From: Candidatus Pacearchaeota archaeon UBA73 | Lineage (GTDB): Archaea > Nanobdellota > Nanobdellia > Pacearchaeales > GW2011-AR1 | Direction of reading: 5' to 3' | Assembly: GCA_002496015.1 (NCBI GenBank) | Contig: DAIF01000001.1 | Coordinates: forward strand, 8,752-72,751 | DNA length: 64,000 nt | Shown here: piece by piece, positions 1-64,000 of the stretch | Layout of the letters: each line of letters starts with the position of its first letter | Position numbering within the stretch: position 1 is the first letter of the stretch | Position numbers and translations under genes: made by a program | The notes under the pieces: generated by a model | The model's database searches: none | The model's input: the letters and a program-made list of their open reading frames with translations, nothing else | What the model was told of the DNA's origin: nothing

Positions 1-431
1 TCTTTATCTTCAGGGTTGATTTCATTTCCCACAGTTATATAATCTGAGCTAAACCGATACGCCCCAAAATGCCTGCCGGCAACTGCAACTGGGCAATTAG
101 TCGCTTGGCATATTCCATTAAATCCATTTTTGCCAACATCTATAAAATAGCTCTCATTCTCTCCGATTTCCCGAACATTATCAAGATTTAAAAGAAGCAT
201 CAGCGAATCATTTAAAATCGAAAATCTGTCCCCTGACCAAATCCACAAAGCATCTTTTACTGCGCCGGCAACATCGTTGATACTGACAACAACTTCAAAC
301 GATTTATTCGTAGTCGCAGTTCCATCTTCAGGAGTTGGCGGACTTACAAAATCCACTGAAAGCGCCGCTGCAATAACTGAAAGACAAATCATCAGACAAA
401 CAACCTGCCAAAATAAAAGAAATCCATTCAT
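1..431 (-). CDS. Secreted/membrane protein, partial (start at 431, 3' end runs off the window start)
   Basis: Open frame on minus strand from ATG (rc of 429-431) to position 1 with no stops. N-terminus MNGFLLFWQVVCLMICLSVIAAALS looks like a signal peptide. Not in the ORF track because it is truncated by the window edge. Confidence 0.45.
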   Translation of the reverse strand, partial: MNGFLLFWQVVCLMICLSVIAAALSVDFVSPPTPEDGTATTNKSFEVVVSINDVAGAVKDALWIWSGDRFSILNDSLMLLLNLDNVREIGENESYFIDVGKNGFNGICQATNCPVAVAGRHFGAYRFSSDYITVGNEINPEDK

Positions 432-470
432 AACGAATAAACTGCTAAAGAGAATTTAAACTTTTTCAAG

Positions 471-2156
471 TCAAAATTCAAAACTCTTCTTGTCTCTTCT
501 TCTCTTTCTCACGTATAAGAAAAGTGAAACGGCGGAAATAAGCGCTAGTGCCGCTAATGCATACGTCGTAGTTTCAATACTAACTATGTTTAATTCAAGC
601 TCTTTATTCTTTACTTTAATCAGGGAAGTCTCTCTTTCACCATAACTTACTGCCACTTTGACAAACCTGTTTTTCTCAATATTTTTTTCAGTTAACCTCT
701 GCTCTATCTTGATTTTTCCAGAGCGGCCAGCAGGGATTTTTATAGTCTCCTCAGAACCAACCGTTCTCGACTCTAAATCCAACTGTAAATCTTTTATCAC
801 ACCGCTAACGTAACAGTCTACGTCTGCAACGTTGTTTACCTTAATGCTAAATTCACTATCCGACAAATGGTAATCCGCAGACATTATTTCGATTTCGCAA
901 CTATCTATAACATTAATTCCTCGTATATCCATATTCACACTTAATACCCTATCAAGCGAATCCCGTGTTTCTCCATAAATTGCAAATACGTTTGCAATCT
1001 GGCCCTCAAGAGAGTTGCCTTGCTCAACCGCATAAGCTACTGTCTTATAACTCTCTGGATTTATGAAAATCGATTCCTCGTCTCGCAACCTCAACGCCCC
1101 CTCTCCTTCTCCAATAGTGATTGTTCCTCTTAGCCAAACTGGCAGGCTGGAAGAGCTTTTGTAAGTTACTTCTAGATTTCGACTAACTGAATTGTACTCT
1201 ACAGAATAAACTTCTAATCCAAGAACCGGCGTAGGAACAGGGAATATATCCAATCCCTCTACTGCTGCAACCCCGCCGGTCTGTCCCCTTGCTCCTCTGG
1301 CAAACTTTACCATAACAGAAATCCCGGTAGTCCTCCGAATATTCGTTGCTGCATTTACTAATTCGTTCCCTATCAAAACCCCTATCTCTATATCTGATCC
1401 CTTAAGGTATTCTTGTATGCTTTCCGGAACATTCTCCCGTCCCGTGAATACTACAGGATATTGACTCGTTACAAGTTCCATTTCAATAAATTCCCCATTC
1501 GTAAGCAAAATCTGTTTAACTTCAGCATTTTCCATAAATTTCTCTACGAGATCAATATTGTCCCGAAATCTATTAACATTATAAATTACCTCTGGAGAAT
1601 ACTTTTCAAGACCCTCCCTCACTTCGGGATCAACATATCCGTAAATCAGCAGTTCCTCAACATTTCTCCTCCGTAGGATCTCATCTATTTCTCTGATGTT
1701 CGAATCATCTGCAAAGAACACCCATCCTCCCTTTATATTCGCATAAGGGGAAACAGCCATCGCAGGATAACCGTACAGGTCTGAAACAATCACAAAGTGG
1801 CGAATGTTTGGCAAGTCTTCAACTAATCTTAGATTTAGGTCCGAACCTGTTATCTCTTCAACTGAAGAGAACCCCGCCCCCCTGAACATTTCTCCGTAAT
1901 TGTATACAAACGGGTCTGAAGAGGATATAACTATAATATCATCACTCTTATCAAGGGAGCTCATAAGGGAAGATGCTGCGGCTTCAGTAGTCAGGAAACT
2001 AACTGATGCTCCAATTAGTCTGGAATATCTTATTCCGGAATAGACATCTCGCCAATCCTCGGAATTTATCACCACTTGCACGTCTGCTGCAGAAACGCCT
2101 GCTGCTGATAGAACAATAAAAATGCCTAGAATTGCCACCAAAAAACTCTTCATCAT
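471..2156 (-). CDS. Secreted surface protein: N-terminal signal peptide, C-terminal TM anchor with basic tail; function unknown
   Basis: 561 aa. N-terminus MMKSFLVAILGIFIVLSAAGVSAADV. C-terminal hydrophobic stretch YALAALALISAVSLFLY followed by RKRRRDKK. Confidence 0.6.
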   Translation of the reverse strand: MMKSFLVAILGIFIVLSAAGVSAADVQVVINSEDWRDVYSGIRYSRLIGASVSFLTTEAAASSLMSSLDKSDDIIVISSSDPFVYNYGEMFRGAGFSSVEEITGSDLNLRLVEDLPNIRHFVIVSDLYGYPAMAVSPYANIKGGWVFFADDSNIREIDEILRRRNVEELLIYGYVDPEVREGLEKYSPEVIYNVNRFRDNIDLVEKFMENAEVKQILLTNGEFIEMELVTSQYPVVFTGRENVPESIQEYLKGSDIEIGVLIGNELVNAATNIRRTTGISVMVKFARGARGQTGGVAAVEGLDIFPVPTPVLGLEVYSVEYNSVSRNLEVTYKSSSSLPVWLRGTITIGEGEGALRLRDEESIFINPESYKTVAYAVEQGNSLEGQIANVFAIYGETRDSLDRVLSVNMDIRGINVIDSCEIEIMSADYHLSDSEFSIKVNNVADVDCYVSGVIKDLQLDLESRTVGSEETIKIPAGRSGKIKIEQRLTEKNIEKNRFVKVAVSYGERETSLIKVKNKELELNIVSIETTTYALAALALISAVSLFLYVRKRRRDKKSFEF

Positions 2157-2238
2157 CTACAAAACATGCGTCAGCCCTTATTTAAATTTTTTTATCAAAT
2201 TCGACAACTAACGACATAGGCACTCTGAATAAATCCCT

Positions 2239-2661
2239 TTAAGAAGGTTCGTTCTCTTTCTCCAACCCTTCGAGTTTAACCTTAACTTCATCAACTATCT
2301 TCTTAACTACGTCATAATTTTTCAGACAGAAATCTGCTTTCAGAATTTTTAACTTTGATGAAAATCTCATAAGTTTAAGGTCTTCAGTAGTAACTTCTTT
2401 CCCAGATTTTCTTAGATGAGTTATCTTGTCCTTTAAATCCAAATGCTGATCTCTCAACTCGCTCAACACGCGCTCTTTTAACTCTTCTCGAATTTCTCTT
2501 TTAGAATTGTAAACTCCCTGAAAATGAACTTGTTTTGAAAAATCTTTAACAAATCTATCAAGAACTTCTTTTATCTCGCTGTCATCTATTAAGCTCATTG
2601 CTTCTTCAACATCCTTGATTTCATACCTACTCTTTTCTTCAATCACTCTTCTTGTCCTCAA
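2239..2661 (-). CDS. Hypothetical charged/coiled-coil protein
   Basis: 140 aa, highly charged K/E-rich with heptad-like pattern; no recognisable motif. Confidence 0.4.
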   Translation of the reverse strand: MRTRRVIEEKSRYEIKDVEEAMSLIDDSEIKEVLDRFVKDFSKQVHFQGVYNSKREIREELKERVLSELRDQHLDLKDKITHLRKSGKEVTTEDLKLMRFSSKLKILKADFCLKNYDVVKKIVDEVKVKLEGLEKENEPS

Positions 2662-4657
2662 TTTTCTCGCTTTTCTTTAACTCAACATCTTTGTCAGCAT
2701 TGTTCACTGATTTCTCTTGCTCGTGAGAGTTTTCATCCTCCTTTACGTTGCCTTCTTTCTTCTCCGCAGCAGTCTCCGACTTTTCTTCCGGTTTTGCAGC
2801 GTCTTTTTTATCCGATTCTTTCTTAGCGTTAGTCTCCCCCCCTTCTTGATGTTCATCTGACAGATTCATTCTATTTGCAAGTTCTTTTATCTTCTCCGCA
2901 AGCTCTTCTTTATTCTTCAAAATATCTTCATTGACATTTTCGCCATAAGTTCTCTTTATGTTGATATAGAGGTTCGCTGCTGCCGAATAATTTCCTTGTT
3001 TCATGAATTCTTTCATCTGCTGGAATTGTACGTAAAGATTGAGAGCCTTCTCTTTCTTTTTCTTTTCAGCATATCTTATGTTCATTAATAAAAATATTAA
3101 ACTGAGGATAAAGATTGATATAAAAACTAAGGAGTATCTTACATAATAATCAAATTTATATTTTGTTCCAACTGTAAAACTATCAGCTCCGATTGCATAG
3201 TCTTTGTCACTGGATATTCTGGCATAAAACATATACTCTCCTATCATCAACTCTTTTGGAACATTTATCGATCTTTCTAACACTATCTCTTTTCCCATGA
3301 CCACTACTTCCTCAAATGAATTGTAAGTATTGCCATTAAAATCCCTCAAGGCATAATAAATCCCCGCCTCATGACTCACTGCGTCTTCATAGTTTGTTAT
3401 TTCTATCGAAGCGCTCACATTCTTTCCAGGCTTTACAAAATCTTCTAAAACCTCAACCACAATTTCATAACTCACATTCACAGGATTAACAAAGACTGCG
3501 ATAGGAATACGTACTTCTTGTGCACTGCTTATTATAAGTTCTCCATAATACTCGCCGGGTTCAAGGTTAATATCTGCCTGTACATCCATAACAATTCTTT
3601 TGGCTTCTTTGCTCGCAAGCGTAAAATTAGTATCACTTAAAAACAGGATTCTCTCTAATCCAGAGATTATTAAATTAAAGCTCAAGCTGTTTGTGCCTTG
3701 ATTAGTAATTTGAAAAACTTTGCTCACACTAAATCCTTGTTTAAGTGAGACAGAAAAGCTAGAAATATCTACAGAAAAATTGTTAGCAGATTCAGTCAGC
3801 GAACCCCTAACATCTTCAAATATTCTTTTTCTGACCCCTGCTGTGCCACTCCCCTCTCCCCCACTTTCCCCGCCAGAGCCACTCCCACCCCCCGAACTGC
3901 TTCCGCCAGAAGAACTTCCTCCCGGCGGGCTTCCGCCAGGTACAATTGGAGGTCTCTCATAAACAGAAAACTGTTTTTCTTCAGTGCAGTTTTCAAAGCC
4001 GACGCGGTCATATCCGCACAGTCTCCAAGTTATGAGACTTCCCGGCGGAACAACTATTTGCTCTGTAAATGAGGAATGGTTGCTTCTTCCAGAGATATTT
4101 TGCGTGTAGTTATGCCACTCGCTATAATTTGAACCAGCCCCTTCTTGTAATATCTCAAACACTACCCTATCCAATTCTCTGTCATCATACCAAATTGAGA
4201 AAAAATTTACAAAATCATTTTGGTAAATTATATTTTTATTGATAGATACATTTGAGTAATAAGGATGCAACAGGTCATCCCCCACATACAAATTAATGAC
4301 ATTGCTCTCAGTGGTATACCTTCCATCGCTTGCTTCTATAATCATCTTCCCGGTTGTATTCATTCCCGGCGGCGCAATAAGTGTTAAAATGCCCTCATCA
4401 GAAATAATAATATCAACGTTAATGTTTGATGTTGCATTGTAAGTCAGAGGATCATCTTCAAAATCAATGAAATAATCGTCTAAATCTAATATGTCTGCAT
4501 AAGTTCCTCCGTCAAATGAAATAAGAGAAATCTCCTTCAAAAGAAACGGTGCAGAGTTGCCCACGATTATGCCTGCTGTAGAATCTTCCGCCCCCAACAT
4601 CGGGGACAGAGCTATCAGGCAAAAAACAGCCAGCCAAAGCAATATACCTCTTCGCAT
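2639..4657 (-). CDS. Surface protein with signal peptide, Gly/Ser-rich linker, single C-terminal TM and K/E-rich cytoplasmic tail
   Basis: 672 aa. N-terminus MRRGILLWLAVFCLIALSPMLGA. Linker PGGSPPGGSSSGGSSSGGGSGSGGESGGEGSG. TM YSLVFISIFILSLIFLLMNI, then a lysine/glutamate-rich tail. Confidence 0.6.
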   Translation of the reverse strand: MRRGILLWLAVFCLIALSPMLGAEDSTAGIIVGNSAPFLLKEISLISFDGGTYADILDLDDYFIDFEDDPLTYNATSNINVDIIISDEGILTLIAPPGMNTTGKMIIEASDGRYTTESNVINLYVGDDLLHPYYSNVSINKNIIYQNDFVNFFSIWYDDRELDRVVFEILQEGAGSNYSEWHNYTQNISGRSNHSSFTEQIVVPPGSLITWRLCGYDRVGFENCTEEKQFSVYERPPIVPGGSPPGGSSSGGSSSGGGSGSGGESGGEGSGTAGVRKRIFEDVRGSLTESANNFSVDISSFSVSLKQGFSVSKVFQITNQGTNSLSFNLIISGLERILFLSDTNFTLASKEAKRIVMDVQADINLEPGEYYGELIISSAQEVRIPIAVFVNPVNVSYEIVVEVLEDFVKPGKNVSASIEITNYEDAVSHEAGIYYALRDFNGNTYNSFEEVVVMGKEIVLERSINVPKELMIGEYMFYARISSDKDYAIGADSFTVGTKYKFDYYVRYSLVFISIFILSLIFLLMNIRYAEKKKKEKALNLYVQFQQMKEFMKQGNYSAAANLYINIKRTYGENVNEDILKNKEELAEKIKELANRMNLSDEHQEGGETNAKKESDKKDAAKPEEKSETAAEKKEGNVKEDENSHEQEKSVNNADKDVELKKSEKIEDKKSD

Positions 4658-4687
4658 AAAATTCCTTGGTTCTCTACTTTAAATAAT

Positions 4688-4707
4688 TTGTTCAGTTCAT
4701 TGAACAA
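4688..4707. promoter_or_regulatory. Perfect inverted repeat TTGTTCA-N6-TGAACAA in a divergent promoter region
   Basis: Read directly: ttgttcaGTTCATtgaacaa, lying between the divergently transcribed surface-protein genes 2639..4657(-) and 4773..6818(+) in an AT-rich region with TATA-like tracts. Confidence 0.4.
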
Positions 4708-4772
4708 AATTTACATAATAAATGTTTAGTATAATTTATAAATAATAGAACCTCAAGATTAAACAGGGCAAA

Positions 4773-6818
4773 ATGAGTTCAAAAGAGAGGTATTTCACGA
4801 TTGTATGTCTGCTGTTTATTGGAGCAATCCTTTTACTACAACTTACTCATGCTGAGGAATCTCCCCCACCAGAAGACTCAGATATTCCACAGGATTCTAC
4901 CCCAGACGATTATCAAAATAGTACACAAGATTCTTCTGTCCAAGACCCTCCGGAAGACACTCAAAATGAAACTGAAGTGCCCGAGCTTCCAGAGATTCAG
5001 AGTCCCTCTCTCATCGTCGATCTCGCAGATGCGACAATTGAAGAAGGTGAAGATGCAATTATCACCATAGTAATTGACTCTCCAGACACAACCATTCAGA
5101 CCATTAGATTATCCTATGGAGATGGCAGTGAGAAAATTACCCATCCCGACAGAAGCGGATTCTATTCCGTTCAGGAGAACAAACTATTTTCGCAGCACGG
5201 TAACTATAATATTTTGGTAACAGTTGAATTCTCAGACTGGGAGGACCTTTCTGCTTCGCAAATTCTGAGCGTATCTCCATCAGAAGATTACGAACTTCTT
5301 AGTCAGGACCCTAATGATAAAAAGCCCACACTTTCTTTACTCTATCCGGTTAATGGGGCCATAATAAAATCTAAAAACATTGTCTTAAGGTTCAAGCCTA
5401 ACGATGATCGCTCTCTTAAGGAATGCAACTTTTCCATATACAAAGGAACATCAAGCACGCTAGAGTATCAAGAAGGTTTTCTCTCACCAGAATTAAACAA
5501 AGAATTATCCGTTTCACTTAAGGATTTTGAAAACACTGATTACACTTGGGAGGTAAAATGCACAGACAACAGCTCTCAATCCATAACACAATCTCAAATG
5601 TTCACAGTCAGACTACAGGAAAACGAATATGAGCAGGAAATTCTGGATCTAATGAACAAGGTAGGGGATTTTCTCGATAAAGAAAATTCCTTCAGCCCCG
5701 ATGAGAAAATGGTATTAAACCAGTTAGGAATTCTGGAGAATACTCGGTTCTATAAAAAAAGAATTTCTCAGATTAATCAGGAATTAAGCGAGAGTTATCT
5801 CTCTATCTTAGACGATAAAACACGAAGAGAAAAAGATCAAAAGCTTCTGGACGAACTCAAGGATATACGAAAAGACATCCCCTTAGATGTGGAAATAATC
5901 TACTCTGAAGAGTACATAACCAATTCGCTGCCGGTTTCTTTGGGAGAGATAGCTTCTCAATATGTAATGAATAAAGGTCTTAATTTGAATGAGAGAAAAA
6001 CCAAAATCTTATCAAAGAAGAACGAGGAGATTCAATCAAAAATTAGTTCAACAACAAAGATCCTCCAACTAGAAATAGAATATGAGAATGCAAATAAGCA
6101 GATTACTTTAATTCAAAAATCTCTTAGGGTTTCAGATGGTTTTAACAACGTCTTGGAGATACTCCCTTCTGAAATGGCTTCGCGAGACATAATCTTCATC
6201 ACAACCTCTCAAAAAATCGCGAACGGGCTTTACGAAATAAATCTGGCAGAATCCAAATCAGATAAGATAACTTACTATGTTTTCGAGAAAATAAGCCCTG
6301 AAACAATCAAAGAATCCAAAACCGTTCTGTTCGAAAAGCTTTCTACAGACGGATTTACCCTTGTCGGATTCAGCATACTCGGATTCGATGTTTATGAAAA
6401 CCACAAGCCTCTGTCAATCATTATTTTCTTCCTTGTAGCTCTAGCCGGTTCATTCACTTTTGTAAAGGTTCGTAAGAAGAACGCACCGCAATTAGATGAA
6501 ATCAAAGCGCTTCTTAAAAAAGGGAAAACTCACCTGAAGAAAGATAACTTGGAAGAAGCAAGAGAAGTCTATAAAGGGATCAGGGAAGAATACGAAAAGT
6601 TATCAAAGAAAGACAAAACTAAAATCTACAAAAAAATTAGTTTTTATGGAGAGCAGATAAACAAAAGAGATATGGTTGAACTGATAAAAGAATATAAAAT
6701 AGAAAAAAGAAAAAATACTGAACACGCAAAAGTTCTTTACGAAAGGATAAAACAAAAACATACAAAACTTCCGGAAAAATTCCAAAAAAAGGTTAGGGAA
6801 AAAATATTAATTGATTAA
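4773..6818 (+). CDS. Surface protein: signal peptide, acidic N-terminal region, C-terminal TM and K/E-rich tail
   Basis: 681 aa. N-terminus MSSKERYFTIVCLLFIGAILLLQLTHA. TM PLSIIIFFLVALAGSFTFV followed by KVRKK and a charged tail. Divergent from the 2639..4657 gene. Confidence 0.6.
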   Translation: MSSKERYFTIVCLLFIGAILLLQLTHAEESPPPEDSDIPQDSTPDDYQNSTQDSSVQDPPEDTQNETEVPELPEIQSPSLIVDLADATIEEGEDAIITIVIDSPDTTIQTIRLSYGDGSEKITHPDRSGFYSVQENKLFSQHGNYNILVTVEFSDWEDLSASQILSVSPSEDYELLSQDPNDKKPTLSLLYPVNGAIIKSKNIVLRFKPNDDRSLKECNFSIYKGTSSTLEYQEGFLSPELNKELSVSLKDFENTDYTWEVKCTDNSSQSITQSQMFTVRLQENEYEQEILDLMNKVGDFLDKENSFSPDEKMVLNQLGILENTRFYKKRISQINQELSESYLSILDDKTRREKDQKLLDELKDIRKDIPLDVEIIYSEEYITNSLPVSLGEIASQYVMNKGLNLNERKTKILSKKNEEIQSKISSTTKILQLEIEYENANKQITLIQKSLRVSDGFNNVLEILPSEMASRDIIFITTSQKIANGLYEINLAESKSDKITYYVFEKISPETIKESKTVLFEKLSTDGFTLVGFSILGFDVYENHKPLSIIIFFLVALAGSFTFVKVRKKNAPQLDEIKALLKKGKTHLKKDNLEEAREVYKGIREEYEKLSKKDKTKIYKKISFYGEQINKRDMVELIKEYKIEKRKNTEHAKVLYERIKQKHTKLPEKFQKKVREKILID

Positions 6819-6883
6819 ATTGAACATCAAAGTCGTAATTTCTGCAGCAGATGTGCAAGTGGTGATAAATATTCCTTCTATTT

Positions 6884-7108
6884 TTACAAACTCTCAAACA
6901 ATGCGAGTGCAACAGCTACAAAAAAAGCCACCAAAAATCCTCCTACCCAAACAAACACCCGCAGAAAACTTACATTCAATCCTATTATCAATATAATTAA
7001 AGAAGCCAAAAAAATCCACAACAGCGGACTGACCCTCGTGAAATTTTTCCACGGCATAAATAAATCTAAAATGGGCAACCTTCCAATTAGGTCATAATAA
7101 CTTTCCAT
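6884..7108 (-). CDS. Small two-TM membrane protein (hypothetical)
   Basis: 74 aa with two clear hydrophobic helices (LLWIFLASLIILIIGL and VWVGGFLVAFFVAVALALF). The overlapping + ORF 6811..6996 is less protein-like. Confidence 0.3.
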   Translation of the reverse strand: MESYYDLIGRLPILDLFMPWKNFTRVSPLLWIFLASLIILIIGLNVSFLRVFVWVGGFLVAFFVAVALALFESL

Positions 7109-7250
7109 AAATCTGCCCGTTTCAGATACTTTTTTAATCTTTCTGTTCTGATTAAAATGTAGCTCAGGCCTCAGGAATTTAATAACTTTCTGAGTATCGC
7201 GGATGCTTATCGAATGACATCGCTGCGACGTTCGTTAGCCCGTATAGCAG

Positions 7251-7324
7251 GCCTCTATAGCTCAGCTGGTTAGAGTACGAGTTTCGTAAACTCGGGGTCC
7301 CGGGTTCAAGTCCCGGTAGAGGCT
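7251..7324 (+). tRNA. tRNA-Thr (anticodon CGU)
   Basis: Cloverleaf folded by eye. Acceptor GCCTCTA/TAGAGGC; D-arm GCTC-AGCTGGTTA-GAGT; anticodon stem CGAGT/ACTCG with loop TTCGTAA (anticodon CGT at 7285-7287); variable loop GGGTC; T-arm CCGGG-TTCAAGT-CCCGG; discriminator T. No intron, CCA not encoded. Confidence 0.85.
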
Positions 7325-7331
7325 TTACAAC

Positions 7332-9176
7332 TTAACATACAACACTAACTCGCTTCGTTACAACATTGTTTCCTAAATTAGCATCAACCGCCCCGTCCAA
7401 ATTCGCAGCGACAGTTAAATCGTAATTTCCCGTAGGAAGAGTTACATTTACTGTTCTTGTCCTGTCACTGGTCTTCCCTGGCGCAAGGCCGCTTATCGAC
7501 CCGTGTATCAGCTCCATGCTTCCCAAATACCCTGTGAATACCACATCCTCTGTGTAGTTCCCGAGATTTTTCGCGCGCACTGCAATTTGATATTTTTGAC
7601 CACACTCCAAAGGCGCTCCCGCAGGCACGTCATCGCCCTCGGTTGTTCTGACTCTTATCGTCCCTACGGCATTCGTAACGTTTACTAAGGCAATATCGTG
7701 AATCAAATCCGTTGCAGAAATGCACGCCCCATTTAAGCATCCATTCGGACACGTCTCAAACACGCGATCTTCTTCTCTGAAAGAGCAAACTCCGTTGCAG
7801 GAAAACAGTCTATATTTTTTGCCAACATCATTCCCCAAGCAAAATCCATTCCCAATAAATCCGTCTGTTCCGCAATCTTGGTTTTGAGAACATTCTGCAA
7901 ACGTCTTCCCACAAGAGACATGCACGCTCCTTTTAGCAACGTTATTCAAAAGGTTCGCGTCGGTAAATCCTGAAATAATTGCTTCAAACGTAAGCTCGTG
8001 GTCTCCTTCAGTCAATGTAAAGTTTATAGTTTTTGTCCTGTCGCTGGTCTTTCCACTTTCCAGACTGCTAACTTCTCCATGCTCAATATCTAATCCATCT
8101 GTCCCTCCAACAAAAGTTATGTTCTCTGTAAAATTTCCAAGGTTCCTAACCCGAATTGTAACTCTGTATTTTTCATCGCATTCCAGCGATTCATCCGCAA
8201 AAACTTCCACTCCATCTGTTGTCTGAATGCGGATGGGCCCAACAGTATTTGTAACATTTACAAGCGCGACATCGTGAATCAGTTGTGACGAACCAACACA
8301 AATTCCCTCGGCACATCCCTGCAAGCACGTTTCAACAACCCTGTTTTCGTCAGAATGAGAACATGCACTTTGCACAGTTCCGGCATTGTTGCATGTAAAT
8401 GTTCTAAACTTTCTAATTGCATTCCCATTCAGGCACATTCTATCCTCAACAAAACCGTCGCTGCCGCAGTCAACATCATCGTCGCATGCAGAGGATTCTT
8501 CCAGAGCGTTCAAAACAAACTTAACACATTCTTTAAACAATCCCTCCGCATCATCCGTCCAATATTCAGATTCGGTTATCCCAAAGAAGCAAGCAGCAGC
8601 CTTTGTAGTCTTGCCGTTTTCCAACTTAGAACCCGGTGCAAAATAAGCAATAACATCGTCATCTTTATTCTTTGAGCCAGCTTTTTTTGTAGATGCTGCG
8701 CAGTCCGCAGATTTCGCTTTATTGTCCGCAGAAAGATAATAATATTGAATAGTCCTACCCATTTTTCCTGAGCTAGCAGAATAAACTTTTAGTTCTTTAC
8801 CATGCGCAACGACTGTAAGCGGAGCATTCGCCACTTTTCTGCTCATTCCATCTCTATCAGTAATCCCAAACTTCTTTCCGTTGTATCCGCTCATCATTAC
8901 CATCGGAGCTTCTCCGAATTCTATTTCATCAACGCGCTTTAGTTTTTCATCTCCGATGTAAACTAATTTGTAATCTGAAAAATCTTTTGGCATCCTTCTT
9001 TCATCTATCCTTTCAACAGAAAGAGACATCTTCGAAAAAACATCTAAAACCCTTTCATCGACTTTAGATTCAGACCGATAAATGTAAGCCACATCAGCCG
9101 CATAAACCGAAGAAGCAAAAAGAGCGAAGAGGAACGCTACAAAAGCAAATCTGCAGAAGGCGAGATTCTTTTTCAT
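7332..9176 (-). CDS. Secreted protein with an internal tandem duplication (Cys-rich module plus CARDB-like beta domain, twice)
   Basis: 614 aa. Signal peptide MKKNLAFCRFAFVAFLFALFASSVYA. Two repeats share LIHDVALVNVTNTVGPIRIQTT...LECDEKYRVTIRVRNLGNFTE versus LIHDIALVNVTNAVGTIRVRTT...LECGQKYQIAVRAKNLGNYTE, each preceded by a CxxDxDCG...C module. Confidence 0.6.
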   Translation of the reverse strand: MKKNLAFCRFAFVAFLFALFASSVYAADVAYIYRSESKVDERVLDVFSKMSLSVERIDERRMPKDFSDYKLVYIGDEKLKRVDEIEFGEAPMVMMSGYNGKKFGITDRDGMSRKVANAPLTVVAHGKELKVYSASSGKMGRTIQYYYLSADNKAKSADCAASTKKAGSKNKDDDVIAYFAPGSKLENGKTTKAAACFFGITESEYWTDDAEGLFKECVKFVLNALEESSACDDDVDCGSDGFVEDRMCLNGNAIRKFRTFTCNNAGTVQSACSHSDENRVVETCLQGCAEGICVGSSQLIHDVALVNVTNTVGPIRIQTTDGVEVFADESLECDEKYRVTIRVRNLGNFTENITFVGGTDGLDIEHGEVSSLESGKTSDRTKTINFTLTEGDHELTFEAIISGFTDANLLNNVAKRSVHVSCGKTFAECSQNQDCGTDGFIGNGFCLGNDVGKKYRLFSCNGVCSFREEDRVFETCPNGCLNGACISATDLIHDIALVNVTNAVGTIRVRTTEGDDVPAGAPLECGQKYQIAVRAKNLGNYTEDVVFTGYLGSMELIHGSISGLAPGKTSDRTRTVNVTLPTGNYDLTVAANLDGAVDANLGNNVVTKRVSVVC

Positions 9177-9349
9177 GAATACACAAAAACAGCTGTTTAT
9201 TTAAACTTTAATTGTCACTCGAAGATAAGAAAATATAAACAAACGTTAACAAACTATGCTGAACAGTTTAAAAAATTCAGCAATCAGAGTCTTCAAAAAT
9301 ACAACCCTAAGACGCCAATGTAATATTCATAAAATGCTAATTTAGTTGT

Positions 9350-11122
9350 CTATCTCAACTCGACAGTCAGCGTATAATCCCCTGAAGTGTCTTGCTGATA
9401 AAAATCCTGATCTATGTTCAGAAAATGTGTGCCTTTAACATCTCCCCCATATGGGCCTCCAGCAAGCCAATGTGTGCCAAACCAGGCATAGAGGGGGCTA
9501 GAAGCCTGAGGAGGATAATAAATTATCCTTCCTTCTAAACCGCTGCTTGGTGTCACCGTTACATAGATTTCTGGATTCCCTTCAGAGACAACAAATTTAT
9601 ACCAATCTTGGGTATCTCCCTTTCCTAAAAAGTCATTGATTGTTGCCACCCTGCCAGAAAAACTCAGTGATCTGGCGCAACCCTTAGAGTCATCTGAAGT
9701 ACACCCACTTCCTCCACCAGACCCTCCGCCTCCCCCGCCCGATCCGCCACCACTTCCTCCACCGGAACCGCCTCCCCCACTCCCGCCCCCCGAGCCCCCA
9801 CCTGAACCACCGCCGCCGCCAGATCCCCCGCCAAGTTCATATTCTAACTGTGCAAAATATGCCCGACCATAGAATTCTTCGCTTCCGGGCCATGCCAACG
9901 GCGCATCTCCATAAGTTCTTTCAACGCGAACTTTTCCATTAAACAAATCATCTTTTTCAAATACACTTATCCCTCGCTCAAAAACATGTAACCCTATCTG
10001 CGCAGGAGCCTCAACGACTGCGATCGCGTCCATCCGGTATTGCCTGCCGCCCGCCGAATCAGGAAAACAGTCTGCTCCATACATTTGCCCAGCGACACCA
10101 AAATCCAATCCAACCGACCCGACTTCCACACCGTAAAGGTATAACCTAGCACGCGGACCTACAACTGCAGAAGCGTAAGCCACTCCACCGATACAAAATT
10201 TTGGAGAACTGGTATTAATATTAAACTCTTGTCTGACTATCGGGTCCCACCCCTGTCCCTTCGCGTATCGTGCGCCAAGCTCAGTAAGGGAGGAAGCAGA
10301 GAAGTTTTGCCAGAACCGGCCATCACCAAGCATTTCAGTATAAAAGCGCGCCTCTAAATCAATCGTTGCAGTCACAACAACCGGCAGGTAACCGCCAATT
10401 AATCCATACACCGTTCCTCCCACCTCCTCAATGATAGGAATCTCTTCATAGTTCTGACCTTTGATGAGAAACCGTGAAAAAATATCTGTGTTTAATCCTG
10501 CAAAACCCTCAAAAGACATCTGGAATCTCTCGAGCCCGTGATTCTTGATTTCGAAGTCCAAGTTAAGATCTAACGAGGCATTAAATTCACCTTCAGCTCC
10601 GATGAAGAAAAGATCTTTATCAAGGGCTGCTTTGACACCCACATCCTCCTCCATCCACAAAATAGGAATTCCTGCAGACCTTAAACTTTCTTTATTAGCA
10701 ACAAATTCAAATTTTCCATTATCAACAACCTCCGTCAGAGGGACCGACTCTGTCTCAAGCGTAACTGTTTTCGTAGTGACGTTGGGATATCTGCTGCCCA
10801 CAACCCTACGAAGCGCACCCATCCCACTAGTTACTACGAAAACATCTCCTTCTTTCAAGTCGGTTTTAATATCAAAAAAATATCTAGCTCCATCTTTCCC
10901 ATGATATTCTTCGTCAGCTATTATCTTGACCGGATACCTCGGAGTTTGGACTGGTTCATTATGATTCTCTGCTACGGATGGCTCGCTACCGCCTCGGGAA
11001 TTTTCGGCAGGGGCATTCGGACAACCACTCATGAACATACCACCCAATCCGACAGCCGCAACTGGTAAAAATCTCTTCACGCGAGAAACTGTTCTCTCCA
11101 GAAAACTTGCCCCGTTTCTCAT
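9350..11122 (-). CDS. Secreted (possibly lipoprotein) protein with Gly/Ser linker and C-terminal PPC-like (pre-peptidase C-terminal) domain
   Basis: ORF track gives 9350..11188. Internal Met at 11122 yields a signal-peptide/lipobox-like MRNGASFLERTVSRVKRFLPVAAVGLGGMFMSGC. Linker GGGSGGGGGSGGGSGGG... C-terminus has DTQDWYKFVV..G, typical of PPC domains. Confidence 0.5.
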   Translation of the reverse strand: MRNGASFLERTVSRVKRFLPVAAVGLGGMFMSGCPNAPAENSRGGSEPSVAENHNEPVQTPRYPVKIIADEEYHGKDGARYFFDIKTDLKEGDVFVVTSGMGALRRVVGSRYPNVTTKTVTLETESVPLTEVVDNGKFEFVANKESLRSAGIPILWMEEDVGVKAALDKDLFFIGAEGEFNASLDLNLDFEIKNHGLERFQMSFEGFAGLNTDIFSRFLIKGQNYEEIPIIEEVGGTVYGLIGGYLPVVVTATIDLEARFYTEMLGDGRFWQNFSASSLTELGARYAKGQGWDPIVRQEFNINTSSPKFCIGGVAYASAVVGPRARLYLYGVEVGSVGLDFGVAGQMYGADCFPDSAGGRQYRMDAIAVVEAPAQIGLHVFERGISVFEKDDLFNGKVRVERTYGDAPLAWPGSEEFYGRAYFAQLEYELGGGSGGGGGSGGGSGGGSGGGGSGGGSGGGSGGGGGGSGGGSGCTSDDSKGCARSLSFSGRVATINDFLGKGDTQDWYKFVVSEGNPEIYVTVTPSSGLEGRIIYYPPQASSPLYAWFGTHWLAGGPYGGDVKGTHFLNIDQDFYQQDTSGDYTLTVELR

Positions 11123-11191
11123 AAATAATAAATTAATCCAAAGTATAAATACTTTGTGAACATTTATTAAGAAACTTCCGTTTATCAAAAA

Positions 11192-12865
11192 ATGAAGAAA
11201 AAAATCGCAAACACTCTCTCTAAAGAAACTTCTCTGTCAAATAAAGAAATCGAAGATCTCTTGGAAATTCCTCCCTCTCCCGAACTCGGCGACCTCGCCT
11301 TCCCTTGTTTCTCTCTCGCAAAAACTCTAAAAAAATCCCCTGCGCAAATCGCTGAAGAACTCGCAAAAAAACTTCGCATCAAAGGCACGGAAAAAATCGA
11401 GGCAAAAGGCCCATACGTTAATTTCTTCCTCGACAAATCTCAACTGGCTAAGGAAACAATTAGCGTAATTCTAAGACAAGGGGAAAAGTATGGTTATTCA
11501 AAAGTTTCTAAGGAAAATGTAATGATTGAATTTTCTCAGCCCAACACACATAAAGCATTTCATGTTGGTCACATTCGCGGAACCTCTCTAGGAGAATCTC
11601 TGGCACGAATTATGGAGTCACAAGGCAGTAGGGTTATTCGAGCAAATTACTCAGGCGATACAGGTATGCACATCGCAAAATGGCTTTGGTGCTATCAGAA
11701 ATTCCACTCTAAAGAAAAACTCAGGGACAATGAAGAATGGATAGCTTCTATTTATGTTGATGCTATAAAACGTTTAGCTGAAAAAGAATCTTCGCAAGAA
11801 GAAGTTGATGAAATAAATAGAAAGCTAGAATCGCGAGAAGACAAAAAACTCAACGAGTTATGGAAAAAAACCAGAATCGCTTCAATCAATTCTTGGAAAA
11901 AAATTTACAAGGAACTCAACACAAAGTTCGATGTCCACTATTTCGAGAGCGAAGTCGAGCAACCCGCAAAAAACTTCGCAAAAATGCTCCTGACAAAAAA
12001 AATAGCAGAAATTTCCGAAGGCGCGACAATAGTTGACTTAAAATCTTATAACTTGGGAGTTTTCCTCCTCTTACGAAAAGATGGCACCGTCCTTTATGGC
12101 GGAAAGGATATGTTTCTCGCAGAAAGGAAATTCAAAGAATTCAATCTGGACAAATCACTTTACGTCATAGGCAGAGAGCAAGACCTTTACATTCATCAGG
12201 TTTTCAAAACTCTTGAACTCATCAAATCGCCCGCAGCAGGCAAGAGTTTCTACGTTCCCGTTTCAGAAGTCAGACTTCCGTGGGGAAAAATGTCATCAAG
12301 AACAGGAGATAACGTTCTTTATTCTTCGTTTAAACAGGAACTTGTCAAATTGGCAAAATCAAAACTTGAGGAAAGACAAAAACTTCCGCCCAAAGAATTG
12401 GAAAGTCGCGCGCTCAAAATAGCCGTCGCCACAATGAAATATACTATGCTTAAACAAGATATAAACAAAAACATTATTTTTGATAAAGAAGAAGCAACAA
12501 GTTTCGAAGGCAACACCGGCCCGTACTTACTTTACACTTACGCTCGCGCAAAATCAATCCTAAGGAAAGCAAAATACAAAAAAGCAAACTTCAAAATCCC
12601 TCAGCTTTCAGATGAGGAAAAACAACTAATCCTCTCACTCTCCAAATTCCCAGAGGAAGTAAAAAAAGCACACGATTCCCTCGCACCGAACATCGTAGCA
12701 ACCTATGCTTATCAACTAGCTCAGCAGTTCAACGAATTTTACCACAAAACTAAAATCCTAGGTTCAGAAAACGAGCAGTTCGGTCTTACGTTAGTTGACG
12801 CTTTTTCTCAAACCCTAAGAAACTCCCTAAATCTCCTCGGAATCGAAGTCCTCGAAACGATGTAA
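11192..12865 (+). CDS. argS: Arginine--tRNA ligase
   Basis: 557 aa. Class-I HIGH region (PNTHKAFHVGHIRGTSLGE) and overall ArgRS layout, with a C-terminal DALR-like anticodon-binding region. Confidence 0.8.
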   Translation: MKKKIANTLSKETSLSNKEIEDLLEIPPSPELGDLAFPCFSLAKTLKKSPAQIAEELAKKLRIKGTEKIEAKGPYVNFFLDKSQLAKETISVILRQGEKYGYSKVSKENVMIEFSQPNTHKAFHVGHIRGTSLGESLARIMESQGSRVIRANYSGDTGMHIAKWLWCYQKFHSKEKLRDNEEWIASIYVDAIKRLAEKESSQEEVDEINRKLESREDKKLNELWKKTRIASINSWKKIYKELNTKFDVHYFESEVEQPAKNFAKMLLTKKIAEISEGATIVDLKSYNLGVFLLLRKDGTVLYGGKDMFLAERKFKEFNLDKSLYVIGREQDLYIHQVFKTLELIKSPAAGKSFYVPVSEVRLPWGKMSSRTGDNVLYSSFKQELVKLAKSKLEERQKLPPKELESRALKIAVATMKYTMLKQDINKNIIFDKEEATSFEGNTGPYLLYTYARAKSILRKAKYKKANFKIPQLSDEEKQLILSLSKFPEEVKKAHDSLAPNIVATYAYQLAQQFNEFYHKTKILGSENEQFGLTLVDAFSQTLRNSLNLLGIEVLETM

Positions 12866-12909
12866 TTCCCAACAGTTAATCTTTTAAACAGCTCTTCCTC
12901 TTTGACCAA

Positions 12910-13065
12910 ATGGTGTTAGAGGTGTTGCTGCTTCTGAGTAGCTTTCTCTTGTTAGTAATGCTAGTCTTACTTCTAGTCGCATCGAGAAAAGAACCTTCTT
13001 CAAAAAAACGCCGATTCAAAATCAAAGACGATATCAAAAAGATTAAAGAGCAGATTTTGAATTGA
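12910..13065 (+). CDS. Small single-TM protein (51 aa); its 3' coding end is duplicated downstream
   Basis: MVLEVLLLLSSFLLLVMLVLLLVASRKEPSSKKRRFKIKDDIKKIKEQILN. Below the ORF-track cutoff, found by manual translation. Its last ~50 nt recur at 13647..13697. Confidence 0.35.
   Translation: MVLEVLLLLSSFLLLVMLVLLLVASRKEPSSKKRRFKIKDDIKKIKEQILN
13015..13065 (+). repeat. Direct repeat copy 1 (ttcaaaatcaaagacgatatcaaaaagat...)
   Basis: A 29-nt identical core plus flanking similarity with copy 2 at 13647..13697. Both copies encode ..KIKDDIKKIKEQI(L/V)N-stop in frame. Confidence 0.7.
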
Positions 13066-13105
13066 TTATAGAAAAATCTAAAATAAAACTCGCCCTACCA
13101 AATTA

Positions 13106-13372
13106 ATGAGTTATGTGCTAACAACTCTAAATAGCAAAACGGAAAAAAGACTATCGGAATATATTTCTCTAAGGGAAGACGTAAGGGAAAAATTAGACAA
13201 ACTAAAGGAAAACCCAAGAAGAACCAACGGTGCTCACCCTCTTCACGGCAAGCTTCAGGGAAAATGGTCTTGCTGGCTCGGCTCAAACATTCATCTGATT
13301 TACACAATAGACGACAAAGAAAAAACAATTTTAATCTGCGCGGTCGGCAGCCACAAATTTACTAATACTTAA
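13106..13372 (+). CDS. RelE/ParE-family toxin (type II TA)
   Basis: 88 aa. C-terminal LHGKLQGKWSCWLGSNIHLIYTIDDKEKTILICAVGSHK matches the RelE/ParE pattern (L.G.L.G....R.G.YRIIY.ID....V.I..IGHR). Confidence 0.6.
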   Translation: MSYVLTTLNSKTEKRLSEYISLREDVREKLDKLKENPRRTNGAHPLHGKLQGKWSCWLGSNIHLIYTIDDKEKTILICAVGSHKFTNT

Positions 13373-13607
13373 ATTCTTTAGGTTTCGTGCCTTTCTTTAA
13401 ATTTCTCTCAGTTGTTTTTATCTGCGACATCATGTCTACATCTTCAATAATCTCCTTTTCCTCAAGTTTCCTTATCTTATCTCGTATCGCCTCGCGAATA
13501 AACTCCGTCTTCGTCATGTAATTGTGTTTCTTCATAACTTTGTTTATCGCATTCATGAAGTTTTCTTCAATTTTCAAGCTTACGTTTTCCATATTACTCT
13601 GTAGCAC
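13362..13607 (-). CDS. Ribbon-helix-helix (CopG/antitoxin-like) DNA-binding protein
   Basis: 81 aa. MTKTEFIREAIRDKIRKLEE is an RHH-type beta-strand/helix signature. Convergent with the RelE gene and overlapping its 3' end by 11 nt. Confidence 0.5.
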   Translation of the reverse strand: MLQSNMENVSLKIEENFMNAINKVMKKHNYMTKTEFIREAIRDKIRKLEEKEIIEDVDMMSQIKTTERNLKKGTKPKEFKY

Positions 13608-13646
13608 TATGTGCTATTTAAATTTTGCCCAGATGCCCGGATTCGT

Positions 13647-13697
13647 TCAAAATCAAAGACGATATCAAAAAGATAAAGGAACAAATTGTTAATTAAC
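13647..13697 (+). repeat. Direct repeat copy 2 (duplicated 3' end of the small-protein gene)
   Basis: ttcaaaatcaaagacgatatcaaaaagat identical to 13015..13043; continues with in-frame similarity to the stop codon; no ATG-initiated ORF. Confidence 0.7.
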
Positions 13698-13751
13698 TAT
13701 TTAGTATTACAAAACTACAAAGTTTAAAAACTCCGACTTCCCAAAAAAACT

Positions 13752-14537
13752 ATGGCAAAAACAATCAAGGCCCAAGTAATCGTTGAACAACCAACCGTAG
13801 AATTTCCCGTAATCGAACACGAAGGAAGAGACCACGGTTTCAAATTATTTGGTCCCAAGACATACGAAGCAAATGTGGAAGAAATGCAAAGAACCAAATA
13901 TCGCTCTGCCAAATTCCCCGAAATCGCGCTCGCACCAGCAACAATTTCTCAATCTATTTCACTAGCGGTAGACAATCCAACTAAAACAAAATCGAAAACT
14001 CTCGATCTACTAGTGCTTCTTTTAGGGCCATATGTCCGAGCGTCAGAAGGAGTCTTCCTAAATCCTCCTAGAGACCTAAACGGCGAGATAGTTAAAGATG
14101 AAAGAACTCTCTATTCATTCTTAACAGGAACAGAAAGAGTCAACGGCATTTATGTTGTCAGAAACTCTGGTGTATTAAAGGATTTCGCCTTCGTTCCCGC
14201 AGACACTTATTTGCTTAAATTTCAAGAGCACGAGAAATTCTTAGAAGGCGGTCTTGCTAGGGGATTTGAACACGCGAACGGCCCAGTTAAAAGATTGCCT
14301 CTAATTGCTAACAGCAATTTTTATCCTAGCGGAGTTTACGTTTCTGAAGCATTTAAGTCAACAGGTCAATTTGGAAAAACAGAAATCAAGGTTGCCGGCT
14401 TGGCCTCCGGCTGGGGCAATGTCGGCTACAGGTTGAGCGTCGGCGGCGACAACTTCTACGGCTTCGACGGCTTCGACGGCTACGGCGGCTGTGCTTTTGG
14501 GGTGTTCGATGCTAGCGAAACAAAAAAAGACAATTAA
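13752..14537 (+). CDS. Hypothetical protein with Gly/Phe/Asp/Tyr-rich C-terminus
   Basis: 261 aa, no recognisable catalytic motif. C-terminus GWGNVGYRLSVGGDNFYGFDGFDGYGGCAFGVFD. Confidence 0.4.
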   Translation: MAKTIKAQVIVEQPTVEFPVIEHEGRDHGFKLFGPKTYEANVEEMQRTKYRSAKFPEIALAPATISQSISLAVDNPTKTKSKTLDLLVLLLGPYVRASEGVFLNPPRDLNGEIVKDERTLYSFLTGTERVNGIYVVRNSGVLKDFAFVPADTYLLKFQEHEKFLEGGLARGFEHANGPVKRLPLIANSNFYPSGVYVSEAFKSTGQFGKTEIKVAGLASGWGNVGYRLSVGGDNFYGFDGFDGYGGCAFGVFDASETKKDN

Positions 14538-14569
14538 CAAAACTTAAATACCTCTTACAATTTCTAAAA

Positions 14570-14832
14570 CCGGTGCGGACGAGTCTGCGCGCTAGCCCCG
14601 CGCAATTCACAAACGGGCTTCATGGTGGACTTAAAGGAACGCGTGACGCAAAGAACGCGAAGTCTTGCCTCTAACGTTGAGGTTTTGTCCTGCTCGACCG
14701 TACTCTTGCGAACCGGGTCAGGCCTTGATCGGAGCAGCCCTAAGTGGGAAGTATGGTGCTTGTAGGGTAGCAAAGCTGAGGAAGTCGCAAGGTCGCTTCA
14801 CGCTCAATGCCGGGCCAGTTCCCCGCCGCACC
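14570..14832 (+). ncRNA. Signal recognition particle RNA (7S/SRP RNA), candidate
   Basis: A ~260-nt GC-rich island in an AT-rich genome. 5' end CCGGUGCGG pairs with 3' end CCGCCGCACC. Contains the helix-8-like motif GGGUCAGGCC...GGAGCAGCC (compare bacterial/archaeal GGUCAGGNCC-GGAA-GGNAGCAGCC). A TATA-like cttaaata sits ~25 nt upstream. Overlapping ORFs 14564..14773 and 14665..14910 are taken as spurious. Confidence 0.6.
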
Positions 14833-14906
14833 TTAATCCTCATGTACTTAAAATTCTCAACAGGAAAAAACACAAATCCTAAATACTCCTTCCGTCATTT
14901 ATCCGG

Positions 14907-15464
14907 ATGAACAAAAGAGGGCAGTTCTTTCTTCTTGCAGCAGTAGTTATTATCGCAGTTTTATTCGGATTGACAACAATCTACACTACAGTCGAAACTC
15001 CCTTAGAGGATAGCTCAGTATATGACCTCACAAAAGAAATAAAATATGAAGCGGGAGTCGTTATAGACAGCGGGATATTTAACGCCCTAACTGAAGGACA
15101 GCGCAACAAAAACGTCGAAAACCTCACAGATTATTACGCTTCGGCAAACCTCGGAACAGATTTCATAGTCATCTACGGGAATCAGACCGAGATGATTGCA
15201 TTGCTTTACACTACAGAAGACACGGGAAGCGTGGGGATAGATATAGGTACTACAACTCCTGTAACCTACTACGATGACTTGAGAAAATACAACGCCACTT
15301 TCTTCATACCTCAGGGAGACGATGAAGTGACCGTAGTGTTGGATAGAAATGAAAATGAAGAAATAAAATACACTTTTCGAATAAAACCCGGAGAGATGTT
15401 CTTCCTCATACTCAAGAAAGAGCGCCAAGGCGAACAATTCGTTTCCGCCTCAAGAGAGCAATAG
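14907..15464 (+). CDS. Archaeal type IV pilin-like protein (class III signal peptide)
   Basis: MNKRGQFFLLAAVVIIAVLFGLTTIY: a KRG motif followed by a hydrophobic helix, the PibD/FlaK-type prepilin signal. Confidence 0.6.
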   Translation: MNKRGQFFLLAAVVIIAVLFGLTTIYTTVETPLEDSSVYDLTKEIKYEAGVVIDSGIFNALTEGQRNKNVENLTDYYASANLGTDFIVIYGNQTEMIALLYTTEDTGSVGIDIGTTTPVTYYDDLRKYNATFFIPQGDDEVTVVLDRNENEEIKYTFRIKPGEMFFLILKKERQGEQFVSASREQ

Positions 15465-15498
15465 TATCATTTAAATAAACCCTAAGCCTAAAAAAAAT

Positions 15499-16437
15499 AT
15501 GCGTGCAAACAAAAGGGGTGTTAGCCTAATGGTCGGATATGCATTGCTTATAGTGATTGCAATAGGTCTTGCAGCCATAGTTTATCCTTTTCTCAAAGCC
15601 CGCCTTCCGGAAGAGCGTGTCGAGTGCCCCGCAGACCTTAGTATCTCCATAGAAGAAGCAAGCTGTAACCGTGCGGATTGGAGTGTCACAGTCAGGATGC
15701 TAAATCGGGGATTGTTCAATATCACCGGGGCATATATCCGCTTCGCAGAAGCCGACCGTTCAGTGCGTCCTCAGATTAACGTCGGAAGAGAACTCTATTT
15801 AACAGGCATCAATCCACGACCGCTCGGTCCCGGGCAGGGCACTCCGAACCTCACATATTCAATCGGGGATTTATCTCCCTTGCCGGAGGACGGCAATTTT
15901 GTAGTGGAGGTTCAGCCCGCAATTTTCCGCAAAGGGGTTCTCGTTCCCTGTTCAAATAAGATAGTAACTCAAACCATCCCGTGCATCTCAGAGGTCATCG
16001 GCTGGCTAGGAGACGACGATGAAGACGAATTCGGATGCGATGGTTCCTGGGATCCGATGCAAGATTGTTCTAATGTTCATGACAAACAGTGGGACACTTA
16101 CGGCACTGCATCCATAGAAAGTTTAGCGACATATTATGCAAACTACACTACTCCTTCGAATGCCCTCCCGGGTTCAAACTGGACAATCAAATTTGGAAAT
16201 GACGAATTTATTAGCATCAACATACCGACCACTTGCTGGAACATTGAGAAGCTGCAATTTAGGATAGACATAGATAACACTCCCCTCAACCCCCGAGACG
16301 AGCTAATAAGATTCTCTTGTTCTAAGAACGACGGCTCTGGCTGGGAAAGCCTTTATACGCGGACTCGCGGCTTTCCTCCAGATATATCACTCACAAATCT
16401 CTACGAAGAAAAAGTTTGGTGGAAACTCCGCTCTTAG
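15499..16437 (+). CDS. Archaeal type IV pilin-like protein (class III signal peptide)
   Basis: MRANKRGVSLMVGYALLIVIAIGLAAIVYPF. Confidence 0.6.
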   Translation: MRANKRGVSLMVGYALLIVIAIGLAAIVYPFLKARLPEERVECPADLSISIEEASCNRADWSVTVRMLNRGLFNITGAYIRFAEADRSVRPQINVGRELYLTGINPRPLGPGQGTPNLTYSIGDLSPLPEDGNFVVEVQPAIFRKGVLVPCSNKIVTQTIPCISEVIGWLGDDDEDEFGCDGSWDPMQDCSNVHDKQWDTYGTASIESLATYYANYTTPSNALPGSNWTIKFGNDEFISINIPTTCWNIEKLQFRIDIDNTPLNPRDELIRFSCSKNDGSGWESLYTRTRGFPPDISLTNLYEEKVWWKLRS

Positions 16438-16534
16438 CCCGACACACAAATCCTTATGCAAAATCAAATGTCAGATTTTGTATCTGGATAGCCACCATAA
16501 CAATCCTTAAATAACGCGTGCATATTACAGCTTC

Positions 16535-17698
16535 ATGAAGTTTGCCCACCTTGGCGACTGCCATCTCGGCGGGTGGCAGCAGCCAGAATTAAAAGAGTTG
16601 AATTTTCAAAGCTTTCGGTTTGCACTCCAAAAATCTATACAGGAACAAGTCGATTTCATTCTCATAGCTGGAGATTTGTTTGACACAGCTTATCCCCCGA
16701 TAGAAACTCTAAAGGATGCTTTTGAGGAGTTTCGCAAGATAAAAGAAAGAAACATTCCGGTCTTCCTCATCGCAGGAAGCCACGACTACTCTGTCTCTGG
16801 AAAGACCTTCCTGGATGTTCTGGAAAAAGCCGGCTTCTGTACAAACGTAGCAAAATTTGAAGAACGAGACGGAAGAATAATCCTCCTGCCAACAATCTAC
16901 AAAAACATAGCAATCTATGGCTACTCGGGCAAAAAATCCGGTTTAGAAGTAGATGACATAGAAAGAATAAAGATTCAGGATTCTCCGGGCTTATTCAAAA
17001 TCTTAATGCTCCACACAACAATTCGCGATGCCATAGGAAATCTGCCAATGAAAGCAGTTGATGAGAAGAAACTCCCCCTCACTAACTACACGGCACTTGC
17101 TCATCTTCATCTGGTCTACAACAAAAACGGCAGAGTTTACTCCGGGCCAATCTTTCCAAACAACTTGTCGGAACTGGAAGAATTAAAATACGGTTCTTTT
17201 TACATCTATGATAACGGCCAAATCAAAAGGAATGAGATTAGGCTCGCAGACGTCGTCTCGATAAATCACGAAACGAAAAACGCTTTGGAAACTACAGACA
17301 GACTTATTCACTTGATTCAGGAATCTGACGTGAAACGCAAAATACTCATAGTGAGAGTCTCAGGCGTTCTGGAAAAGGGCAGAATCTTGGATATAGACTT
17401 CCAGAAAATAGAATCCTTCGCAAAAAGTCGCGGAGCGCTAGTTTTTCTGAAAAGCACCTCAAAACTTCACGTTGCCGAAGCTGAAACGGAAGCAGACATT
17501 CTGGATGCAGATAATATAGAGTCCGAACTGTTGAAGCAGTTCGAAGAGAAAAATCCTAACAAATTCAACTTCCTGATTCCTTCACTTCTGAAATCTCTCC
17601 AGATAGAAAAACTAGAGGATGAAACTCAGAGCACTTTTGAGGACAGACTTCTCTCAGAATCAAAAAAGATAATGGAGAATGCGCTTCAAAAAGATTAA
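16535..17698 (+). CDS. mre11: DNA double-strand break repair nuclease Mre11
   Basis: Calcineurin-like phosphoesterase motifs: HLGDCHLG, ILIAGDLFD, IAGSHD. 387 aa. Overlaps rad50 by 20 nt. Confidence 0.8.
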   Translation: MKFAHLGDCHLGGWQQPELKELNFQSFRFALQKSIQEQVDFILIAGDLFDTAYPPIETLKDAFEEFRKIKERNIPVFLIAGSHDYSVSGKTFLDVLEKAGFCTNVAKFEERDGRIILLPTIYKNIAIYGYSGKKSGLEVDDIERIKIQDSPGLFKILMLHTTIRDAIGNLPMKAVDEKKLPLTNYTALAHLHLVYNKNGRVYSGPIFPNNLSELEELKYGSFYIYDNGQIKRNEIRLADVVSINHETKNALETTDRLIHLIQESDVKRKILIVRVSGVLEKGRILDIDFQKIESFAKSRGALVFLKSTSKLHVAEAETEADILDADNIESELLKQFEEKNPNKFNFLIPSLLKSLQIEKLEDETQSTFEDRLLSESKKIMENALQKD

Positions 17699-19763
17699 AC
17701 TCTGCAACATTAGGTCGTACAAAGACCAGGAAATCTTTTTCCCAGAAGGATCTCTCCTGCTTTCCGGAGATGTTGGGAGTGGAAAGTCCTCAATTTTGAT
17801 GGCTCTCGAGTACGCGCTTTTCGGACTTCAGCCAGGACAGAAAGGCAACTCTCTTTTAAGGAATAATGAACTTCTTGGGGAAGTATCTCTCGAATTCGAA
17901 GTTCAGGGGCGTTCAGTTTTGATTGAGAGAAAACTCAAACGAACTCCAAGGGGCGTGAGCAACGAGTATGCGTCTATAACTCTCGACGGCGTTAAGACCG
18001 AATCGTCGGTCACAGAAATAAAATCCAAAGTCGTATCTCTATTAGGTTATCCTCCGGAATTTGTAAAAAAGAATAATCTCCTTTATAGATACACAGTCCA
18101 CACCGCTCAGGAACAGATGAAAGAAATAATCCTTGAGGATCCTGAGACAAGAGTCAATATCTTAAGGCACATATTCGGAGTGGATAAATATCGACTCATA
18201 AAAAACAATCTCTCAATTCTCTTGACCGATCTCAAAAGCGAGTCGAAAATTTTACAGGGAGAAATCTCCGATTTAGACAAAGAAAAAGAGAATCTCGAAT
18301 TTAGGAAAGCAGGCATCGCTGCGTTGGAGCAAAAAATCACACAGAAAAAACTAAACCTTGAAAACAAAATCAAAACCCGCAAGGAGGTAGAGTCAGAATT
18401 GTCCCTGATAGAAAAAAATCTCGAGGAGAAAAGAGGGTTTGAACAGGAAGTGGAAAAGACCAAAATACGTCTCCTCTCAAAAAAAGAATTGCTCTCAACT
18501 CTCATTCGCGAGGAAGACGAACTAAACAAAATGCTCTCGGAGTCAAGAGAATCCTTTGAAGAATCTGCTTACCAGAAACTAGTCTCTGATTTTAGGGCAA
18601 GGAAAGACCTCCTAGATAATTTCAACTCTAAAAAAGTAGATTTATTGGCAAAAATTTCTCTCTTCACACAGGAAAAAGAAGACCTCCTCTCAAAAAAAGA
18701 TAGGGTATTCAGGATAGACATTTGCCCGACCTGTTTACAGGATGTTCCAGATCGTCACAAGCACAATATACTTAACGAGACAGAGTCTCGGATTGTTTCA
18801 ATAAATAAACAGCTAACTTCTCTCGAGGAAGAGCGAATCAGAATTTCGGACATTATCAAGTCGCATGGTGAACAGCTCTCTTCCTTGGAGGATGCTCGGA
18901 TTAGGATGGAGATTGCAAAAGTCAATCAGGAGCAGCTCAACAGAGCAAGGGCTAAACTTTCAGACATCCTCCGGCAGAAGGAGCTCTTGCTCAAAGACCA
19001 GGACCTCTTGATAAAACACATGGATTATCTCAAGGAGCAGATTTTAAGGTATTCCCCGCTTGAAGCACACCATCGAACTAAAGGAGCAGAACTCAAAAAC
19101 GCATTCCTAGAAGAACGAAACTCCGAAATTTCTTTAGCAGAGACTGTCCGAGAGCTAGAGATTTCACACAAAGAAATTACCCTATTTCAGGAAGTGATAA
19201 AACGAAAAGAGCAATCAAAAATAAAGATTAATAAGCTCAATGAACTTTCCGATTGGCTTTCCTCACAATTCCTTAAACTCATAGACTTGACTGAAAGAAA
19301 CGTCCTTCTTCGCCTAAGAAAGGAATTTTCAGCGCTGTTCCGAAAATGGTTCCTTATGTTAATCTCAGATAATTCATTAGATTCTCAAATAGACGAGAAC
19401 TTCACACCAATCATCCTGCAAGGTGAGGTAGAAATGGATTACAGCTATCTCTCTGGAGGCGAACGAACCGCAGTTGCGTTAGCGTATCGTCTTGCCTTGA
19501 ATCAGACCATTAATTCTCTAATGAGCAAAATCCGAACACGGGGCATCATTATCCTAGATGAGCCCACAGATGGATTTTCTGAGACTCAAATAACCAAACT
19601 CAGAGATATTCTCGAGGAACTGAACGCAGAACAGCTTATCATAGTAAGCCATGAACAGAAAGTGGAAGGATTTGTAGATAACGTCATAAAGGTCTCAAGG
19701 GAGAATGATTCCTCTTTAGTTACAGAAATACTTGCCCAGAAATCTGACCGCTCGCCTCTCTAA
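17679..19763 (+). CDS. rad50: DNA double-strand break repair ATPase Rad50
   Basis: Walker A GDVGSGKSS; long coiled coil with CPTC zinc hook; signature LSGGERTAVALAYRLAL; Walker B IIILDEPTDG. Confidence 0.85.
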   Translation: MRFKKIKLCNIRSYKDQEIFFPEGSLLLSGDVGSGKSSILMALEYALFGLQPGQKGNSLLRNNELLGEVSLEFEVQGRSVLIERKLKRTPRGVSNEYASITLDGVKTESSVTEIKSKVVSLLGYPPEFVKKNNLLYRYTVHTAQEQMKEIILEDPETRVNILRHIFGVDKYRLIKNNLSILLTDLKSESKILQGEISDLDKEKENLEFRKAGIAALEQKITQKKLNLENKIKTRKEVESELSLIEKNLEEKRGFEQEVEKTKIRLLSKKELLSTLIREEDELNKMLSESRESFEESAYQKLVSDFRARKDLLDNFNSKKVDLLAKISLFTQEKEDLLSKKDRVFRIDICPTCLQDVPDRHKHNILNETESRIVSINKQLTSLEEERIRISDIIKSHGEQLSSLEDARIRMEIAKVNQEQLNRARAKLSDILRQKELLLKDQDLLIKHMDYLKEQILRYSPLEAHHRTKGAELKNAFLEERNSEISLAETVRELEISHKEITLFQEVIKRKEQSKIKINKLNELSDWLSSQFLKLIDLTERNVLLRLRKEFSALFRKWFLMLISDNSLDSQIDENFTPIILQGEVEMDYSYLSGGERTAVALAYRLALNQTINSLMSKIRTRGIIILDEPTDGFSETQITKLRDILEELNAEQLIIVSHEQKVEGFVDNVIKVSRENDSSLVTEILAQKSDRSPL

Positions 19764-19841
19764 CAAAAATATTGCATATGCCATCAAACCAAAAAACTTA
19801 AATACCTAAAACTTTTTTCATAACGAAAGAGTTCTAAACAC

Positions 19842-20504
19842 ATGGAAACAATTAATCAAGAAATCTCTCAGAATATGTTAAAGTCAAACACAAGCATAGT
19901 GGGCATAGTCTGTAAGGATGGAATAGTTATGGCAGGAGATAGAAGGGCTACTGCTGGTCACTACATCGCTGGTAAACGCGAGAAGAAGATTCACCAAATC
20001 AATGATTATCTTCTTGTGGCTTGGACAGGAGGCGTTTCAGATGCCCAGCTCACGACCAAGATTATCGCTGCAGAACTGCGTCTTAAAGAGTTGAAAACTA
20101 GAAGCCGGCCTACCATCAAAGAAGCAGCCAGTTTAACCGGAATCTCATTTTACCGAAATATCCGAACGCCAAGCATGGTCCCGCACATAGTTGGCACACT
20201 GGTCGCAGGATATAATGAAGATGGAACAACCGAACTCTACACCATCGAGCCTGCCGGCTCTGTCCTCAAGGTCGACGATTACGATGCGAATTTCTCATCT
20301 GGAATGCCTTACATCATGGGCTTACTTGAGAACAAATATAACAGCAATCTAGCAGTGAAAGATGCAATCAGTTTAGCAAGCGATTGTATCAAAGCAGCAA
20401 TTGCTAGAGACGCAGGCTCTGGCAACGGCATCGATGTTTTCACAATCACCAAAGACGGCATAAAGCATGTTGTTTCTGAGGAAATAGTTCCTCAATTTAA
20501 GTAA
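19842..20504 (+). CDS. psmB: Proteasome subunit beta
   Basis: 220 aa, a propeptide followed by TSIVGIVCKDGIVMAGDRRAT (Ntn-hydrolase beta subunit). Confidence 0.75.
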   Translation: METINQEISQNMLKSNTSIVGIVCKDGIVMAGDRRATAGHYIAGKREKKIHQINDYLLVAWTGGVSDAQLTTKIIAAELRLKELKTRSRPTIKEAASLTGISFYRNIRTPSMVPHIVGTLVAGYNEDGTTELYTIEPAGSVLKVDDYDANFSSGMPYIMGLLENKYNSNLAVKDAISLASDCIKAAIARDAGSGNGIDVFTITKDGIKHVVSEEIVPQFK

Positions 20505-20518
20505 AATAACAAATCAAA

Positions 20519-22411
20519 ATGGCAGATATTTTGAAAACGGTTAAAGAAGAATTACCAAATGTAATCAGCGATGCGAATTTCGAAGGCGCAAATATAGTGC
20601 TCTACACAACAGATAAAGACTTTTTCAGAAACAGCGACGACAAAATCAAAGAGGTCGTCTCAAAAATCAAGAAGAGGATCGAGCTCCGGGCGGATAAATC
20701 CGTCCTTGCTAGTGAGGAAGAGACAGAGAAAACCATCCGTGCCCTTGTTCAGGAAGAAGCTGAAATCACAAACATCATTTTTGATTTGCAAAGAAGTGTG
20801 GTGGTTGTCGAAGCAAAGAAGCCCGGACTCGTCATAGGAAAACAAGGTTCTATACTTACAGATATAAAAAGATCAACTTTCTGGTTGCCAATAGTCCAGC
20901 GTTCTCCGGCAATCCCCTCAAAAATCACAGAAAAAATTCGCTCTGTCCTTTATGCAAACAACATCTACCGAAGAAAATTTTTACACGATGTTGGAAAAAA
21001 AATTTACAATGACTGGAGCCCTGAGAAAAAGGAAATGTGGGTCAGACTATCCATTCTTGGAAGTGGCGCACAGGTCGGTCGCTCCTGTTTTCTTTTACAG
21101 ACCCCAAACTCCAAGGTAATTCTCGACTGCGGGATAAATCCCGCGATAAGCGAAGGTCCGGAAAAATATCCTTATCTGGATGTCTCAGAAATTGGTGACA
21201 TAAATTCGATTGATGCAGTCATTCTTTCTCACGCTCATCTGGACCACTCTGGGCTGATACCTTATCTTTATAAGATGGGCTACCGCGGACCAAGTTATAT
21301 GACTGCCCCCACTAGAGACATCGCTGCGCTTCTCCAGCTGGACTTAATCGGCGTGGCGTACAAGAAGGCACAGTTCCCTCTTTATAAAGCAGACGACATT
21401 AAAGAAATGGTGCGCCACTCAATCTGTCTCGAATATGGAGAAGTCACAGACATAACACCAGATGTTAGGATTACCTTCTACAATGCAGGGCACGTTCTCG
21501 GCTCAGCCCAAGTTCATATTAACCTTGGCAATGGTTTGCACAATTTTGTTTACACCGGAGACACAAAATATGCCAAGACTCGTCTGCTTGATCCTGCTGC
21601 GAACCGATTTCCTAGAGTCGAGACAATCCAGCTAGAATCCACTTATGGCAGTAAGAACGACATTCTCCCACCATTACGGGAGGTTGAAGAAAAATTTCTC
21701 GAAATTGTAAATGAAACCATTTCAAAAAATGGAAAAGTACTTTTGCCTGAGCTTGGTCTTGGACATGCGCAGGAAACCATGCTCCGTGTCGAAGAGGCAA
21801 TTCGTTCTGGGAAACTTCCTAAAATACCTGTTTACATTGACGGAATGATATGGGACATCAATGCCATTCACACAGCTTATCCTGATTTTCTCTCAGCCAA
21901 TGTACGCAATCAGGTTTTTCAGGACAATAATCCTTTCCTCTCAGACATTTTCAAGAGGATAGGCTCATCTGCAGAAAGAAAACTAGTCCTCGAAGGCGGC
22001 TCATGCATAATAATCGCAACTTCGGGAATGCTTGTGGGCGGCGCCTCTGTCGAATATTTCCGTCATCTCGCAGAAAATCCAAATAATGTAATCATATTTG
22101 GATGTTATCAGGCAGTAGGTTCACTGGGGCGAGAAGTAAAGGAAGGAGCGAAAGAAATTAATCTCGGACAAGATTATGGCAATGAAGCAATAAAAGTCAA
22201 TTTGCGAGTCGAAACTATGTATGGCTTGTCCGCCCACTCAGGCAGAAATGAGCTCATCCAATTCGTTAATCGTATGATTCCCCGCCCCAAAAAAATAATA
22301 ATCAACCACGGAGAAATCTCAAAATCTCTCGATTTGGCTTCCACATTGTATCGCTCAAATAAGATAGAGACCACTGTTCCAAAAAACCTTGAAACTATCC
22401 GATTAAAGTAA
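20519..22411 (+). CDS. aCPSF1/FttA-type KH-domain beta-CASP ribonuclease (transcription termination factor)
   Basis: 630 aa. N-terminal KH domains; metallo-beta-lactamase motif HAHLDHSG; beta-CASP C-terminal half. Sits next to psmB as in many archaea. Confidence 0.8.
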   Translation: MADILKTVKEELPNVISDANFEGANIVLYTTDKDFFRNSDDKIKEVVSKIKKRIELRADKSVLASEEETEKTIRALVQEEAEITNIIFDLQRSVVVVEAKKPGLVIGKQGSILTDIKRSTFWLPIVQRSPAIPSKITEKIRSVLYANNIYRRKFLHDVGKKIYNDWSPEKKEMWVRLSILGSGAQVGRSCFLLQTPNSKVILDCGINPAISEGPEKYPYLDVSEIGDINSIDAVILSHAHLDHSGLIPYLYKMGYRGPSYMTAPTRDIAALLQLDLIGVAYKKAQFPLYKADDIKEMVRHSICLEYGEVTDITPDVRITFYNAGHVLGSAQVHINLGNGLHNFVYTGDTKYAKTRLLDPAANRFPRVETIQLESTYGSKNDILPPLREVEEKFLEIVNETISKNGKVLLPELGLGHAQETMLRVEEAIRSGKLPKIPVYIDGMIWDINAIHTAYPDFLSANVRNQVFQDNNPFLSDIFKRIGSSAERKLVLEGGSCIIIATSGMLVGGASVEYFRHLAENPNNVIIFGCYQAVGSLGREVKEGAKEINLGQDYGNEAIKVNLRVETMYGLSAHSGRNELIQFVNRMIPRPKKIIINHGEISKSLDLASTLYRSNKIETTVPKNLETIRLK

Positions 22412-22443
22412 AAAGTTAAAAACCACAAGAGATATAGATAACT

Positions 22444-23364
22444 ATGAAACACACTTGGGCAATCACACTGCTCCTTTTGGCGATGTTTTTGGTAACGCAG
22501 CTGCTAGGCTTATTCGTAATCAGTCAATATTCTCCTAGCCCCACTGAACCGGGTCACGAGTTGCCATACGGCATGGAGCCTCCCGAGGAAGTTCGTCCGC
22601 GTTCCGCCATTGACTTAGTCATAAGTTTCGCCATCGCTTTCGCATTTGTCGTCTTCCTAATGTTAATTTTGACCAAGTACAAAGCTGAAACCTTTCTTAG
22701 AATATGGTTTTTTGCAGTGGTAGCTCTTGCCTTGGGGATATCGCTTAACTCGGTCTTGATTTATTTCCCGTATTCCTCATTGTTTGCCTTGATAATTGCA
22801 CTCCCGTTGGCTTTCTTTAAGATATTCAAAAGAAATCTCCTCGTGCATAATCTCACAGAGTTGCTGATATATCCTGGCATCGCTGCGATTTTTGTAGTCC
22901 TGCTTACTTCTTGGACTAGCGCTCCACTAGTTGCAATCATAGTAATTTTAGTATTGATTTCCCTTTACGATATGTATGCGGTTTGGCATGCAGGCTTCAT
23001 GCAAAAAATGGCAGTATATCAAATTCAAACATTAAAAGTTTTCACCGGCTTTTTCGTGCCTTATGTGGGAAAGAAAGAAAAAAAGATTCTCGTTAAAACA
23101 GCTAAAACAAAGAAGTCAAATGATAAGAAGGTTAAGGTTGGCGTGGCTATTCTGGGTGGAGGAGACGTAGTGTTCCCAATAATCCTTGCAGGAATAGTCT
23201 TCTTACAAATAGGTCTGTTGTCTGCTTTGATGGTCTCTCTTGGTGCCACTCTCGCCCTCGCGACTTTGTTCTACCTTTCCGAGAAAGGCAAGTTCTACCC
23301 AGCAATGCCCTTTATCACAACGGGTTGCTTTATTGCTTTGGGAGTCTCTAGGTTCATAATCTAG
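22444..23364 (+). CDS. Presenilin/signal-peptide-peptidase-like intramembrane aspartyl protease (candidate)
   Basis: Polytopic membrane protein with YD (ISLYDMYAV), GxGD (ILGGGDVV) and PAL-like (YPAMPF) motifs in the A22-family order. Lys-rich loop KKEKKILVKTAKTKKSNDKKVK between the catalytic helices. Confidence 0.5.
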   Translation: MKHTWAITLLLLAMFLVTQLLGLFVISQYSPSPTEPGHELPYGMEPPEEVRPRSAIDLVISFAIAFAFVVFLMLILTKYKAETFLRIWFFAVVALALGISLNSVLIYFPYSSLFALIIALPLAFFKIFKRNLLVHNLTELLIYPGIAAIFVVLLTSWTSAPLVAIIVILVLISLYDMYAVWHAGFMQKMAVYQIQTLKVFTGFFVPYVGKKEKKILVKTAKTKKSNDKKVKVGVAILGGGDVVFPIILAGIVFLQIGLLSALMVSLGATLALATLFYLSEKGKFYPAMPFITTGCFIALGVSRFII

Positions 23365-23365
23365 T

Positions 23366-24208
23366 TTGTCATTATTAAGTTATAACAACCAAAAAGTTTA
23401 TAAAGGAATTACTTGTCGTCCCTTAATGATGATAAAGCAAGAATTAGTAAAGAAAATCAAAGAATACTTCAATCTGAATATTTACGAAACTAAGGTCTGG
23501 ATTGCCCTGCTGTCTAAAGGGATAGCCTCTGCCGGAGAGATCGCTACAATCTCTGGAGTTCCAAGGTCTAGAACGTACGACGTCTTAGAATCTCTTGAAA
23601 AAAGGGGATTCGCAATAGTGAAGATAGGTAAACCCGTTAAGTACATAGCGGTAAAACCTATCGAAGTATTGGAAAAGATGAAATCCTTAACCTTACAGGA
23701 AGCCCAAGAGAAAGTAAAGAATCTTTCGACCCTAAAAGAAACTACCGAATACGAAGAGCTGGAAGCACTCCATCGCTCAGGAATCTCTCCGATAAAGACT
23801 CACGAGATAACAGGTTCACTAAGGGGCAGGTCTAATATTGTTTCGCGTCTGCGGGAATTGATACAAAACGCAAAGAATGAACTTTTAATCTCAACCTCTG
23901 TTTTCGATTTCGAAGATAAATCTAGAGTTTTACTTCCTGCAATCGAACAAGCAGTTAAAAATCAGGTGAAGGTTACTCTCGCATTGACAGGACCTATCGA
24001 TAAAATAAAAAAGATAGCAGCAAGAACTAACTTAAAACCACTGTCTTGTGAATCTGAAGCCAGATTATTTGTCGCAGACAAAACCGAGGTTCTTTTTATG
24101 ATTACTTCTGAGAAGTCCGATGAAGAAATAGGGATCTGGTTGAATTCTCCTTTCTTTGCACAATCCCTCTCGGGCCTTGTCGAGACTGGCACAGGCAGGA
24201 AAAGATAA
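23366..24208 (+). CDS. TrmB-family transcriptional regulator
   Basis: N-terminal wHTH YETKVWIALLSKGIASAGEIATISGVPRSRTYDVLESLEKRGF. True start may be the internal MMIKQEL (~23426). Confidence 0.6.
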   Translation: MSLLSYNNQKVYKGITCRPLMMIKQELVKKIKEYFNLNIYETKVWIALLSKGIASAGEIATISGVPRSRTYDVLESLEKRGFAIVKIGKPVKYIAVKPIEVLEKMKSLTLQEAQEKVKNLSTLKETTEYEELEALHRSGISPIKTHEITGSLRGRSNIVSRLRELIQNAKNELLISTSVFDFEDKSRVLLPAIEQAVKNQVKVTLALTGPIDKIKKIAARTNLKPLSCESEARLFVADKTEVLFMITSEKSDEEIGIWLNSPFFAQSLSGLVETGTGRKR

Positions 24209-25501
24209 TTATTCTCCAAACTTTAGTCTGGTAATTCCCATATCTCTCATCTTCAATATTCCTTCTTTAGAACTCACCCAATTTTTCAGAAACTCGCGCG
24301 CATTCGTTTCTTTTATCTTTGCATAGATATAGCCGCCCTTACGCATAGTTTTTTTATTGGATTTCTCAAATGCTTCAACGTCCTTCATCCTGGTTAATGG
24401 CGGACCCATCTTTAGAATTTCTTTATGACTCTTAACAACAAGATAATGGTGTGCAGAGCTTCCTTCGCCAGGATAAACGAATTCCTTCTGAACAATTAAA
24501 AAATATTCGCCTAACAATCTCTCGACTAACCTTGAAAACTTTTTCATCTTAGTTCCCGCAATATCCCCTTCTTGTCTATCAGTGCTCAGGATGATATGTA
24601 AAAACTCGCCGTCTCGGATCCTCTTTCTCACCTTTTGACCATCGACTTTCTCCTCATAAAAATATTTTTCTGACGGACTCCTTAGGAAACTTTTGGCGAC
24701 ATCTTGAAACTTCTCAAAGCTCTCAGCGCTCAAGGATGCGAGCACATTCCTTTCCCTCCAGGTCGGATCAACGAGGACGATTGGGCTTGCAAGTTTACTT
24801 TCATTCATCTCAAAAAATACATCATCCTTCTTTTTGTAATGTTTCTCAATATCAATAACAATGCGCTCGCCTTTCGGTATTTTAACTAATCCTCTCAACA
24901 TCTTTACAAAACTCTTGTAATATACTATCAGGCACTCCAAGCCGTACCCTGAAAAACCGTGTATGTACGATTCAGCTCCATATATAGAATGTGCTTTAAA
25001 GAACTTCTTCGCTAAAGCAAGCTCCCTTCTCATCTTTTCATTCAGTTTCCTCTGAATATAATTGACGTGAAAATAACTCAGGTCCGTGACGTTGCGCGCG
25101 TCTTTCACCCTTTTTATTCTGACAACTGGAATGACCTCAAAAGTCAGATTGCTCTCTCCAAAGACACGAAAATAATCTCTGCTCCCGTGCATCCGCTTAA
25201 CCTGCAACTTAAGTCTTTTCGCGACAGATTTCACCATCTTCTCAAGTCTGTCTGATAAGTTTTCATACTTCCAGTCAAATCTTACAAATATATCTGCATC
25301 GTATTGATTTGATTTTGTCAGAGTTCTCTTCGCAAAGCTCCCTCCTAAAAATATATCTGCATCAGCTTCTTTTTTTACCTCCTCACCAAGAACCACCATA
25401 AATCTATCAACTTCTTTTTTCAGCTCTTTGAACTCCTTCCCCCCAACAGAAAAATCCAGACCGCGCAACACTCTCTTCGAATCCATCACTATTAAAAACA
25501 A
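24209..25501 (-). CDS. cca: Archaeal-type CCA-adding tRNA nucleotidyltransferase
   Basis: 430 aa. LGGSFAKRTLTKSNQYDADIFVRF (pol-beta NTase GS...D.D) and GAESYIHGFSGYGLECL, characteristic of class I CCA enzymes. Confidence 0.6.
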   Translation of the reverse strand: MFLIVMDSKRVLRGLDFSVGGKEFKELKKEVDRFMVVLGEEVKKEADADIFLGGSFAKRTLTKSNQYDADIFVRFDWKYENLSDRLEKMVKSVAKRLKLQVKRMHGSRDYFRVFGESNLTFEVIPVVRIKRVKDARNVTDLSYFHVNYIQRKLNEKMRRELALAKKFFKAHSIYGAESYIHGFSGYGLECLIVYYKSFVKMLRGLVKIPKGERIVIDIEKHYKKKDDVFFEMNESKLASPIVLVDPTWRERNVLASLSAESFEKFQDVAKSFLRSPSEKYFYEEKVDGQKVRKRIRDGEFLHIILSTDRQEGDIAGTKMKKFSRLVERLLGEYFLIVQKEFVYPGEGSSAHHYLVVKSHKEILKMGPPLTRMKDVEAFEKSNKKTMRKGGYIYAKIKETNAREFLKNWVSSKEGILKMRDMGITRLKFGE

Positions 25502-25510
25502 TACTCCCTT

Positions 25511-25897
25511 TTAAGTCTGTGGTTTTTTTAAGTGGACAGCCAAGTCTATTATATACTTCCCATCCTCCAACTTGTAGACCCGCGGTTTATCTACGGCAAA
25601 CAAGTTCGCAAGATCCACAGCATATTTCCCAGGTTTTATTACTTTTACACTCTCAAAATCTAAGAACACCGGCACATCTTCATCGACAATTCCTGCAATC
25701 TCCCGGACATCCTTCTCAACCTGTCTCTTGTCCTCCCCAAAAAACTCCACTTCTGTATCCTCTTGCTGCTTCACTCTCTCAATCTGATCCTTGCGAATAT
25801 AAAAGAAAAACTTCCTGCCGCACGAATCACAACCTTTAAGGACTTGCTCTGATCCGTCATCAAACATTTTTGAACAATGAATACATCTATAGGGCAT
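25511..25897 (-). CDS. Zn-ribbon protein (C4), function unknown
   Basis: MPYRCIHCSKMF...GCDSCGRKF. Last gene of the GTPase / small protein / Zn-ribbon trio. Confidence 0.5.
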   Translation of the reverse strand: MPYRCIHCSKMFDDGSEQVLKGCDSCGRKFFFYIRKDQIERVKQQEDTEVEFFGEDKRQVEKDVREIAGIVDEDVPVFLDFESVKVIKPGKYAVDLANLFAVDKPRVYKLEDGKYIIDLAVHLKKPQT

Positions 25898-25961
25898 AAT
25901 CCGATTAAATAATGGGAATTAATAAACATTTGTTTAAGCCAATAGCTATTCGTTTAACAGA

Positions 25962-26363
25962 CTAACTAAGTAACACTTCTAGTCTCTTCGGGTCTCTTTT
26001 AATTTCTTTGACGATTGTCGCAGGCCCAATAACTGTCAGTGCTGAATTATCCCCCACTAGTTTTTTAGCAAGGTTATATCTAAATTTCACAAGAAAGCTT
26101 TCATTTTTCAGATTAGGCTCTATCACCGCAAGCTCTATTCCCCTGAAACTTTTTATATGGTCAACCATCGCCATCGTGTCTTCAATCAGTCGCGCCTCTT
26201 CTTCAGGTCGGAGTCTTCCATGCAAAATTACTATCTTATTTCCCAATACCAAAGTTAATATTTTCTTAACCCTTTGGGCAATCGTCAGATCCTGTACCTC
26301 CGAAAATGGCAGAACCTGCAGACTTAACCCCCTATATTTTCCTGATACTTTCTTCTCTATCAT
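25962..26363 (-). CDS. Conserved hypothetical protein co-transcribed with a small GTPase
   Basis: 133 aa, no motif recognised. 4-nt overlap with the upstream GTPase gene. Confidence 0.4.
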   Translation of the reverse strand: MIEKKVSGKYRGLSLQVLPFSEVQDLTIAQRVKKILTLVLGNKIVILHGRLRPEEEARLIEDTMAMVDHIKSFRGIELAVIEPNLKNESFLVKFRYNLAKKLVGDNSALTVIGPATIVKEIKRDPKRLEVLLS

Positions 26364-26998
26364 ACTTTCCTCGCTAGTTTAAACAAAGACTCATAAAATT
26401 CATCCATGTTTATGCCTTCTTTCGCCGAAACTCCCACAACTTCATAATCTGGAAAAGCGCTCTCAATTTTTTTAACATCTGCTTTCTTTAAGTCAACTTT
26501 ATTTCCGACAACCAATACGGGGATTTTTCTCGCCACAAGGTTTCCGATGATTGTGATATTAACTTGCGAGTAAGGGTTCTCAGTAGCGTCCAATATGACA
26601 ATAACCGCATCCACATCATCGAGCCATTTTATCGCTTCAATTATTCCTTGGGTGGCTTCCTTCGCTCTCTTCTTTGCGATCTTTTTTTTCAATCCAAACC
26701 TCAGGAAATTCTCGTAATCGACCCGTGTTGCAATTCCAGGAGTATCAACAAGTTTGAAGGTCATCGTTTTTCCCTTATACTTTATCTCAACTTTCTCTTT
26801 TATCTGGACGTTTCTTGTTTCATGCGGCACTGAACTCACCGAGCCGATTTCTTCTCCTGTCCAGTCTTTGCATATCCTATTCGCTAAAGACGTCTTTCCG
26901 GCATTCGGCGGTCCGTAGAATCCTATCTTGATATTCTCTCTCTTTCGAAATAAACTTCCGAAGATCCTTGCAGAGACTCTTTTCAGTATTTTGAACAT
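26360..26998 (-). CDS. Small GTP-binding protein (P-loop GTPase)
   Basis: G1 GPPNAGKTS, G3 VDTPG, G4 VGNKVDL. 212 aa. Confidence 0.7.
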   Translation of the reverse strand: MFKILKRVSARIFGSLFRKRENIKIGFYGPPNAGKTSLANRICKDWTGEEIGSVSSVPHETRNVQIKEKVEIKYKGKTMTFKLVDTPGIATRVDYENFLRFGLKKKIAKKRAKEATQGIIEAIKWLDDVDAVIVILDATENPYSQVNITIIGNLVARKIPVLVVGNKVDLKKADVKKIESAFPDYEVVGVSAKEGINMDEFYESLFKLARKV

Positions 26999-27003
26999 CT
27001 TAA

Positions 27004-29796
27004 CTATAAATTGGGTCGTTTAATAAATCTTGTGTCTATCGGGCGCCCTCCTTGCTGTTTTTCTAATTCTTTTCTCACCTTTCTGTTTTCTGCAAACTTG
27101 AACAATGGTATCTCCCACATGCCGGTTCTTTTTCCTTCCAGTTTCCTGAACGCATAAGTTATCTGTTCCGAAGTCCACTTCCGCCCACGAAGCGTTTCTT
27201 TTATTGCTGTATCTTTTAGTCCATTCCTTCTGGAGTTGTAGATGAAGTTCAATAAGTTATACAAGTCATTCGAGTTCGGGAAAAGGTGTTTCTCATAATT
27301 ATGTTTGTACCACCATTGTAACAAGAGATAAACCGCTAGAAAGAAAACAAGTATGATGGATAGGCTTATCAGAAACCTTCTCCAAAGAAAATTTCCCTCG
27401 GGATCGCAATTCTCTAACCAACATTTTATAATCGGTCTTGTGTCAATTCCTAAGCTGGAAGGCGGCGGCGAGATATACACACCAAGATTCATTATCCCCG
27501 GAGAACTCGCTCCAACAATCGCGAATTCCGCACTCGTTATCGGCTCCATCTTTATTTCAGCATACGTCCCCCCACTGACACTCGTCTCTCTGAACCTATC
27601 TCCACCGGAAATAAATGTTAATGCATTCTTGGGATATCCTATAACTAAGTACGCAGAATCTGTTTCAGGATCTTTTTTCTCGACAAGAGTTATTTTATAA
27701 GTCTTAAGTATCTCTGTTTCTTGAATCTCGTTTTTCGCAGAGATTGCTTCAAAAGTTATCTGCACATCATAATGTTCCATCATCCAGCCGAACACACTCG
27801 CTTTTAATTCGTCTTCATCAGGCGGCACTTCATCAATCCCTGCTATTTCCATAACATGCGCCATATTAGCCTTTTCATATCCTATTTCTGCCGGCAGAGT
27901 CCCGGTGGCGCTTGTATAAACAGAACTTGGCAGATCAATGCTTAATAAGTCATCTATGATTGAGATGTAACTGCTCTCCGGAGCATTTTCACTCAATGCT
28001 TCAAACTCCTGTTTCTTAGATTGAATAAAAGATTTTTTGGTTTCAATTCCTAACGCGCTGGATAAGATAGTTCTCACTGCAGTTGGATACGTGCTTATAT
28101 CTGATTCTAAGTTTGCTATCCTCGCTTCATAATCTCTCAGGATAAGACTCGCAGAGGTCTTGGCTTCTCCGACTATTACTGTGAACCTTTTCGTTGAATT
28201 TAAGCCAGAACCCCTCACAAGGGTCACTTTGACAGCGTATTCTCCGTCTGATTCAAAGGTATGCTTCACACTTGTCCCTTGAACTGTGATAGGAGACGCG
28301 CCATCTCCAAATTCCCAAATCGAGTGGGTGACATTGACTGCCGACCTCGCCGTGAAAATAGTCTCTCTGCCGATGTATGCAAATCTCGGTGTGACTTCGA
28401 AAGAAAATCCTATGTCCACATCAATAATCTTTTCAATAACTTCTTCTCCTCCTAAAAACAATCTGAACGTATGTTTTCCATCCTCATTTGGGACTTTGAA
28501 ATCCATTTCTTCTACAGGTATCATCGTCCAACCAGTGCTTACTCTTGCAGGCCTTTCTCGTAGTTCATATATCATCGCAGGGTTTTGACTCCGCCTAGTC
28601 CCCGATCCAATTCTATATCCCAATTTTCCGCCATACAATAATTGCCCTTCAGCAGGCATGCCCCAGATGCTGAATGGAATTACGCAACCATCTTCGCCAG
28701 AGCAATTCATACCATAGGTATAGTTAAGGTACTCTGCCACGTCATCTCTCAGATTTCGGTCTGTTATGGTTTCATAGGTATTTCTGTCAAACCTGACATA
28801 ACTTACGCTCTCAAAACCCCTCGGCTTGATAAACAAATCAAAATCTAATTCAAAATCGTCCTTCGATACTCTATCTCCAGGTTCAAACACTAATCCGCAA
28901 GTCTCTCTGTCATCCTCATTTGTATTTATCGTGAAATAGTCAGCAAATCTTTCCTCAGTATAAACACAGACAAGAGCGTCAAATTTCTCGAGCGCAGAGT
29001 GATTTATCACTACAGGAAATTCCGTGCCTACTGAAAGAGGCAGCCCATTTAACCACCCCCCGCCGTAAGCGTCTCCCCCGTCCAAGGGGTACATTGCAAA
29101 TGCTAAATTACCTCCGCTCTTAAGAACATTAATCTTCCCTCCAATTTCATACGATGCCGCAGGAGGAATGTCTTTCATATACTCACAATACAACTCTCTG
29201 CCTATCGGTACATCTCCTTCCGAATCTTCTTCGTCAAAGCATCCACGATTTTTCAAGGTTATCGGATAAAAGACACTTCCGCAGGTTAAAGAACCGGCGC
29301 GGGGTTTTGTGTTGTAATAATCTATTTTACCATCGTCAAACAAATCAATATATATCTGATTCCAACAGGTTTGGCTTACATAGACATCAACCCAAAATTC
29401 CAACTCGTCAAAGTTTGATACGATTCTGTCAGACTCTTTTATTCTAAAACCATAAGTTCTCTTCTCTTCGCCCAACGTTATTCTCTTAGCAGTCTCTCCG
29501 TTTAGTGCAGCATAATAACTTAGGCAACTTACAGGATCGCAAGTATAAGCACTTCCTTTTGTCAGATTCATCGCATTAAAAACATCAAGCAGCCTTATTT
29601 TCTGGTCATTTAAGCTATTAGTGAAATAGACATTTTCTTGTCTGTCAAAGCTCATATTCAAAATGCCTGAAACCACATCCCCTTCTAGGTAATTTCCATC
29701 GATATAAGAAGAGTTTTTTCTGATTGAGAAATCAGCAGCGCTGACTAAGCTTACTGCCAAAAAAAATCCGACTAAAAATAAACTTCCTTTCTTCAT
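27004..29796 (-). CDS. Large secreted surface protein with C-terminal TM anchor and cytoplasmic tail
   Basis: 930 aa. Signal peptide MKKGSLFLVGFFLAVSLVSA; TM FLISLSIILVFFLAVYLLLQWW near the C-terminus. Confidence 0.6.
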   Translation of the reverse strand: MKKGSLFLVGFFLAVSLVSAADFSIRKNSSYIDGNYLEGDVVSGILNMSFDRQENVYFTNSLNDQKIRLLDVFNAMNLTKGSAYTCDPVSCLSYYAALNGETAKRITLGEEKRTYGFRIKESDRIVSNFDELEFWVDVYVSQTCWNQIYIDLFDDGKIDYYNTKPRAGSLTCGSVFYPITLKNRGCFDEEDSEGDVPIGRELYCEYMKDIPPAASYEIGGKINVLKSGGNLAFAMYPLDGGDAYGGGWLNGLPLSVGTEFPVVINHSALEKFDALVCVYTEERFADYFTINTNEDDRETCGLVFEPGDRVSKDDFELDFDLFIKPRGFESVSYVRFDRNTYETITDRNLRDDVAEYLNYTYGMNCSGEDGCVIPFSIWGMPAEGQLLYGGKLGYRIGSGTRRSQNPAMIYELRERPARVSTGWTMIPVEEMDFKVPNEDGKHTFRLFLGGEEVIEKIIDVDIGFSFEVTPRFAYIGRETIFTARSAVNVTHSIWEFGDGASPITVQGTSVKHTFESDGEYAVKVTLVRGSGLNSTKRFTVIVGEAKTSASLILRDYEARIANLESDISTYPTAVRTILSSALGIETKKSFIQSKKQEFEALSENAPESSYISIIDDLLSIDLPSSVYTSATGTLPAEIGYEKANMAHVMEIAGIDEVPPDEDELKASVFGWMMEHYDVQITFEAISAKNEIQETEILKTYKITLVEKKDPETDSAYLVIGYPKNALTFISGGDRFRETSVSGGTYAEIKMEPITSAEFAIVGASSPGIMNLGVYISPPPSSLGIDTRPIIKCWLENCDPEGNFLWRRFLISLSIILVFFLAVYLLLQWWYKHNYEKHLFPNSNDLYNLLNFIYNSRRNGLKDTAIKETLRGRKWTSEQITYAFRKLEGKRTGMWEIPLFKFAENRKVRKELEKQQGGRPIDTRFIKRPNL

Positions 29797-31511
29797 TTTT
29801 TTCTCATGATAGCATAAATCAAAGTGATTAAAATCGCTGCCAAAACCAATCCAACTGTGCCAATAGCTGGCAGCTCAATAACTGTTGGACACTTAATTTG
29901 TGTTTCACAGGGCTGCCCGTCTCCGCAACCCACGTCACAGGTCCAAGTTTCTCCGGGAGGAATGGTCTTTGGCTCAACTCTCACTTTTCTAAATGGGCTG
30001 CTAGGCCCACAATCTTCCAAAACTGTGTAATCTGACCTACAGGTGCGAGTAGAATCGGATGCGGAATTAAAGTAAAAATAACACTCTCCATTGTTTTCAA
30101 TACCGTCGCCCTCATTCTCATCAAAAGCGCAACCCCATCCAGATAACGTCTCCCCGCCATATCCATTGTTCACTGGATCAGATGCACCAGGAACGCAGTC
30201 TTTCATGCAAAGCTCTCTCCTCATCGAATGATTTTTTACATCTCCAACCGACGGGTTTAGCGGATATACCTTGTTATAGTCCTGACAGCTACTTGGTGCT
30301 AACCAGTATTCTCCTTCCTGAAATTCAAACGGTTCATTATCATTACAGAAACCCCCGGAGCCGATACATCCGTCAAAATTGTAAGTACAACTTGAAGTGC
30401 AATTCAAAGTCCCACTTATATAGTCTCCTGCAGTTACGCAAGTCTCGCCCCCAAAATCGCACTCTCCTCCACTGCAATCACATTCTTCTCCTGCGAGCCG
30501 CTCCAATCTCCCATTGCCACATGCCGATTCGCTATTATCTTGCGGACTATCACAATCCAGATCCTCTCCATAATCTATATCCCCGTCGCCATCATTATCT
30601 CTCCCATCCTGACACTGCGAAGTACCGTCAGACTCGTTATTATCTCCAGGATTATAAGTAGATGGATTTGTCTGATCAGTCCAGCATCCTGGATCCAGAG
30701 AATCAGTTAATCCATCGCCATCATCGTCCATAGTATTGCTGCATTGTGCAAAGACGCACCCTGCAGAGTTGAACCGACATTCGTTCGGATGTTCTGGCGG
30801 AAAACATCCAAGAGTCCCGCCGGCAAACGGGCTGTCAGGTCTGAAGGTTGTGCAGTCTCTACCAGATAAATTGGTTCCATCGCACTCTTCGCCAATCTCA
30901 ATCACTCCATCTCCACAGACAGTAACACAATCCGGACAATTTGCTGGAGTTTCTCCGCGCTCTTCATATTCACAGATTCCGTTGTAATTGCATCTGCAAA
31001 TGAATTCCGAACGCGGCTTGCAACAAATTGAATAGTCATAATGTTTAGTAATTGCCAGATGAGCATTCGTATTTCCACTCAATGTGGTAATCATGCAATA
31101 ACCACTGCTTCCTGGCGCCTCATCGCAACTCTTCCCCCCCGTCTGTAAAAAACACTCGAGGTTTCCAAAACACACATCAGTATATTCTGACGTACTGCCA
31201 GCTGGTCCCTCAGCGTGCGCATCAGTAATGCCCGATAACCTCAGGACAGTATTGGTTCCATCGCATAAGTGGGGGTTGCCCCAAGACGGATAAACTCCTG
31301 AGAAATAATCATAGAAACAGATTTCATATGGATAACCTCCGCTCGCATTCCACTGTTCACCATGCGCATTTTGTAATGAACTTATCCTAAACAATCGCTG
31401 CTCACTGCTCGAACAATTTATCATCTCTATCGCGTTCACCCCATAGACAACAAAAAATATTCCTATTACGGCTAAAACTGAAAGGCGGATATACCCTCTT
31501 TTCATTACCAA
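29793..31511 (-). CDS. Cys-rich surface protein with CGDGxxxxxEECD repeats and Asp-rich (Ca-binding-like) repeats; C-terminal TM
   Basis: 572 aa. CGDGVIEIGEECDGTNLSGRDC; DDDGDGLTDSLDPGC; DGRDNDGDGDIDYGEDLDC. C-terminal LPAIGTVGLVLAAILITLIYAIMRKK. Confidence 0.6.
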   Translation of the reverse strand: MVMKRGYIRLSVLAVIGIFFVVYGVNAIEMINCSSSEQRLFRISSLQNAHGEQWNASGGYPYEICFYDYFSGVYPSWGNPHLCDGTNTVLRLSGITDAHAEGPAGSTSEYTDVCFGNLECFLQTGGKSCDEAPGSSGYCMITTLSGNTNAHLAITKHYDYSICCKPRSEFICRCNYNGICEYEERGETPANCPDCVTVCGDGVIEIGEECDGTNLSGRDCTTFRPDSPFAGGTLGCFPPEHPNECRFNSAGCVFAQCSNTMDDDGDGLTDSLDPGCWTDQTNPSTYNPGDNNESDGTSQCQDGRDNDGDGDIDYGEDLDCDSPQDNSESACGNGRLERLAGEECDCSGGECDFGGETCVTAGDYISGTLNCTSSCTYNFDGCIGSGGFCNDNEPFEFQEGEYWLAPSSCQDYNKVYPLNPSVGDVKNHSMRRELCMKDCVPGASDPVNNGYGGETLSGWGCAFDENEGDGIENNGECYFYFNSASDSTRTCRSDYTVLEDCGPSSPFRKVRVEPKTIPPGETWTCDVGCGDGQPCETQIKCPTVIELPAIGTVGLVLAAILITLIYAIMRKK

Positions 31512-31545
31512 CTCAATGAATCGAACTTTATAAAGCTTATCGGAA

Positions 31546-31974
31546 TCAAATCTCTTTTCTCCACATAAACACCTTTACTTTTTTTGGTTCGACGCTTTCA
31601 TTTTTTATGCTTCCACTTATTACTCTTTCTGAAGAGTATATGTCTTGTTCCGTGTTAGGATAAGGTTCAAGAAAACATACTTCTGTTAGGTTGCATATTT
31701 TCACCGAAATTTCAAACGCAGGGTTTTTAATTTTTGCCTCCAGCGCCAGTTTAAGCTGGTTCTCTAGCACTTCTTCATCTTCTCTCTCTGCGATTTTTTC
31801 TCTGAACGTCAAGTTTCTTGCTAGCTCGTCCATCAGGGGAGGCACTTCTCTGCCAATGTCTCTTCTTTCAGGAATATCTCTCTGAGCAGAGAGGAATACT
31901 AATGCTACTAATATTATTATGACTGCGACCGTGGCTTCAACAATTTTCAAAAATCCTCTTTTGTCCATTACCAT
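31546..31974 (-). CDS. Archaeal type IV pilin-like protein
   Basis: MVMDKRGFLKIVEATVAVIIILVALVFLSAQ: class III signal. Confidence 0.6.
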   Translation of the reverse strand: MVMDKRGFLKIVEATVAVIIILVALVFLSAQRDIPERRDIGREVPPLMDELARNLTFREKIAEREDEEVLENQLKLALEAKIKNPAFEISVKICNLTEVCFLEPYPNTEQDIYSSERVISGSIKNESVEPKKVKVFMWRKEI

Positions 31975-32684
31975 ACTTTCACGATTAGGTCTGCAAAAGT
32001 AACTGAGCCATCTTCTCGCAGAACCTCAACTCTTTTTTTCTCCGAAAATATTTCAAAATTATCCGGAATGGAATTTTCCGCAACTATCGAGTCTCCATTA
32101 TCAAACTCCAACGAAAATCCAAAATCTGCTCTGTCCGGTAGGTTGAAATTACTTTGGCTTTTCAAACCTCTGTAATCTGCATAATAAGCCTGATTTAGCA
32201 TTTTAAACTTTCTTTCAGAAATAACTTCTCTGGCTTCCGAGGAACCTATGCGATAGTATGTTTCATTGTGCTCCGCAGTTTCAGATAATGTGTCCTCTGA
32301 GAATTCCTCTCCAAAGACTACATAGATAAAGTCTTCCCCCACCCAGTTTTGAGAAGAGATATAAATTAATTCTCCGTTTGTCCCTCCTCTGGACGAATTT
32401 AAAATTCTCCCATCATACGTCAGAATAGTCGTATCCCCCGTCACTCCTGAGAAGTTCAGCGCTATCTCGCCGGACATTATTAGCGCACCATTGACATTCA
32501 CGGAAAAAAATTCTAAGCTGGTGCTCGTATTCTTTTCAATCTCCCTGAATGCATAGGAGATTGTTGTGCTCACAATCCTCGTGCCGTCTCCCGAATTAAA
32601 TAAATAAAGTCCGAAACCAACTGCAGTTATGAAAAGCACAAAAGATAATATTACCTCGATATGACTTATCCCTCTTTTCTTCAT
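31968..32684 (-). CDS. Archaeal type IV pilin-like protein (start refined to internal Met)
   Basis: ORF track gives 31968..33011, but the class III signal MKKRGISHIEVILSFVLFITAVGFGLYLF begins at residue 110. The upstream part overlaps the + strand methyltransferase gene. Confidence 0.55.
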   Translation of the reverse strand: MKKRGISHIEVILSFVLFITAVGFGLYLFNSGDGTRIVSTTISYAFREIEKNTSTSLEFFSVNVNGALIMSGEIALNFSGVTGDTTILTYDGRILNSSRGGTNGELIYISSQNWVGEDFIYVVFGEEFSEDTLSETAEHNETYYRIGSSEAREVISERKFKMLNQAYYADYRGLKSQSNFNLPDRADFGFSLEFDNGDSIVAENSIPDNFEIFSEKKRVEVLREDGSVTFADLIVKVW

Positions 32685-32735
32685 AACAAAAAGGCAGCTA
32701 ACTAGATTTATATACATTTTCTTACATCTTGTAAT

Positions 32736-33509
32736 ATGCTTCATGCCAAGATAAGACGCGAAATTATTCTCAAAATCAAGGAGAAAAGAGAACTCGCTGG
32801 TCTGGCAGACAGTGTAGTCGAAAATAATCTGGACGATTTTCTCAGAAAGAATAGGATTTCTCTCGCAGCTCTTTCCGAGAAAGAGAAAAAAATAATAGTA
32901 AAAGAAGTCAGAAGCACACTTCGGCTTCTCGCAGGAAGGTTTCGTAAGAGTGCGAAAAATAAGAATCATACAATTGACTTTGAGAACATCAACGAGCTTC
33001 TTCGCACCCACTCCTCAACAGCCGAAAGATTAAACTTCTATCCCAAATTCAAGGAAAAACTGCTTGAGATGAAGCCTGCCTCAATTCTAGACCTCGGCTG
33101 TGGTCTCAATCCAATCGCGCTCTCTCTCAAGGGAGTGGTTTACTATGCATCAGATATAAATATCAAAGACCTGTCTATTATCTCAGCTTACTTTAAGAAA
33201 CATCGCATAAAAGGCAAGACATTCGTTTTAGATTTACAAAAAATAGACTCTCCCTTACCAAATGCTGACGTTACTTTGTTATTGAAGTTGTTGGATGTGA
33301 TTGACCCAAAACATACGCTCTCAGAAAACATCCTTAATAAGATTCCATCTAAGAGAGTTATAGTGAGTTTCTCGACAAGAAAACTATCAGGTCGGAAAAT
33401 GAATTTCCCGCGCAGATACTGGTTTGAAAAACTTCTCTCAAAGCTTTATTACCATTACTACACGATCGAGACAGACAACGAGATATTCTACTTCATTACA
33501 AAACCCTAA
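32736..33509 (+). CDS. RmtB/ArmA (FmrO)-family 16S rRNA (guanine-N7) methyltransferase homolog
   Basis: 257 aa. HSSTAERL...ILDLGCGLNPIAL and VIVSFSTRKLSGRKMNFPRRYWFE resemble the aminoglycoside-resistance m7G1405 methyltransferases as recalled (HASTKERL...VLDIACGLNPLAL...AVSFPTRSLGGRGKGM..WFE). Recall-based. Confidence 0.55.
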   Translation: MLHAKIRREIILKIKEKRELAGLADSVVENNLDDFLRKNRISLAALSEKEKKIIVKEVRSTLRLLAGRFRKSAKNKNHTIDFENINELLRTHSSTAERLNFYPKFKEKLLEMKPASILDLGCGLNPIALSLKGVVYYASDINIKDLSIISAYFKKHRIKGKTFVLDLQKIDSPLPNADVTLLLKLLDVIDPKHTLSENILNKIPSKRVIVSFSTRKLSGRKMNFPRRYWFEKLLSKLYYHYYTIETDNEIFYFITKP

Positions 33510-34375
33510 GCTGCACCCAGAAACAACCTTGCACCGCTCGAGATTAAAAACGCTGCAATTACCATTATGAAAGAATGTTTAAGCCCGCTCTTTAAACTTC
33601 CCTCGGTCAATTTACCGACAACAAGTCCTATGAAAAACCCCTGCGTTATCAGTAGGTAAAGGAAAGGTGCGCTAAATTGCGAGGCGTCTATTTCTTGTCC
33701 TCCACCGCCAAAAATTCCTATTCCTAAATCCTGCCCCGTAGTCGAAATTCCTCCCAATCCTCCCGCCCCCGCAGTTAGTGGAATAATCTTGAATTCCATG
33801 ACAAGGATTATCCCAATGAATATGAAGAAGATTATATAACCCTGCACTATCAGCCCATACACTGCAGACTTCCTCTCTTTTTTCAGTTTCTCCACCTCAG
33901 CAATGGACTTCGCTGTCGAGTCAAGGATATAGTCTATGTCTCCTCCGGCTTTCTCAGCCTCTTTTATCAGACCAACTGCTCTTTTTACAACTACGCTGTC
34001 AATTTCCTTAGAGAATGTCTTGAGTGCCTCGCTCAGCGGAATACCTAATTCTATCTGATTAGACAATTTCTCTATATTGGGATTGAGAACTCCAAAATCC
34101 TTTCTCTTCATATTAACGATGGCTTTGCTTACAGGCGTACCGGCAGATACAGACTCAGCAAGATTCCTAGTGAACTCTAAGAACATTTCATTAGTTCTCT
34201 CAGACTTTCCGCTCTCAATCGCGATTCCAATGATGAACGGCAGCACAACAACCCCCAGTGCGATGCCTATAAGGAACAACAACATCTGTTGGTTGCTCCT
34301 GAAGAACGCAACATCCAGTGCTATGATTAATACTCCCGCGATTATTCCAAACCAGTGCATTTTTTTTAGTTTCAT
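33506..34375 (-). CDS. FlaJ/TadC-like pilus platform membrane protein, C-terminal half
   Basis: Polytopic membrane protein with a cytoplasmic T2SS-F-like segment (AESVSAGTPVSKAI...). Follows the N-terminal half, separated by a stop and 1 nt. Confidence 0.55.
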   Translation of the reverse strand: MKLKKMHWFGIIAGVLIIALDVAFFRSNQQMLLFLIGIALGVVVLPFIIGIAIESGKSERTNEMFLEFTRNLAESVSAGTPVSKAIVNMKRKDFGVLNPNIEKLSNQIELGIPLSEALKTFSKEIDSVVVKRAVGLIKEAEKAGGDIDYILDSTAKSIAEVEKLKKERKSAVYGLIVQGYIIFFIFIGIILVMEFKIIPLTAGAGGLGGISTTGQDLGIGIFGGGGQEIDASQFSAPFLYLLITQGFFIGLVVGKLTEGSLKSGLKHSFIMVIAAFLISSGARLFLGAA

Positions 34376-34376
34376 G

Positions 34377-35672
34377 TTAGTATGCCGGCTGCTTTATTTG
34401 CAAAAACACCAGGAATATGACATTTAAAACCGCGATGATTCCTACAGCCATAATGCTAAGCTGAGTGGGACCAAACCCCACATTCAATCCTGAAATTGCC
34501 ATCATAACTATCATCAATAAAAATACCATTGGCGCTGCAATGACAATGCTGATATAAATGTCAAGAAACGTTTCGACAAGTCTGGTGTATTTTTCTCTTT
34601 CTAATCTGTATGACAACAGAAGGCTCTCCGCTCTTTTCTCAAAATATTCCGACAAGTTCGCTCCGGATGTTATCGTTACTGAAAGCCCTGCGAACAGTTC
34701 GGCAAGCTTTTCACTCGGAGCAGTTTTTGCGGCATTGTTTAATGCAGTTGTCAGGTCATATCCGTAGAGATTTATCTGATTAAGCACCTTGCGTATTTCT
34801 TTCCTGAGGAAGGGATAATCTCTGCTCAATCCTATGATGCGGAAAATCTCTGTCGGCTCTATTCCCGCACCGGTAATCGCGCTCATATGAATAACTGCAA
34901 AAGGAAGTTCCTGATCAATCCTTGTTCCAAGAGATTTTTTCTCAGTTGAAGGATAATAATAAATCGCCAAAAACGTTAGGATAGGTATAGCTATTGGTAG
35001 CAAGATAAGTTTTGATGCGGCCGCAAGATACCCTGATGTTCTCAACTCCAAAAATGGCCATACTGGTATCGTGCTAAAAAACGTGAAGAACAGCCCCGCA
35101 AAAAACGCAACAACAAAAGCTATCAAAACAGTGAGATATATCATGGCGACATACGATTCAAATAAAATTTCCATATTTGCCTTTCGCAGGCTTTCACCAA
35201 GGTTCCGAAAGCTCCCCTTTCTTACAATCTTGCTAGCTGCGGAAAGAAAAAGCCGATTCGCTAATTTCAGATACCCCCTAGATGCCTTGAACTCCGTGAA
35301 CTTATCTTGCTCTTCTATGTCCCTCAGTTTTATTTTTCTCATGAAGTTATCGCTGATATTCAACTCCTTCAAGAATTTTGCTTTGTCCTTTGAGTGCAGC
35401 ACGACCTCTAATCCCGAGCCAAGTCCGCGGTATTTTACAAGCTCTAACTTCTTGTCCTTGCCCGAAGGGAGCTTCTTTGCCACTGAGATGTCTTTGAGAA
35501 GTGCCAGAGTGTTGTCATTTATTATCCTCATTCCTTCAACGATAGAATTTATCGCGCCGTCTAAAAGTTTCTTCTCATCGTCTGCAGCAGAGTCATATCG
35601 AGCAGCATAGCTCGCAATCTCTCTGAGCATAGATATTTCTGTTTCAATATTTTTCCTAAGCTCGTCTATCAT
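34377..35672 (-). CDS. FlaJ/TadC-like pilus platform membrane protein, N-terminal half
   Basis: 431 aa. Cytoplasmic T2SS-F-like domain followed by TM helices; typical platform partner of the FlaI/TadA ATPase. Confidence 0.55.
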   Translation of the reverse strand: MIDELRKNIETEISMLREIASYAARYDSAADDEKKLLDGAINSIVEGMRIINDNTLALLKDISVAKKLPSGKDKKLELVKYRGLGSGLEVVLHSKDKAKFLKELNISDNFMRKIKLRDIEEQDKFTEFKASRGYLKLANRLFLSAASKIVRKGSFRNLGESLRKANMEILFESYVAMIYLTVLIAFVVAFFAGLFFTFFSTIPVWPFLELRTSGYLAAASKLILLPIAIPILTFLAIYYYPSTEKKSLGTRIDQELPFAVIHMSAITGAGIEPTEIFRIIGLSRDYPFLRKEIRKVLNQINLYGYDLTTALNNAAKTAPSEKLAELFAGLSVTITSGANLSEYFEKRAESLLLSYRLEREKYTRLVETFLDIYISIVIAAPMVFLLMIVMMAISGLNVGFGPTQLSIMAVGIIAVLNVIFLVFLQIKQPAY

Positions 35673-35830
35673 AGCAAATCTTGAATCTGTTTCTGAAAAA
35701 TCATGATTTCTCGTTTTGCAGAATTCAACCTCTCAGCATCTTTGTTCCGCTCGGCAACAGCGAGCCTCTCTACAGCATCTTTCATGGCCGCCAAAAGCTG
35801 AGCTATGACTACAATATCCTCATTTTTCAT
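35669..35830 (-). CDS. Small ORF (53 aa) translationally coupled to the platform gene
   Basis: MKNEDIVVIAQLLAAMKDAVERLAVAERNKDAERLNSAKREIMIFQKQIQDLL. Its stop overlaps the start of 34377..35672 as ATGA. TATA-like tttatatag about 30 nt upstream. Manual translation. Confidence 0.3.
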   Translation of the reverse strand: MKNEDIVVIAQLLAAMKDAVERLAVAERNKDAERLNSAKREIMIFQKQIQDLL

Positions 35831-35909
35831 AAGCTAAAAAGAAAAATCTTGTTTATATAGTTTTCAATTTCTCTGGCTTCGCTAAAACCTCACTTGCGCT
35901 CAAGTTCAG

Positions 35910-37439
35910 TTATTCTCTTATCCCATATCTCTGCAACACTGCGACCGGATTTTTGTGAAACTCGTTCACCACCCACCCGACCTGGTCAAAATCAAATACT
36001 CCTTTGCGATAAAGCGTGTAAAGAAGTTTAGCGCGAGTTACCAAATCCTTGTATAGTTTATCAATAGGCGTTCCGGTGCGCATCGCAATTTTCTCAAGTA
36101 CCTTGCTCTGCTTCTTTGAATAAAAAATATCTTTTCCGGCATCCCACTTGAAAGGTGTATTCACAATCGCAGTTCCATCCGCATTTACATTCACTATCTC
36201 TACAATTTCTCTCACTTTTCTGGTCTCCTGTTTCCCGACGCGTGCATGCGTGGCAACAACTACACAATCTAATGTATTTACCAATGTGGGCGACAAACTG
36301 ATTGGTGGAGTTTGTAATCTTCTGATAAGCGTGTCAACAGAATCAGAGTGCATCGTGCTTATTGAAGAGTGTCCGGAAGCCATGCCCTGAAACAATACGA
36401 ATGCTTCTTTTCCTCTGACTTCTCCCACTATCAAATAGTCAGGAGTCTGCCTAAAAGAAGCTTTTAAAATTTCAAATAAATCTATCTCTCCAACCTTCCC
36501 AACTCCGATCGAAGTTCTCGCAACAGCCGGCAGCCAGTTTTCTCTGGGGAGATTAATCTCGCGGGTGTCCTCGATACTTACAACTCTCGCCTCCGGCGAA
36601 ATGAAAAATGCAAGTGCATTCAGCAAGGTAGTCTTACCTGATGCGGTTCCACCAGCAACGAGAATATTTGATTTATTCTCTATCAACAGCCAGAAATACG
36701 CGAGCATCTCCGGAGACAATGTATTCATCGCAATCAACTGAATCGGAGTCCAGGGAATCTTCGTGAATTTTCTTATTGTAAACGTGGGTCCGCGCGAAGA
36801 AACATCTTTAGTGTAAGTAGCATTAACTCTCGAACCGTCCGGCAGCGTTCCGTCAAGCAACGGCTGTGCATAAGAAACATACCTCCCGGTGCGCTGAGCT
36901 AATTTCTCTACAAAACTCGCGAGTTTGTCTATATCTCTGTAAACTATATTCGTTCTAAGATTTCTGAAAACCCTATGCACAATAAATATCGGTGTGTTCG
37001 CCCCATTGCATTCTATGTCCTCTATAAAATAATCTCGCAGCAAGGGATCTACTTCATTCAGTCCGATAAAATCTCTAAACAAGTAGTAGAATATCTTTTT
37101 GTAACTCTCAGAAGTTATCTTTATATTCAATTCGTCAATCAATAGTCTCGCAGTCTTGTCAATATAGTTCGTCGTGGCTTCAAGCGTGTTTTCAACAGCG
37201 ACGTTGACGTTTATTAGCTCTAGCATTGCCTCTTCGACCCTCGTAAGCAGAGCTTTCTCTTCTTCGGTGAGGATTGGTTCTTCAAGCTCATAAACTAGTT
37301 CATTGATTTTACTATCCCAAAATATATGTGCCGACGCATAAGGCGAAATTAGCATATACCTGACATCAACTCCCCTTTTATCTTTGTAACGTGGAATCGG
37401 CGGAACAGCCGGATTCAAGTTGATCTTTTCAACCATCAA
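35910..37439 (-). CDS. Type IV pilus/archaellum-type assembly ATPase (FlaI/TadA/GspE-VirB11 family)
   Basis: 509 aa. Walker A LVAGGTASGKTT; Walker B/Asp box IVGEVRG; His box. Confidence 0.8.
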   Translation of the reverse strand: MMVEKINLNPAVPPIPRYKDKRGVDVRYMLISPYASAHIFWDSKINELVYELEEPILTEEEKALLTRVEEAMLELINVNVAVENTLEATTNYIDKTARLLIDELNIKITSESYKKIFYYLFRDFIGLNEVDPLLRDYFIEDIECNGANTPIFIVHRVFRNLRTNIVYRDIDKLASFVEKLAQRTGRYVSYAQPLLDGTLPDGSRVNATYTKDVSSRGPTFTIRKFTKIPWTPIQLIAMNTLSPEMLAYFWLLIENKSNILVAGGTASGKTTLLNALAFFISPEARVVSIEDTREINLPRENWLPAVARTSIGVGKVGEIDLFEILKASFRQTPDYLIVGEVRGKEAFVLFQGMASGHSSISTMHSDSVDTLIRRLQTPPISLSPTLVNTLDCVVVATHARVGKQETRKVREIVEIVNVNADGTAIVNTPFKWDAGKDIFYSKKQSKVLEKIAMRTGTPIDKLYKDLVTRAKLLYTLYRKGVFDFDQVGWVVNEFHKNPVAVLQRYGIRE

Positions 37440-37466
37440 AGAAAAAAACGAACTATTTATTTAAAA

Positions 37467-38003
37467 CTATCTTCTTGAGGTTTCTTCTATGTCTATTTGG
37501 GGATATGGCTGTCCTCCAAGATTTCTTATAGAAAATGAATAAGCCGTTGACGCCGCAGTAAACTTTCTATTCTGATCCGACCCCCCATAAGTTATGTTTG
37601 TGATATTCTTATAATTCAAAATCAATACAGTATAAGCAGATTTCTCAGTTTCATATGAAGTAATGCGGACGTTTCCCTCTCTGATTTCAAATCCTACTTC
37701 TGAATACGGCTTGCTCAACCCATCAACTACAAAGATTATCTCGTCGCTGGTGGAATTGATTAATAATTCTCCTCTTTTCATCGTGAAAGCAGGGATGTTC
37801 CTCACATTGCCCTGGCCCCTATCAATTAATTCTCCAATACGTTCATCCCAAACGCTGAACGATTTAATGGTCTGCTCGACCAGAATCCTATCTCTGGACT
37901 CGTTTATCCTCGGGGTCGTAATAGCTAACACAATTCCTATCAGAGCTATCCCCATCAGCGTATACAAAACCGTTTCTATCCAGACTTGTGCCTTCTTGTT
38001 CAT
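37467..38003 (-). CDS. Archaeal type IV pilin-like protein
   Basis: Start refined to MNKKAQVWIETVLYTLMGIALIGIVLAI (ORF track 37467..38033). Confidence 0.5.
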   Translation of the reverse strand: MNKKAQVWIETVLYTLMGIALIGIVLAITTPRINESRDRILVEQTIKSFSVWDERIGELIDRGQGNVRNIPAFTMKRGELLINSTSDEIIFVVDGLSKPYSEVGFEIREGNVRITSYETEKSAYTVLILNYKNITNITYGGSDQNRKFTAASTAYSFSIRNLGGQPYPQIDIEETSRR

Positions 38004-38590
38004 TAGACCTCCAAAGCCACGCCCGGCTCGCAATAGATTCCTTTAATTCTCATTTTATCAGTCTGCGCGCATGTTCTATCATTCTTCAAAACAGGATAAA
38101 TCTCTATCATATCAAACTCAACGCTCGAATTATATACATAGGTTTTCACCCCACCCCTTTCAGGAAGAGTCAATGTCGAAACAGCTCGGTTTAACATTCT
38201 CATCTCTCCGACATTGTTGCCTGCAGTTGTGCCATTACGAACCTCGAATCCAACATCTTCTCCTCCGCCAAGAAATTGTATCTTTAATGCATTTATGTTC
38301 TCAAGCTTTTCAGCAGGCACAGTGTCTGCTTCTATAGACAAAGCATAGATGTAGTTCCCGCCTTCTATTTGATAACAATTATACTCAAACTCTTCATAAA
38401 ATAAAAAATAGTCCTCATACCCCAAACACTCCGTCCTCTCGTTTAATATATTCTGTACTAGAGGCACGACAAATCCCATTATAAGCACTGCGGCCGCAAC
38501 CGTTATTAAAATCAGAACAACGGTAGCCACAATAGAGGATATTCCCTTTCTATTAAACATATTCCGTACTGATACCATAGTCTGCATCAC
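38003..38590 (-). CDS. Archaeal type IV pilin-like protein
   Basis: NRKGISSIVATVVLILITVAAAVLIMGFV: class III signal. Confidence 0.6.
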   Translation of the reverse strand: MMQTMVSVRNMFNRKGISSIVATVVLILITVAAAVLIMGFVVPLVQNILNERTECLGYEDYFLFYEEFEYNCYQIEGGNYIYALSIEADTVPAEKLENINALKIQFLGGGEDVGFEVRNGTTAGNNVGEMRMLNRAVSTLTLPERGGVKTYVYNSSVEFDMIEIYPVLKNDRTCAQTDKMRIKGIYCEPGVALEV

Positions 38591-39068
38591 AAATATAAGA
38601 CAGTCTTTTCTGCTCTGTCTCTCCCAATAGGATCGGAACCGCGATTATTGTGTCTCCAGGACTTGCTCCCGAAGGAAGAGCGAAAACTCTCGTCTCTCCT
38701 GATTTAATTCCGTCGCCAGTTTGGCCGATTTCTTTTATTTCTCCCTTGCCCCTCACCCTCATTTCAACTGCCCAGATCGGAACGTCTCCGATATTATTTA
38801 CTGTCAGGTTGCCTCTTCTAGCTTCCATTAGAAATTCAACATCGTCGCATGACATCTCAATCGCACGTTCGTTCTTTTCAATAGTCTCAGCAATAAAACT
38901 TCTTGCCCAAAAGAATACTATCACTGCAAGGATTATTGTAATTGAGACTAACAGAGTTGTCGCAACGACCGGAGAAATACCTCTTTTCCCGCCCAACAGG
39001 AAAGGGAAAGCACAGGTGGCTATGCCACCTCTTTTCTTTAGAGCAGTCATGAATTTAAATGACTTCAA
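38553..39068 (-). CDS. Archaeal type IV pilin-like protein
   Basis: GKRGISPVVATTLLVSITIILAVIVFF: textbook class III signal. Confidence 0.6.
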   Translation of the reverse strand: MKSFKFMTALKKRGGIATCAFPFLLGGKRGISPVVATTLLVSITIILAVIVFFWARSFIAETIEKNERAIEMSCDDVEFLMEARRGNLTVNNIGDVPIWAVEMRVRGKGEIKEIGQTGDGIKSGETRVFALPSGASPGDTIIAVPILLGETEQKRLSYICDADYGISTEYV

Positions 39069-39088
39069 ATGTTTAAAAACTTATTGAA

Positions 39089-40075
39089 CTATTTTGTGCG
39101 CTGGATGTATTCATAAGCCGAATGTGCGGCAGTGCATCCTTCCGCAACTCCCGTGATTGCTTGTTTGAACGGCTTGTCTGCAACATCCCCTGCCGTAAAA
39201 ACTCCGGGAACGTTAGTACTAGAATCTTTATGATTCATTATGATTTCACTTCTCTCGTTCAACTCAACTCCTATTTCCCTTGCCAATCCCGAAAGAACTT
39301 CATGCCCTATAGCAACAAAAACCCCATCAAGTTTCAACTCCTTGTTTCCATCGTATTCTCTGTCCAAAACAACCCCTGTCACAAAATCTCCCCCCTTTAC
39401 CTCTACAACATTTGCATTGTTTATGATTTCTATCTTCTCATTCTCTTCAATTCTTTTCAGATTTATCGGCTCAGCTCTTATCTTCTCTTTTCTATATATA
39501 ATATAAACTTTCTTCGCATGTTCTGCCAAGACTAAAGCGTCTTTAGCCGCGCTGTCAGAGCCGCCGATTACCGCCACAGTCTTATTCCTGAATAAAGGCC
39601 CGTCGCACAAAGCACAATACCCTATCCCCCTATTTTCAAATTCTCTGCCCCCTTTTACTTCCTCAGGCAACTTTTTCCATTTTGTCCCTGTGGCAAACAA
39701 AATCGTCTTCCCAAAATATTCTCCTTTAGCAGTTTTCACCTTAAAGCTCTTGCCCTCTTTCAAAACTTTCTCAACTTTCTCTTCCTTTATTTCAACAAGC
39801 TCATAACTTCTTGCGTGCTTTTCAATTTTTTCCGCAAGTTCACTTCCCGATAATCTCTCAAATCCCGGATAGTTTTCAACAATGTTCGTCGTTGTTATCA
39901 CGCCCCCCACCGGCATCTCGCTCCCATGCGAACTTCCCAAGACCAAGGTCTTTAATCCAAGCCGCGCCCCATACATCGCAGCCGCCAAGCCCGCAACTCC
40001 TGCTCCTATCACAATAAAGTCATATCCTTTTTCCATAACCACAAAAAAAGAGATGATTATATAAATATTTGTCAA
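39089..40075 (-). CDS. trxB: Thioredoxin-disulfide reductase
   Basis: FAD motif DFIVIGAGVAGLAAA; redox-active CALCDG; NAD(P)-binding GGSDSA. Confidence 0.8.
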   Translation of the reverse strand: MTNIYIIISFFVVMEKGYDFIVIGAGVAGLAAAMYGARLGLKTLVLGSSHGSEMPVGGVITTTNIVENYPGFERLSGSELAEKIEKHARSYELVEIKEEKVEKVLKEGKSFKVKTAKGEYFGKTILFATGTKWKKLPEEVKGGREFENRGIGYCALCDGPLFRNKTVAVIGGSDSAAKDALVLAEHAKKVYIIYRKEKIRAEPINLKRIEENEKIEIINNANVVEVKGGDFVTGVVLDREYDGNKELKLDGVFVAIGHEVLSGLAREIGVELNERSEIIMNHKDSSTNVPGVFTAGDVADKPFKQAITGVAEGCTAAHSAYEYIQRTK

Positions 40076-40560
40076 CTCCGACGCTCATGGACATGAATCT
40101 TGAAACCCACTTAAAGAAACATAATATCTCCTTCATAGAGTACAATCACCCGGCAGTCTTTACAGTCGAAGAATCCAAAAAACTCAAACAATCTATCCCC
40201 GGAATGCAGTGCAAATGCCTTTTTCTTAAAGACGAAAACGAAAAATTCTATCTTGTAGCACTGCCTGCATTAAAGCGTCTTAACACAAAAAATCTTCGCT
40301 CAATTTTAGGCGTAAAGAAACTAAACTTTGGCTCCCCTGAAGAATTAAAGCAGCGTCTCAACTTGACTCCAGGTTCCGTTTCAATTTTCGGTATGATTTA
40401 CTCGACAAACGTTGTTCTAATTATTGACAAAGAAGTCTGGGACTCTTCCTCGTCAGGTTTCCACCCCAACCTAAACACATCAACACTGGTGATTTCTCAC
40501 GAAGGTCTTAAAAAATTCTACAACTCTCTGAACTCTGAAAAACGAATCCTTGTTTTATGA
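40069..40560 (+). CDS. YbaK/ProX-family aminoacyl-tRNA deacylase (candidate)
   Basis: 163 aa. Pattern K.L.LK......YLV.LP...RL..K.L....G.K.L....PEE matches the YbaK/ebsC fold by recollection. Confidence 0.45.
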   Translation: MSTPTLMDMNLETHLKKHNISFIEYNHPAVFTVEESKKLKQSIPGMQCKCLFLKDENEKFYLVALPALKRLNTKNLRSILGVKKLNFGSPEELKQRLNLTPGSVSIFGMIYSTNVVLIIDKEVWDSSSSGFHPNLNTSTLVISHEGLKKFYNSLNSEKRILVL

Positions 40561-41288
40561 AAAGAAAATTTGCCCTACTGATCTCTCTGCTGCTCACCCT
40601 CTTAGTGGCTTCAAACATCTTCCTTTTTAATTTGGGCTCTCAAAGAAAGACAGTTTACGTTGTCAGAGTCATAGACGGAGACACCTTTGAATCTGACCAA
40701 GGTACATTAAGACTGGCAAACATAAACACTCCGGAGAAGTCCGAGAAGGGGTATGAAGAAGCTAAACTCTTCATATCGAGATTTCAGGACTCAGAAGTTC
40801 AGATAGAGGAACTCTCTACTGACCGGTATGGCAGAATTCTCGCAAGAGTCTATACTCCGGATTACTTGAATCTGGTTCTGGTCAAACAGGGGCTGGCAAG
40901 AAAATTTCTCGTTCATGAGTCCGAACTTTCTCTTTTCGATGTCGCTGAGAAAGATGCTGTCAATTCAGGCAGGGGATTGTGGAAACACTCCTCGCTCTAC
41001 AACTGTTTTGAAGTTAGTATCTTCCCTTCAGAAGAAATTCTGCAAATCGAAAACAAGTGCGGAGAAACTAATATGGGCGGCTTCGTTATCACAGACGAAA
41101 GCAGAAAAAAATATAAGTTCCCAAATATTATCTTAAGGAAGATAACGCTGCACACAGCCTCGGGAATTGACAACAGCTCGGATTTGTTCTGGGGTAGCAA
41201 CGGCGATGTCTGGAACAATGATCGCGACACAGTTTATATCTTGGACGCAGAAGGCAGACTTGTATATCATCGCTCTTACGGCTATTAG
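40557..41288 (+). CDS. Secreted staphylococcal-nuclease-like thermonuclease with C-terminal extension
   Basis: Signal/TM LLISLLLTLLVASNIFL; SNase motif VIDGDTFESDQGTLRLANINTPEK...DRYGRILARVY. Confidence 0.65.
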   Translation: MKRKFALLISLLLTLLVASNIFLFNLGSQRKTVYVVRVIDGDTFESDQGTLRLANINTPEKSEKGYEEAKLFISRFQDSEVQIEELSTDRYGRILARVYTPDYLNLVLVKQGLARKFLVHESELSLFDVAEKDAVNSGRGLWKHSSLYNCFEVSIFPSEEILQIENKCGETNMGGFVITDESRKKYKFPNIILRKITLHTASGIDNSSDLFWGSNGDVWNNDRDTVYILDAEGRLVYHRSYGY

Positions 41289-41934
41289 TTTAATCTGTCT
41301 TCCGCTCGCTTCTTCTCTTGAGCTTTCTTTTGATTATCCAAAAGATGTAAAAATTAACAAGGAATTCACAGTTTCAATAGAAGCAGATTCTTCCGAACAG
41401 CATGACGTGAAAGTTTTTGTTCACAAGTCAGAAGATGACAAGATTGACCGAAACGAATATATCTCTGAGATTTACAACGACGGCTGGAAAGATTCTTATC
41501 TTTACATTAAAGGTTCATTTCCAAAACAATCCAACTATAAAATAAGGGTAACCTCCTCGCCGGGACAGCAGGAGATTTGCGCGAGGCTGCGCAAGACTGG
41601 CTCTACAAGTTTTTCGACTCAATGCGAAAGAATTAATGTCGGAGAAGATGAACCTGAAGAAGAGGAAGATACTTCGAAGGAAGCTAAAAAAGAGTTAGAA
41701 AGGGTGATTGTAAAAGAAGAGACAGACAGCTCTCCAACAGAATCGGCAGTTCAGGAATTCAGGCAACTCTCTCAAAATCAGGAGAGAATAGTCCTTGGCT
41801 CCAAGCCATTAAACGCGCCCACGCAAAATAAAGTTATAATCACCCCGGAGGGAACCAAGAAAAAATTCCTCATCTATGGTTTTACAGGATTTTGCGTTCT
41901 TGTCTTAGTTCTTCTTTCTCTGCGAAAGCTTTAA
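41218..41934 (+). CDS. Membrane-anchored extracellular protein (hypothetical); start uncertain
   Basis: ORF track 41167..41934. N-terminal hydrophobic LYIIALTAISLICLPLASS; C-terminal TM FLIYGFTGFCVLVLVLLSL. Confidence 0.4.
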   Translation: MIATQFISWTQKADLYIIALTAISLICLPLASSLELSFDYPKDVKINKEFTVSIEADSSEQHDVKVFVHKSEDDKIDRNEYISEIYNDGWKDSYLYIKGSFPKQSNYKIRVTSSPGQQEICARLRKTGSTSFSTQCERINVGEDEPEEEEDTSKEAKKELERVIVKEETDSSPTESAVQEFRQLSQNQERIVLGSKPLNAPTQNKVIITPEGTKKKFLIYGFTGFCVLVLVLLSLRKL

Positions 41935-41971
41935 TGGCTAACTTTAAAAACCTATATCCCCCTCTTCTTTA

Positions 41972-42472
41972 ATGGCAAAGATAGAAGCTTCGTTAATCCT
42001 CGAAATTCTCGGAAGACCGAAAGAGAATGTCTCTGCTGCTATGGAAACTTTGATAAATCGTTTGTCGTTGGAAAAGGGAGTTAAGGTGTTAAACAAGACT
42101 CTTCACGAACCTGTGCCGGTTGAGAAATCAGACCTATTCACTTCATTCGCTGAAGTCGATGTCGAGCTGGACTCCTTTATGACTTACGTAGCGGTCATCT
42201 TTGGGCATATGCCTTCCAACATTCAGATTACCTCTCCGGAAAAAATGACCCTTAACAACATGGAACTTAACGAGATTGGAAATGCTCTGGTTCAGAGATT
42301 GCACCATTACGATGCTGTGACTAAAAATGTCCTTGTCGAAAGAAACTTTTATGCAAAAAAGCTTCAGGAAATAGCTCCGCATCTTTTCATAAAACAAGGG
42401 CCTGCTCCTGCACAAGAGAAAACCCCTCCCAAAGATAAACCAAAAAAATCAAAGAAGTCTAAGAAGAATTAA
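41972..42472 (+). CDS. Hypothetical protein with Lys-rich C-terminal tail
   Basis: 166 aa, no motif recognised; ends in PKDKPKKSKKSKKN. Confidence 0.4.
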   Translation: MAKIEASLILEILGRPKENVSAAMETLINRLSLEKGVKVLNKTLHEPVPVEKSDLFTSFAEVDVELDSFMTYVAVIFGHMPSNIQITSPEKMTLNNMELNEIGNALVQRLHHYDAVTKNVLVERNFYAKKLQEIAPHLFIKQGPAPAQEKTPPKDKPKKSKKSKKN

Positions 42473-44340
42473 GGCAGGTTCTTTCTGGCAGAGTTTATCT
42501 TGCTTTGCAGGGGGCTTCCAGATGATTTTCCTGCTTTCTTATATTTCATAAAAACAAATACTACAACTATCAGGACAACTCCAGCTACCAAATATCCGAC
42601 CCACATCCAGGACCCTCCGCCGCCCCCGCCATCGGAACAGGTCCCAACGCAACAACTGCTCCTGTCAATCGTCGCGACCACATTTCCATCGCAGGTCTGT
42701 CCTGCTCCACACTCGATTCCCAGAAGTTCAGAACAATAATACGAGGGTCCGCTGGAACTGCTGTTCCGCGAATATTCAGTGATTGCTCCGGACTCCGTAT
42801 CAGTGAAATTAAATTCCAGCAACAAATATTCAAAGGAGTCTTCGGCATACGCGATAACAACCCCTTTGAATGGGTGCCCCCTCCACACATCATTTACAGT
42901 CACATTAAAACTCGCGCTTTCATTCACACTGATATTTATATCCTGATATGGGACTATCATAAATTTAGACGGATTGAAATCCAGCCTTAATCCTACGATT
43001 TCACTGTCTCCAGTATTTGTGATTCTAAAACGATATGTTGAAAAGCCCCGACTCAGAAAAACCGTGCTCCGAATCTCTGCAGGATCTAACGCAAATGAAG
43101 GCGGGCCCGGTAGCGGAATTAAAAAACACTCTGTGAGGTTGAATCTACACTCGTCGGACATACAACTAAGGTTTCCCCCGTCATATCCAAGGCTCGTGCA
43201 ATTTCCCATGCTTAAATTGTTTCCATCGCACTCTTCACTTCCGGTCACTATTCCATCTCCGCAAACCGCAACGACCTCCGCGCTCGCATAGCAACTATTG
43301 TTATACCAATATCCCTTGGCGTCAAGACAGGTTCCCGCAGTTAAACACAGTTCCGGATAGTTCTCTCCACATGTCGCAGAAGCGTTTTTATTGCACGTAT
43401 TGTTATACCAATATCCTCCGGCATCAATACAGGTTCCTTGGGTTAGACAAAGCTCAACGTGTTGAGAATCACAAACAGCTCCTTGTTCATATCTATTGCA
43501 CGTATTGTTATACCAATGCCCCCCCGCCCCTGTGCAATTCGCTTGAGTCAGACAAAGGCTCAAATGTTCTGAGTCGCATGAGCTTGGAGAGTCTGAGGGA
43601 AGTTCACAGAAGGAGGTGTCAAATGCCAAACAACTGCTCGCACACTGAAGCTGCCCGGAAATGAATCCTCCGGGAACCGAAGTGCAAGTCTTCCCATCAA
43701 GGTTTGCACCGTCACAAACTTCCCTGTCACTTATCAGTCCATCGCCGCAGATATACCTCTGCCCCACAATATACAATGGAATTTGATACCTTCCAAAATT
43801 CATTAAAATCTGCTGCGTCCCCAGAATTCCGCTTATCGAAAAATCAACATAATTTGTCCCCGGATATAATGTTATCGTTCGCGATTCCGGAAAGTCCACC
43901 TGAACATCCATTCCAGAGTAAGCCGTCGCCGCAATCTCAAAATTTTTATTCGCAATTACAAATCCGGGCGCAACAGAAAAATCAATCATCGGCCCCTGCA
44001 CAGTAAAATCTTTTCTATATTCGACAACCTCCGGCACGCCATCCACAAGAGCCACAACATTTCTGATAATCAGACTGTAATTTCCGGAGTTGGCAGGTGC
44101 AATTATCCAAATAAAATATCTATTCCCTAGTTTTCCTATATCAAACTGTGCAGCTACGTCTAAATGTCCGTCCCTCACTACCCTTACCTGCTCGGCTCTG
44201 ATTGGCGCAAGGATTCCGCCAGTGATTTCCCCGATCATTGTTTCACGCGGCGCGTACGAGTCTCTTATTGTCGAGGAGACCGCACTGACTTCAGGGATCA
44301 TCAACCAGATTATCGCCAGCAAAAAAATGAATCTCTTCAT
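42469..44340 (-). CDS. Cys-rich surface protein (CGDGxxxxxEECD repeat family) with C-terminal TM
   Basis: 623 aa. Signal MKRFIFLLAIIWLMIPEVSA. CGDGLISDREVCDGANLDGKTC and CGDGIVTGSEECDGNNLSMGNC. Three tandem C..Q..C.GAGG.WYNN.C modules. TM WMWVGYLVAGVVLIVVVFVF. Confidence 0.6.
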   Translation of the reverse strand: MKRFIFLLAIIWLMIPEVSAVSSTIRDSYAPRETMIGEITGGILAPIRAEQVRVVRDGHLDVAAQFDIGKLGNRYFIWIIAPANSGNYSLIIRNVVALVDGVPEVVEYRKDFTVQGPMIDFSVAPGFVIANKNFEIAATAYSGMDVQVDFPESRTITLYPGTNYVDFSISGILGTQQILMNFGRYQIPLYIVGQRYICGDGLISDREVCDGANLDGKTCTSVPGGFISGQLQCASSCLAFDTSFCELPSDSPSSCDSEHLSLCLTQANCTGAGGHWYNNTCNRYEQGAVCDSQHVELCLTQGTCIDAGGYWYNNTCNKNASATCGENYPELCLTAGTCLDAKGYWYNNSCYASAEVVAVCGDGIVTGSEECDGNNLSMGNCTSLGYDGGNLSCMSDECRFNLTECFLIPLPGPPSFALDPAEIRSTVFLSRGFSTYRFRITNTGDSEIVGLRLDFNPSKFMIVPYQDINISVNESASFNVTVNDVWRGHPFKGVVIAYAEDSFEYLLLEFNFTDTESGAITEYSRNSSSSGPSYYCSELLGIECGAGQTCDGNVVATIDRSSCCVGTCSDGGGGGGSWMWVGYLVAGVVLIVVVFVFMKYKKAGKSSGSPLQSKINSARKNLP

Positions 44341-44341
44341 C

Positions 44342-46717
44342 TTATTTACTCATCTCTCTCAGCTTTTTGAGTGTCTCTTCCGCTTCTTTGTCTTTGGCAC
44401 TCTTCGGTTCAGCTCCTGCGGGCGGCGATGCTGCCGGGCGCACCATTCCGGGTCGCATCATTGGCCCTCCTCCCATAACTGGCCTCATCGCTCCAGGCAT
44501 GCCAAATCTTGGCGGAGGTCTTCTTGACATGCTCGCACCAGGCGGCGGACCACCTTGTCCAACTTTAGAAGATTTTGCCTTACCTCTCATCTGGAACCAC
44601 CAGACTCTGAGTTTGTCGCGATACACAATTCCCAAAACAACAATAACTATTAAGACAAGCAGCACGACTATCCAAATCCAAAGGCTGCTCCCTCCGCCAC
44701 TGGCAGTCACGCACCTGCCTGCTGAGCATTCCCTTCCGCTGCCGCAATCGTCATCATCATTACACTCAGAACTCGATTCTATCACACACATCCCTACACT
44801 GTTGCATATCCTTCCCGCAGGGCAATCATCATTCGAGGCGCAACCAACGTTACTCTCTTCGCACGTTCCGACAACACAACAAGGCCCATCTTTTGACTCG
44901 ACTGTCGCCGTTGTGCACGGAGCATCCCATGGGCAAACTGTCCCAGACAAGCTGGTGCAGGTCACTTCAGTTACTTGAGCGGTACAACAGTATTCAAGGT
45001 GGCTATTGCAAACGTGAGTTGACTGTGGATAATAACTTCCACCCACATCTTGACAAGCCCACATACTAGGAACACAGTACAATCCCGATAATTCACAATC
45101 GGTCAATAGGCCTGGATTGTAAGGTCCACCTCCCGACTGGTTTGTTTGATTTGTCGTTTCATTTTCTGGTCCCGGTGGAAGAGGTCCGCCACTGGAGTAA
45201 CACAAGCTAACGTTGAAAGTTAAACATCCGGGCATGCACCCTAGAGTGCCGCCAGCATAACCAATATCTGAGCTGTCACACTCAGTGTTGTTCAACTCTA
45301 TTGGACTAGTGCAAACCCCGTCTGGTCCACAATCGCAAACTTCACTTCCAGTTACCATTCCATCTCCGCATACTTGATTCACGCTTCCGCTACAGTCTTC
45401 CACATTGAGAGTGCAATTTGCATAGCAGGCTAAGTCTCCACCGCTAAATCCTTTTGAGATGCAAGTCTCATCTTTCAGATCAGTTCCATCGCACGCTTCT
45501 CCACCGTTAGCCACACCATCTCCGCAGATAATACAATCTCCTGGACAGTTCTGCGAGGTCTCTCCGGTACCACAAGCTCCATCCCCGCAGAATCCTTGGC
45601 TTCTCGGCCAATGCGCCGCATAGATGATAAATGCAGTGTCTCTGATGCTCCCTCCATTCCAGCATCCGCTTTCATCCTGATTTATAAACAGGTAATTTAA
45701 TGTTCTCGCGTTATCTATCTCCGGCGAGTCGGCTCCGCCCAATGCGAGCATCGCAAGCGCAGTATCATAAAATTTATTGTATGGAGTAGAGGTCATCTGC
45801 CAATATGCCCCTTCTGGTCGGATTCTCTGACTGCCAATTATTTTTGCGTAATGCTCCTCTCCTCCTTGATAGATTGCGATGAGAAACGCGCTCGGAAAAT
45901 ACCTTTCATTATCTGCCGCCAGCGCTCTCAAATACGGCGCATACTCGCCGATATCCTCATCATTCGCATATAATGCAGCAGCAGCCCACAAGCTCCCTTC
46001 GTAATTACAGCTGCTTCCGTCTTGGAAGCATTTTGCAGTTATTCTTTCGGTTGTCCACGAGCCCGCTCCCGCTCCATGAGTTTGCGGCGAGATGTAAATA
46101 GCTCCTCCAGTCTCTTTCTCGTAAAGAAGATTTGTTTTGAATCCCTTGTCGCACTGAACGCTGAATGTTTTGTCAAGACAGTTGTTCCCGATTCTCATCC
46201 AGTACCCTGAAGGAGTTATGCTCAGGCAGTTTCCCGGGCTTCCGGATAGTTTCATATCTTCGTCGATTATGACGGATTTATCGCTGTCGTCATAATTTAT
46301 CTTGCAACTCGCAGGTTGGTTATCGTCAATGATTATTTGTAAATACCAGGTCATCTGTTGCGTAACTCCGCTTCTAGACTTCAACCATGCAGTTATATTC
46401 CCGATATTCTCCCCCATTCTTATTTTGGCGAGTGCAACTTGTGCAGTGGTTCTCACAGTGCAACCAGAATTCGGCCAGCAAAACTCAGAACCGCTTTTTA
46501 ACTGATTTATCGTGTCGTTTATCTTCGGATTCGGAGTCTTCGCCATCGCGGCAAAAACTGCATCCTCAAGAGACAAACTCGAAGTCTCAACCCTGTTGTC
46601 TAAACAAGTAAATGCCTGGTTGATGTCAGTGACGTGATCTGCTGAACCAGCAATAACAAATCCTACGCACAACAGGGCCAGCGCAAAAACCGCCCATGCA
46701 AACACCTTTTTTCTCAT
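44342..46717 (-). CDS. Surface protein with terpenoid-cyclase/prenyltransferase-like (alpha-alpha toroid) repeats, Cys-rich repeats, TM and Pro/Gly/Met-rich cytoplasmic tail
   Basis: Start refined to MRKKVFAWAVFALALLCVGFVIAG (ORF track to 46777). QDESGCWNGGSIRDTAFIIYAA resembles QxxDGGW cyclase repeats. CGDGVANGGEACDGTDL and CGDGMVTGSEVCD. TM LWIWIVVLLVLIVIVVLGIV. Tail PPPRFGMPGAMRPVMGGGPMMRPGMVRP. Confidence 0.55.
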   Translation of the reverse strand: MRKKVFAWAVFALALLCVGFVIAGSADHVTDINQAFTCLDNRVETSSLSLEDAVFAAMAKTPNPKINDTINQLKSGSEFCWPNSGCTVRTTAQVALAKIRMGENIGNITAWLKSRSGVTQQMTWYLQIIIDDNQPASCKINYDDSDKSVIIDEDMKLSGSPGNCLSITPSGYWMRIGNNCLDKTFSVQCDKGFKTNLLYEKETGGAIYISPQTHGAGAGSWTTERITAKCFQDGSSCNYEGSLWAAAALYANDEDIGEYAPYLRALAADNERYFPSAFLIAIYQGGEEHYAKIIGSQRIRPEGAYWQMTSTPYNKFYDTALAMLALGGADSPEIDNARTLNYLFINQDESGCWNGGSIRDTAFIIYAAHWPRSQGFCGDGACGTGETSQNCPGDCIICGDGVANGGEACDGTDLKDETCISKGFSGGDLACYANCTLNVEDCSGSVNQVCGDGMVTGSEVCDCGPDGVCTSPIELNNTECDSSDIGYAGGTLGCMPGCLTFNVSLCYSSGGPLPPGPENETTNQTNQSGGGPYNPGLLTDCELSGLYCVPSMWACQDVGGSYYPQSTHVCNSHLEYCCTAQVTEVTCTSLSGTVCPWDAPCTTATVESKDGPCCVVGTCEESNVGCASNDDCPAGRICNSVGMCVIESSSECNDDDDCGSGRECSAGRCVTASGGGSSLWIWIVVLLVLIVIVVLGIVYRDKLRVWWFQMRGKAKSSKVGQGGPPPGASMSRRPPPRFGMPGAMRPVMGGGPMMRPGMVRPAASPPAGAEPKSAKDKEAEETLKKLREMSK

Positions 46718-46739
46718 CTCTTTTTTAGGCGTAAGTTGT

Positions 46740-48350
46740 TTAAAAACTTTCACTTCGCATTTTCTTCCTAACCGCACGGCTCACGTCAACCAGCGGATTC
46801 CTTGTCTCCGGCTTTTTGTCTAGCAATCCGAGGTCTTTATAGAATGCGTCATTACTATAATTCGGTGGCAGGATTTTCTTATTTTGTCTCAAATGCCATT
46901 CGATTTGACTCCTTACATACCCTTCTTTCAGTGGCGGCTCGTTCTTTTCGTTCCACTCCCGAACTCTCTTGTTTGTCTCATCCGGCGAGAACCCTGCTGA
47001 TCTGAGGAAAGTCAGCAGAACGAAAAGCCCCCTCTTCCTTCCATCGGACAAACCTTTCAATAACTTCTTTATCGGCGCAGGAAACATATCCTCTGTGACT
47101 CCCTTAAGCTCAACATCCTCAAATGTTTTACCTTTGTACTGTCCAAATCTTTTCTCCTCTGCTTCTTTGTCCCTTGTCTCCTTGACTTTATACCACTCAA
47201 GCGCCTGCGCAAGAAGATATTTTGCTTCTCTGGGTTCAGGGGCAGGCATAAATTCTCTAATTTCTACTTTAAACGGATCCGCATCCTTCGGCGAGAAATT
47301 CTCAATTTCTTCTTTCTTCAAAACTACGCTTGCAAGCGCAGTCTTCTCATGCAGCGAATAGGGCATTCTGAATAGATGTCGGGAAGCGACAAGCACAAGG
47401 TCCATATTCGCGATTTTCTCGCCGGATATTCCCTGCTCAAACTCTCCGACATTTTCCGCTCCTCCTGATCTCACGATACTTCCTCTTTCGCCGAATCCCT
47501 CAAGTTTATCCCAAGAGGTTTTCCCGCAATGTTCGCATACAAAAAAATCCCTTTCATCAGCCACTTCAAGTATTCCCGCACAGCCAGTGTTCAGGCATTT
47601 CAATCTCCTCTTTGTAAGTTTCACATCTTTCCTTTCAATACTCGTCCCGCAGGTATCGCACACAAATCGCGTTATCTTTCCCTTCTTGCCCGCCCCGCCA
47701 CAGTCAGGGCAGATAGCTTCCTCAACATCTTCTCTCTTTAGTTTCGTTCTGGTTTCAAGCGCTTCAAAATTAATTCCCATCGTGCTGACCTCTCTGTTAT
47801 ATTCCGGTTTTATCACGCTGTTCAGATAACCGCAAATCGCTCTCGGCCAAACAGGGAACATTTTTCTTGTTTCTTCTCCGTTGAACTCCTTAGGAAACGC
47901 CCCCCTCGAAACAATAATGTGAAATCCCTTGCTGCCCGAGAATTTCATCCCATAACTTTTAACGCCATGGTTCTCCAGCGCTTTGACAATTAATTTCGCG
48001 GCGATTCGTGAACAGTCTAAAAACGGCGAATCTATATCTATCAAAAGGTCCCAGCCCTTCCTTAAATTTTCCAAATCTCTTAATGTCGAATCCGAACTCA
48101 ACTGCAGAGGATCACTCCACAGTTCTTCCGAGGCATGGAAAGAAGTCGCGCCTTTCCTCACAAGCCCTTCAATGTCCGAAGGATATTGCAGCATATCAGG
48201 CCTCTTCCCAAAACCTTCAAAATATCTCGGAACAACTTCTCTGTCAAGCGCGAATTTCAATATTGCGTCTCTGACTTTCGGGTTGGAGTAATAAATTCTG
48301 GTCAGAGACCTGACCCTCTTCTCCTTCTCACTCATCTCTTTTTGTTCCAT
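46740..48350 (-). CDS. priS: DNA primase small (catalytic) subunit PriS with Zn-binding insert and extra C-terminal helical domain
   Basis: Catalytic LLIDIDSP (DxD) and SGSKGFHI motifs; CPDCGG...CDTCG...CLNTGC...CEHCG zinc knuckles. 536 aa is longer than typical PriS. Confidence 0.7.
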   Translation of the reverse strand: MEQKEMSEKEKRVRSLTRIYYSNPKVRDAILKFALDREVVPRYFEGFGKRPDMLQYPSDIEGLVRKGATSFHASEELWSDPLQLSSDSTLRDLENLRKGWDLLIDIDSPFLDCSRIAAKLIVKALENHGVKSYGMKFSGSKGFHIIVSRGAFPKEFNGEETRKMFPVWPRAICGYLNSVIKPEYNREVSTMGINFEALETRTKLKREDVEEAICPDCGGAGKKGKITRFVCDTCGTSIERKDVKLTKRRLKCLNTGCAGILEVADERDFFVCEHCGKTSWDKLEGFGERGSIVRSGGAENVGEFEQGISGEKIANMDLVLVASRHLFRMPYSLHEKTALASVVLKKEEIENFSPKDADPFKVEIREFMPAPEPREAKYLLAQALEWYKVKETRDKEAEEKRFGQYKGKTFEDVELKGVTEDMFPAPIKKLLKGLSDGRKRGLFVLLTFLRSAGFSPDETNKRVREWNEKNEPPLKEGYVRSQIEWHLRQNKKILPPNYSNDAFYKDLGLLDKKPETRNPLVDVSRAVRKKMRSESF

Positions 48351-48436
48351 ACTTTTCCAAAGACCTCACTTTTAAAATTATTGTTATATTCTCCCACAAC
48401 AACAATCTTTTTAATACTGCCATCTTATAAAAACCT

Positions 48437-49168
48437 ATGAAACTAACCTTATCAAGCCCAAAGATATTTTCAGATATAGTAACGATAATATCTGAACTTG
48501 TGACTGAAGTGAGATTGAAAGTTCACAAGGAAGGAATGTCCCTCACAGCAATTGACCCTGCGAATGTCGCAATGGTTTACTTCAAGATTCCTGCTTCATT
48601 ATTTGAAGAATTCGAACTTGACCGCGAAGAAGAAGAGATAGGCGTGAATCTGAACAATCTCAAGGCGGTTTTGAGAAGATGCAAACCCGGCGCTTCTTTA
48701 TCTATCGAACGTCAGGACAATATTTTAAAACTAGGCATAAAAGACCGTGTGAAAAGAGATTTCTCTCTCGCACTGATTGAGATTGATGCCGACGACAAAC
48801 CTCTTCCGGAATGGGAATTTAATTCAGTTGTAAAAATAAACTCAGACACTTTCACCGAAGTAATCGAGGATTGTGCAGTCGTTAGCGACGCCTGCACATT
48901 TATTGCTGAACCGGAAAAATTTATAGTGGAAGCCCACGGCTTAAACTCCGCGCGAGCAGAATTCTCAAGCGACGAAGCAGAAATCCATTCCGGAAACAGC
49001 ACTGCAAGATTTTCATTAGAATATCTAATCAAATTCATCAAGGGCGCAAAAATTTCAATGAACTCAACTCTTTCATTTAGTGACAATCATCCAATGAGAC
49101 TGGACTTCCATACCGGCGACGTTGTTCTTTCATTCGTTCTCGCTCCGAGGGTAGAACAGGAAGATTAA
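48437..49168 (+). CDS. pcn: DNA polymerase sliding clamp PCNA
   Basis: 243 aa; N-terminal and overall PCNA pattern (FSDIVTIISELVTEVRLKVHKEGMSLTAIDPANVAMV). Confidence 0.75.
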   Translation: MKLTLSSPKIFSDIVTIISELVTEVRLKVHKEGMSLTAIDPANVAMVYFKIPASLFEEFELDREEEEIGVNLNNLKAVLRRCKPGASLSIERQDNILKLGIKDRVKRDFSLALIEIDADDKPLPEWEFNSVVKINSDTFTEVIEDCAVVSDACTFIAEPEKFIVEAHGLNSARAEFSSDEAEIHSGNSTARFSLEYLIKFIKGAKISMNSTLSFSDNHPMRLDFHTGDVVLSFVLAPRVEQED

Positions 49169-49198
49169 TTATTTATACTTCTTTCTCTTCAGATAAAA

Positions 49199-49618
49199 AT
49201 GGAACTCTCACCCCTATACATCTTTCTCGTAGCAATAGTATTTATTTTAGCAGTCTGGCTAACCTACAAACTCGCCTCTCTCCGCGCCGACCTTCGCTGG
49301 CAAAAAAACCTCGTTCGATTAAGGAAAGAAATAGCAGACCAACAACGCGCAGGCATCAAAGGCAAAGTTTCTGAAACCTTCGCCCCGTTTCTTGAAGGTT
49401 TTCCTTTCAAGCCAAGCGAATGTAAATTCCTCGGCGACCCGATAGACTACGTAGTCTTTGAGGGCTTAGACGAGCGCGACATCAAAGGAGTCCATTTCGT
49501 CGAAGTCAAGCAAGGCACTTCCCAATTAAGCAAACATCAAAAACAAATCCGCGATTTAATAGATTCTCTCGATTCAAAAGATGTAACGTTTGAAGAGTTT
49601 AGGTTTAAGAATGAATAA
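49199..49618 (+). CDS. Membrane-anchored PD-(D/E)xK nuclease related to archaeal Holliday-junction resolvase (candidate)
   Basis: N-terminal TM LYIFLVAIVFILAVWLTY. Core GDPIDYVVFEG...VHFVEVKQG fits the D...(E)VK restriction-endonuclease-fold motif. Confidence 0.45.
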   Translation: MELSPLYIFLVAIVFILAVWLTYKLASLRADLRWQKNLVRLRKEIADQQRAGIKGKVSETFAPFLEGFPFKPSECKFLGDPIDYVVFEGLDERDIKGVHFVEVKQGTSQLSKHQKQIRDLIDSLDSKDVTFEEFRFKNE

Positions 49619-49889
49619 CTTTATTTAACAAACTCTACGTTTTCTAAAGACTCAAATTCCTTATCTCCTGTTAGAAATTTCATTGCTTCTTTCAAAATCT
49701 ATAACTTTCGACCGCTCATCCTTTACCTCAACAACCTCTAAGGTAACAATGTATTCGCGCCGCAACATTTTTAAACCATCAACCTCACTCTCCAATAAGA
49801 ATCTAACCTGAAACCCGAGGACTATTCACCCTCAAAGTTTCAAAATAAACGGGAGAGTTGCACCCAAAAAACAATGGTAATAACAACAT

Positions 49890-50831
49890 ATGTCAACAAG
49901 ATCAAGACCTCGAGCAGGAAGTTTACAGTTCTGGCCTAGAAAGAGAGCTGCAAAAGTTTTGCCCTCTGCAAATTGGAGACCAATTAATTCTAAGGAAGAG
50001 GGTTTCTTAGGTTTCTTCGCTTACAAGGCAGGCATGGCTTCCGTAACTGTCAAAGACCTTACAGAAAAATCAATGACGCAAAACAAGCAAATAATCATCC
50101 CCGCGACCGTTCTGGAAGTTCCGGCAATGAAGATACACTCTGTTAGGTTCTACAAAAAAGGCAAAGTCTTTACAGAAATTCAGGTTGCAACTGACAAAGA
50201 ACTCAAGAAAAAAGTCAAGCTCGCCAAAACCCACAACACTCTCGACAAGGCGCCTTCAGATTACGACGACATCCGCATCATCGCCTATTCTATTCCAAAA
50301 CAGACAAACGTCAAAAAAACTCCCGACATTCTCGAACTCGCTATCCAATCCGACAATAAACTCGAATTCGTCAAAAAACACATCGGCAAAGAAATAACTT
50401 TCGCCGACTTCGTCAAATCCAGTCTCGTAGACGTCCGGGGAGTCACAATCGGAAAAGGCTTCCAAGGCCCAGTCAAAAGATTCGGCACCACGTTGAGATT
50501 CCACAAATCTGAAAAAGGCGTAAGAAAAATAGGTTCTATTGGACCCTGGCACCCTGCCCGTGTCACTTTTCAGGTCCCGATGGCTGGACAGATGGGCTAC
50601 CACACTCGGCTCGTTTACAATCTAAAAGTCCTAACATCCGGCACAATCGTCGAAAAAGACATAAACCCCAAGGCAGGTTTCCCAAACTACGGCAAGATAA
50701 AAACATCCTATGTTCTCGTCAGGGGTTCTGTTCCGGGCCCGGTCAAAAGGCAACTTCTTCTCACCCCTTCATTCCGCCCAAGCAAACTACAATCTAAAAA
50801 GAAATATGAATTTCTGGAGATATTACAATGA
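49890..50831 (+). CDS. rpl3: 50S ribosomal protein L3 (uL3)
   Basis: FQGPVKRFGTTLRFHKSEKGVRKIGSIGPWHPARV; first gene of the operon. Confidence 0.9.
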   Translation: MSTRSRPRAGSLQFWPRKRAAKVLPSANWRPINSKEEGFLGFFAYKAGMASVTVKDLTEKSMTQNKQIIIPATVLEVPAMKIHSVRFYKKGKVFTEIQVATDKELKKKVKLAKTHNTLDKAPSDYDDIRIIAYSIPKQTNVKKTPDILELAIQSDNKLEFVKKHIGKEITFADFVKSSLVDVRGVTIGKGFQGPVKRFGTTLRFHKSEKGVRKIGSIGPWHPARVTFQVPMAGQMGYHTRLVYNLKVLTSGTIVEKDINPKAGFPNYGKIKTSYVLVRGSVPGPVKRQLLLTPSFRPSKLQSKKKYEFLEILQ

Positions 50832-51610
50832 AAGCCCAACTCTATTCTCAGACAGGTGAGAAAAAATCCCATGTAGAACTTCCAAAACTATTCTCAGTCA
50901 GAATAAGAGAAGACATAGTCAAAAAATATTTCGAAGTAGACAAATTTATTCAGCCATACTCTCCCAAACCTCGCGCAGGCCTCAGACAATCCGCAACAGG
51001 AACAATCTCTCATCAGCGACACGACTGGAAGGGACATTACGGCAGGGGCATCTCTCGCGCTCCAAGAAAAACAATGTGGCGGCGCGGAACACAATTCTTC
51101 TGGGTCGGCGCAAACGTTCCGGGAACACGAGGCGGTCGCCAAGCTCATCCGCCAAAAGGAATTGGTGTAGAAAAAAAAATAAACAAGAAAGAAATCGAAG
51201 TGGCGATGAATTCGGCTTTCGCAGCGACTGCTCACAAAGACTTAGTCGTTAGAAGATACTCAACCCTTGAAAAAATCGAACACGTGCCATTCGTCATAGA
51301 ATCTATCCCAACCAAAACAAAAGAACTCAAAAACCTGATAAAAAACATATTCGGAGAAAACTCAAAACTCGCTTTCCGTGTAAAAGAAGTTCGCGCAGGT
51401 AAAGGAAAGACGCGAGGAAGAAAATATAAATCAAATGCCGGCGTTTTAATAATTACAGGAAATAACGAAAATGCAAAATTCGCCGGTTTCGACATCAAGC
51501 CCATCAATGAAGTCTCAATCTCAGACCTTTACCCTCTCGGAAGATTGACCGTCTTCACCCAAAAAGCCTTAAATGATTTAAACAAAGAAAAAAAGGAGAA
51601 AGTTAAATGA
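50828..51610 (+). CDS. rpl4: 50S ribosomal protein L4 (uL4)
   Basis: Operon position and L4/L1e pattern. Confidence 0.85.
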   Translation: MKAQLYSQTGEKKSHVELPKLFSVRIREDIVKKYFEVDKFIQPYSPKPRAGLRQSATGTISHQRHDWKGHYGRGISRAPRKTMWRRGTQFFWVGANVPGTRGGRQAHPPKGIGVEKKINKKEIEVAMNSAFAATAHKDLVVRRYSTLEKIEHVPFVIESIPTKTKELKNLIKNIFGENSKLAFRVKEVRAGKGKTRGRKYKSNAGVLIITGNNENAKFAGFDIKPINEVSISDLYPLGRLTVFTQKALNDLNKEKKEKVK

Positions 51611-51849
51611 TACTCAAACCAATTACCTCTGAAAAAGCAGTCAAGTTGATAGACTTAGATAATACTTTGACTTTCCGAGTTGAGATGAAAGAATCAAAAG
51701 AAGATATAAAGAAAGAAGTCGAGAAAACTTTCAAAGTCAAAGTTGATAAAGTCAGAACATTGGCCAGAGACAATAAAAAAATTGCATTTGTAAAACTCAA
51801 AAAGGAGAATCCTGCGATTGACGTCGCAACTAAGTTGGGAATGATATAA
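51607..51849 (+). CDS. rpl23: 50S ribosomal protein L23 (uL23)
   Basis: 80 aa, MILKPITSEKAV... Confidence 0.85.
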   Translation: MILKPITSEKAVKLIDLDNTLTFRVEMKESKEDIKKEVEKTFKVKVDKVRTLARDNKKIAFVKLKKENPAIDVATKLGMI

Positions 51850-52550
51850 TGGGGAAGAGAATAATTCAACAGGCGCGGGGCAAGGGAAGTCTGACTTACA
51901 GAGTAAGAAAGCAGGCTTTCAGCAAGCGGATAGGGTATCCCTCACAGGATAAAAAAGGCGAAGCCGAAATCATCGCCATCGTGCATTCTGCAGCTCACTC
52001 CGCACCTCTTATGAAAGTCATGATTAATAATCAAACTTTCTACAATCCCGCTTTCAATGGCGCCTTCGTTGGACAGAAGATATCAATTGACGGCGAACCA
52101 AAAGAAGGCAACATCTTATCAATGGGAAAAATTTCTCCCGGAACCCAAATCTACAATATAGAAAGAAATCCCGGCGACGGCGGCAAGATGATCCGAACCG
52201 CTGGCTCCTTCGCGGTAGTATCTAAACAAATGGAAAATAAGTTAGTAGTAGTTTCATTCTCAAACAAAAAAATAGTAACTCTAAATCCTGCGTGTCGTGC
52301 AACAATCGGAAGAATCGCTGGCGACGGAAAAATACTCAAACCCTTTGTCAAGGCTGGGAAAAAACATTACAAAATGAAAGCAGTCAACCGGCTCTGGCCC
52401 AGAACTTCTGCGGTTAAAGTCAACGCTGTCGACCACCCATTCGGCTCTGGCAGAGGCAAGAGAATCAAGCAGAAGATAGCTCAACGCAATGCTCCCGCAG
52501 GTCAGAGAGTCGGACACATTAGGCCGCGCAGGACAGGTTACAGGGGATAA
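51849..52550 (+). CDS. rpl2: 50S ribosomal protein L2 (uL2)
   Basis: 233 aa; MGKRIIQQARGKGS and C-terminal basic region. Confidence 0.9.
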   Translation: MGKRIIQQARGKGSLTYRVRKQAFSKRIGYPSQDKKGEAEIIAIVHSAAHSAPLMKVMINNQTFYNPAFNGAFVGQKISIDGEPKEGNILSMGKISPGTQIYNIERNPGDGGKMIRTAGSFAVVSKQMENKLVVVSFSNKKIVTLNPACRATIGRIAGDGKILKPFVKAGKKHYKMKAVNRLWPRTSAVKVNAVDHPFGSGRGKRIKQKIAQRNAPAGQRVGHIRPRRTGYRG

Positions 52551-52551
52551 A

Positions 52552-52962
52552 ATGGCAAATGAACAAGAAGTCGAAGTAAGAAAGAAAGAACAAAGTTATA
52601 GGGGCAAGACTCTTGAAGAGCTCAAAACCCTCGACGTAAGAGAGATAGCAAAATTCCTTCCTTCAAGGTCCCGGCGCTCCGTCCTAAGAAACTTCGACAC
52701 CATCCAGAAATTCATAAAACGCTGTGAAAAGAAAACGGCAAAAAACAAAAAAATCAGGACTCATCAAAGAGACATCATAATAGTTCCGCAGTTAGTTGGT
52801 TATACTATTGGAATTCATAATGGTAAAGCATTTCATGAACTCTCGATTACCTCGGAAATGATAGGCCACAGGCTGGGTGAATTTGCCTTGCCAAGAGGAA
52901 GAGTAAATCACGGAGCGGCTGGCCTCGGAGCGACCAAGTCGTCTCGCGCTCAGAAGAAGTAA
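52552..52962 (+). CDS. rps19: 30S ribosomal protein S19 (uS19)
   Basis: Start refined to MANEQEV. Contains IGHRLGEFALPRG. Confidence 0.85.
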   Translation: MANEQEVEVRKKEQSYRGKTLEELKTLDVREIAKFLPSRSRRSVLRNFDTIQKFIKRCEKKTAKNKKIRTHQRDIIIVPQLVGYTIGIHNGKAFHELSITSEMIGHRLGEFALPRGRVNHGAAGLGATKSSRAQKK

Positions 52963-52963
52963 A

Positions 52964-53587
52964 ATGACAGAACAAAAAACAAAACCCCAAAAGACTGAGA
53001 AGAAAGAAAAAATTATAGCGAAGCCTCTTCCGGTTGACAAAGAAAAAACTAAAGAAATAGAGATGAAGATGGAACAAGAGAAAAAATCTGATGAAGTCCA
53101 AGCAAGTAGTCCAGTTGCAAAACCGGAAACGCAGCCAGAGAAGAAAGAATCAAAGAAAGTTGAAGTCCCAAAGAAAGACGAAGCGATCGCCAGAGGCACT
53201 TCATTGCCTATCTCTAAAAAACATTCAATGTATATCGGTAACTTCATAAAAGGAAAAAAGATCGAAGATGCAATTGCCGACTTAGAAAAAGTTGTTAAAC
53301 TCAAACAAGCTGTTCCTTTCAAAGGCGAAATTCCTCACAGGAAAGGGATGGAACGCGGACGCTATCCTGTGAAAGCTGCATCATATTTCATAAACACGCT
53401 AAAAGCGTTAAAAGGTAATGCTATTACAAATCAAATGGAGCTCGAAGACACCCGGATTTATCTTGTCTCCCCCTCTTGGGCTCCTCGCCAGCTCAGAAGG
53501 GGCGGAAGAAAAGCCAAAAGAACTCATCTCATAATCAAAGCAAGGGAATTTAAGAACAAAAAACAAGACAAGGAGAAAAAGAAATAA
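52964..53587 (+). CDS. rpl22: 50S ribosomal protein L22 (uL22) with long K/E-rich N-terminal extension
   Basis: Core ARGTSLPISKKHSMYIGNFIKGKKIEDAIADLEKV; ~70 aa charged N-terminal extension. Confidence 0.85.
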   Translation: MTEQKTKPQKTEKKEKIIAKPLPVDKEKTKEIEMKMEQEKKSDEVQASSPVAKPETQPEKKESKKVEVPKKDEAIARGTSLPISKKHSMYIGNFIKGKKIEDAIADLEKVVKLKQAVPFKGEIPHRKGMERGRYPVKAASYFINTLKALKGNAITNQMELEDTRIYLVSPSWAPRQLRRGGRKAKRTHLIIKAREFKNKKQDKEKKK

Positions 53588-54288
53588 TGGAAGAAAAAAA
53601 ATTCGTAAGCTTCAAAAAAGATGAACTCAGGGTCAAGGAATACATAAAGAATGTTCTCGGCAAGGGAAGAATTAGCGCAGTTGTGATAGAATACACTCCT
53701 GTCGGGGAGAAAATCAAAGTCTCAACTTCCCGCCCAGGTTTGGTTATCGGACGAAAAGGAGAGAAGATTGACGAACTGACAAAAGTCCTAAAAAGAAGAT
53801 TTAAACTTGACAATCCGCACATCGAAATTGTCGAAATCACTCAGCCCCTTCTTGACGCACAGTTAGTCGCCGATGAAATAGCAGTCGTGCTCGAAAGAAA
53901 AGGGTCTCTCAAATTCAAGGTGATCGCCTACAAGATGCTGCAACAGATTATCAGGTCCGGAGCTCTTGGCGTTGAAATTACTCTGGCAGGAAAACTGCCA
54001 AGCGACCGCGCTCGAACGTGGAGGTTTACTCACGGCTATCTCAAAAAGACCGGAGATCCTGCAAAGATTGTCGATCGCGCTCAATCCCAAGCAACAACTA
54101 TTGCAGGCGTCGTAGGAGTTTCAGTCGCAATCTTAAGACCTGATGCGGTCCTTAGCGATCAGATAAAATTGGATGAGAACACTAAGCAAAAGATTAAGAT
54201 ATCGGTGACTGAGCTTGGAGCACCTGTCGAAGAAACAAAGCCAAAGAAAAAATCTTCAAAGAAAAAATCCGAGGAGGTTAAGGAATAA
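53587..54288 (+). CDS. rps3: 30S ribosomal protein S3 (uS3)
   Basis: KH domain VIGRKGEKIDELT; K-rich C-terminus. Confidence 0.9.
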   Translation: MEEKKFVSFKKDELRVKEYIKNVLGKGRISAVVIEYTPVGEKIKVSTSRPGLVIGRKGEKIDELTKVLKRRFKLDNPHIEIVEITQPLLDAQLVADEIAVVLERKGSLKFKVIAYKMLQQIIRSGALGVEITLAGKLPSDRARTWRFTHGYLKKTGDPAKIVDRAQSQATTIAGVVGVSVAILRPDAVLSDQIKLDENTKQKIKISVTELGAPVEETKPKKKSSKKKSEEVKE

Positions 54289-54515
54289 TGGCTCTCCTAA
54301 AAAACTCTGCAGTCAAGAAGATGAGCGACAAGGAAATGGAAGAAAAACTAAATGATTTGAAGTTAGAGCTAGTCAGGGCTAACGTCACAGCAAATAAGAC
54401 TAATGCGAAAACCAAAGAACTTAAAAGGGCAATTTCAAGGATATTAACAGCAATGAAAGCTAAAAAGTCACAAGTCAAACTCAATTCCTCCCAGAAAAAG
54501 GAGTTGAGCAAATAA
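54288..54515 (+). CDS. rpl29: 50S ribosomal protein L29 (uL29)
   Basis: 75 aa; MALLKNSAVKKMSDKEMEEKLNDLKLELVRA. Confidence 0.85.
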   Translation: MALLKNSAVKKMSDKEMEEKLNDLKLELVRANVTANKTNAKTKELKRAISRILTAMKAKKSQVKLNSSQKKELSK

Positions 54516-54812
54516 ATGGATTCAAACGAATTCGGCTTACCAAGTGAAACCGATGTGTTTGAAGAAATCGCCAAAAGCGAACAGCAAATAAAAGTGACCA
54601 CCCAGACGAGGAGATACGGGAAAAAAATAACACTCATCGAGGGTTTTGACAAGCACGTGGACGTCAAGTCTGTCGCAAAAGCCCTCAAAGAAGGGCTTGC
54701 CTGCGGAGGGACTTCAAAAGATAACGTGATAGAACTGCAGGGAGATCACAAGAAAAAGGTCCGCCCGATTCTTGTGAAACTCGGATTTGCAGATGACTCC
54801 ATAAGCGATTAA
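54516..54812 (+). CDS. Translation initiation factor SUI1 (aIF1)
   Basis: VTTQTRRYGKKITLIEGF....LACGGT....ELQGDHKKKV. Confidence 0.8.
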   Translation: MDSNEFGLPSETDVFEEIAKSEQQIKVTTQTRRYGKKITLIEGFDKHVDVKSVAKALKEGLACGGTSKDNVIELQGDHKKKVRPILVKLGFADDSISD

Positions 54813-54830
54813 TCTCAAACCAAGGAGAAT

Positions 54831-55211
54831 ATGGCAGAAAAGAAAGAAAAGAAACAGTCAGCAAAGGCTGTGATAGAAGAGAATGGAAAGGAAAAGAATT
54901 TCAGAGATATAGTGAAAACTCTGGGTCTCTCCACAAGGGGCAGGGTCTTTCAGGGAAAAGTAATCAGAAAATTTCCTAAAAGGGTTACAATCGAATTCGA
55001 ACGCACAGTTAAACTTCATAAATTCGAAAGATTCATGAAAAAGCGAACGCGAATTCACGCTCGCCTTCCGGATCAATTCGCAGCCCAAATTAATCTCGGC
55101 GATTTAATCAGAGTTCAGGAAACACGCCCTATTTCAAAAACAATTCATTTTGTTGTCGTAGAAAAAATTCGTTCAGCCGAAAATAATCTCAAAAGTCTGG
55201 AGGGCGAATAA
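54831..55211 (+). CDS. rps17: 30S ribosomal protein S17 (uS17)
   Basis: GKVIRKFPKRVTIEFERTVKLHKFERFMKKRTRIHA. Confidence 0.85.
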   Translation: MAEKKEKKQSAKAVIEENGKEKNFRDIVKTLGLSTRGRVFQGKVIRKFPKRVTIEFERTVKLHKFERFMKKRTRIHARLPDQFAAQINLGDLIRVQETRPISKTIHFVVVEKIRSAENNLKSLEGE

Positions 55212-55639
55212 TGGCACAAAAATCATCAATCGTCTCAGGAAAAGCAATAAGCGCAAGGGCAACAAGGGCATTAAACATAGGGAGTATCGTTCTTGCCAGC
55301 GACAACTCTGGTGCTCAGATAGTCAGAATTACAGGAGTAATACGCGGAAAAGTAAGAAAACGAAGACAGCAGTATGCTAAACTCGGCGATTGGGTAAAAG
55401 TCTCTGTGAGGAAAGGCAAGCCGGATATGAAAGGCAAGGTTTTCGACGCAGTGGTAATCCGCCAGAAAAAGCCCTATCGCAGATTAACCGGCGAACGCGT
55501 CTGCTTTGAAGACAATGCTGTCGCGTTGATGAAAGACGACAAGGGAAATCCAAAGGGTACTCAAATTAAAGGCCCTGTTGCAAGGGAGGTTCACGAGCGT
55601 TGGCCGTCAGTCGCCAAAATCGCTCAGTTTGTATTATGA
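55211..55639 (+). CDS. rpl14: 50S ribosomal protein L14 (uL14)
   Basis: GSIVLASDNSGAQIVRITGVIRGKVRKRR. Confidence 0.9.
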   Translation: MAQKSSIVSGKAISARATRALNIGSIVLASDNSGAQIVRITGVIRGKVRKRRQQYAKLGDWVKVSVRKGKPDMKGKVFDAVVIRQKKPYRRLTGERVCFEDNAVALMKDDKGNPKGTQIKGPVAREVHERWPSVAKIAQFVL

Positions 55640-56061
55640 AATCCACATTCTCCACATCATGGCTATCTTCGAAAAAACCGCGCAAACAAAGAAAGTTTAC
55701 AGCAAACGCTCCGTTTCATATTAAGCATAAATTTTTAAGTGCAACTCTTTCCAAAGAACTAAGAAAGAAATATGGCAAGAGAAGTCTGCCTGTAAGAAAA
55801 GGCGACGAAGTGCTTGTCATGCGCGGCTCGTTCAGGAAAAAGAAAGTCAAAATCTCTTTAACAGACTTAAAAAGAACTCGCGTCGCATTAGAAAACATTC
55901 AAAGAACAAAGAAAGATGGCACTAAAGTTAATGTTTGGTTCCATCCAAGTTCATTGCAAATTCAAACCCTGAATTTAGACGACAAAAAACGCATTGCCGT
56001 CCTCGAAAGAAAAATAAAGCAAGGAGAAAAAAATGCATCAGACAAGAGCGCAGGTAAGTAA
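55636..56061 (+). CDS. rpl24: 50S ribosomal protein L24 (uL24)
   Basis: KOW motif VRKGDEVLVMRGSFRKKKVKI. Start refined to MKSTFS (ATGA overlap with rpl14). Confidence 0.85.
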   Translation: MKSTFSTSWLSSKKPRKQRKFTANAPFHIKHKFLSATLSKELRKKYGKRSLPVRKGDEVLVMRGSFRKKKVKISLTDLKRTRVALENIQRTKKDGTKVNVWFHPSSLQIQTLNLDDKKRIAVLERKIKQGEKNASDKSAGK

Positions 56062-56659
56062 GAAAATCCCTCTAGCAAGAAAGGGTTCAAAATATGTAGC
56101 AAGGCCGCTGATGGATTTGGAGAATTCCATCCCGGTCGTAATCGCTGTTAGAGATATGCTGAAACTCGCCCGCACAGCCAAAGAAGTAAGGAAAATGATT
56201 ATCCAAAAGTCCTTGAAAATCAACGGGAAAGAAGTTAAGGATTATCGGGATTCTATCCGGCTTTTCAATTTGTTCGAAGCAGATAAGAGCTACATATTGA
56301 ACTTGAATCTCCAAGGCAGATTCATGCTTGAAGAAACAAAGCAAACGGAAAGGCCTTGCAAAGTGATAGGAAAGAGAATCCTCGCAGGCAAGAAGCTCCA
56401 GCTCAATCTCCACGATGGAACAAACGTCTTGACAACTGACCAGAAAATAAAAACTCAGGACACAGTTTATCTTGATATTGAAAATAAAATCAAGGGACAT
56501 ATCGAATTAGGTCATGGAAAAGAATGTTTGATAATAAAAGGAAAACTTCTCGGGCACAAAGGCAAAATAGATAAGGTAGAAGGCAACAAGGTTCATGTCA
56601 AAATCAAAGAACTTGACCTAGAGACTAGTCTGAATAAGGAAGGAGTTATTGCAATATGA
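56033..56659 (+). CDS. rps4e: 30S ribosomal protein S4e (eS4)
   Basis: KKIPLARKGSKYVARP...; 208 aa. Confidence 0.85.
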   Translation: MHQTRAQVSKKIPLARKGSKYVARPLMDLENSIPVVIAVRDMLKLARTAKEVRKMIIQKSLKINGKEVKDYRDSIRLFNLFEADKSYILNLNLQGRFMLEETKQTERPCKVIGKRILAGKKLQLNLHDGTNVLTTDQKIKTQDTVYLDIENKIKGHIELGHGKECLIIKGKLLGHKGKIDKVEGNKVHVKIKELDLETSLNKEGVIAI

Positions 56660-57174
56660 AACCCCAAAATCTCATGCGAAATATCAGGTTGGAGAAAGTA
56701 ACTCTTAGCTGCGGCGCCACGGGCTCGGATTTAGAAAAGTCACAAAAACTTTTAGAAATGCTGACAGCTCGGAAAGCCCAGATTAATCATTCCGGTCCAA
56801 GGACAAGAATTCCTAATTTTAACGTCAAGCCGGATATGCCTCTCGGCACTTCAGTCACTCTCCGCAGAAAAGATGCTGCAGAAATGCTTAGAAAATTGCT
56901 GGGCGCAATCGACAACAGGCTCCGCAAAAAGCAAATTTCTCGAAACGGATTTTCTTTCGGAATCCACGAGTATATAGAGATTCCCGGAGTGGAATACAAG
57001 CGGGAAATAGGGATTCGCGGATTAAACGTGACTGCGACATTCATCCGTGCAGGCACGCGTGTCAAGAGGAAAAAGATGAAAGCTGGCAGAATTCCTCAAA
57101 GACAATATGTGACTCCGCAGGAGATTATAGACTATCTAAAAGAACATTTCAAGACAGAGGTAAGCGCAAGATGA
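56656..57174 (+). CDS. rpl5: 50S ribosomal protein L5 (uL5)
   Basis: NLMRNIRLEKVTLSCGATG. Confidence 0.9.
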   Translation: MKPQNLMRNIRLEKVTLSCGATGSDLEKSQKLLEMLTARKAQINHSGPRTRIPNFNVKPDMPLGTSVTLRRKDAAEMLRKLLGAIDNRLRKKQISRNGFSFGIHEYIEIPGVEYKREIGIRGLNVTATFIRAGTRVKRKKMKAGRIPQRQYVTPQEIIDYLKEHFKTEVSAR

Positions 57175-57401
57175 CAGCAAGTGATTGGAAAAAAATAACA
57201 AAACAATTAAGAAGCAAACCCGTAGTAATGCAAAAATTCCTAAGACATTGTAAGCCAAAAGACCGAAAGCAGGGGATCGCCTCTCAAAAATGCGAACGCT
57301 GCGGCAGATTTGGCGCTCACCTAAACCAATATAAACTACATCTTTGTAGGCATTGCTTCAGGGAAATTGCCGAAGAGATTGGTTTCAAAAAATACAGCTA
57401 A
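57171..57401 (+). CDS. rps14: 30S ribosomal protein S14 type Z (uS14)
   Basis: Zinc motif CERCGR....CRHCFRE. Confidence 0.85.
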   Translation: MTASDWKKITKQLRSKPVVMQKFLRHCKPKDRKQGIASQKCERCGRFGAHLNQYKLHLCRHCFREIAEEIGFKKYS

Positions 57402-57402
57402 C

Positions 57403-57783
57403 ATGTCACAAGATACAGTTTCAGATACATTGAATCAGCTAATGAATGCACTTAGAGCGGGAAAGTCAGAAGTAGAAGTAAAAAAATACTCAAAGTTTCT
57501 CCTTAGCGTTCTGGCTCTCGCTAAACTGAAGGGTTACGTGGAATCTTATCAGGCAGATCCCGCAGCTAAGACTCTTAAAATCAAGATCGGGAGATTGAAC
57601 GGCTGCAACTCAATTAAACCTCGCCTCGTCTTAAAAGCGAACGAGATTGAGCGTTATGTCAAGAGATATCTCCCGGCAAAGAATATTGGAATTATTATCA
57701 TTTCAACGCCGCAAGGTCTAATGACGCATCAAACTTCACTTGAAAAAAATTTGGGAGGGAGCTTGATAGCTTATTTCTACTAA
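57403..57783 (+). CDS. rps8: 30S ribosomal protein S8 (uS8)
   Basis: Start refined to MSQDTVSDTLNQLMNA; ends GGSLIAYFY. Confidence 0.85.
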   Translation: MSQDTVSDTLNQLMNALRAGKSEVEVKKYSKFLLSVLALAKLKGYVESYQADPAAKTLKIKIGRLNGCNSIKPRLVLKANEIERYVKRYLPAKNIGIIIISTPQGLMTHQTSLEKNLGGSLIAYFY

Positions 57784-58325
57784 TGAAAAGACGCATTTTG
57801 GAAACAGTCGCTATTCCAGCAGGCATCTCATGCGAAATTTCTGACGGAGTTATACGCTGTACAAAGGATTCCAAAACCCTCCAAAGAAAAATCTCGGTTC
57901 CCTCAACCGAAGTCAATATCAAAGATAGCGAAGTGGTTCTTGAATGTAAGAAAGGAAACAAGAATAATTACAAGGGAATAATGTCAACGATTGCGCACCT
58001 AAAAAATCTTTTCAACGGTCTTGAAGAAACTTACGTCTATAAGCTGGAATCTTGCAACGTTCATTTCCCGATGACGATAAAAGTCGAGCCGAATCGAGTT
58101 GTGATAAACAATTTTCTGGGAGAAAAAGTTCCTCGGGAAGCGAAGATTCTTCCCGGCGTCGAAGTCAAAATTGAAGGTCCTAAAATAACAGTCACTTCGC
58201 ATGATCGCGAGGCAGCAGGTCAGACCGCGGCGAATCTTGAGCGGGCGACAAAACTAAGGGGGCGGGATAGAAGAATATTTCAGGATGGGATTTACATCGT
58301 TGAGAAACCCGGGAGGGACATCTAA
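57783..58325 (+). CDS. rpl6: 50S ribosomal protein L6 (uL6)
   Basis: Operon position and length 180 aa. Confidence 0.8.
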   Translation: MKRRILETVAIPAGISCEISDGVIRCTKDSKTLQRKISVPSTEVNIKDSEVVLECKKGNKNNYKGIMSTIAHLKNLFNGLEETYVYKLESCNVHFPMTIKVEPNRVVINNFLGEKVPREAKILPGVEVKIEGPKITVTSHDREAAGQTAANLERATKLRGRDRRIFQDGIYIVEKPGRDI

Positions 58326-58690
58326 TGCCAAAGAAAAAATTTGTTCGTCAAGATGCCAACAGGTATTCCAAAATCGGCAAGAATAGAAAAAAACTTCAGA
58401 AATGGAGAAGGCCAAAAGGAAGGGACAGCAAGATGCGTCTGAAGAGAAAGAGCTATCCTGCTACTGTATCTATTGGATACAGCACCTCAAGAAAGGAATA
58501 CGGAAAGATCAACGGAAAAACGCCCGTCTTAGTTTACAATATAAAAGACCTGGAAAAGCTGGGCAAAGAAAACGTCGCTTTGTTGGCGAAAGTCGGCGCA
58601 AAAAAGAAACTTGAGATGATTAAATTCGCAGAGGAAAAAAAGATTGCGATTATCAACGTGCGCGGAGGAAAAAATGAAGCTGGAAAATAA
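58325..58690 (+). CDS. rpl32e: 50S ribosomal protein L32e (eL32)
   Basis: KKLQKWRRPKGRDSKMRLKRKSYP. Confidence 0.85.
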   Translation: MPKKKFVRQDANRYSKIGKNRKKLQKWRRPKGRDSKMRLKRKSYPATVSIGYSTSRKEYGKINGKTPVLVYNIKDLEKLGKENVALLAKVGAKKKLEMIKFAEEKKIAIINVRGGKNEAGK

Positions 58691-59144
58691 AAAAGCTCTT
58701 GTAGCTAGAACGTTGAACGTGGGGAAGAATCGCATTGTGTTTAACACGCAAAGACTTTCGGAACTAAAGGAGGCAATTACTAAACAGGACATTCGAGACC
58801 TTCAGAAGTCTGGCGCTATTCACATCAAGGCAGAGTCAGGCAGAAAAACAAAGAAGAAACGAAAGACTCGAAGAAGATACGGGAGCATAAAGAAGGTTAT
58901 TAAAGGCGGAAAGACAGACTACATCATTCTTACAAGAAAGCTCAGGTCTTATCTGGCTCACCTGAAAAAAACAAATCAGATTCCTCGGGAAGATTATCTG
59001 ACTCTCCGCAAGGAGATTCGAGCCAGTGCGTTCAGAAGTCTGGCTCACATGAAAGAGAGGATTTCTCAGGCAGAAAAGTTCAAGAGCAAGGGGGTAAAGA
59101 ATGCCAAAAACACAAAGGCGAAGAAGAAAAGAAAGAAAAACTGA
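58673..59144 (+). CDS. rpl19e: 50S ribosomal protein L19e (eL19)
   Basis: Start refined to MKLENKKAL; KKKRKTRRRYGSIKK. Confidence 0.85.
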
Positions 59145-59577
59145 TTACAAGTCAAGGTTTAATCTGCTGAAATCAGAGAAACCTCGATTGGTAATCAGAA
59201 AGACAAATCGTTACATAATCGTGCAGATAGTGGAATCGACAATCGCTCAGGACAGAGTCATTGCAGAAGTTACTTCAAAAGATTTGCTTGCTAAGGGCTG
59301 GCCCAAAGAAAAATCTGGTTCACTAAAATCCCTTCCTGCAGCATATCTCACCGGATACCTTCTCGTAAAAAATCTCAAGGCTAAGGTGGGCGAGGTCGTT
59401 CTTGACATGGGTTTGCAGCGCAATGTGCACGGGTCGAGAATTTATGCAGCGTTCATGGGAGCGATTGATGCTGGGCTCAAATCCCCACACAATCCGGAAT
59501 CTCTTCCGGACATGAAACGAATTCAATCTAACGAAAAGCTTAAAACAATATTCGAAAAAGTAAAAGGAGCTTTATAA
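59101..59577 (+). CDS. rpl18: 50S ribosomal protein L18 (uL18)
   Basis: MPKTQRRRRKERKTDYKSRF... Confidence 0.85.
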   Translation: MPKTQRRRRKERKTDYKSRFNLLKSEKPRLVIRKTNRYIIVQIVESTIAQDRVIAEVTSKDLLAKGWPKEKSGSLKSLPAAYLTGYLLVKNLKAKVGEVVLDMGLQRNVHGSRIYAAFMGAIDAGLKSPHNPESLPDMKRIQSNEKLKTIFEKVKGAL

Positions 59578-59578
59578 G

Positions 59579-60361
59579 ATGGCCGAAAAAGAAACACGCA
59601 ATGAACCAAAGGACATGATTGAAGCCGTTCCGGAAGAACTGGAAAAGCTGGAAATAGAAGTAGTCGAAGAAAAGCTGGAAGAAATAGACAAGAAAGAGAA
59701 GTCGCAGGAAGTTGTCTCTTCTTGGGCTCCAAAGACTCGACTCGGTAAGTTGGTGAAAGAAGGAAAAGAAAAAGATATTGACAAGATTTTGAAATCTGGA
59801 AAGAAGATACTCGAAGCAGAGATTGTCGATTCTCTTCTGCCTTTAGAATCCGATTTGATTCTCATTGGACAGGCGAAGGGAAAGTTTGGCGGAGGAAAAA
59901 GAAGAGCTTGGAGACAAACTCAAAAGAAAACCATGGAAGGAAACGATCTCTCGTTTTCTGCGATGGCAGTTATCGGCGACAAGAGGGGCCATGTCGGCGT
60001 CGGCTTCGGAAAGGCTTCAGAGACTCTGCCCGCGAGAGAAAAGGCTCTCCGAAATGCGAAATTGAACGTGATGAAAGTAACGCTCGGATTTGAATCTCCG
60101 GAAGAAGAAAAAGACAAGACGAATCCACACACCGTGCCATTCAAATCTGAAGGAAAATGTGGTAGCGTGCGCATCACGCTCTGGCCTGCTCCAAGGGGGA
60201 CTGGGTTGGTCGCAGGTGCAGAAGTCAAGAAGATTCTTCGACTGGCTGGCGTTAAAGACGCATACACCCGCGCGTCGGGTCACACAAAAACTACATTCAA
60301 CGTAGCAAGAGCATGCATAGATGCTCTCGAAAAAACCGCAAAAATGAGGTTGGAACAATGA
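59579..60361 (+). CDS. rps5: 30S ribosomal protein S5 (uS5) with acidic N-terminal extension
   Basis: Core dsRBD and S5 C-terminal domain (GHVGVGFGKASE). Confidence 0.85.
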   Translation: MAEKETRNEPKDMIEAVPEELEKLEIEVVEEKLEEIDKKEKSQEVVSSWAPKTRLGKLVKEGKEKDIDKILKSGKKILEAEIVDSLLPLESDLILIGQAKGKFGGGKRRAWRQTQKKTMEGNDLSFSAMAVIGDKRGHVGVGFGKASETLPAREKALRNAKLNVMKVTLGFESPEEEKDKTNPHTVPFKSEGKCGSVRITLWPAPRGTGLVAGAEVKKILRLAGVKDAYTRASGHTKTTFNVARACIDALEKTAKMRLEQ

Positions 60362-60777
60362 TAGTTGTCATTAGAATTGCAGGTCAAGTCCACTTGACAG
60401 AAGAGATGGAGGAGACGTTCAACAGGATTAGACTGAGAAGAAAATATTCTGCGACGCTGCTGCCAGAAACTAAAGAAACCGCAAAGTTGCTTTTGCGTAT
60501 TCGAAACTTTATTTCATACGGTCAGATAGATACCGCCACTCTTGCAAACTTACTAGCTGCTCGAGCTCAGCCGCTAAAGGCCGGCGCGAAGATTGATCCA
60601 AAAAAGATTATGACTGAGATTGAGAAAAAATCTCTTCAGGAACTCGGGCTAAAGCCGTTCTTCAGACTTCACCCCCCAAGGGGAGGGATTGACTCAAAGA
60701 AACACGCTGGAGGAAAAGGCAAGGGCGTGCTCGGAGAGAATAAAAATATAAATGCTCTAATCGAGAGGATGTTATAA
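60359..60777 (+). CDS. rpl30: 50S ribosomal protein L30 (uL30)
   Basis: Start refined to MIVVIRIAGQV. Confidence 0.85.
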
Positions 60778-60962
60778 TGGTTTCAAAAGGATTTGCTTGG
60801 GAATGTGAATGTGGAAACATCGAATACGGATCATATCCTCCGGAAGAATGCTCGCAATGCGCCGCAGTTGACAGCTTCATAAAAGTTCCGGAAGACGAAA
60901 TTGCTGAGAGGGAAGAGGAAAACGTCTTGGCAAAAAGACCTTTGGAGGAAGAAGATGATTAA
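60777..60962 (+). CDS. Small Zn-ribbon protein (61 aa) encoded between rpl30 and rpl15
   Basis: WECECGNIEYG...CSQC followed by an acidic tail. Starts at the rpl30 stop; overlaps rpl15 start by 8 nt. Confidence 0.4.
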   Translation: MVSKGFAWECECGNIEYGSYPPEECSQCAAVDSFIKVPEDEIAEREEENVLAKRPLEEEDD

Positions 60963-61350
60963 GAAAAGAACGAAAAGGTCGCGGTTTAGGGGAACCCACA
61001 CTCACGGTAGAGGATTCAAGAAGAAAGCTCGTGGTTCTGGTCATCGTGGCGGAGTCGGAAGGGCGGGCAGCGGCAAAAAAGCCGATCAGAAAAAAGATCT
61101 GATTAATTTTCCATTTGGAAAAGACAAAGCCCTAAGAAGAAAGCCCAAGATAAAGCTAAATACCATAAATCTCTCGCAGATATCGGAAAAGTTCGCGGGG
61201 CAAAAAGAAGTAAAACTTCAGGGTTATAAAATTCTAAGCAACGGGGACATAAAGGAGAAAATGACAATTTACGCAGACGCTGCATCAGAATCCGCAATAG
61301 GTAAAATTAAAAAAGCCGGCGGAGATATTGTTTTAACTAACAAGAAGTAA
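60955..61350 (+). CDS. rpl15: 50S ribosomal protein L15 (uL15)
   Basis: Start refined to MIKKRTKRSRFRGTHTHGRGFKKKARGSGHRGG. Confidence 0.85.
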   Translation: MIKKRTKRSRFRGTHTHGRGFKKKARGSGHRGGVGRAGSGKKADQKKDLINFPFGKDKALRRKPKIKLNTINLSQISEKFAGQKEVKLQGYKILSNGDIKEKMTIYADAASESAIGKIKKAGGDIVLTNKK

Positions 61351-61392
61351 CGAAACCAAAAAATTTTTATAGTCTTACTTTCTCAAAAAATT

Positions 61393-62169
61393 ATGAAACA
61401 AATCAATCAAAGAATAGCAGAAACTGGAATTTTTGTATTTAGTTATGACCCCCAAACTAGAAAGTTCACATATTCGCGTCCTTTCACGACAAAAGAAGCA
61501 AAAGACTTAGCTGAACAAACCAATGCAACAATTAATTCTCAATATAAAGGTGTTAAGGGTCTAAGAAAAGGTCTTGCAGCTAAAAATGGCAAATTAGTTA
61601 ATATGAGTACGCTTAAAGGAATCGTCGCAAATAGGGTTCTTATGCAATCTACAAATGCCCAACAATGGTTGCCGACAATTCAAGAAGGAATCACCTTACA
61701 AAGAGCGGGAATGTTTCCTTCAGGAATTTTGATTGATATAGGTATTGCTTTATACAATGAACAAGCCCCCAATAAAGAAATTGCCAAATCTTTAGCTAAT
61801 GAAGGGAGATATGTTTTGCCCGTTTTAGCTTCATTCAAATCTCTTGATTTATCCCTCGGAGGAAAAAGATACGGCGTCACTCCTCGATTAGTTTCGGCGG
61901 ATGGCTTAACCTCTGGAAAAGATGCAACAAAATTAATGCAGGCCAATTCTTTTTATCAAGGAGAAGGTACAGGAGTTCGCGGGGTGTGCCACAGCAACGG
62001 CGACTTCTGGTGTGCCGATTGGAACGACGACTTGGGCTACTTCTACGAGGACTGTCGGGTGGGTCGTTTTTCTGCCAAAGGCAGCGCGCAAAAATTGGAG
62101 GAAGAGGCTTTAGGCGCGTTTGCTCCAATCAGAAAAAGCCTAGATTCGGTTCTTGCTCTGGCACAATAA
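61393..62169 (+). CDS. DGR target (variable) protein; VR lies in its C-terminal region
   Basis: 258 aa. The C-terminal segment VCHSNGDFWCADWNDDLGYFYEDCRVGRF is the protein product of the VR (template-like repeat lies downstream). The CRVGRF ending resembles C-type-lectin/FGE-like DGR variable domains. Confidence 0.65.
   Translation: MKQINQRIAETGIFVFSYDPQTRKFTYSRPFTTKEAKDLAEQTNATINSQYKGVKGLRKGLAAKNGKLVNMSTLKGIVANRVLMQSTNAQQWLPTIQEGITLQRAGMFPSGILIDIGIALYNEQAPNKEIAKSLANEGRYVLPVLASFKSLDLSLGGKRYGVTPRLVSADGLTSGKDATKLMQANSFYQGEGTGVRGVCHSNGDFWCADWNDDLGYFYEDCRVGRFSAKGSAQKLEEEALGAFAPIRKSLDSVLALAQ
61981..62064 (+). repeat. DGR variable repeat (VR)
   Basis: ~80-nt match to TR at 62351..62434; 17 of 20 mismatches are at positions where TR has A. 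Confidence 0.7.
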
Positions 62170-62350
62170 AACATTTAAAGAATATTTTCTTAATTTTACT
62201 CCTAGCCAAATGGCTGGGCCACACGCTGGTTAATAGCGCTCGTAATTGAGTCATAAAATACAATCATTGCATCTAGTAAACAGTGAATCGATGGATGAGT
62301 TGAAATTTACAATGATGGTGAAACTTTGATTAATCAGCTACACAGTTCTC

Positions 62351-62434
62351 AGGGTGTACTGCAACAACGACGGCAACTGGAATGCCAATTGGAACGACAA
62401 CTTGGACAACTTCAACGAGAACTGTCGAATGGCC
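62351..62434 (+). repeat. DGR template repeat (TR), AAC-rich, immediately upstream of RT
   Basis: gtg tac tgc aac aac gac ggc aac tgg aat gcc aat tgg aac gac aac ttg gac aac ttc aac gag aac tgt cga. Non-coding (preceded by an in-frame TGA, no ATG) and AAC-codon-rich as in DGR TRs. Confidence 0.7.
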
Positions 62435-62451
62435 TGGCTTGCTAGGAAAAA

Positions 62452-63351
62452 ATGAAAACTTATAGTAACTCGCACAAAAAAATAATCTCTTTTGAAAATC
62501 TTATCCTAGCTTGGAAAAAAGCTAGAAAAGGTAAAACTAAAAAAGATTATGTTATAAAGTTTGAAGATGAATTATTCTGTAATCTAATGGCCCTTCATTA
62601 TGAATTAAAATTCCATGCTTATTCGCCACGTCCGCTCGTAACTTTCATCTTGCGCGACCCAAAAACTCGGGTAATTTCAAAATCCGACTTTAGAGATAGA
62701 ATTGTTCATCACGCTATTTGCAATATCATTGAGCCAATATTTGACAAAACTTTCATCCATGATTCGTGTTCAAACAGAAAGAACAAGGGAAATTTATTTG
62801 CCCTCATGCGTTTACAAAAATTTATCAGAAAGATATCAAAAAACGGATTAATTGCAAAAAATAAATTTCAGGACAATAATTTTGTAGTCGGATACTGTCT
62901 AAAAGCAGACATCAAACACTATTTTCAAGAAGTTGATCACAATATTCGCTACGTAGATGATTTTGTTATCTTACATCGCTCTAAAGAACAGTTGGTCTTG
63001 TGGAAAGAGCAGATTAATAACTTTCTGAAAGAAAATTTAAAGATTGAACTACACTCTCAAAAATCAAGGATCATTCCGCTTTCAAAAGGGATAGACTTTG
63101 TAGGATTTCGAAATTTTTATCACTATAAACTTCCGAGAAAAAGAAATATAAGAAAAATGCAGAGAAGAATTCAAGCATTTCTCGAAGAAGAAATTTCATA
63201 CCAAGAATTAATGGAAAGTTATCAAGGTTGGCAGGCGTATGTAAAATGGTCGAGCTCTCTTAACTTAAGAAGAAATTTGTTAAAAGAAATTCAGAAAGTA
63301 AAACAATCTCTAGTCGAGAAGAGAAAAACATCCTTACAGCATTCTCGCTAA
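62452..63351 (+). CDS. DGR-type reverse transcriptase, apparently lacking the motif 4/B region
   Basis: N-terminus matches DGR RTs (ENLILAWKKARKGK; ISKSDFRDRIVHHAICNIIEPIFDKTFIHDSCSNRKNKG). Motif A LKADIKHYFQEVDH is followed after only 3 residues by motif C YVDDFVIL. Thumb-like GIDFVGFRNF. Confidence 0.75.
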   Translation: MKTYSNSHKKIISFENLILAWKKARKGKTKKDYVIKFEDELFCNLMALHYELKFHAYSPRPLVTFILRDPKTRVISKSDFRDRIVHHAICNIIEPIFDKTFIHDSCSNRKNKGNLFALMRLQKFIRKISKNGLIAKNKFQDNNFVVGYCLKADIKHYFQEVDHNIRYVDDFVILHRSKEQLVLWKEQINNFLKENLKIELHSQKSRIIPLSKGIDFVGFRNFYHYKLPRKRNIRKMQRRIQAFLEEEISYQELMESYQGWQAYVKWSSSLNLRRNLLKEIQKVKQSLVEKRKTSLQHSR

Positions 63352-63396
63352 TTTTCCCAATATCTTTAAAAAGTCTAATTTCAGAATAATATAAAA

Positions 63397-64000
63397 TGGC
63401 ATCAGCCCTAAAAAACATCCTCTATAATCTCCCTGAGGTTAAACGGCCGACAGAAAAGAAAGTTAGTTTCAACGTCAAGTTGAAATGGACTATCATCATC
63501 CTAGTTGCATTTTTTATCCTGGCTAACGTTGACTTATATGGCCTGTCCGCCAACGCCTTAGGCAACTTGGAATTTCTTCAGACAATTCTTGCTTCTCAGT
63601 TTGGTACGATAATCAGCTTGGGTATCGGACCAATAGTCATGTCATCTATCATCCTACAGCTTCTCGTCGGCTCAGGTATACTTAAAATCAATACGAAAAC
63701 CGAAGAAGGCAAGAAATATTTTCAGGGTCTTCAAAAAGTTGGAGTTCTTTTCTTTATAGTGTTTGAAGCGATAGTTTACGTAGCGATGGGCGGATTACAG
63801 GCAGATCCAAACCTTGCATGGGGCTCGCAGATACTCATCTTTCAGCTAATCCTCGGCGGACTCGCCATAATGTTCATGGACGAAGTGGTTCAAAAGTGGG
63901 GCTTTGGTTCTGGCGTTTCTCTATTTATCGTAGCCGGAGTCGCTTGGAGCTTATTCAATGGGCTGTTCCAGTTCATAGACGCTTCAGGTGCGAACTGTCT
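63397..64000 (+). CDS. secY: Preprotein translocase SecY, N-terminal part (runs off the window)
   Basis: Open frame from ATG 63397 to the window end: MASALKNILYNLPEVKRPTEKKVSFNVKLKWTIIILVAFFILANVDLYG...LGIGPIVMSSIILQLL. Absent from the ORF track because there is no in-window stop. Confidence 0.75.

Follow-up and report, generated by a model that had tools for sequence, protein, structure and literature searches.

In type II toxin-antitoxin (TA) pairs in general, a convergent orientation of the two genes is atypical. Systems of the RelBE, YefM-YoeB, and DinJ-YafQ type (TIGR02385; aRelE-aRelB in archaea, PDB 1wmi) are encoded by antitoxin-first operons with a palindromic operator at the antitoxin promoter, and it is the toxin that decays first in degenerating pairs. 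The locus described here, which lies in a 64-kb stretch of DNA from a DPANN archaeon (the whole stretch is called the window), resembles these systems in a toxin that scores above the family cutoff, has the predicted RelE/YoeB fold, and keeps the C-terminal His, in a partner that is, like RelB, ParD, and DinJ, a small RHH protein with a C-terminal extension of ~30 residues, and also in the palindrome and in the order of decay. It differs in that its genes are convergent and overlap by 11 nt at their 3' ends (13362 to 13372), that the putative antitoxin gene is monocistronic and of the leaderless type, and that the toxin gene has no conserved promoter of its own and encodes a His at the position of Arg63.

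Three further kinds of described systems are close to this locus. For Rhs, CDI, and Vibrio cholerae T6SS effector-immunity loci, it has been proposed that an incoming module uses a conserved anchor upstream of it and pushes the previous 3' region downstream, where this region survives as an orphan with a conserved stretch and may recombine later, and that the protective gene is kept; such displacement by homology-facilitated illegitimate recombination, with orphaned 3' regions left in T6SS/Rhs loci, is a mechanistic precedent (PMC5361080 and references therein). Each of these points would have a counterpart here, but what is orphaned here is 16 codons of a 51-codon non-toxin gene, the cargo is a TA pair instead of a toxin domain with its immunity gene, all this is found in a DPANN archaeon, and there is one orphan and no array. 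Integrative elements in the 3' ends of tRNA, tmRNA, and protein genes are likewise bounded by gene-end direct repeats, leave the gene intact, and have an identical core followed by allelic differences. In contrast, the insert studied here encodes RelE and RHH only, with no integrase adjoining it in the window or in the relative that shares it (L076), and it is small (0.58 kb), old, and vertically inherited, with repeat edges that are unlike in the two genomes. Integron cassettes and CALINs (PMC9668308), finally, share with this locus the small size, a promoter of their own (here that of RHH), TA cargo, and repeats of ~50 nt, and the acetyltransferase gene next to the module in L076 is typical cassette cargo; they differ in that the repeat here is conserved coding sequence without attC structure or boxes, and no integron integrase was found. 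We consider it probable that the locus is the scar of an old recombination event at a hotspot of gene insertion, formed by recombination-mediated insertion or displacement of a 3' end, and that the module has since been kept by addiction.

Table 1. Features of the locus and its neighbors, with positions in the window
Feature	Position	Strand	Remarks
argS (arginyl-tRNA synthetase)	11192..12865	+	Pfam tRNA-synt_1d/DALR_1/Arg_tRNA_synt_N; left neighbor
Small gene	12910..13065	+	51 aa; N-terminal TM helix, C-terminal K(I/V)KDD(I/L)KKIKEQI motif; intact
Repeat copy 1	13015..13069	+	Last 16 codons of the small gene with its TGA stop, then 4 nt; the functional end
Left spacer	13070..13105	+	TATA-like TCTAAAATAAAA at 13077-13088, ~24 nt before the RelE ATG
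RelE/StbE-family toxin gene	13106..13372	+	88 aa; assigned by family profile and predicted fold
RHH (CopG/Arc/MetJ-type) gene	13362..13592	-	76 aa; putative antitoxin and autorepressor
Putative RHH promoter/operator	13602..13623	-	Palindrome TAGCAC-TAT-GTGCTA at 13602-13616; TATA box ATTTAAAT at 13616-13623
Candidate RHH operator DNA			TAGCACATAGTGCTA; putative
Right spacer and right junction	13624..13645		TTGCC common to L076; rest lineage-specific
Repeat copy 2	13646..13700	+	Orphan small-gene 3' fragment (FKIKDDIKKIKEQIVN and stop), stop codon at 13694-13696
p261	13752..14537	+	Variable cargo, flanked by copy 2 and the SRP RNA gene; no Pfam/NCBIfam match
SRP RNA gene	14572..14832	+	Rfam RF01857, 79.7 bits, E = 2.4e-17, under the gathering score of 96.5

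A repeat search of the window returned the two copies as a direct repeat of 55 nt with 85% identity and a spacing of 631 (Table 1), starting with an exact core of 29 nt (13015 to 13043 and 13646 to 13674). The initial annotation had described a repeat of ~50 nt from the 3' end of the small gene, stop codon included, with an identical core of 29 nt; this holds, and its coordinates were essentially right, being off by 1 to 3 nt. Even with up to three mismatches tolerated, the core occurs only twice in the window, where shuffled sequences (n = 100) give an expectation of 0, and the local alignment of the two copies scores 70 compared to a shuffle maximum of 28. The 576 bp between them hold exactly two genes, a RelE-type toxin gene on the plus strand and an RHH gene on the minus strand, as had been annotated. 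The small gene itself matched no Pfam or NCBIfam family in profile searches, but it is a real gene for a small membrane protein: orthologues lie directly 3' of argS in nine other related DPANN loci (L041, L002/L043, L012/L047, L042, L044, L045, L046, L048, and L076). A degenerate scan for the repeat-encoded peptide found it on seven metagenome contigs and on no viral contig, once per locus and always directly 3' of argS, so the repeat is not a dispersed motif.

The two copies are not equivalent. Copy 2 is without the TM part, since the 5' two-thirds of the gene are missing, and an in-frame stop codon lies upstream of it (13619 to 13621). All eight differences from copy 1 fall into the last 26 of the 55 nt (0/29 versus 8/26, P = 0.0013), and the seven that lie in the coding tail leave the peptide, apart from one L-to-V change, and the stop codon intact (P ~ 1e-4 compared to random changes). 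Furthermore, the tail of copy 1 equals that of L046 over the 21 nt preceding the stop codon, and the tail of copy 2 matches none of the others among 10 aligned sequences. Because the differences are clustered and preserve peptide and stop codon, copy 2 is best read as a diverged functional allele and not as a decayed target-site duplication; the repeats would thus be different functional alleles of the 3' end of one gene, joined by recombination. An ordinary target-site duplication, with two initially identical copies and neutral decay of copy 2, would account for a small insert with direct repeats right at its edges, but besides the distribution of the differences, the copies are still similar although the event is old, and the transposase duplications known to us are far shorter than 55 nt. 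We therefore regard it as very improbable. Of the two origins suggested initially, a simple integration that duplicated its target is contradicted by the peptide-preserving differences confined to the last 26 nt and by the age of the arrangement, and a recombination-generated module is the better choice, the allelic tails having apparently been joined by recombination.

Comparison with related genomes, which had been proposed as a check, revealed empty sites: L042 and L002/L043 carry a single small-gene 3' end, followed 30 to 45 nt further on by the SRP RNA gene, with distances of 32 to 43 nt. A single copy with other cargo or none is also present in L041, L044, L046, L047, and L048, and none of the relatives compared carries both copies without the module genes. 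The position 3' of the small-gene end is variable in every genome compared; L045, for example, carries an unrelated AbrB/RelE-type pair there. A search for a second, diverged copy of the 3' end in L041 to L048 gave nothing that scored above shuffles. Since other occupied sites (the complete L041, and L044 with 3 kb) are without a second copy, insertions at this position do not generally come with a duplication.

Indeed, the order argS, small gene, module, and orphan was seen in two genomes only, the window and L076, which have the same architecture with homologous junction spacers and hence share it by ancestry. The two are ~72% identical at the nucleotide level, with 72 to 79% in the module and 66 to 74% in the flanks. 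The arrangement is old, because it is common to both at this divergence and the module has diverged no less than the sequence on either side, and for the latter reason there is also no sign of recent mobility of the module. GC and GC3 of RelE, RHH, and p261 are inside the range of the window and give no compositional sign of recent transfer. The repeats of L076, in turn, are 98% identical over 41 nt; they have been homogenized within the genome, which indicates that the repeats still recombine. The homology between window and L076 ends at the stop codon of copy 2 (13694) and restarts at the SRP RNA gene (95.8% identity), with different genes in between, p261 in the window and an acetyltransferase gene in L076. 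Copy 2 is therefore the left edge of a variable segment, and the SRP RNA gene is its likely right homologous anchor.

An artefact of assembly, in which strain variants were chimerically joined at the shared 29-mer, is conceivable in a metagenome-assembled genome with a repeat of about the k-mer size of assemblers. We consider it extremely unlikely: a second assembly, from another read set (Logan SRR5037222 contig, L001), has the arrangement too, as does the independent, diverged genome of L076 from another study, and no k-mer of the small gene recurs on the left side of the right junction (13645/13646). Leftward of this junction, there is no homology except for a possible similarity of CCGGATTC and GCCGATTC with a 4-nt indel.

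In our model, incoming DNA would have carried the module and, joined to it or close by, a copy of the 3' end of the small gene, and would have recombined at the small gene. On one side, homology in argS or the small gene would have been used, and the other end may have been closed by illegitimate joining just upstream of resident codon 36; this is the route of 3'-end displacement, although the outcome of a single crossover of the Campbell type would be equivalent. Either way, the small gene would have stayed intact and a second 3' end would have been left downstream, so that a self-contained RelE/RHH addiction module of ~0.53 kb came to lie between a working end (copy 1) and a displaced end (copy 2). 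The event would predate the split of the window lineage and L076. Two observations are those expected of displacement: an orphan 3' fragment with a diverged allele lies downstream of the module, and homologous exchange is evident in the upstream anchor. argS, the likely left homologous anchor, is a clear inter-lineage mosaic by sliding-window identity, with N and C termini closest to L076/L047/L041, a catalytic core closest to L002/L044, and breakpoints near residues ~100 and ~400 to 450. Hence, diverged alleles do recombine at this locus; the mosaic may or may not stem from the event that inserted the module. Afterwards, the repeats would have kept recombining with each other by gene conversion. 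The cargo that follows copy 2, p261 or the acetyltransferase, may have been swapped with copy 2 as left anchor and the SRP RNA gene as right anchor. The tail of copy 2 in the window could then be the old resident end or an import together with p261. A search for a donor or relative in which p261 follows a small gene that ends in EQIVN found none, and the contexts of the eight p261 homologues, the closest of which is 59% identical and all of which are in unrelated contexts, contain no trace of the repeat or the spacers. p261 was also considered as a paralogue of the 258-aa ORF at 61393, but the sequences are unrelated.

The exact core followed by allelic tails also has the look of a recombinase core, and the module could have entered as a circle of ~0.63 kb, in which an attP mimicked the small-gene 3' end, by means of a tyrosine or serine recombinase acting in trans. 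The repeats would then be attL and attR, with the 29 nt as crossover core, and repeated excision and reinsertion, which may have occurred, would give the homogeneity of the repeats within a genome. Indeed, the direct repeats derive from the 3' end of a target gene that is restored, the unit lengths are alike (631 in the window, 628 in L076, and 654 in L049), and the module of L049 is also bracketed by direct repeats, of ~43 nt. However, no recombinase is encoded in or next to the module in five contexts or among the 27 window ORFs scanned, a scan that was not exhaustive; the modules of L057 and L064 have no comparable bracketing repeats; and window and L076 do not agree in where the repeat begins on its left. 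A module as diverged as its flanks speaks against this route as well, as does the lack of viral or plasmid copies: in IMG/VR, neither the RelE profile nor the peptide pattern had a confirmed match, and tblastn gave no match on plasmids. Site-specific integration thus appears unlikely, and we prefer insertion by displacement of the 3' end.

Archaeal integrons exist, also in Nanoarchaeota, and their commonest annotated cargo is TA systems and acetyltransferases (PMC9668308), as expected if the repeats were attC-like sites and the module a TA cassette. L049 is even array-like (repeat, RelE-RHH, repeat, orf109, repeat), with a repeat that folds into a hairpin (z = -2.7). For the window, this reading is largely refuted and has very little probability. 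Its repeat is coding sequence, namely the 3' end of a gene that is conserved, and is single at empty sites; in DNA folding, copy 2 has no structure beyond shuffles (z = -0.05/+0.34), and copy 1 reaches only z = -1.9/-1.6. R''/R' boxes (RYYYAAC/GTTRRRY) were absent on inspection, and no IntI adjoins the module in any context or is found among the 27 window ORFs scanned. The TTAATCC-TAA-GGATTAA hairpin of L049, L057, and L076 is also absent from the window, which has three two-mismatch matches to the element (0.9 expected), none near the locus.

A third alternative concerns copy 2 alone, which might be functional and under selection, either as a micro-ORF of 19 to 23 codons from a conserved TTG (13625 in the window) or as a cis element or "landing pad" for cargo exchange. 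Its frame and the peptide KDDIKKIKEQI(V/M)N with the stop codon are intact in two lineages that are ~28% diverged in DNA, the changes in the window tail are synonymous or conservative, and the TTG is in frame in both genomes. The peptide would, however, have no TM segment, and the residues from TTG to KDD are not conserved (LPRCPDSFKI versus LPFFIT). Moreover, the TTG is located upstream of the point at which plus-strand transcription from the palindromic TATA box would begin, and the pattern needs no selection if copy 1 has converted copy 2 and a functional allele was imported. Selection on copy 2 is therefore improbable, and displacement remains the preferred explanation of the orphan.

The toxin is a member of the RelE family. 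It exceeds the cutoffs of NCBIfam TIGR02385 (33.5 versus 27.9 bits) and Pfam ParE_toxin (24.2 versus 23) and falls just under that of YafQ (29 versus 30). An AF2 model (pLDDT 91.7, pTM 0.81) predicts the microbial-RNase-like fold of RelE/YoeB, with two N-terminal helices on an antiparallel sheet; the best Foldseek matches are YoeB (7v6w), Mycobacterium tuberculosis RelE2 (3g5o), Thermus thermophilus RelE (2khe), and Pyrococcus horikoshii aRelE (1wmi), with TM scores of 0.66 to 0.76 and a probability of 1.00. All 18 family-invariant residues are kept, including His83. Residue 63, which aligns with the Arg of the "hR-vvY" motif in Staphylococcus aureus YoeB, is Arg in 32 of 33 relatives and His in the window protein only. 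Since the window RelE carries His for this near-invariant Arg, present-day addiction may be weak. In general, the module would persist because cells that lost RHH, the labile antitoxin, would be exposed to free RelE, an mRNA interferase. RelE may be expressed from a local promoter or by read-through from argS and the small gene. The TATA-like element in the left spacer fits a RelE promoter by archaeal promoter geometry; ATAGAAAAATCTAAAAT is kept in L076 (77.5% over the spacer) and not in other module contexts, and the spacer travels with the module in the window/L076 lineage.

The partner gave a weaker profile match: where the toxin passes TIGR02385 and ParE_toxin, the RHH protein stays just under the cutoff of Pfam RHH_1 (PF01402; 19.8 versus 20.5 bits, E = 7.7e-4). 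It also has weak matches to the NikR N-terminal RHH, aCcr1, and VapB models, and no PDB sequence relative was matched. Its homologues are called as 75 to 76 aa and named CopG/Arc/MetJ or RHH, several with PF01402 or PF26688. The AF2 model of the monomer (pLDDT 74.9, pTM 0.38) has the strand modeled as helix, as expected for an obligate dimer. An 81-aa version from a GTG start at 13607 is unlikely, because this start falls inside the operator. The putative operator elements are located 22 to 31 nt upstream of the RHH ATG, a leaderless-type arrangement, and the palindrome between TATA box and ATG is conserved in position in seven contexts. In the window, it reads TAGCAC-ATA-GTGCTA and departs symmetrically from the consensus TACTAC-TTA-GTAGTA. 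RHH would thus be transcribed from its own leaderless promoter and would probably repress itself via this palindrome.

Homology searches yielded 153 RelE clusters and 542 RHH clusters. Adjacency of the two genes was found in the window, L076, and the L049, L057, L064, and L070 families, i.e., five further contexts. The pairing of RelE with the neighboring RHH is thus conserved across genomes, with RHH as the putative antitoxin, which would neutralize RelE. The convergent layout with its 11-nt overlap recurs in at least five unrelated contexts and in all intact module copies and is therefore the norm for this RelE/RHH family; the initial remark that it is atypical is true of type II TA pairs generally but not of this family. 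A canonical co-directional bicistronic operon is not what is found, since only RHH has a conserved promoter and operator. When the literature was searched for type II pairs with convergent genes that both encode proteins, only antisense-RNA cases and type I systems came up; the searches were not complete: their coverage was limited, and absence from the literature is not proven. Standard TA finders would probably miss the family, because they expect co-directional pairs.

DPANN archaea have tiny genomes with few recognizable mobile-element genes, and how they gain and retain accessory genes is poorly understood. The locus offers a concrete, datable example in which the end of a conserved gene would act as recombination anchor of a variable segment, with a TA module locked in beside it, an orphan end kept similar to its parent by gene conversion, and a large RelE/RHH family with a conserved convergent layout. 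Apart from this unusual gene layout, the locus is fairly ordinary; current ideas are not overturned, and known mechanisms gain a host group and a gene layout that are new for them. It is tempting, though speculative and in our view unlikely, to go further and see in the convergent pairs a distinct and widespread DPANN class of TA systems, in which the layout couples the toxin to read-through and places the antitoxin under a leaderless promoter with autoregulation, perhaps with control by antisense or transcriptional interference as well (a type II/type I hybrid logic), and at the same time to see in the small-gene 3' end and its orphan a selected landing pad for cargo swaps between argS and the SRP RNA gene that need no element-encoded integrase.

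In two decaying modules of the family, L070 and L080, RelE is lost and RHH stays. Of the further close RHH relatives, P0122 and P0123 are found in another context, next to VapBC and with a frameshifted RelE, and in P0129 the RHH stands alone beside a truncated RelE; bracketing repeats are absent from both contexts.

A repeat search of the window returned a direct repeat of 55 nt with 85% identity and a spacing of 631 nt (copies 1 and 2 in the table), in agreement with the initial annotation, which had a RelE/RHH gene pair bracketed by such copies. The first 29 nt are identical between the copies, this core has no further occurrence in the window even at 3 mismatches (0 expected from shuffles), and local alignment of the copies scores 70, compared to 28 for the best of the shuffles. 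The 576 bp between the copies hold two genes, for a RelE-like and an RHH protein. Copy 1 comprises the 16 terminal codons, the TGA stop codon and 4 further bases of an ORF encoding a 51-aa membrane protein (the small gene). The ORF is a genuine conserved gene: directly 3' of argS, the relatives L041, L002/L043, L012/L047, L042, L044, L045, L046, L048, and L076 encode a protein of 50 to 60 aa whose N terminus forms a hydrophobic helix and whose C terminus carries the motif K(I/V)KDD(I/L)KKIKEQI. Its protein matched no Pfam or NCBIfam family. Copy 1 is also spanned by a perfect 10-bp inverted repeat, ATTCAAAATC…GATTTTGAAT, that is absent from copy 2 and present in L046; it may be due to chance because the fold z-score is only −1.9 (10/200 shuffles fold equally well).

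Positions of features in the window and in the compared contigs
Feature	Sequence	Position	Strand
Gene for 612-aa secreted-looking protein	window	9350-11188	-
argS	window	11192-12865	
Small gene	window	12910..13065	
10-bp inverted repeat	window	13014-13023 / 13053-13062	
Copy 1	window	13015-13069	
RelE-like gene (88 aa)	window	13106..13372	+
RelE codon 63	window	13292-13294	
RHH gene (76 aa)	window	13362..13592	-
In-frame stop upstream of copy 2	window	13619-13621	
TTG-started predicted ORF (23 codons)	window	13625-13696	
Copy 2	window	13646-13700	
SRP RNA gene	window	14572..14832	
rpl15	window	60901..61350	
258-aa ORF and 299-aa ORF	window	61393-63351	
AbrB/SpoVT-like (90 aa) and RelE/ParE-like (82 aa) genes	L045	~3375-3898	reverse
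TTG-started predicted ORF (19 codons)	L076	~3767-3823	reverse
Hairpin element	L049	2896-2938, 3523-3600, 4078-4150	
Hairpin element	L057	~1010-1075	
Hairpin element	L062	~1825-1890	
Hairpin element	L076	~3845-3900	reverse
Decayed module	L070	2003-2258	
Decayed module	L080	3732-3900	

All 8 differences between the copies fall within the last 26 of the 55 nt (P = 0.0013), with a sharp recombination boundary between the tail of copy 2 and the identical core. In the coding tail they amount to four synonymous third-position changes, one Leu→Val exchange and TGA→TAA. The chance that seven substitutions placed at random leave the stop intact and alter no more than one residue is P ~ 1e-4. Because the differences keep peptide and stop, the tail of copy 2 (ATA AAG GAA CAA ATT GTT AAT TAA) must have evolved as part of a working gene. 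It is unique among 10 aligned sequences; the tail of copy 1 is the clade consensus and identical to L046 across the 21 nt preceding the stop. No donor for the tails was found. Read in the frame of the small gene, copy 2 encodes FKIKDDIKKIKEQIVN*, and it is a gene fragment, since a stop lies in frame upstream and the part coding for the transmembrane segment is missing. The initial annotation had offered a recombination-generated module or an insertion that duplicated its target. The former stands; simple target-site duplication is rejected, as the differences are clustered in the tail and keep peptide and stop. What remains is that recombination at the 3' end of the small gene left two alleles of that end.

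The empty site with one repeat copy that had been asked for in relatives does exist: in L042 and L002/L043, a single copy of the 3' end is present and the SRP RNA gene follows 32 to 43 nt past the small gene. In every other genome the content after the small-gene stop differs, and hence this site is a hotspot of insertion or exchange. Directly after the stop we found an AbrB-like and RelE-like pair in L045, over 3 kb with a transposase-like gene in L044, an MBL-fold gene in L046, a 126-aa gene on the reverse strand in L012/L047, a 96-aa ORF in L048 and 477 nt with no clear gene in L041. No further copy of the 3' end was found in these loci, that of L045 being covered up to the contig end 114 nt past the pair. 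The co-directional, TA-like pair of L045 is an independent TA arrival at the same hotspot. The SRP RNA of the window scores 79.7 bits with the archaeal model, below the Rfam gathering threshold of 96.5. It is, however, 95.8% identical to that of L076, and L002/L043, L041, and L042 have equivalent matches at the syntenic position, so that it is apparently a DPANN SRP RNA of divergent sequence. Archaeal-type pilins, the archaeal SRP RNA and the closest argS relatives (66 to 69% aa identity, in Nanoarchaeota, Woesearchaeota and Pacearchaeota MAGs) mark the window as DPANN; the same region is present, identical, in an independent Logan assembly (L001).

One relative, L076 (ENA ERZ928008, a 60.7-kb contig), has the same layout: argS, the 51-aa small gene, RelE, RHH, and an orphan fragment (…TKDDIKKIKEQIMN*), followed by a hairpin element, a reverse-strand acetyltransferase gene, and then SRP RNA, pilins and Mre11. 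From argS as far as the copy-2 stop, it aligns colinearly with the window (72% identity). The module (RelE 72%, RHH 79% nt identity) has diverged as much as the sequence on either side (74% for the 3' end of argS, 68% for the small gene, 66 to 70% for the pilins) and the junction spacers are homologous, so the simplest reading is one old event inherited by both lineages. The copies of L076 are 98% identical across 41 nt. Three synonymous sites are the same in both copies of one genome but not in the two genomes (GAC GAT ATC AAA, window; GAT GAC ATC AAG, L076). This is concerted evolution, with the repeats still exchanging sequence. Homology ends exactly at the copy-2 stop and returns at the SRP RNA, with the gene p261 in between in the window versus the hairpin element and acetyltransferase gene in L076. 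Hence, the variable segment starts after copy 2 in module-bearing genomes and after the small-gene stop in module-free ones. A conserved TTG (TTGCC) lies shortly past the RHH TATA box in the window and in L076, in frame with the orphan fragment; the ORFs predicted from it are LPRCPDSFKIKDDIKKIKEQIVN* (window) and LPFFITKDDIKKIKEQIMN* (L076).

The product of the neighboring argS is a clear recombination mosaic. Residues 1 to 90 and ~450 to 557 of the window ArgRS are nearest to L076/L047/L041 (63 to 83% aa), whereas residues ~100 to 400, the catalytic core, are nearest to L002/L044 (71 to 86%), with only 26 to 40% identity to the L076 group. Homologous recombination thus does exchange diverged alleles right beside the module. 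In the 612-aa protein encoded upstream of argS, Gly and Ser make up a long low-complexity linker (GGGSGGGGGSGGGSGGGS…), and identity with the positional counterparts in L012 and L041 is only ~30%.

As the origin of the arrangement, we favor displacement of the 3' end by homology-facilitated illegitimate recombination, a mechanism put forward for Rhs and T6SS loci with orphaned 3' regions (PMC5361080). The homologous anchor would have been in argS and the small gene, and the other end would be an illegitimate joint ahead of codon 36 in the resident gene. The copies would then have undergone gene conversion, and cargo would later have been exchanged with copy 2 and the SRP RNA gene as anchors. 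Alternatively, a circle of 0.63 kb may have inserted by a Campbell-type or integrase-mediated event. In favor of this are the perfect repeat core, units of similar length and the bracketed module copy in L049; against it, no recombinase was found next to the module in any context or among the 27 window ORFs scanned, the module is unbracketed in L057 and L064, and the repeat edges are different in L076. No link to a virus or plasmid was found. The bracketing repeats are best classed with attL/attR-like scars and with 3' ends that were displaced or orphaned; events of these kinds are already known, and this one affects a small housekeeping-like gene of a DPANN archaeon.

Integrons that carry TA cargo do occur in archaea (PMC9668308). 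For the window, an attC/integron cassette is rejected: the repeat is coding sequence, single at empty sites and without an attC-like fold, and the hairpin element of L049, L057 and L076 is absent. This element, which also occurs in L062, has a unit of ~32 nt (TTAATCC-TAA-GGATTAA…CCCAAC), folds better than shuffles (z = −2.7), and may serve, in a lineage-specific way, as a cassette boundary or in recombination. In the rpl15-secY interval of L049, the RelE/RHH module and the neighboring orf109 are bracketed by it in an array-like manner; in the L057 family it lies right of RHH, and the flank switches inside the element (L057 versus L062); in L076 it follows copy 2.

Homology searches returned 153 RelE and 542 RHH clusters. 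Profile searches upheld the proposed toxin: it passes NCBIfam TIGR02385 (33.5 versus a cutoff of 27.9), and its predicted structure has a confident RelE/YoeB fold (pLDDT 91.7) with Foldseek matches to YoeB, Mycobacterium tuberculosis RelE2, Thermus thermophilus RelE and Pyrococcus horikoshii aRelE (TM 0.66 to 0.76). It is a member of the RelE/StbE family. For the proposed RHH/CopG nature of the partner, the profile matches are consistent in kind but below threshold; the assignment is based on these and on the names of homologues, and the monomer model was uninformative on fold. Every intact module copy is convergent with an identical 11-nt overlap, although the contexts are unrelated: the L049 family has the module between rpl15 and secY, the L057 family immediately after an acetyltransferase gene, the L064 family beside a PRC-domain gene and the L070 family beside a VapBC pair, and L076 is a further case. 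The pair behaves like type II TA systems but lacks their canonical operon, as the initial annotation had noted in calling the layout atypical. Since this is so consistently across the family, the layout is a family-wide variant of a type II-like TA and no oddity of this locus.

Across contexts, DNA homology begins near the RelE ATG and extends as far as the TATA box upstream of the RHH gene, but no further (alignment A1). All contexts share this box, 22 to 31 nt upstream of the RHH ATG, and a palindrome between the two, which in the window is changed symmetrically (TAGCAC-ATA-GTGCTA versus the consensus TACTAC-TTA-GTAGTA); we infer that this fits a leaderless and autorepressed RHH gene. For RelE, no promoter is conserved across the contexts; the window has a TATA-like box within the left spacer, and in L057 RelE begins 3 nt past the upstream gene. 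In decayed modules RelE is damaged, with the RHH gene and promoter intact: the L070 family has N-terminal stops or a frameshift in several independent assemblies, and in L080 RelE is 5'-truncated to ~55 codons. Such damage to RelE is the pattern expected of toxin and antidote. The window RelE may itself be attenuated because it alone of 33 family members has His at position 63, which is Arg in the other 32 (N-I-R-L-I-Y) and aligns with a conserved Arg of YoeB.

Right after rpl15, in the ribosomal-protein operon of the window, lie a 258-aa ORF with no Pfam match and a 299-aa ORF, apparently short, with a reverse-transcriptase match (RVT_1, 34 bits, YVDD motif). This junction may be a second insertion hotspot because the same rpl15|secY junction houses the RelE/RHH module in L049.

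Follow-up and report, generated by a model that had tools for sequence, protein, structure and literature searches.

Which RNA is encoded by the GC-rich island near 14570-14832 of this stretch of DNA (64 000 nucleotides, hereafter the window), and why do curated thresholds give it a bacterial name beside archaeal genes? The original prediction, made from the sequence alone, was an SRP (7S) RNA overlapped by two spurious ORFs. The locus was analysed using Rfam covariance models, homologous loci from related genomes and metagenomes, covariation and searches for SRP proteins.

Identity of the GC-rich region

The region 14572-14832 (+ strand) contains 58.6% GC as against 41.7% for the window, which bears out the predicted island. 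Its flanks contain 44% and 40% GC, and 0.16% of equal-length windows are equally GC-rich or richer. The sole richer island (~9645-9905) corresponds to a (GGGS)n Gly/Ser linker within a 612-aa protein.

Using permissive filters on a 501-nt local stretch, the region matched Archaea_SRP (RF01857) with 79.7 bits (E = 3e-18) over model positions 1-317. In a search of the whole window, Bacteria_large_SRP (RF01854) was matched with 63.8 bits (E = 3.4e-7) over model positions 1-256. RF01857 was the top model of the SRP clan (CL00003), and its gathering threshold (96.5 bits) was not reached despite the end-to-end alignment; the threshold of RF01854 (60 bits) was narrowly exceeded. At gathering thresholds, a single Rfam match was obtained on the window at the RNA gene, and this was Bacteria_large_SRP. 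The comparison with the archaeal SRP model, proposed as a check, came out as anticipated for the choice of model and not for the score, the curated cut-offs giving 'Bacterial large SRP'.

Neither RNase P RNA nor any other non-SRP family was matched in the permissive Rfam search of the region, which answers the proposed comparison with other RNA models. Another structured RNA (RNase P, 6S-like or another family) carrying an SRP-like hairpin would be in keeping with the generic GC richness alone and with the result of single-sequence folding: the folding energy was equal to that of shuffled sequences (z = -0.18 and -0.19, one value per strand), so the secondary-structure check that had been suggested brought no gain. 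Folding energy was left out of the evidence because a z of about -0.2 is uninformative; it is the covariance-model matches and the covariation, and not thermodynamics, that mark the RNA as structured. Given that only SRP clan models were matched, and over their full length, including an Alu domain with a covarying loop-loop pairing, an RNA of another family is scarcely credible.

The SRP (7S) RNA call is sustained by the SRP models as sole Rfam matches, by covariation in 54 homologues and by the archaeal flanking genes. Judged from the sequence, 14572-14832 (+) can be assigned securely to an SRP RNA gene with which two spurious ORFs overlap. The predicted RNA is 261 nt long, compact and of archaeal type, with helices 1, 2, 3, 4, 5 and 8 and without helix 6.

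Promoter, RNA ends and overlapping ORFs

A putative archaeal promoter is located at 14537-14551 (+). In it, an A-rich stretch resembling a BRE (14537-14542) is followed by a TATA box, CTTAAATAC (14543-14551), whose centre lies ~25 nt ahead of the start of the RNA, in agreement with the TATA-like box first noticed. The consensus aaAA..TTTAAAAAC was found at the same distance upstream across 55 family members, and the TTTAWAWAC box with its upstream A-rich stretch was at equal distance in nearly all of the 55. This BRE/TATA element probably drives the RNA gene as its own promoter. The ends of the RNA were set from helix 1 and the promoter and are predicted at 14572 and 14832. Of the interval first proposed (14570-14832), the 3' end was retained, and the 5' end was moved to 14572, where the paired structure begins. 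The RNA is directly followed by TTAAT, and many relatives have T-rich tracts beyond the 3' end; transcription may terminate at such tracts.

The two ORFs expected to be wrongly reported were found with exactly the predicted coordinates: 14564..14773 (-), 69 aa, and 14665..14910 (+), 81 aa, each with a TTG start. Both are open in the window, as they would be if the region were protein-coding and the RNA matches coincidental. The first frame is interrupted by stops in 47 of 54 homologues and the second in 45 of 54, and no family match was obtained for either. Substitutions track base-pair compensation and not codon structure, and the conserved promoter is placed for the RNA 5' end. A protein-coding region is therefore extremely improbable, and both ORFs are considered spurious.

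Host and homologues

The neighbouring genes encode archaeal proteins, namely aCPSF1 (810 bits), a proteasome beta subunit of archaeal type, Mre11/Rad50 and a domain of an archaeal CCA-adding enzyme. The closest relatives of the ArgRS in GTDB genomes were found in MAGs labelled Woesearchaeota, Pacearchaeota or Nanoarchaeota (best identity 66%). Because the neighbours are archaeal and the ArgRS relatives belong to such MAGs, the host is, on gene content, a Woesearchaeota/Pacearchaeota-type DPANN archaeon. Intron-bearing tRNAs were present in the loci of relatives and, like the conserved archaeal promoter, speak for an archaeal host.

A homologue of ~262 nt was located just downstream of ArgRS in the loci of six relatives, and a seventh copy was cut at a contig end. 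MAGs of relatives with the compact RNA bear the WGS prefixes JAHISS01, DANJ01, JBDRCQ01, JBBSZK01, CAYHBQ01 and CAYHLN01. A covariance model (R1) was built from seven sequences and gave 269 bits on the window RNA. Metagenomes were scanned with the invariant helix 8 core as a pattern, the canonical C-GGAA-G apex being excluded, and at least 120 loci were obtained. The invariance of the helix 8 core in this metagenome set is partly by construction, and the seven synteny-derived sequences alone are unbiased in this respect. When R1 was applied to the metagenome loci, 48 full-length members of 260-270 nt were identified among the matches listed; the rest consisted of bacterial 4.5S RNAs and copies that were truncated. 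A more divergent archaeal contig (L104) carries a 271-nt SRP RNA without helix 6, with a UUGACG apex and a bacterial large call by Rfam. Its archaeal markers are a Hef nuclease (819 bits), a FlaI-type ATPase and an archaeosortase.

Secondary structure and covariation

An explicit canonical SRP architecture (helices 1-4, helix 3/4 pseudoknot, helices 5 and 8) was tested on the alignments. It replaced a de novo RNAalifold fold because it tested better; RNAalifold recovered the helix 5/8 rod and was wrong for the Alu domain, where the loop-loop contact was read as a helix. In the seven-sequence alignment, 95% of cells were paired and 36 pairs showed double changes, compared with 5-8 in slid controls. 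When 54 distinct homologues were aligned with MAFFT, blind to structure, 92.1% of cells were paired. Double changes were found at 62 of 83 pairs (27-37 in slid controls) and 648 cells were compensated (97-166 in slid controls); none of 500 shuffles attained these values. Covariation thus supports the predicted helices (1-5 and 8) as well as the loop-loop contact of the Alu domain.

The 5' strand of helix 1 (14572-14581, +) pairs with its 3' strand (14824-14832, +), which in the pairing table forms the RNA 3' end; A14579 is bulged. The complementary ends originally pointed out, GGUGCGG (14572-14578) and CCGCACC (14826-14832), do pair, and C-G<->U-A and G-C<->A-U exchanges in the family compensate each other. 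The core of the Alu (small) domain extends from 14582 to 14631 (+), with compensatory changes in each of its helices: helix 2 (14582-14585 with 14628-14631), the helix 3 hairpin (14586-14604, loop CUAGCCC) and the helix 4 hairpin (14608-14627). The loop-loop tertiary pairing of AGCCC (14594-14598) with GGGCU (14615-14619) forms a pseudoknot whose cells are all paired (100%); two of its positions show C-G<->U-A exchanges, one in nine sequences and the other in two. The UGUNR linker between helices 3 and 4 is degenerate in the window RNA (AAUUC). The same site reads CAUUC, CGUUU or UGUAC in relatives and UGUUA in one metagenome member, L052; other archaeal groups also depart from UGUNR (PMC2905702). 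Near the Alu domain, a kink-turn was considered at a conserved internal loop (GNGUNA/GNGCNA) and was rejected, the consensus not being fitted by eye.

Helix 5 is formed by 14636-14709 and 14744-14823 (+). Along its 5' strand, 84-100% of cells are paired and double changes occur at most pairs; the 3' strand was placed by the same pairing and covariation. Its internal loop, ACGUUGA (14674-14680) opposite GAGGA (14778-14782), has invariant or nearly invariant residues and may represent the 5e/5f hinge or the distal GTPase-docking region. A terminator-like hairpin, CCUC-UAACGUU-GAGG (14669-14683), was examined as a displaced helix 6 and discarded: it is unconserved, and the competing long-range helix 5 pairs covary.

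Helix 8 (14710-14743, +) agrees with its consensus in both SRP models, and the domain IV motif recognized at the outset, GGGUCAGGCC...GGAGCAGCC at 14715-14740, falls within the part aligned to it. It is composed of an asymmetric loop (GAACC/UAA), a stem (GGGU/GCCC), a symmetric loop (CAGG/AGCA) and a distal stem (CC/GG). These loops and stems are invariant in the seven synteny-derived relatives. It is the S-domain site at which the SRP54 M domain would bind.

Absence of helix 6

The helix 6 hairpin docks SRP19 and clamps the helix 8 tetraloop. In the alignment of the window RNA to RF01857, 40 consecutive model positions just before helix 8 are opposed by 2 nt, which lie at the branch site of helix 6 in canonical archaeal SRP RNA (14704-14707, +). 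The missing block is an 18-bp hairpin with a GgAG (GNAR) tetraloop, that is, helix 6. Among 55 full-length members (48 of them from metagenomes), all 260-270 nt long as against the 317 positions of RF01857, no insertion was found at the helix 6 junction. These alignments show the window RNA, as predicted from its sequence, to be an archaeal-type SRP RNA from which helix 6 is cleanly absent.

A canonical 7S RNA (helices 1-6 and 8, GGAA apex, SRP19-dependent) whose low Rfam score reflects fast DPANN divergence would explain why RF01857 scores best and aligns end to end, and why L052, with 108.7 bits, passes the archaeal gathering score. In L052 too, however, the alignment to RF01857 shows the 18-bp hairpin wholly deleted, and the covariation-supported structure contains no unrecognized helix-6-like insertion. 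The shortened length of all 55 members, the UUGAUC apex in place of GRRA and the absence of PF01922 in 152 Woesearchaeota genomes (PMC8421398) also argue against a canonical RNA, which is very unlikely.

Helix 8 apical loop

The apical loop of helix 8 (14725-14730, +) is UUGAUC, i.e. a U.C-flanked UGAU, a loop of the URRU type instead of the archaeal GGAA. This apex was present in six of the seven synteny-derived relatives and, among the matches listed, in 41 of 48 metagenome members. UUGACC (three family members), UUGAAC, UUGAUU and A-GGAA-U are the minority apexes, the GGAA of the last being kept in L002, L041 and L052. URRC and URRU loops are known alternatives in helix 8 of bacterial SRP RNAs (PMC4091067), and the bacterial small (4.5S) SRP RNAs found with the same pattern had UUGACC or UUAACC apexes. 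For archaeal helix 8, a 2010 review lists GRRA loops only (PMC2905702). Because UUGAUC is strongly conserved across otherwise diverged sequences, its pattern argues for a loop under selection and not for mere decay. The existence of the A-GGAA-U members suggests that loss of helix 6 preceded re-specification of the apex. The self-complementarity of GAUC was considered as a dimerization signal and dismissed, the palindrome being broken in UUGACC, UUGAAC and UUGAUU.

According to the same review, the helix 6/helix 8 adenosine clamp probably occurs in all archaea, and SRP19 is found in all archaeal subgroups alongside helix 6 (PMC2905702). With helix 6 missing and a UUGAUC apex, this clamp would be impossible in the window RNA.

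Rfam calls on relatives

Twenty loci, each with a full-length member, were submitted to Rfam at gathering thresholds. No SRP RNA was called in 12 of them, a bacterial large SRP RNA in five, a bacterial small one in three and an archaeal one in none. RF01857 was nevertheless the best clan model in 20/20 (66.6-108.7 bits). Apart from L052, the scores were 66.6-89.2 bits (19/20), under the threshold of 96.5.

These calls bear on the possibility that a bacterial large (Bacillus-like) SRP RNA was gained by horizontal transfer in a DPANN ancestor and displaced the native 7S RNA. The RF01854 gathering score is passed by the window RNA (63.8 vs 60) as well as by the five relatives, and helices 1-5 and 8 without helix 6, like the URRU/URRC apex, count as bacterial traits, the apexes UUGACC and UUAACC occurring on the bacterial small SRP RNAs recovered with the same pattern. 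Bacterial genes are numerous in DPANN genomes, and relatives of the adjacent ArgRS occur in Chloroflexi (37-40% identity). The Chloroflexi loci, however, have no SRP RNA adjoining ArgRS, and the archaeal model beats the bacterial ones in the window and in 20/20 relatives despite the cost of the 40-position deletion. The three members that keep a GGAA apex, of which L052 also keeps UGUNR, resemble intermediates of erosion in place, and loss of SRP19 accounts for the change of the RNA with no transfer being needed. Transfer is thus unlikely, and erosion in place of an archaeal RNA is preferred.

SRP19 and other SRP proteins

In a CheckM analysis of 152 Woesearchaeota genomes, five archaeal markers were missing throughout, among them PF01922.12 (SRP19) (Huang et al. 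2021, PMC8421398); in MAGs such an absence may also reflect a divergent protein missed by PF01922. Parvarchaeales and Jingweiarchaeales are likewise reported to lack PF01922 (PMC10134863). Both papers handle the absence as completeness bookkeeping only. SRP54 is present in Woesearchaeota. In Haloferax, deletion of SRP19 is tolerated with no phenotype in transport, and 7S RNA is bound by archaeal SRP54 even when SRP19 is missing (PMC2905702, PMC6098224). The predicted helix-6-less RNA matches the reported absence of SRP19 in Woesearchaeota.

A local SRP19 HMM was made from 120 sequences gathered with a PDB-validated query. It gave no match in the window or in 62 family loci, which together make up 534 kb and cover a small portion of each genome; a scan of the same 534 kb for SRP GTPase motifs likewise gave no SRP54 or FtsY. 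An SRP19 profile search of a large protein collection matched only near the query sequences (Methanococci, Archaeoglobi, vertebrates) and did not reach DPANN. The supplements of DPANN papers contained no mention of SRP19; a 'Transfer' flag on the SRP54 orthogroup was non-specific. In full-text literature searches, no description was found of an archaeal SRP RNA devoid of helix 6, nor any paper tying SRP19 absence to the RNA.

Discussion

The likeliest reading, to which a probability of about 85% is given, is that the window encodes the SRP RNA of a DPANN archaeon that has lost helix 6, carries a URRU apex and forms a two-component SRP54-RNA particle. The RNA would be transcribed from its own BRE/TATA promoter. 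It keeps an archaeal/Bacillus-type Alu domain, with the closing ends of helix 1, helices 2-4 and the loop-loop contact. It also keeps the long helix 5 with its conserved internal loops and a helix 8 with intact symmetric and asymmetric loops, so that all elements required by the SRP54 M domain for binding are there, helix 6 having been lost and the apex turned into UUGAUC. Helix 6 is the sole element known for docking SRP19 and clamping the helix 8 tetraloop. The particle would consist of SRP54 and RNA, assembled with no SRP19 step. Like the SRPs of bacteria whose SRP RNA is of the large type, it may then recognize signal sequences and engage FtsY, and by analogy with some bacterial SRPs the URRU apex may serve docking of this receptor. 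The broader proposal, that the whole, environmentally abundant Woesearchaeota/Pacearchaeota radiation and at least one further archaeal lineage (L104) run an SRP19-free and helix-6-free SRP with an apex re-specified to a conserved URRU, is judged slightly better than even.

As far as the searchable literature shows, this compact and widespread variant of archaeal SRP RNA is previously undescribed. Hitherto, all Archaea and Eukarya have been taken to possess helix 6, SRP19 and a GRRA loop on helix 8 (PMC2905702). In the present case the evidence from the RNA and that from the protein agree in suggesting that the helix 6/SRP19 module is gone from a large lineage, and that an archaeal SRP can work naturally in the bacterial two-component mode. 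This would give a mechanistic reason for the systematic absence of PF01922 and supports dropping this marker from completeness estimates of these genomes. SRP54, the 261-nt RNA and FtsY would make a defined system in which the contributions of SRP19 and the helix 6/8 clamp could be tested. If the proposal is true, an SRP19-free radiation is a natural experiment on whether Archaea require SRP19; if the state is ancestral in deep-branching DPANN, it bears on when the SRP19/helix 6 module arose towards eukaryotes. For annotation, curated Rfam thresholds miss 12 of 20 such genes and label eight of 20 as bacterial. Such mis-annotation can yield spurious ORFs, wrong conclusions of a 'missing SRP RNA' and false contamination flags in DPANN MAGs, and would be mended by a dedicated covariance model.

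With canonical archaeal 7S RNA (RF01857; Methanocaldococcus jannaschii, Archaeoglobus fulgidus), the window RNA shares an archaeal host and promoter, the helix 1 closing ends, Alu helices 2-4 with their loop-loop contact, conserved internal loops within a long helix 5, and both the symmetric and the asymmetric loop of helix 8. It differs in having no helix 6, a UUGAUC apex instead of GRRA, a length ~55 nt shorter, a degenerate UGUNR linker and a sub-threshold score, in a phylum reported to be without SRP19 (PMC8421398). The permuted and circularized SRP RNA of Thermoproteus (PMC4731332) is likewise a non-canonical archaeal gene, and hence one missed by standard searches. The Thermoproteus RNA is reportedly rearranged with all helices kept and SRP19 encoded, whereas the window RNA is without a whole helix and, reportedly, SRP19.

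Bacterial large SRP RNA (RF01854; Bacillus subtilis scRNA type) has the same helices (1-5 and 8, no 6) and a similar length (~260-270 nt), and SRP54/Ffh is presumably the sole S-domain protein needed in both cases. The window RNA differs from it in its archaeal host and promoter and in the better fit of the archaeal model, and no HBsu-like Alu partner is implied. Bacterial 4.5S/small SRP RNAs with URRC/URRU loops (PMC4091067) come from bacteria and have no Alu domain; they share with the window RNA a non-GNRA helix 8 apex flanked by the same U and C.

Conserved helix 5 loop and a second lineage

An internal loop of helix 5 adjoining the Alu domain (positions 14636-14650 paired with 14810-14823 of the window) was strictly conserved. 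In this loop, 5' G-N-G-U-N-A lies opposite 3' G-N-G-C-N-A and is flanked by a covarying GGAR/YUCC stem. A kink-turn was considered for the loop and rejected, as the consensus was not fitted when judged by eye.

An SRP RNA lacking helix 6 is also present in a second, divergent archaeal lineage, represented by locus L104. The helix-6-less RNA of this locus (L104:684-954, 271 nt) has an intact UGUAA motif and the apex UUGACG, and was assigned in Rfam to Bacteria_large_SRP with 88.8 bits. The L104 contig also encodes a Hef nuclease, a FlaI-type ATPase and an archaeosortase.

At the loci of the relatives, tRNA genes of 120-160 nt were located at L003:27-150, L019:124-244, L053:7351-7512 and 7793-7919, and L084:3835-3965. 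They presumably contain introns, as would fit archaeal hosts. The 'Plastid-ycf2' match at L081, which was below threshold and overlapped a tRNA on the opposite strand, is a false positive.

Genes upstream of the SRP RNA

The observations on ArgRS cover the gene of the window (11192-12865) and loci L023-L039. The nearest relatives of the window's ArgRS outside DPANN were Anaerolineae/Chloroflexi proteins (37-40% identity), and this affiliation hints at an interdomain transfer of the synthetase. DPANN-like ArgRS were also found on contigs labelled Aminicenantes (L005) or Methanosarcinales (L009, L010 and L020); these four contigs are probably mis-binned.

In the relatives, the SRP RNA directly follows ArgRS; in the window, a 261-aa ORF (13752-14537) lies between the two, just ahead of the SRP promoter. 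Neither Pfam nor NCBIfam gave a match for this ORF, and its C-terminus carries a GC-rich repeat of the GFDGFDGYGG type. Only one island of the window, 9645-9905 (62.5% GC), exceeds the SRP RNA in GC content. It lies inside ORF 9350-11188 (minus strand) and codes for the long (GGGS)n linker of a 612-aa protein, and was therefore rejected as an RNA gene. The 612-aa protein has a hydrophobic segment at its N-terminus and gave no match in the family search.

Other genes in the window

Many large ORFs of the window matched no family, as is typical of DPANN. A T2SSE and T2SSF pair (34377-37439) corresponds to the secretion ATPase and membrane platform of a type IV pilus or archaellum-like system, and a 930-aa PKD-domain surface protein is encoded nearby (27004-29796). 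A diversity-generating retroelement was located at 61393-63351. Its 89-nt variable repeat (61974-62062) is located 3'-terminally in an ORF of 258 aa that had no match in Pfam, and the template repeat (62344-62432) is 78% identical to it, mismatches being mostly at adenines of the template. An RT-16 RNA (RF03019, 62201-62346, 75.6 bits) lies between the two repeats, and the template repeat is followed by a reverse transcriptase ORF (RVT_1, 62452-63351).

Follow-up and report, generated by a model that had tools for sequence, protein, structure and literature searches.

Predicted surface proteins of a Pacearchaeota/Woesearchaeota-type archaeon that share a six-cysteine DUF4215-type module

The locus and its gene pairs

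The window, as the whole stretch of DNA analysed here is called, comprises 64 kb from a tiny symbiotic archaeon of the Pacearchaeota/Woesearchaeota type (Nanoarchaeota, DPANN). We identified genes for three Cys-rich proteins with N-glycosylation sequons (A, B and C) and for a PKD-domain protein.

27004..29796, minus strand: PKD-domain membrane protein, 930 aa (Pfam PKD match)
29793..31505, minus strand: protein A, 570 aa, ATG start at 31505
42469..44340, minus strand: protein B, 623 aa, with signal peptide, conserved N-domain, modules, TM helix and a short tail ending KNLP
44342..46717, minus strand: protein C, 791 aa, ATG at 46717

An earlier note on this DNA had described A, B and C as secreted, TM-anchored proteins. 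All three open reading frames exist on the minus strand where they were placed, and the topology stands, as each protein has a hydrophobic signal-like N-terminal segment and a single C-terminal TM helix. The reading frame of A from a TTG covers 29793..31511; orthologues support the ATG at 31505 (MKRGY...). That of C can be extended to a GTG at 46777 or 46753, and the ATG at 46717 agrees with the public annotation of 791 aa.

C and B are adjacent and separated by the single nucleotide reported earlier (the junction reads TAA-G-ATG). At least 334 Nanoarchaeota species-representative genomes contain a relative of C. The N-domain of B was found by tblastn in 70 of 82 related loci that carry C. B follows C in the same orientation in 65 of 69 loci, and in 38 it lies within 150 nt. 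C and B are an ancient gene pair that is usually co-directional and often translationally coupled.

A and the PKD gene are also a conserved, translationally coupled pair. The ATG of the PKD gene overlaps the stop codon of A (ATGA, 4 nt), an overlap kept in the window and in the related loci L002, L003 and L086. The pair closes a minus-strand run with three pilin-like genes, a T2SSE ATPase, two T2SSF genes and two more genes with class III signal peptides, and the same order of pilus genes and A-PKD is found in two relatives (L002 and L003). In L086, RtcB/archease and FtsZ, rather than pilus genes, precede A-PKD; in L085, unrelated genes lie between A, the PKD gene and the pilus genes. The block that is constant across loci is A-PKD-GTPase-OapB-OapC.

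These four genes evolve faster than any others in the region: when each is compared with its counterpart in one and the same relative, A is 44%, the PKD protein 55%, B 56% and C 59% identical, and housekeeping neighbours 62-89%. Horizontal acquisition of the locus, or a viral island, was rejected because of the conserved synteny with relatives.

Domain anatomy of A, B and C

Protein A consists of a signal peptide, a head of three repeats (the NAH domain), two DUF4215-type modules around acidic Cys repeats, and a C-terminal domain followed by the protein end.

30996..31421, minus strand: NAH domain, residues 29-170, three repeats of ~45 aa with the motif (S/T)x(T/S)(N/D)AH(A/G)E
30750..30923, minus strand: DUF4215-type module 1, residues 195-252 (motif and unit alignment; Pfam DUF4215 16.8 bits)
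30537..30743, minus strand: acidic double-disulfide (MopE / TSP3-like) repeats, residues 255-323 (NF033662)
30363..30527, minus strand: DUF4215-type module 2, CGNG variant, residues 327-381 (motif and unit alignment)
29886..30353, minus strand: conserved C-terminal ectodomain, residues 385-540, FC.DN.PF...SPSSCQDYN.VYP...DCVPGASDPVNNGYGG (invariant columns)
29796..29873, minus strand: LPAIG motif, TM helix and RKK at the protein end (alignment and topology)

The three NAH repeats match one another with hhalign probabilities of 97%, 83% and 84%, and H48, H97 and H149 are invariant in the alignment of A orthologues. A phmmer search of 1.84 billion representatives identified relatives in 817 clusters at E<=1e-3, and a Pfam search gave no match. 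NAH is an unrecognised extracellular triple-repeat domain of about 800 sequence clusters that has no Pfam family. Asp-rich stretches had been noticed in A, and were located as DDDGDGLTD and DNDGDGDID. The region that contains them matches NF033662 at 29.4 bits (E 4.9e-7), under the cut-off of 41; it varies among orthologues and is replaced in several. The C-terminal ectodomain is modelled with a pLDDT of 80-90, and structure, Pfam and PDB comparisons found no fold or family match for it.

The end of A is tripartite (...CPTVIELPAIG-TVGLVLAAILITLIYAIM-RKK), with a short motif, a TM helix and a basic cluster, as in the C-terminal sorting signals of sortases, exosortases and archaeosortases. Within the window only A carries the motif, and no NCBIfam CTERM model matched A at E<=0.1. 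Among 114 NAH-domain proteins with a C-terminal TM helix, 84 end in an LPFFG-type motif, the TM helix and basic residues. A reading of low probability is that this end would serve as a new DPANN-specific protein-sorting signal.

In protein B, the N-domain is followed by three GGYWYN modules with a DUF4215 module on either side, then by a second conserved domain (residues 412-520), a Cys-knot and the TM helix.

43756..44277, minus strand: conserved N-terminal domain, residues 22-195 (tblastn, related loci)
43606..43752, minus strand: DUF4215-type module 1, residues 197-245 (TIGR02232, motif, unit alignment)
43285..43581, minus strand: three tandem C..LCLT..C..AGG(Y/H)WYNN.C modules, residues 254-352 (motif location, orthologue alignment)
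43123..43266, minus strand: DUF4215-type module 2, residues 359-406 (Pfam, motif, unit alignment)

The N-terminal domain is what all the order retains of B. The head domains of B have no match in Pfam or PDB, and 15 N-x-S/T sequons were counted in the protein. The three tandem WYNN modules seen earlier are present; their number ranges from 2 to 5 among B orthologues, and the module also occurs in some C orthologues (P0013, P0014, P0016).

In protein C, the signal peptide and toroid head are followed by a CGDGxCxxGETxxNCPxDC motif, by a pair of DUF4215 modules and, after a linker, by a stalk, the TM helix and a tail.

45602..46630, minus strand: (alpha/alpha)6 toroid head, residues 30-372 (fold test)
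46019..46372, minus strand: beta-rich insertion inside the toroid, residues ~116-233 (~118 residues)
45389..45529, minus strand: DUF4215-type module 1, residues 397-443 (motif and unit alignment)
45197..45373, minus strand: DUF4215-type module 2, residues 449-507, with a CDCGPDGVC insertion (motif and unit alignment)
44705..45100, minus strand: membrane-proximal Cys-rich stalk, residues 540-671, conserved across the family (invariant Cys columns)
44345..44683, minus strand: TM helix (679-701) and conserved cytoplasmic tail (orthologue alignment)

The alpha-toroid region and the Pro/Met/Gly-rich cytoplasmic tail that the earlier note had assigned to C were both recovered, the former as an (alpha/alpha)6 toroid fold with one QW motif (YLFINQDESGCW, residues 342-353). 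Q347, G351 and W353 of this motif are invariant or nearly so, and it drives the match of the head profile to squalene-hopene cyclase (E 6e-4). E240 and D318 of the head are invariant, as are several Trp and Tyr residues and, among 26 closer orthologues, D360. Conserved DTA helix starts (KFYDTALA, SIRDTAF) lack a preceding Asp pair, and neither DxDD(TA) nor a CGEQ thioester was found in C or the family consensus. Thus, a terpene cyclase or a thioester protein was rejected. Pfam gave no toroid superfamily match for C of the window, and among 53 orthologues there were weak matches to TED_complement in 3 and to SQHop_cyclase_C in 12. Identity of the head to every structural neighbour is 19% or less.

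The stalk scores 22.6 bits against DUF7107 (cut-off 24.6), which matches 15 of 26 orthologues. Conserved parts of the tail are DKLRVWWF..RGK, RRPPPRFG and a C-terminal helix (...EETLKKLREMSK); of 76 complete orthologues, 68 retain the C-terminal motif.

Pfam and NCBIfam searches for the head families, run on A, B and C and on sets of 26, 19, 18 and 53 orthologues, returned sub-threshold matches only. Profile searches of PDB gave nothing apart from the QW-motif match of the deeper C head profile, and no S-layer relatives of A, B or C were found in PDB by sequence. Literature searches, which covered cysteine-rich and surface proteins of DPANN archaea as well as S-layers and pili of Pacearchaeota, gave no description of these proteins.

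Identity and distribution of the shared module

The CGDG-type repeat that had been said to link the three reading frames is common to them. In a six-frame translation of the 64 kb window, CG[DN]G.{3,8}E.CD matches six times, two per protein, and nowhere outside A, B and C; the pattern was absent from 200 DNA shuffles and from 2000 residue shuffles of the three proteins. An alignment of the repeat units, the kind of check suggested earlier, gives 11 invariant columns for the six units (~50 aa each), 5 of them Cys. The consensus is a six-cysteine module of ~50 residues with the core CG[DN]G-x5-7-E-x-CD. The units are adjacent in C only, and other modules intervene in A and B. AF2 models of the repeat regions are of moderate confidence (pLDDT 50-80).

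We identified the module as the long form of DUF4215 / TIGR02232, the "Myxococcus cysteine-rich repeat", a resemblance already pointed out in the earlier note. B is the only protein above the TIGR02232 cut-off (24.7 vs 20.8), and the best single unit, A module 1, scores 18.2. Pfam DUF4215 scores are 16.8 bits for A and 17.4 for B (threshold 27), with no match in C. In hhalign, a profile of 105 archaeal units and one of 85 units from Pfam-annotated bacterial DUF4215 proteins align over 48 columns (probability 98.9%, E 1e-17); both sets were picked by a regular expression on the N-terminal motif, and the independent evidence lies in the C-terminal half, which this expression did not select. The only paper that we found to mention DUF4215 gives its function as unknown (10.1101/2023.03.06.531300).

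The earlier proposal that A, B and C are a paralogous family fails. BLASTP matches among the three (E 1e-8 to 1e-9) are restricted to the repeat units, and because of this paralogy was rejected. The proteins fall into three separate orthologue sets, each with its own head domains. They are three different conserved "hypothetical" surface proteins and not one gene family.

Among 76 complete C orthologues, the module was identified in 4 with a strict pattern and in 7 with a loose one; among 65 complete B orthologues, it was identified in 5-6. It is present in only some 5-10% of C and B orthologues, so in these proteins it is an optional, lineage-specific insert, made only in one small subclade together with the GGYWYN modules. 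Its absence from the other ~90-95%, including some close C orthologues (P0012, P0019, P0025-27), argues that neither the identity of these proteins nor their function is set by it. Conserved domains flank the insertion sites: the head and the membrane-proximal stalk in C, the N-terminal and second conserved domains in B. Median orthologue lengths are 621 aa for C and 410 aa for B, compared with 791 and 623 aa here. DUF4215-type units are far commoner in the A family (P0199, P0223, P0256, P0270) than in the B and C families, and because they are so much more widespread there, those in A may be more than an optional insert.

Possible roles and known systems

We consider it fairly probable that A, B and C are three different, vertically inherited type-I membrane surface proteins that share a mobile module acting as a spacer. 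Judged from its position, its dispensability and its cysteine pattern, the module is most likely a small, rigid, disulfide-braced spacer. Such modules would lengthen the stalks and carry binding heads further from the membrane, so that binding would be a matter for the heads and not the repeats. C would present its toroid head on a disulfide-rich stalk. This non-cyclase, non-thioester toroid with conserved aromatic and acidic residues might bind a glycan or a hydrophobic molecule. B would display its own conserved N-terminal domain, and A the triple NAH-repeat head and a second domain for which there is no fold match. From gene order we infer that the C-B and A-PKD pairs work as membrane-anchored envelope complexes; gene order is weaker evidence for a functional link here because the whole region is syntenic in relatives. 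The host-interaction or cell-envelope role suggested earlier is a reasonable reading, and the proteins may serve in envelope structure or in host or ligand binding.

Several other readings have been weighed. If A, B and C were a paralogous adhesin family, the repeats could be acidic metal- or ligand-binding units that mediate host contact. All three proteins do have the repeat and are anchored at the surface, the acidic E-x-C-D-G core and the Asp-rich repeats of A resemble Ca2+-binding motifs, and DUF4215 is found elsewhere in adhesive and secreted proteins. We regard this as quite improbable, however, as the similarity is confined to the repeat, there are two copies per protein here and 10-15 in myxobacterial proteins, and the ~90-95% of B and C orthologues that lack the repeat keep heads, stalk, TM helix and tail. 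The toroid head of C might instead be an enzyme with envelope material, of the host or of the cell itself, as its substrate, either a glycoside hydrolase of GH76 or GH8 type or a terpenoid-modifying enzyme. The invariant acids and Trp/Tyr residues would suit a catalytic site of this kind, but with no DxDD, no GH family match at any threshold, only the weak SQHop_cyclase_C matches and such low identity to any structural neighbour, we give an enzyme a slim chance.

It is unlikely, in our view, that C and B are the main S-layer-like structural proteins of the envelope in this archaeal order, a two-component, TM-anchored lattice that follows the logic of SlaA/SlaB and has no specific ligand. The near-universal pair is confined to a single locus at a conserved position, with two adjacent genes that are frequently coupled; C and B each combine a signal peptide with a C-terminal TM helix, and B is rich in sequons. 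Near-universal conservation at a single locus agrees equally well with a structural part in the envelope and with a binding function. Against a lattice, C and B match no S-layer family in Pfam or NCBIfam, both are TM-anchored, unlike a canopy plus stalk, and the 90-residue conserved cytoplasmic tail of C with its terminal helix is unexpected in a passive lattice protein. A and the PKD protein could belong to the archaeal type IV pilus machine encoded next to them, as accessory components such as a tip adhesin or an anchoring platform, given that they close the pilus gene run in the window and in two relatives. This is distinctly unlikely. The linkage is missing in L086 and interrupted in L085, and the conserved block extends from A-PKD to OapC and not to the pilus genes. 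A starts MKRGYIRLSVLAVIGIFFVVYGVNA, a Sec-type signal peptide and no class III (prepilin) signal, ahead of a large ectodomain and the C-terminal TM helix; signals of the KRG(I/F)S type are present in the five pilin-like genes nearby. As a pilin, A was rejected because of its type of signal peptide.

The spacer reading could be extended, as a speculation to which we attach little probability. C-B, and perhaps A-PKD, would then form a new, order-wide envelope apparatus in which the terpenoid-cyclase-like, non-catalytic toroid, extended on its disulfide stalk, captures a host-derived isoprenoid lipid or glycan and the tail of C (RRPPPRFG ... EETLKKLKEMSK) couples capture to a cytoplasmic partner. 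The sorting signal proposed for the LPFFG end of the A / NAH-domain family would be a separate matter. To our knowledge, Pacearchaeota/Woesearchaeota-type DPANN archaea are generally regarded as incapable of lipid synthesis of their own, and we know of no cultivated member. The C-B and A-PKD pairs and the NAH domain are envelope or host-contact candidates for these archaea, and the toroid head is one for ligand-binding tests. Their value is mainly as experimental targets, as nothing here is mechanistically surprising. The behaviour of DUF4215 as a portable insert, gained or lost by surface proteins, is a clue to the role of a widespread domain.

The repeats of Myxococcota (DUF4215, PF13948; TIGR02232) have the same core, CG(D/N)G-x5-7-E-x-CD-G, the same long-form tail, ...L.G..C...G...G.L.C...C.F....C, and a secreted or surface location, as here. 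In bacterial DUF4215 proteins, 10-15 units follow one another in tandem, with RCC1, SRCR or PPC domains fused to them, whereas the units here come in twos, in an archaeal host, as lineage-specific inserts in otherwise repeat-free orthologues, and score under the Pfam gathering value of 27. The acidic units of A match MopE-like (PF11617, NF033662) and thrombospondin type 3 repeats in the pattern C-x-D-x-D-N-D-G-D-G-x-x-D...C, but remain under the curated cut-off in a region that is variable.

With the toroids of terpenoid cyclases, prenyltransferases and thioester proteins (squalene-hopene cyclase, drimenyl diphosphate synthase, the TED of C3d/CD109/alpha-2-macroglobulin) the head of C shares Y-L-x3-Q-x3-G-x-W and DTA-type helix starts. 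It differs in being extracellular, disulfide-bonded and TM-anchored, in its beta-rich insertion and in the absence of DxDD and CGEQ. Compared with the SlaA/SlaB loci of Sulfolobales and with other archaeal surface glycoproteins anchored at the C-terminus, C-B have no sequence or family similarity, both partners are TM-anchored, the tail of C is long and the extracellular parts are Cys-rich. The C-B and SlaA/SlaB-type loci are alike in having two adjacent co-directional genes for sequon-rich secreted proteins with C-terminal TM anchoring, and both are conserved across an order.

Three membrane proteins and their common repeat

We identified the three minus-strand ORFs of the earlier note in the window, two of them with revised or possibly revised starts:

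29793..31505, minus strand, protein A, 570 aa
42469..44340, minus strand, protein B, 623 aa
44342..46717, minus strand, protein C, 791 aa

For A, orthologues back an ATG at 31505 rather than the TTG at 31511 first proposed. The true start of C may be the GTG at 46753, because KVFKQLTP, part of the peptide KVFKQLTPKKE encoded upstream of its ATG (window 46717..46777), is kept in several orthologues; a start there would overlap the end of a primase-like gene. C and B are separated by a single nucleotide (TAA-G-ATG), as had been noted. Each protein has a signal-like hydrophobic N-terminus and one C-terminal TM helix (predicted), in line with the secreted, anchored form proposed. They are three separate type-I membrane proteins, and their ectodomains, rich in cysteine, are predicted to be extracellular.

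The pattern CG[DN]G.{3,8}E.CD has six matches when the window is translated in all six frames, two apiece in A, B and C. It was absent from 200 block-wise DNA shuffles and from 2000 residue shuffles of A, B and C in which cysteine content was kept. Alignment of the six units of ~50 residues gave 11 invariant columns and the consensus vCGDGxxxGgEeCDGxNLxGxtCtSxGxxFxGGtLxCxSxxCtFNxxxC. The likeness to the Myxococcus repeat is borne out by TIGR02232 ("cysteine-rich acidic repeat", NCBIfam), which scores 24.7 in B against a cut-off of 20.8 (single units reach at most 18.2). Pfam DUF4215 scores 16.8 in A and 17.4 in B (threshold 27), with no reported match in C. More distantly, B matches proteins from Myxococcota that carry a DUF4215 annotation. 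We also compared a profile of 105 units from archaeal orthologues with one of 85 units from nine bacterial DUF4215-annotated proteins (hhalign probability 98.9%, E 1e-17, 48 columns); the aligned columns take in the C-terminal half, which lies outside selection by the extraction pattern. Because of these scores, the Myxococcota matches and the profile match, we assign the module to DUF4215 as a long form. A profile search of the PDB returned no solved structure for it, and the one paper found to mention it (10.1101/2023.03.06.531300) gives its function as unknown.

The proposal that A, B and C form a paralogous family did not hold. Pairwise BLASTP matches (E 1e-8 to 1e-9) lie only in the repeat units, with nothing significant outside them. 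Full-length orthologues form a separate set for each protein, numbering ~18-25 for C, 19 for B and ~20 for A (34-76% identity), and the conserved domains differ from set to set. As judged by these comparisons, the three are not paralogues; what they have in common is a mobile DUF4215 module, dispensable in B and C.

Proteins C and B

Residues 30-370 of C are helical in an AlphaFold2 model built with 26 sequences (pLDDT ~90), with a beta-rich insertion at ~116-233. An alpha-toroid region had been suggested here. Invariant residues of the head are E240, D318, D360 (among the 26 closer orthologues), W81, W124, W244, W306, W353 and Y239. A profile of 53 orthologous heads (residues 30-372 in C) matches squalene-hopene cyclases at E 6e-4, a match that stems from repeated alignment of a single QW-type motif, YLFINQDESGCW. 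Weak matches to SQHop_cyclase_C were found in 12 of the 53 heads and to TED_complement in three, and to neither in the window protein itself. Sequence support for a toroid head is thus weak but consistent. Neither DxDD, the motif of class II cyclases, nor the CGEQ of thioester proteins is present, and the modelled head is a toroid without known catalytic or thioester motifs.

The head of C is followed by a CGDGxCxxGETxxNCPxDC motif and the two DUF4215 units; a linker of low complexity then leads to a conserved stalk that is rich in cysteine and DUF7107-like (22.6, cut-off 24.6). The protein ends in a TM helix and a cytoplasmic tail of 90 residues, the Pro/Met/Gly-rich tail reported earlier:

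44345..44614, minus strand, cytoplasmic tail of C, with DKLRVWWF, RRPPPRFG and a terminal amphipathic helix ...EETLKKLKEMSK conserved throughout the order

Of 76 complete orthologues, 68 retain the motif at the end of the tail. Conservation of the tail across the order suggests a cytoplasmic binding partner.

B has a conserved domain at its N-terminus (22-195). Two DUF4215 units come next, with the three tandem C..LCLT..C..AGG(Y/H)WYNN.C (GGYWYN) modules already described between them; then follow another conserved domain (~412-520), a C...CC..C knot also present in C, a TM helix and a short tail with KNLP at its end. No Pfam family or PDB relative was found for its non-repeat parts.

With each species represented by one genome, a scan found relatives of C encoded in at least 334 genomes. 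All of the loci kept from it (80/80) carry DPANN labels or are unclassified (Nanoarchaeota, Pacearchaeota, Woesearchaeota, Parvarchaeota, "archaeon"). The C head is present in 82 fetched loci and the N-terminal domain of B in 70; B is co-stranded with C in 65 of 69 loci, and lies within 150 nt of it in 38. Of 76 complete C orthologues (median length 621 aa; 791 aa in the window), only 4 carry the repeat by a strict pattern and only 7 by a loose one; repeats or GGYWYN modules are found in only 5-6 of 65 complete B orthologues (median 410 aa, against 623 aa). Because so few orthologues carry them and the medians are shorter, we regard the repeats and GGYWYN modules of B and C as inserts limited to a small subclade containing the window. 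They sit between conserved domains: in C where the head meets the stalk, in B after the N-terminal domain and before the second conserved one. GGYWYN modules vary from 2 to 5 copies across B orthologues and occur also in the C orthologues P0013, P0014 and P0016; module exchange among these surface proteins is visible. DUF4215-type units are widespread across the A family, so the reading as an optional insert holds firmly for B and C alone.

Protein A, the PKD protein and the pilus locus

30996..31421, minus strand, triple NAH-repeat domain (A residues 29-170)
29796..29873, minus strand, C-terminal end of A (CPTVIELPAIG, TM helix, RKK)

The N-terminal 140 residues of A consist of three ~45-residue repeats, each with (T/S)NAH(A/G)E and one invariant histidine (His48, His97, His149); profile comparisons among them give 97%, 83% and 84%. 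No Pfam model matches this domain, and no known fold was detectable. Run exhaustively against 1.84 billion cluster representatives, phmmer gave 817 proteins at E<=1e-3, one of them source-named Diapherotrites; at E<=1e-10 there are 377. In multidomain surface proteins the neighbours of the NAH domain are PKD, LamG, Kelch, GEVED, Ig-like and MopE-type domains. The rest of A comprises two DUF4215 units, on either side of a variable region of acidic double-disulfide type (NF033662 29.4, cut-off 41), and then a conserved C-terminal domain. The Asp-rich stretches reported for A were recovered as DDDGDGLTD and DNDGDGDID. Among A/NAH members with a C-terminal TM, 84 of 114 end in (C)P...(E/Q)LPFFG, a TM with a conserved IY and a basic cluster; P0295, P0321 and P0317 are among those with the LPFFG-type end. 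This tripartite C-terminus looks like a sorting signal, and it matched no described CTERM model.

Directly after A, with an ATGA overlap, is a 930-aa PKD membrane protein (27004..29796, minus strand). The overlap is also found in the related loci L002 and L003 and in the distant L086. Upstream of A is a pilus-like locus, linkage to which is absent in L086 and broken up in L085:

31546..39068, minus strand, archaeal type IV pilus-like locus
39050, 38560 and 38003 (likely starts), minus strand, three pilin-like genes
35910..37439, minus strand, T2SSE ATPase
34377..35672 and 33506..34375, minus strand, two T2SSF genes
Within the locus, minus strand, two other genes whose signal peptides are of class III (MKKRGISHIEV... 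and MDKRGFLKIVEAT...)

The 347-aa mechanical ORF at 31968..33011 (minus strand) is over-extended, and overlaps an opposite-strand gene for an FmrO-type rRNA methyltransferase (32736..33509, plus strand). Translation really begins at the ATG at 32684, which yields a protein of 238 aa (orthologues, 238-239 aa).

Genomic setting and possible roles

41167..41934, plus strand, small protein between the pilus locus and B, with a hydrophobic segment at the N-terminus and a TM helix at the C-terminus
25.5-26.4 kb of the window, OapB/OapC

The window is archaeal (G+C ~41%), with genes for OapB/OapC, an archaeal CCA-adding enzyme, PCNA, a primase-like protein and a Holliday-junction-resolvase-like protein as well as the pilus-like locus. 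Source-named homologues of A, B and C all come from metagenome-assembled genomes of Nanoarchaeota, Pacearchaeota, Woesearchaeota or unclassified "archaeon", and all are annotated as "hypothetical protein". Sequences identical to the three are recorded on one 133,786-bp NCBI contig (P0001, P0121, P0159).

Cumulative GC skew has its minimum at ~48000..52000, where gene orientation changes from the minus to the plus strand near the primase-like, PCNA and resolvase genes; a replication origin may lie nearby. Five large ORFs (561-681 aa) without a Pfam match occupy 471..11188. The N-termini of four of them resemble signal peptides, and the one at 7332..9176 contains 24 cysteines. Uncharacterised secreted proteins appear to be plentiful in the window.

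A genomic island is ruled out, as synteny with relatives extends over the whole region of 25-50 kb; A, B and C are therefore core genes. Identity to one relative is 44% for A, 56% for B, 59% for C and 55% for the PKD protein, compared with 62-89% for housekeeping neighbours, as would be expected for exposed proteins. The region's fastest-evolving gene is 41167..41934 (41% identity), for which no family match was found.

The DUF4215 modules probably act as disulfide-braced spacers lifting the heads above the membrane, where the heads would bind ligands. C-B and A-PKD are two conserved gene pairs, and each may encode a complex. The role may be either structural in the envelope (S-layer-like) or in host or ligand binding. 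The conserved cytoplasmic tail of C speaks against a purely passive lattice, and near-universal conservation argues for a core function of C-B.

The repeat is a known domain and the toroid a member of a known superfamily, and Cys-rich anchored surface proteins are not surprising in DPANN archaea. New are the non-paralogy of A, B and C, the lineage-specific pattern of insertion, the order-wide C-B and A-PKD pairs and the unrecognised NAH domain family. The value of these proteins is as a useful target set, rather than as a surprise.
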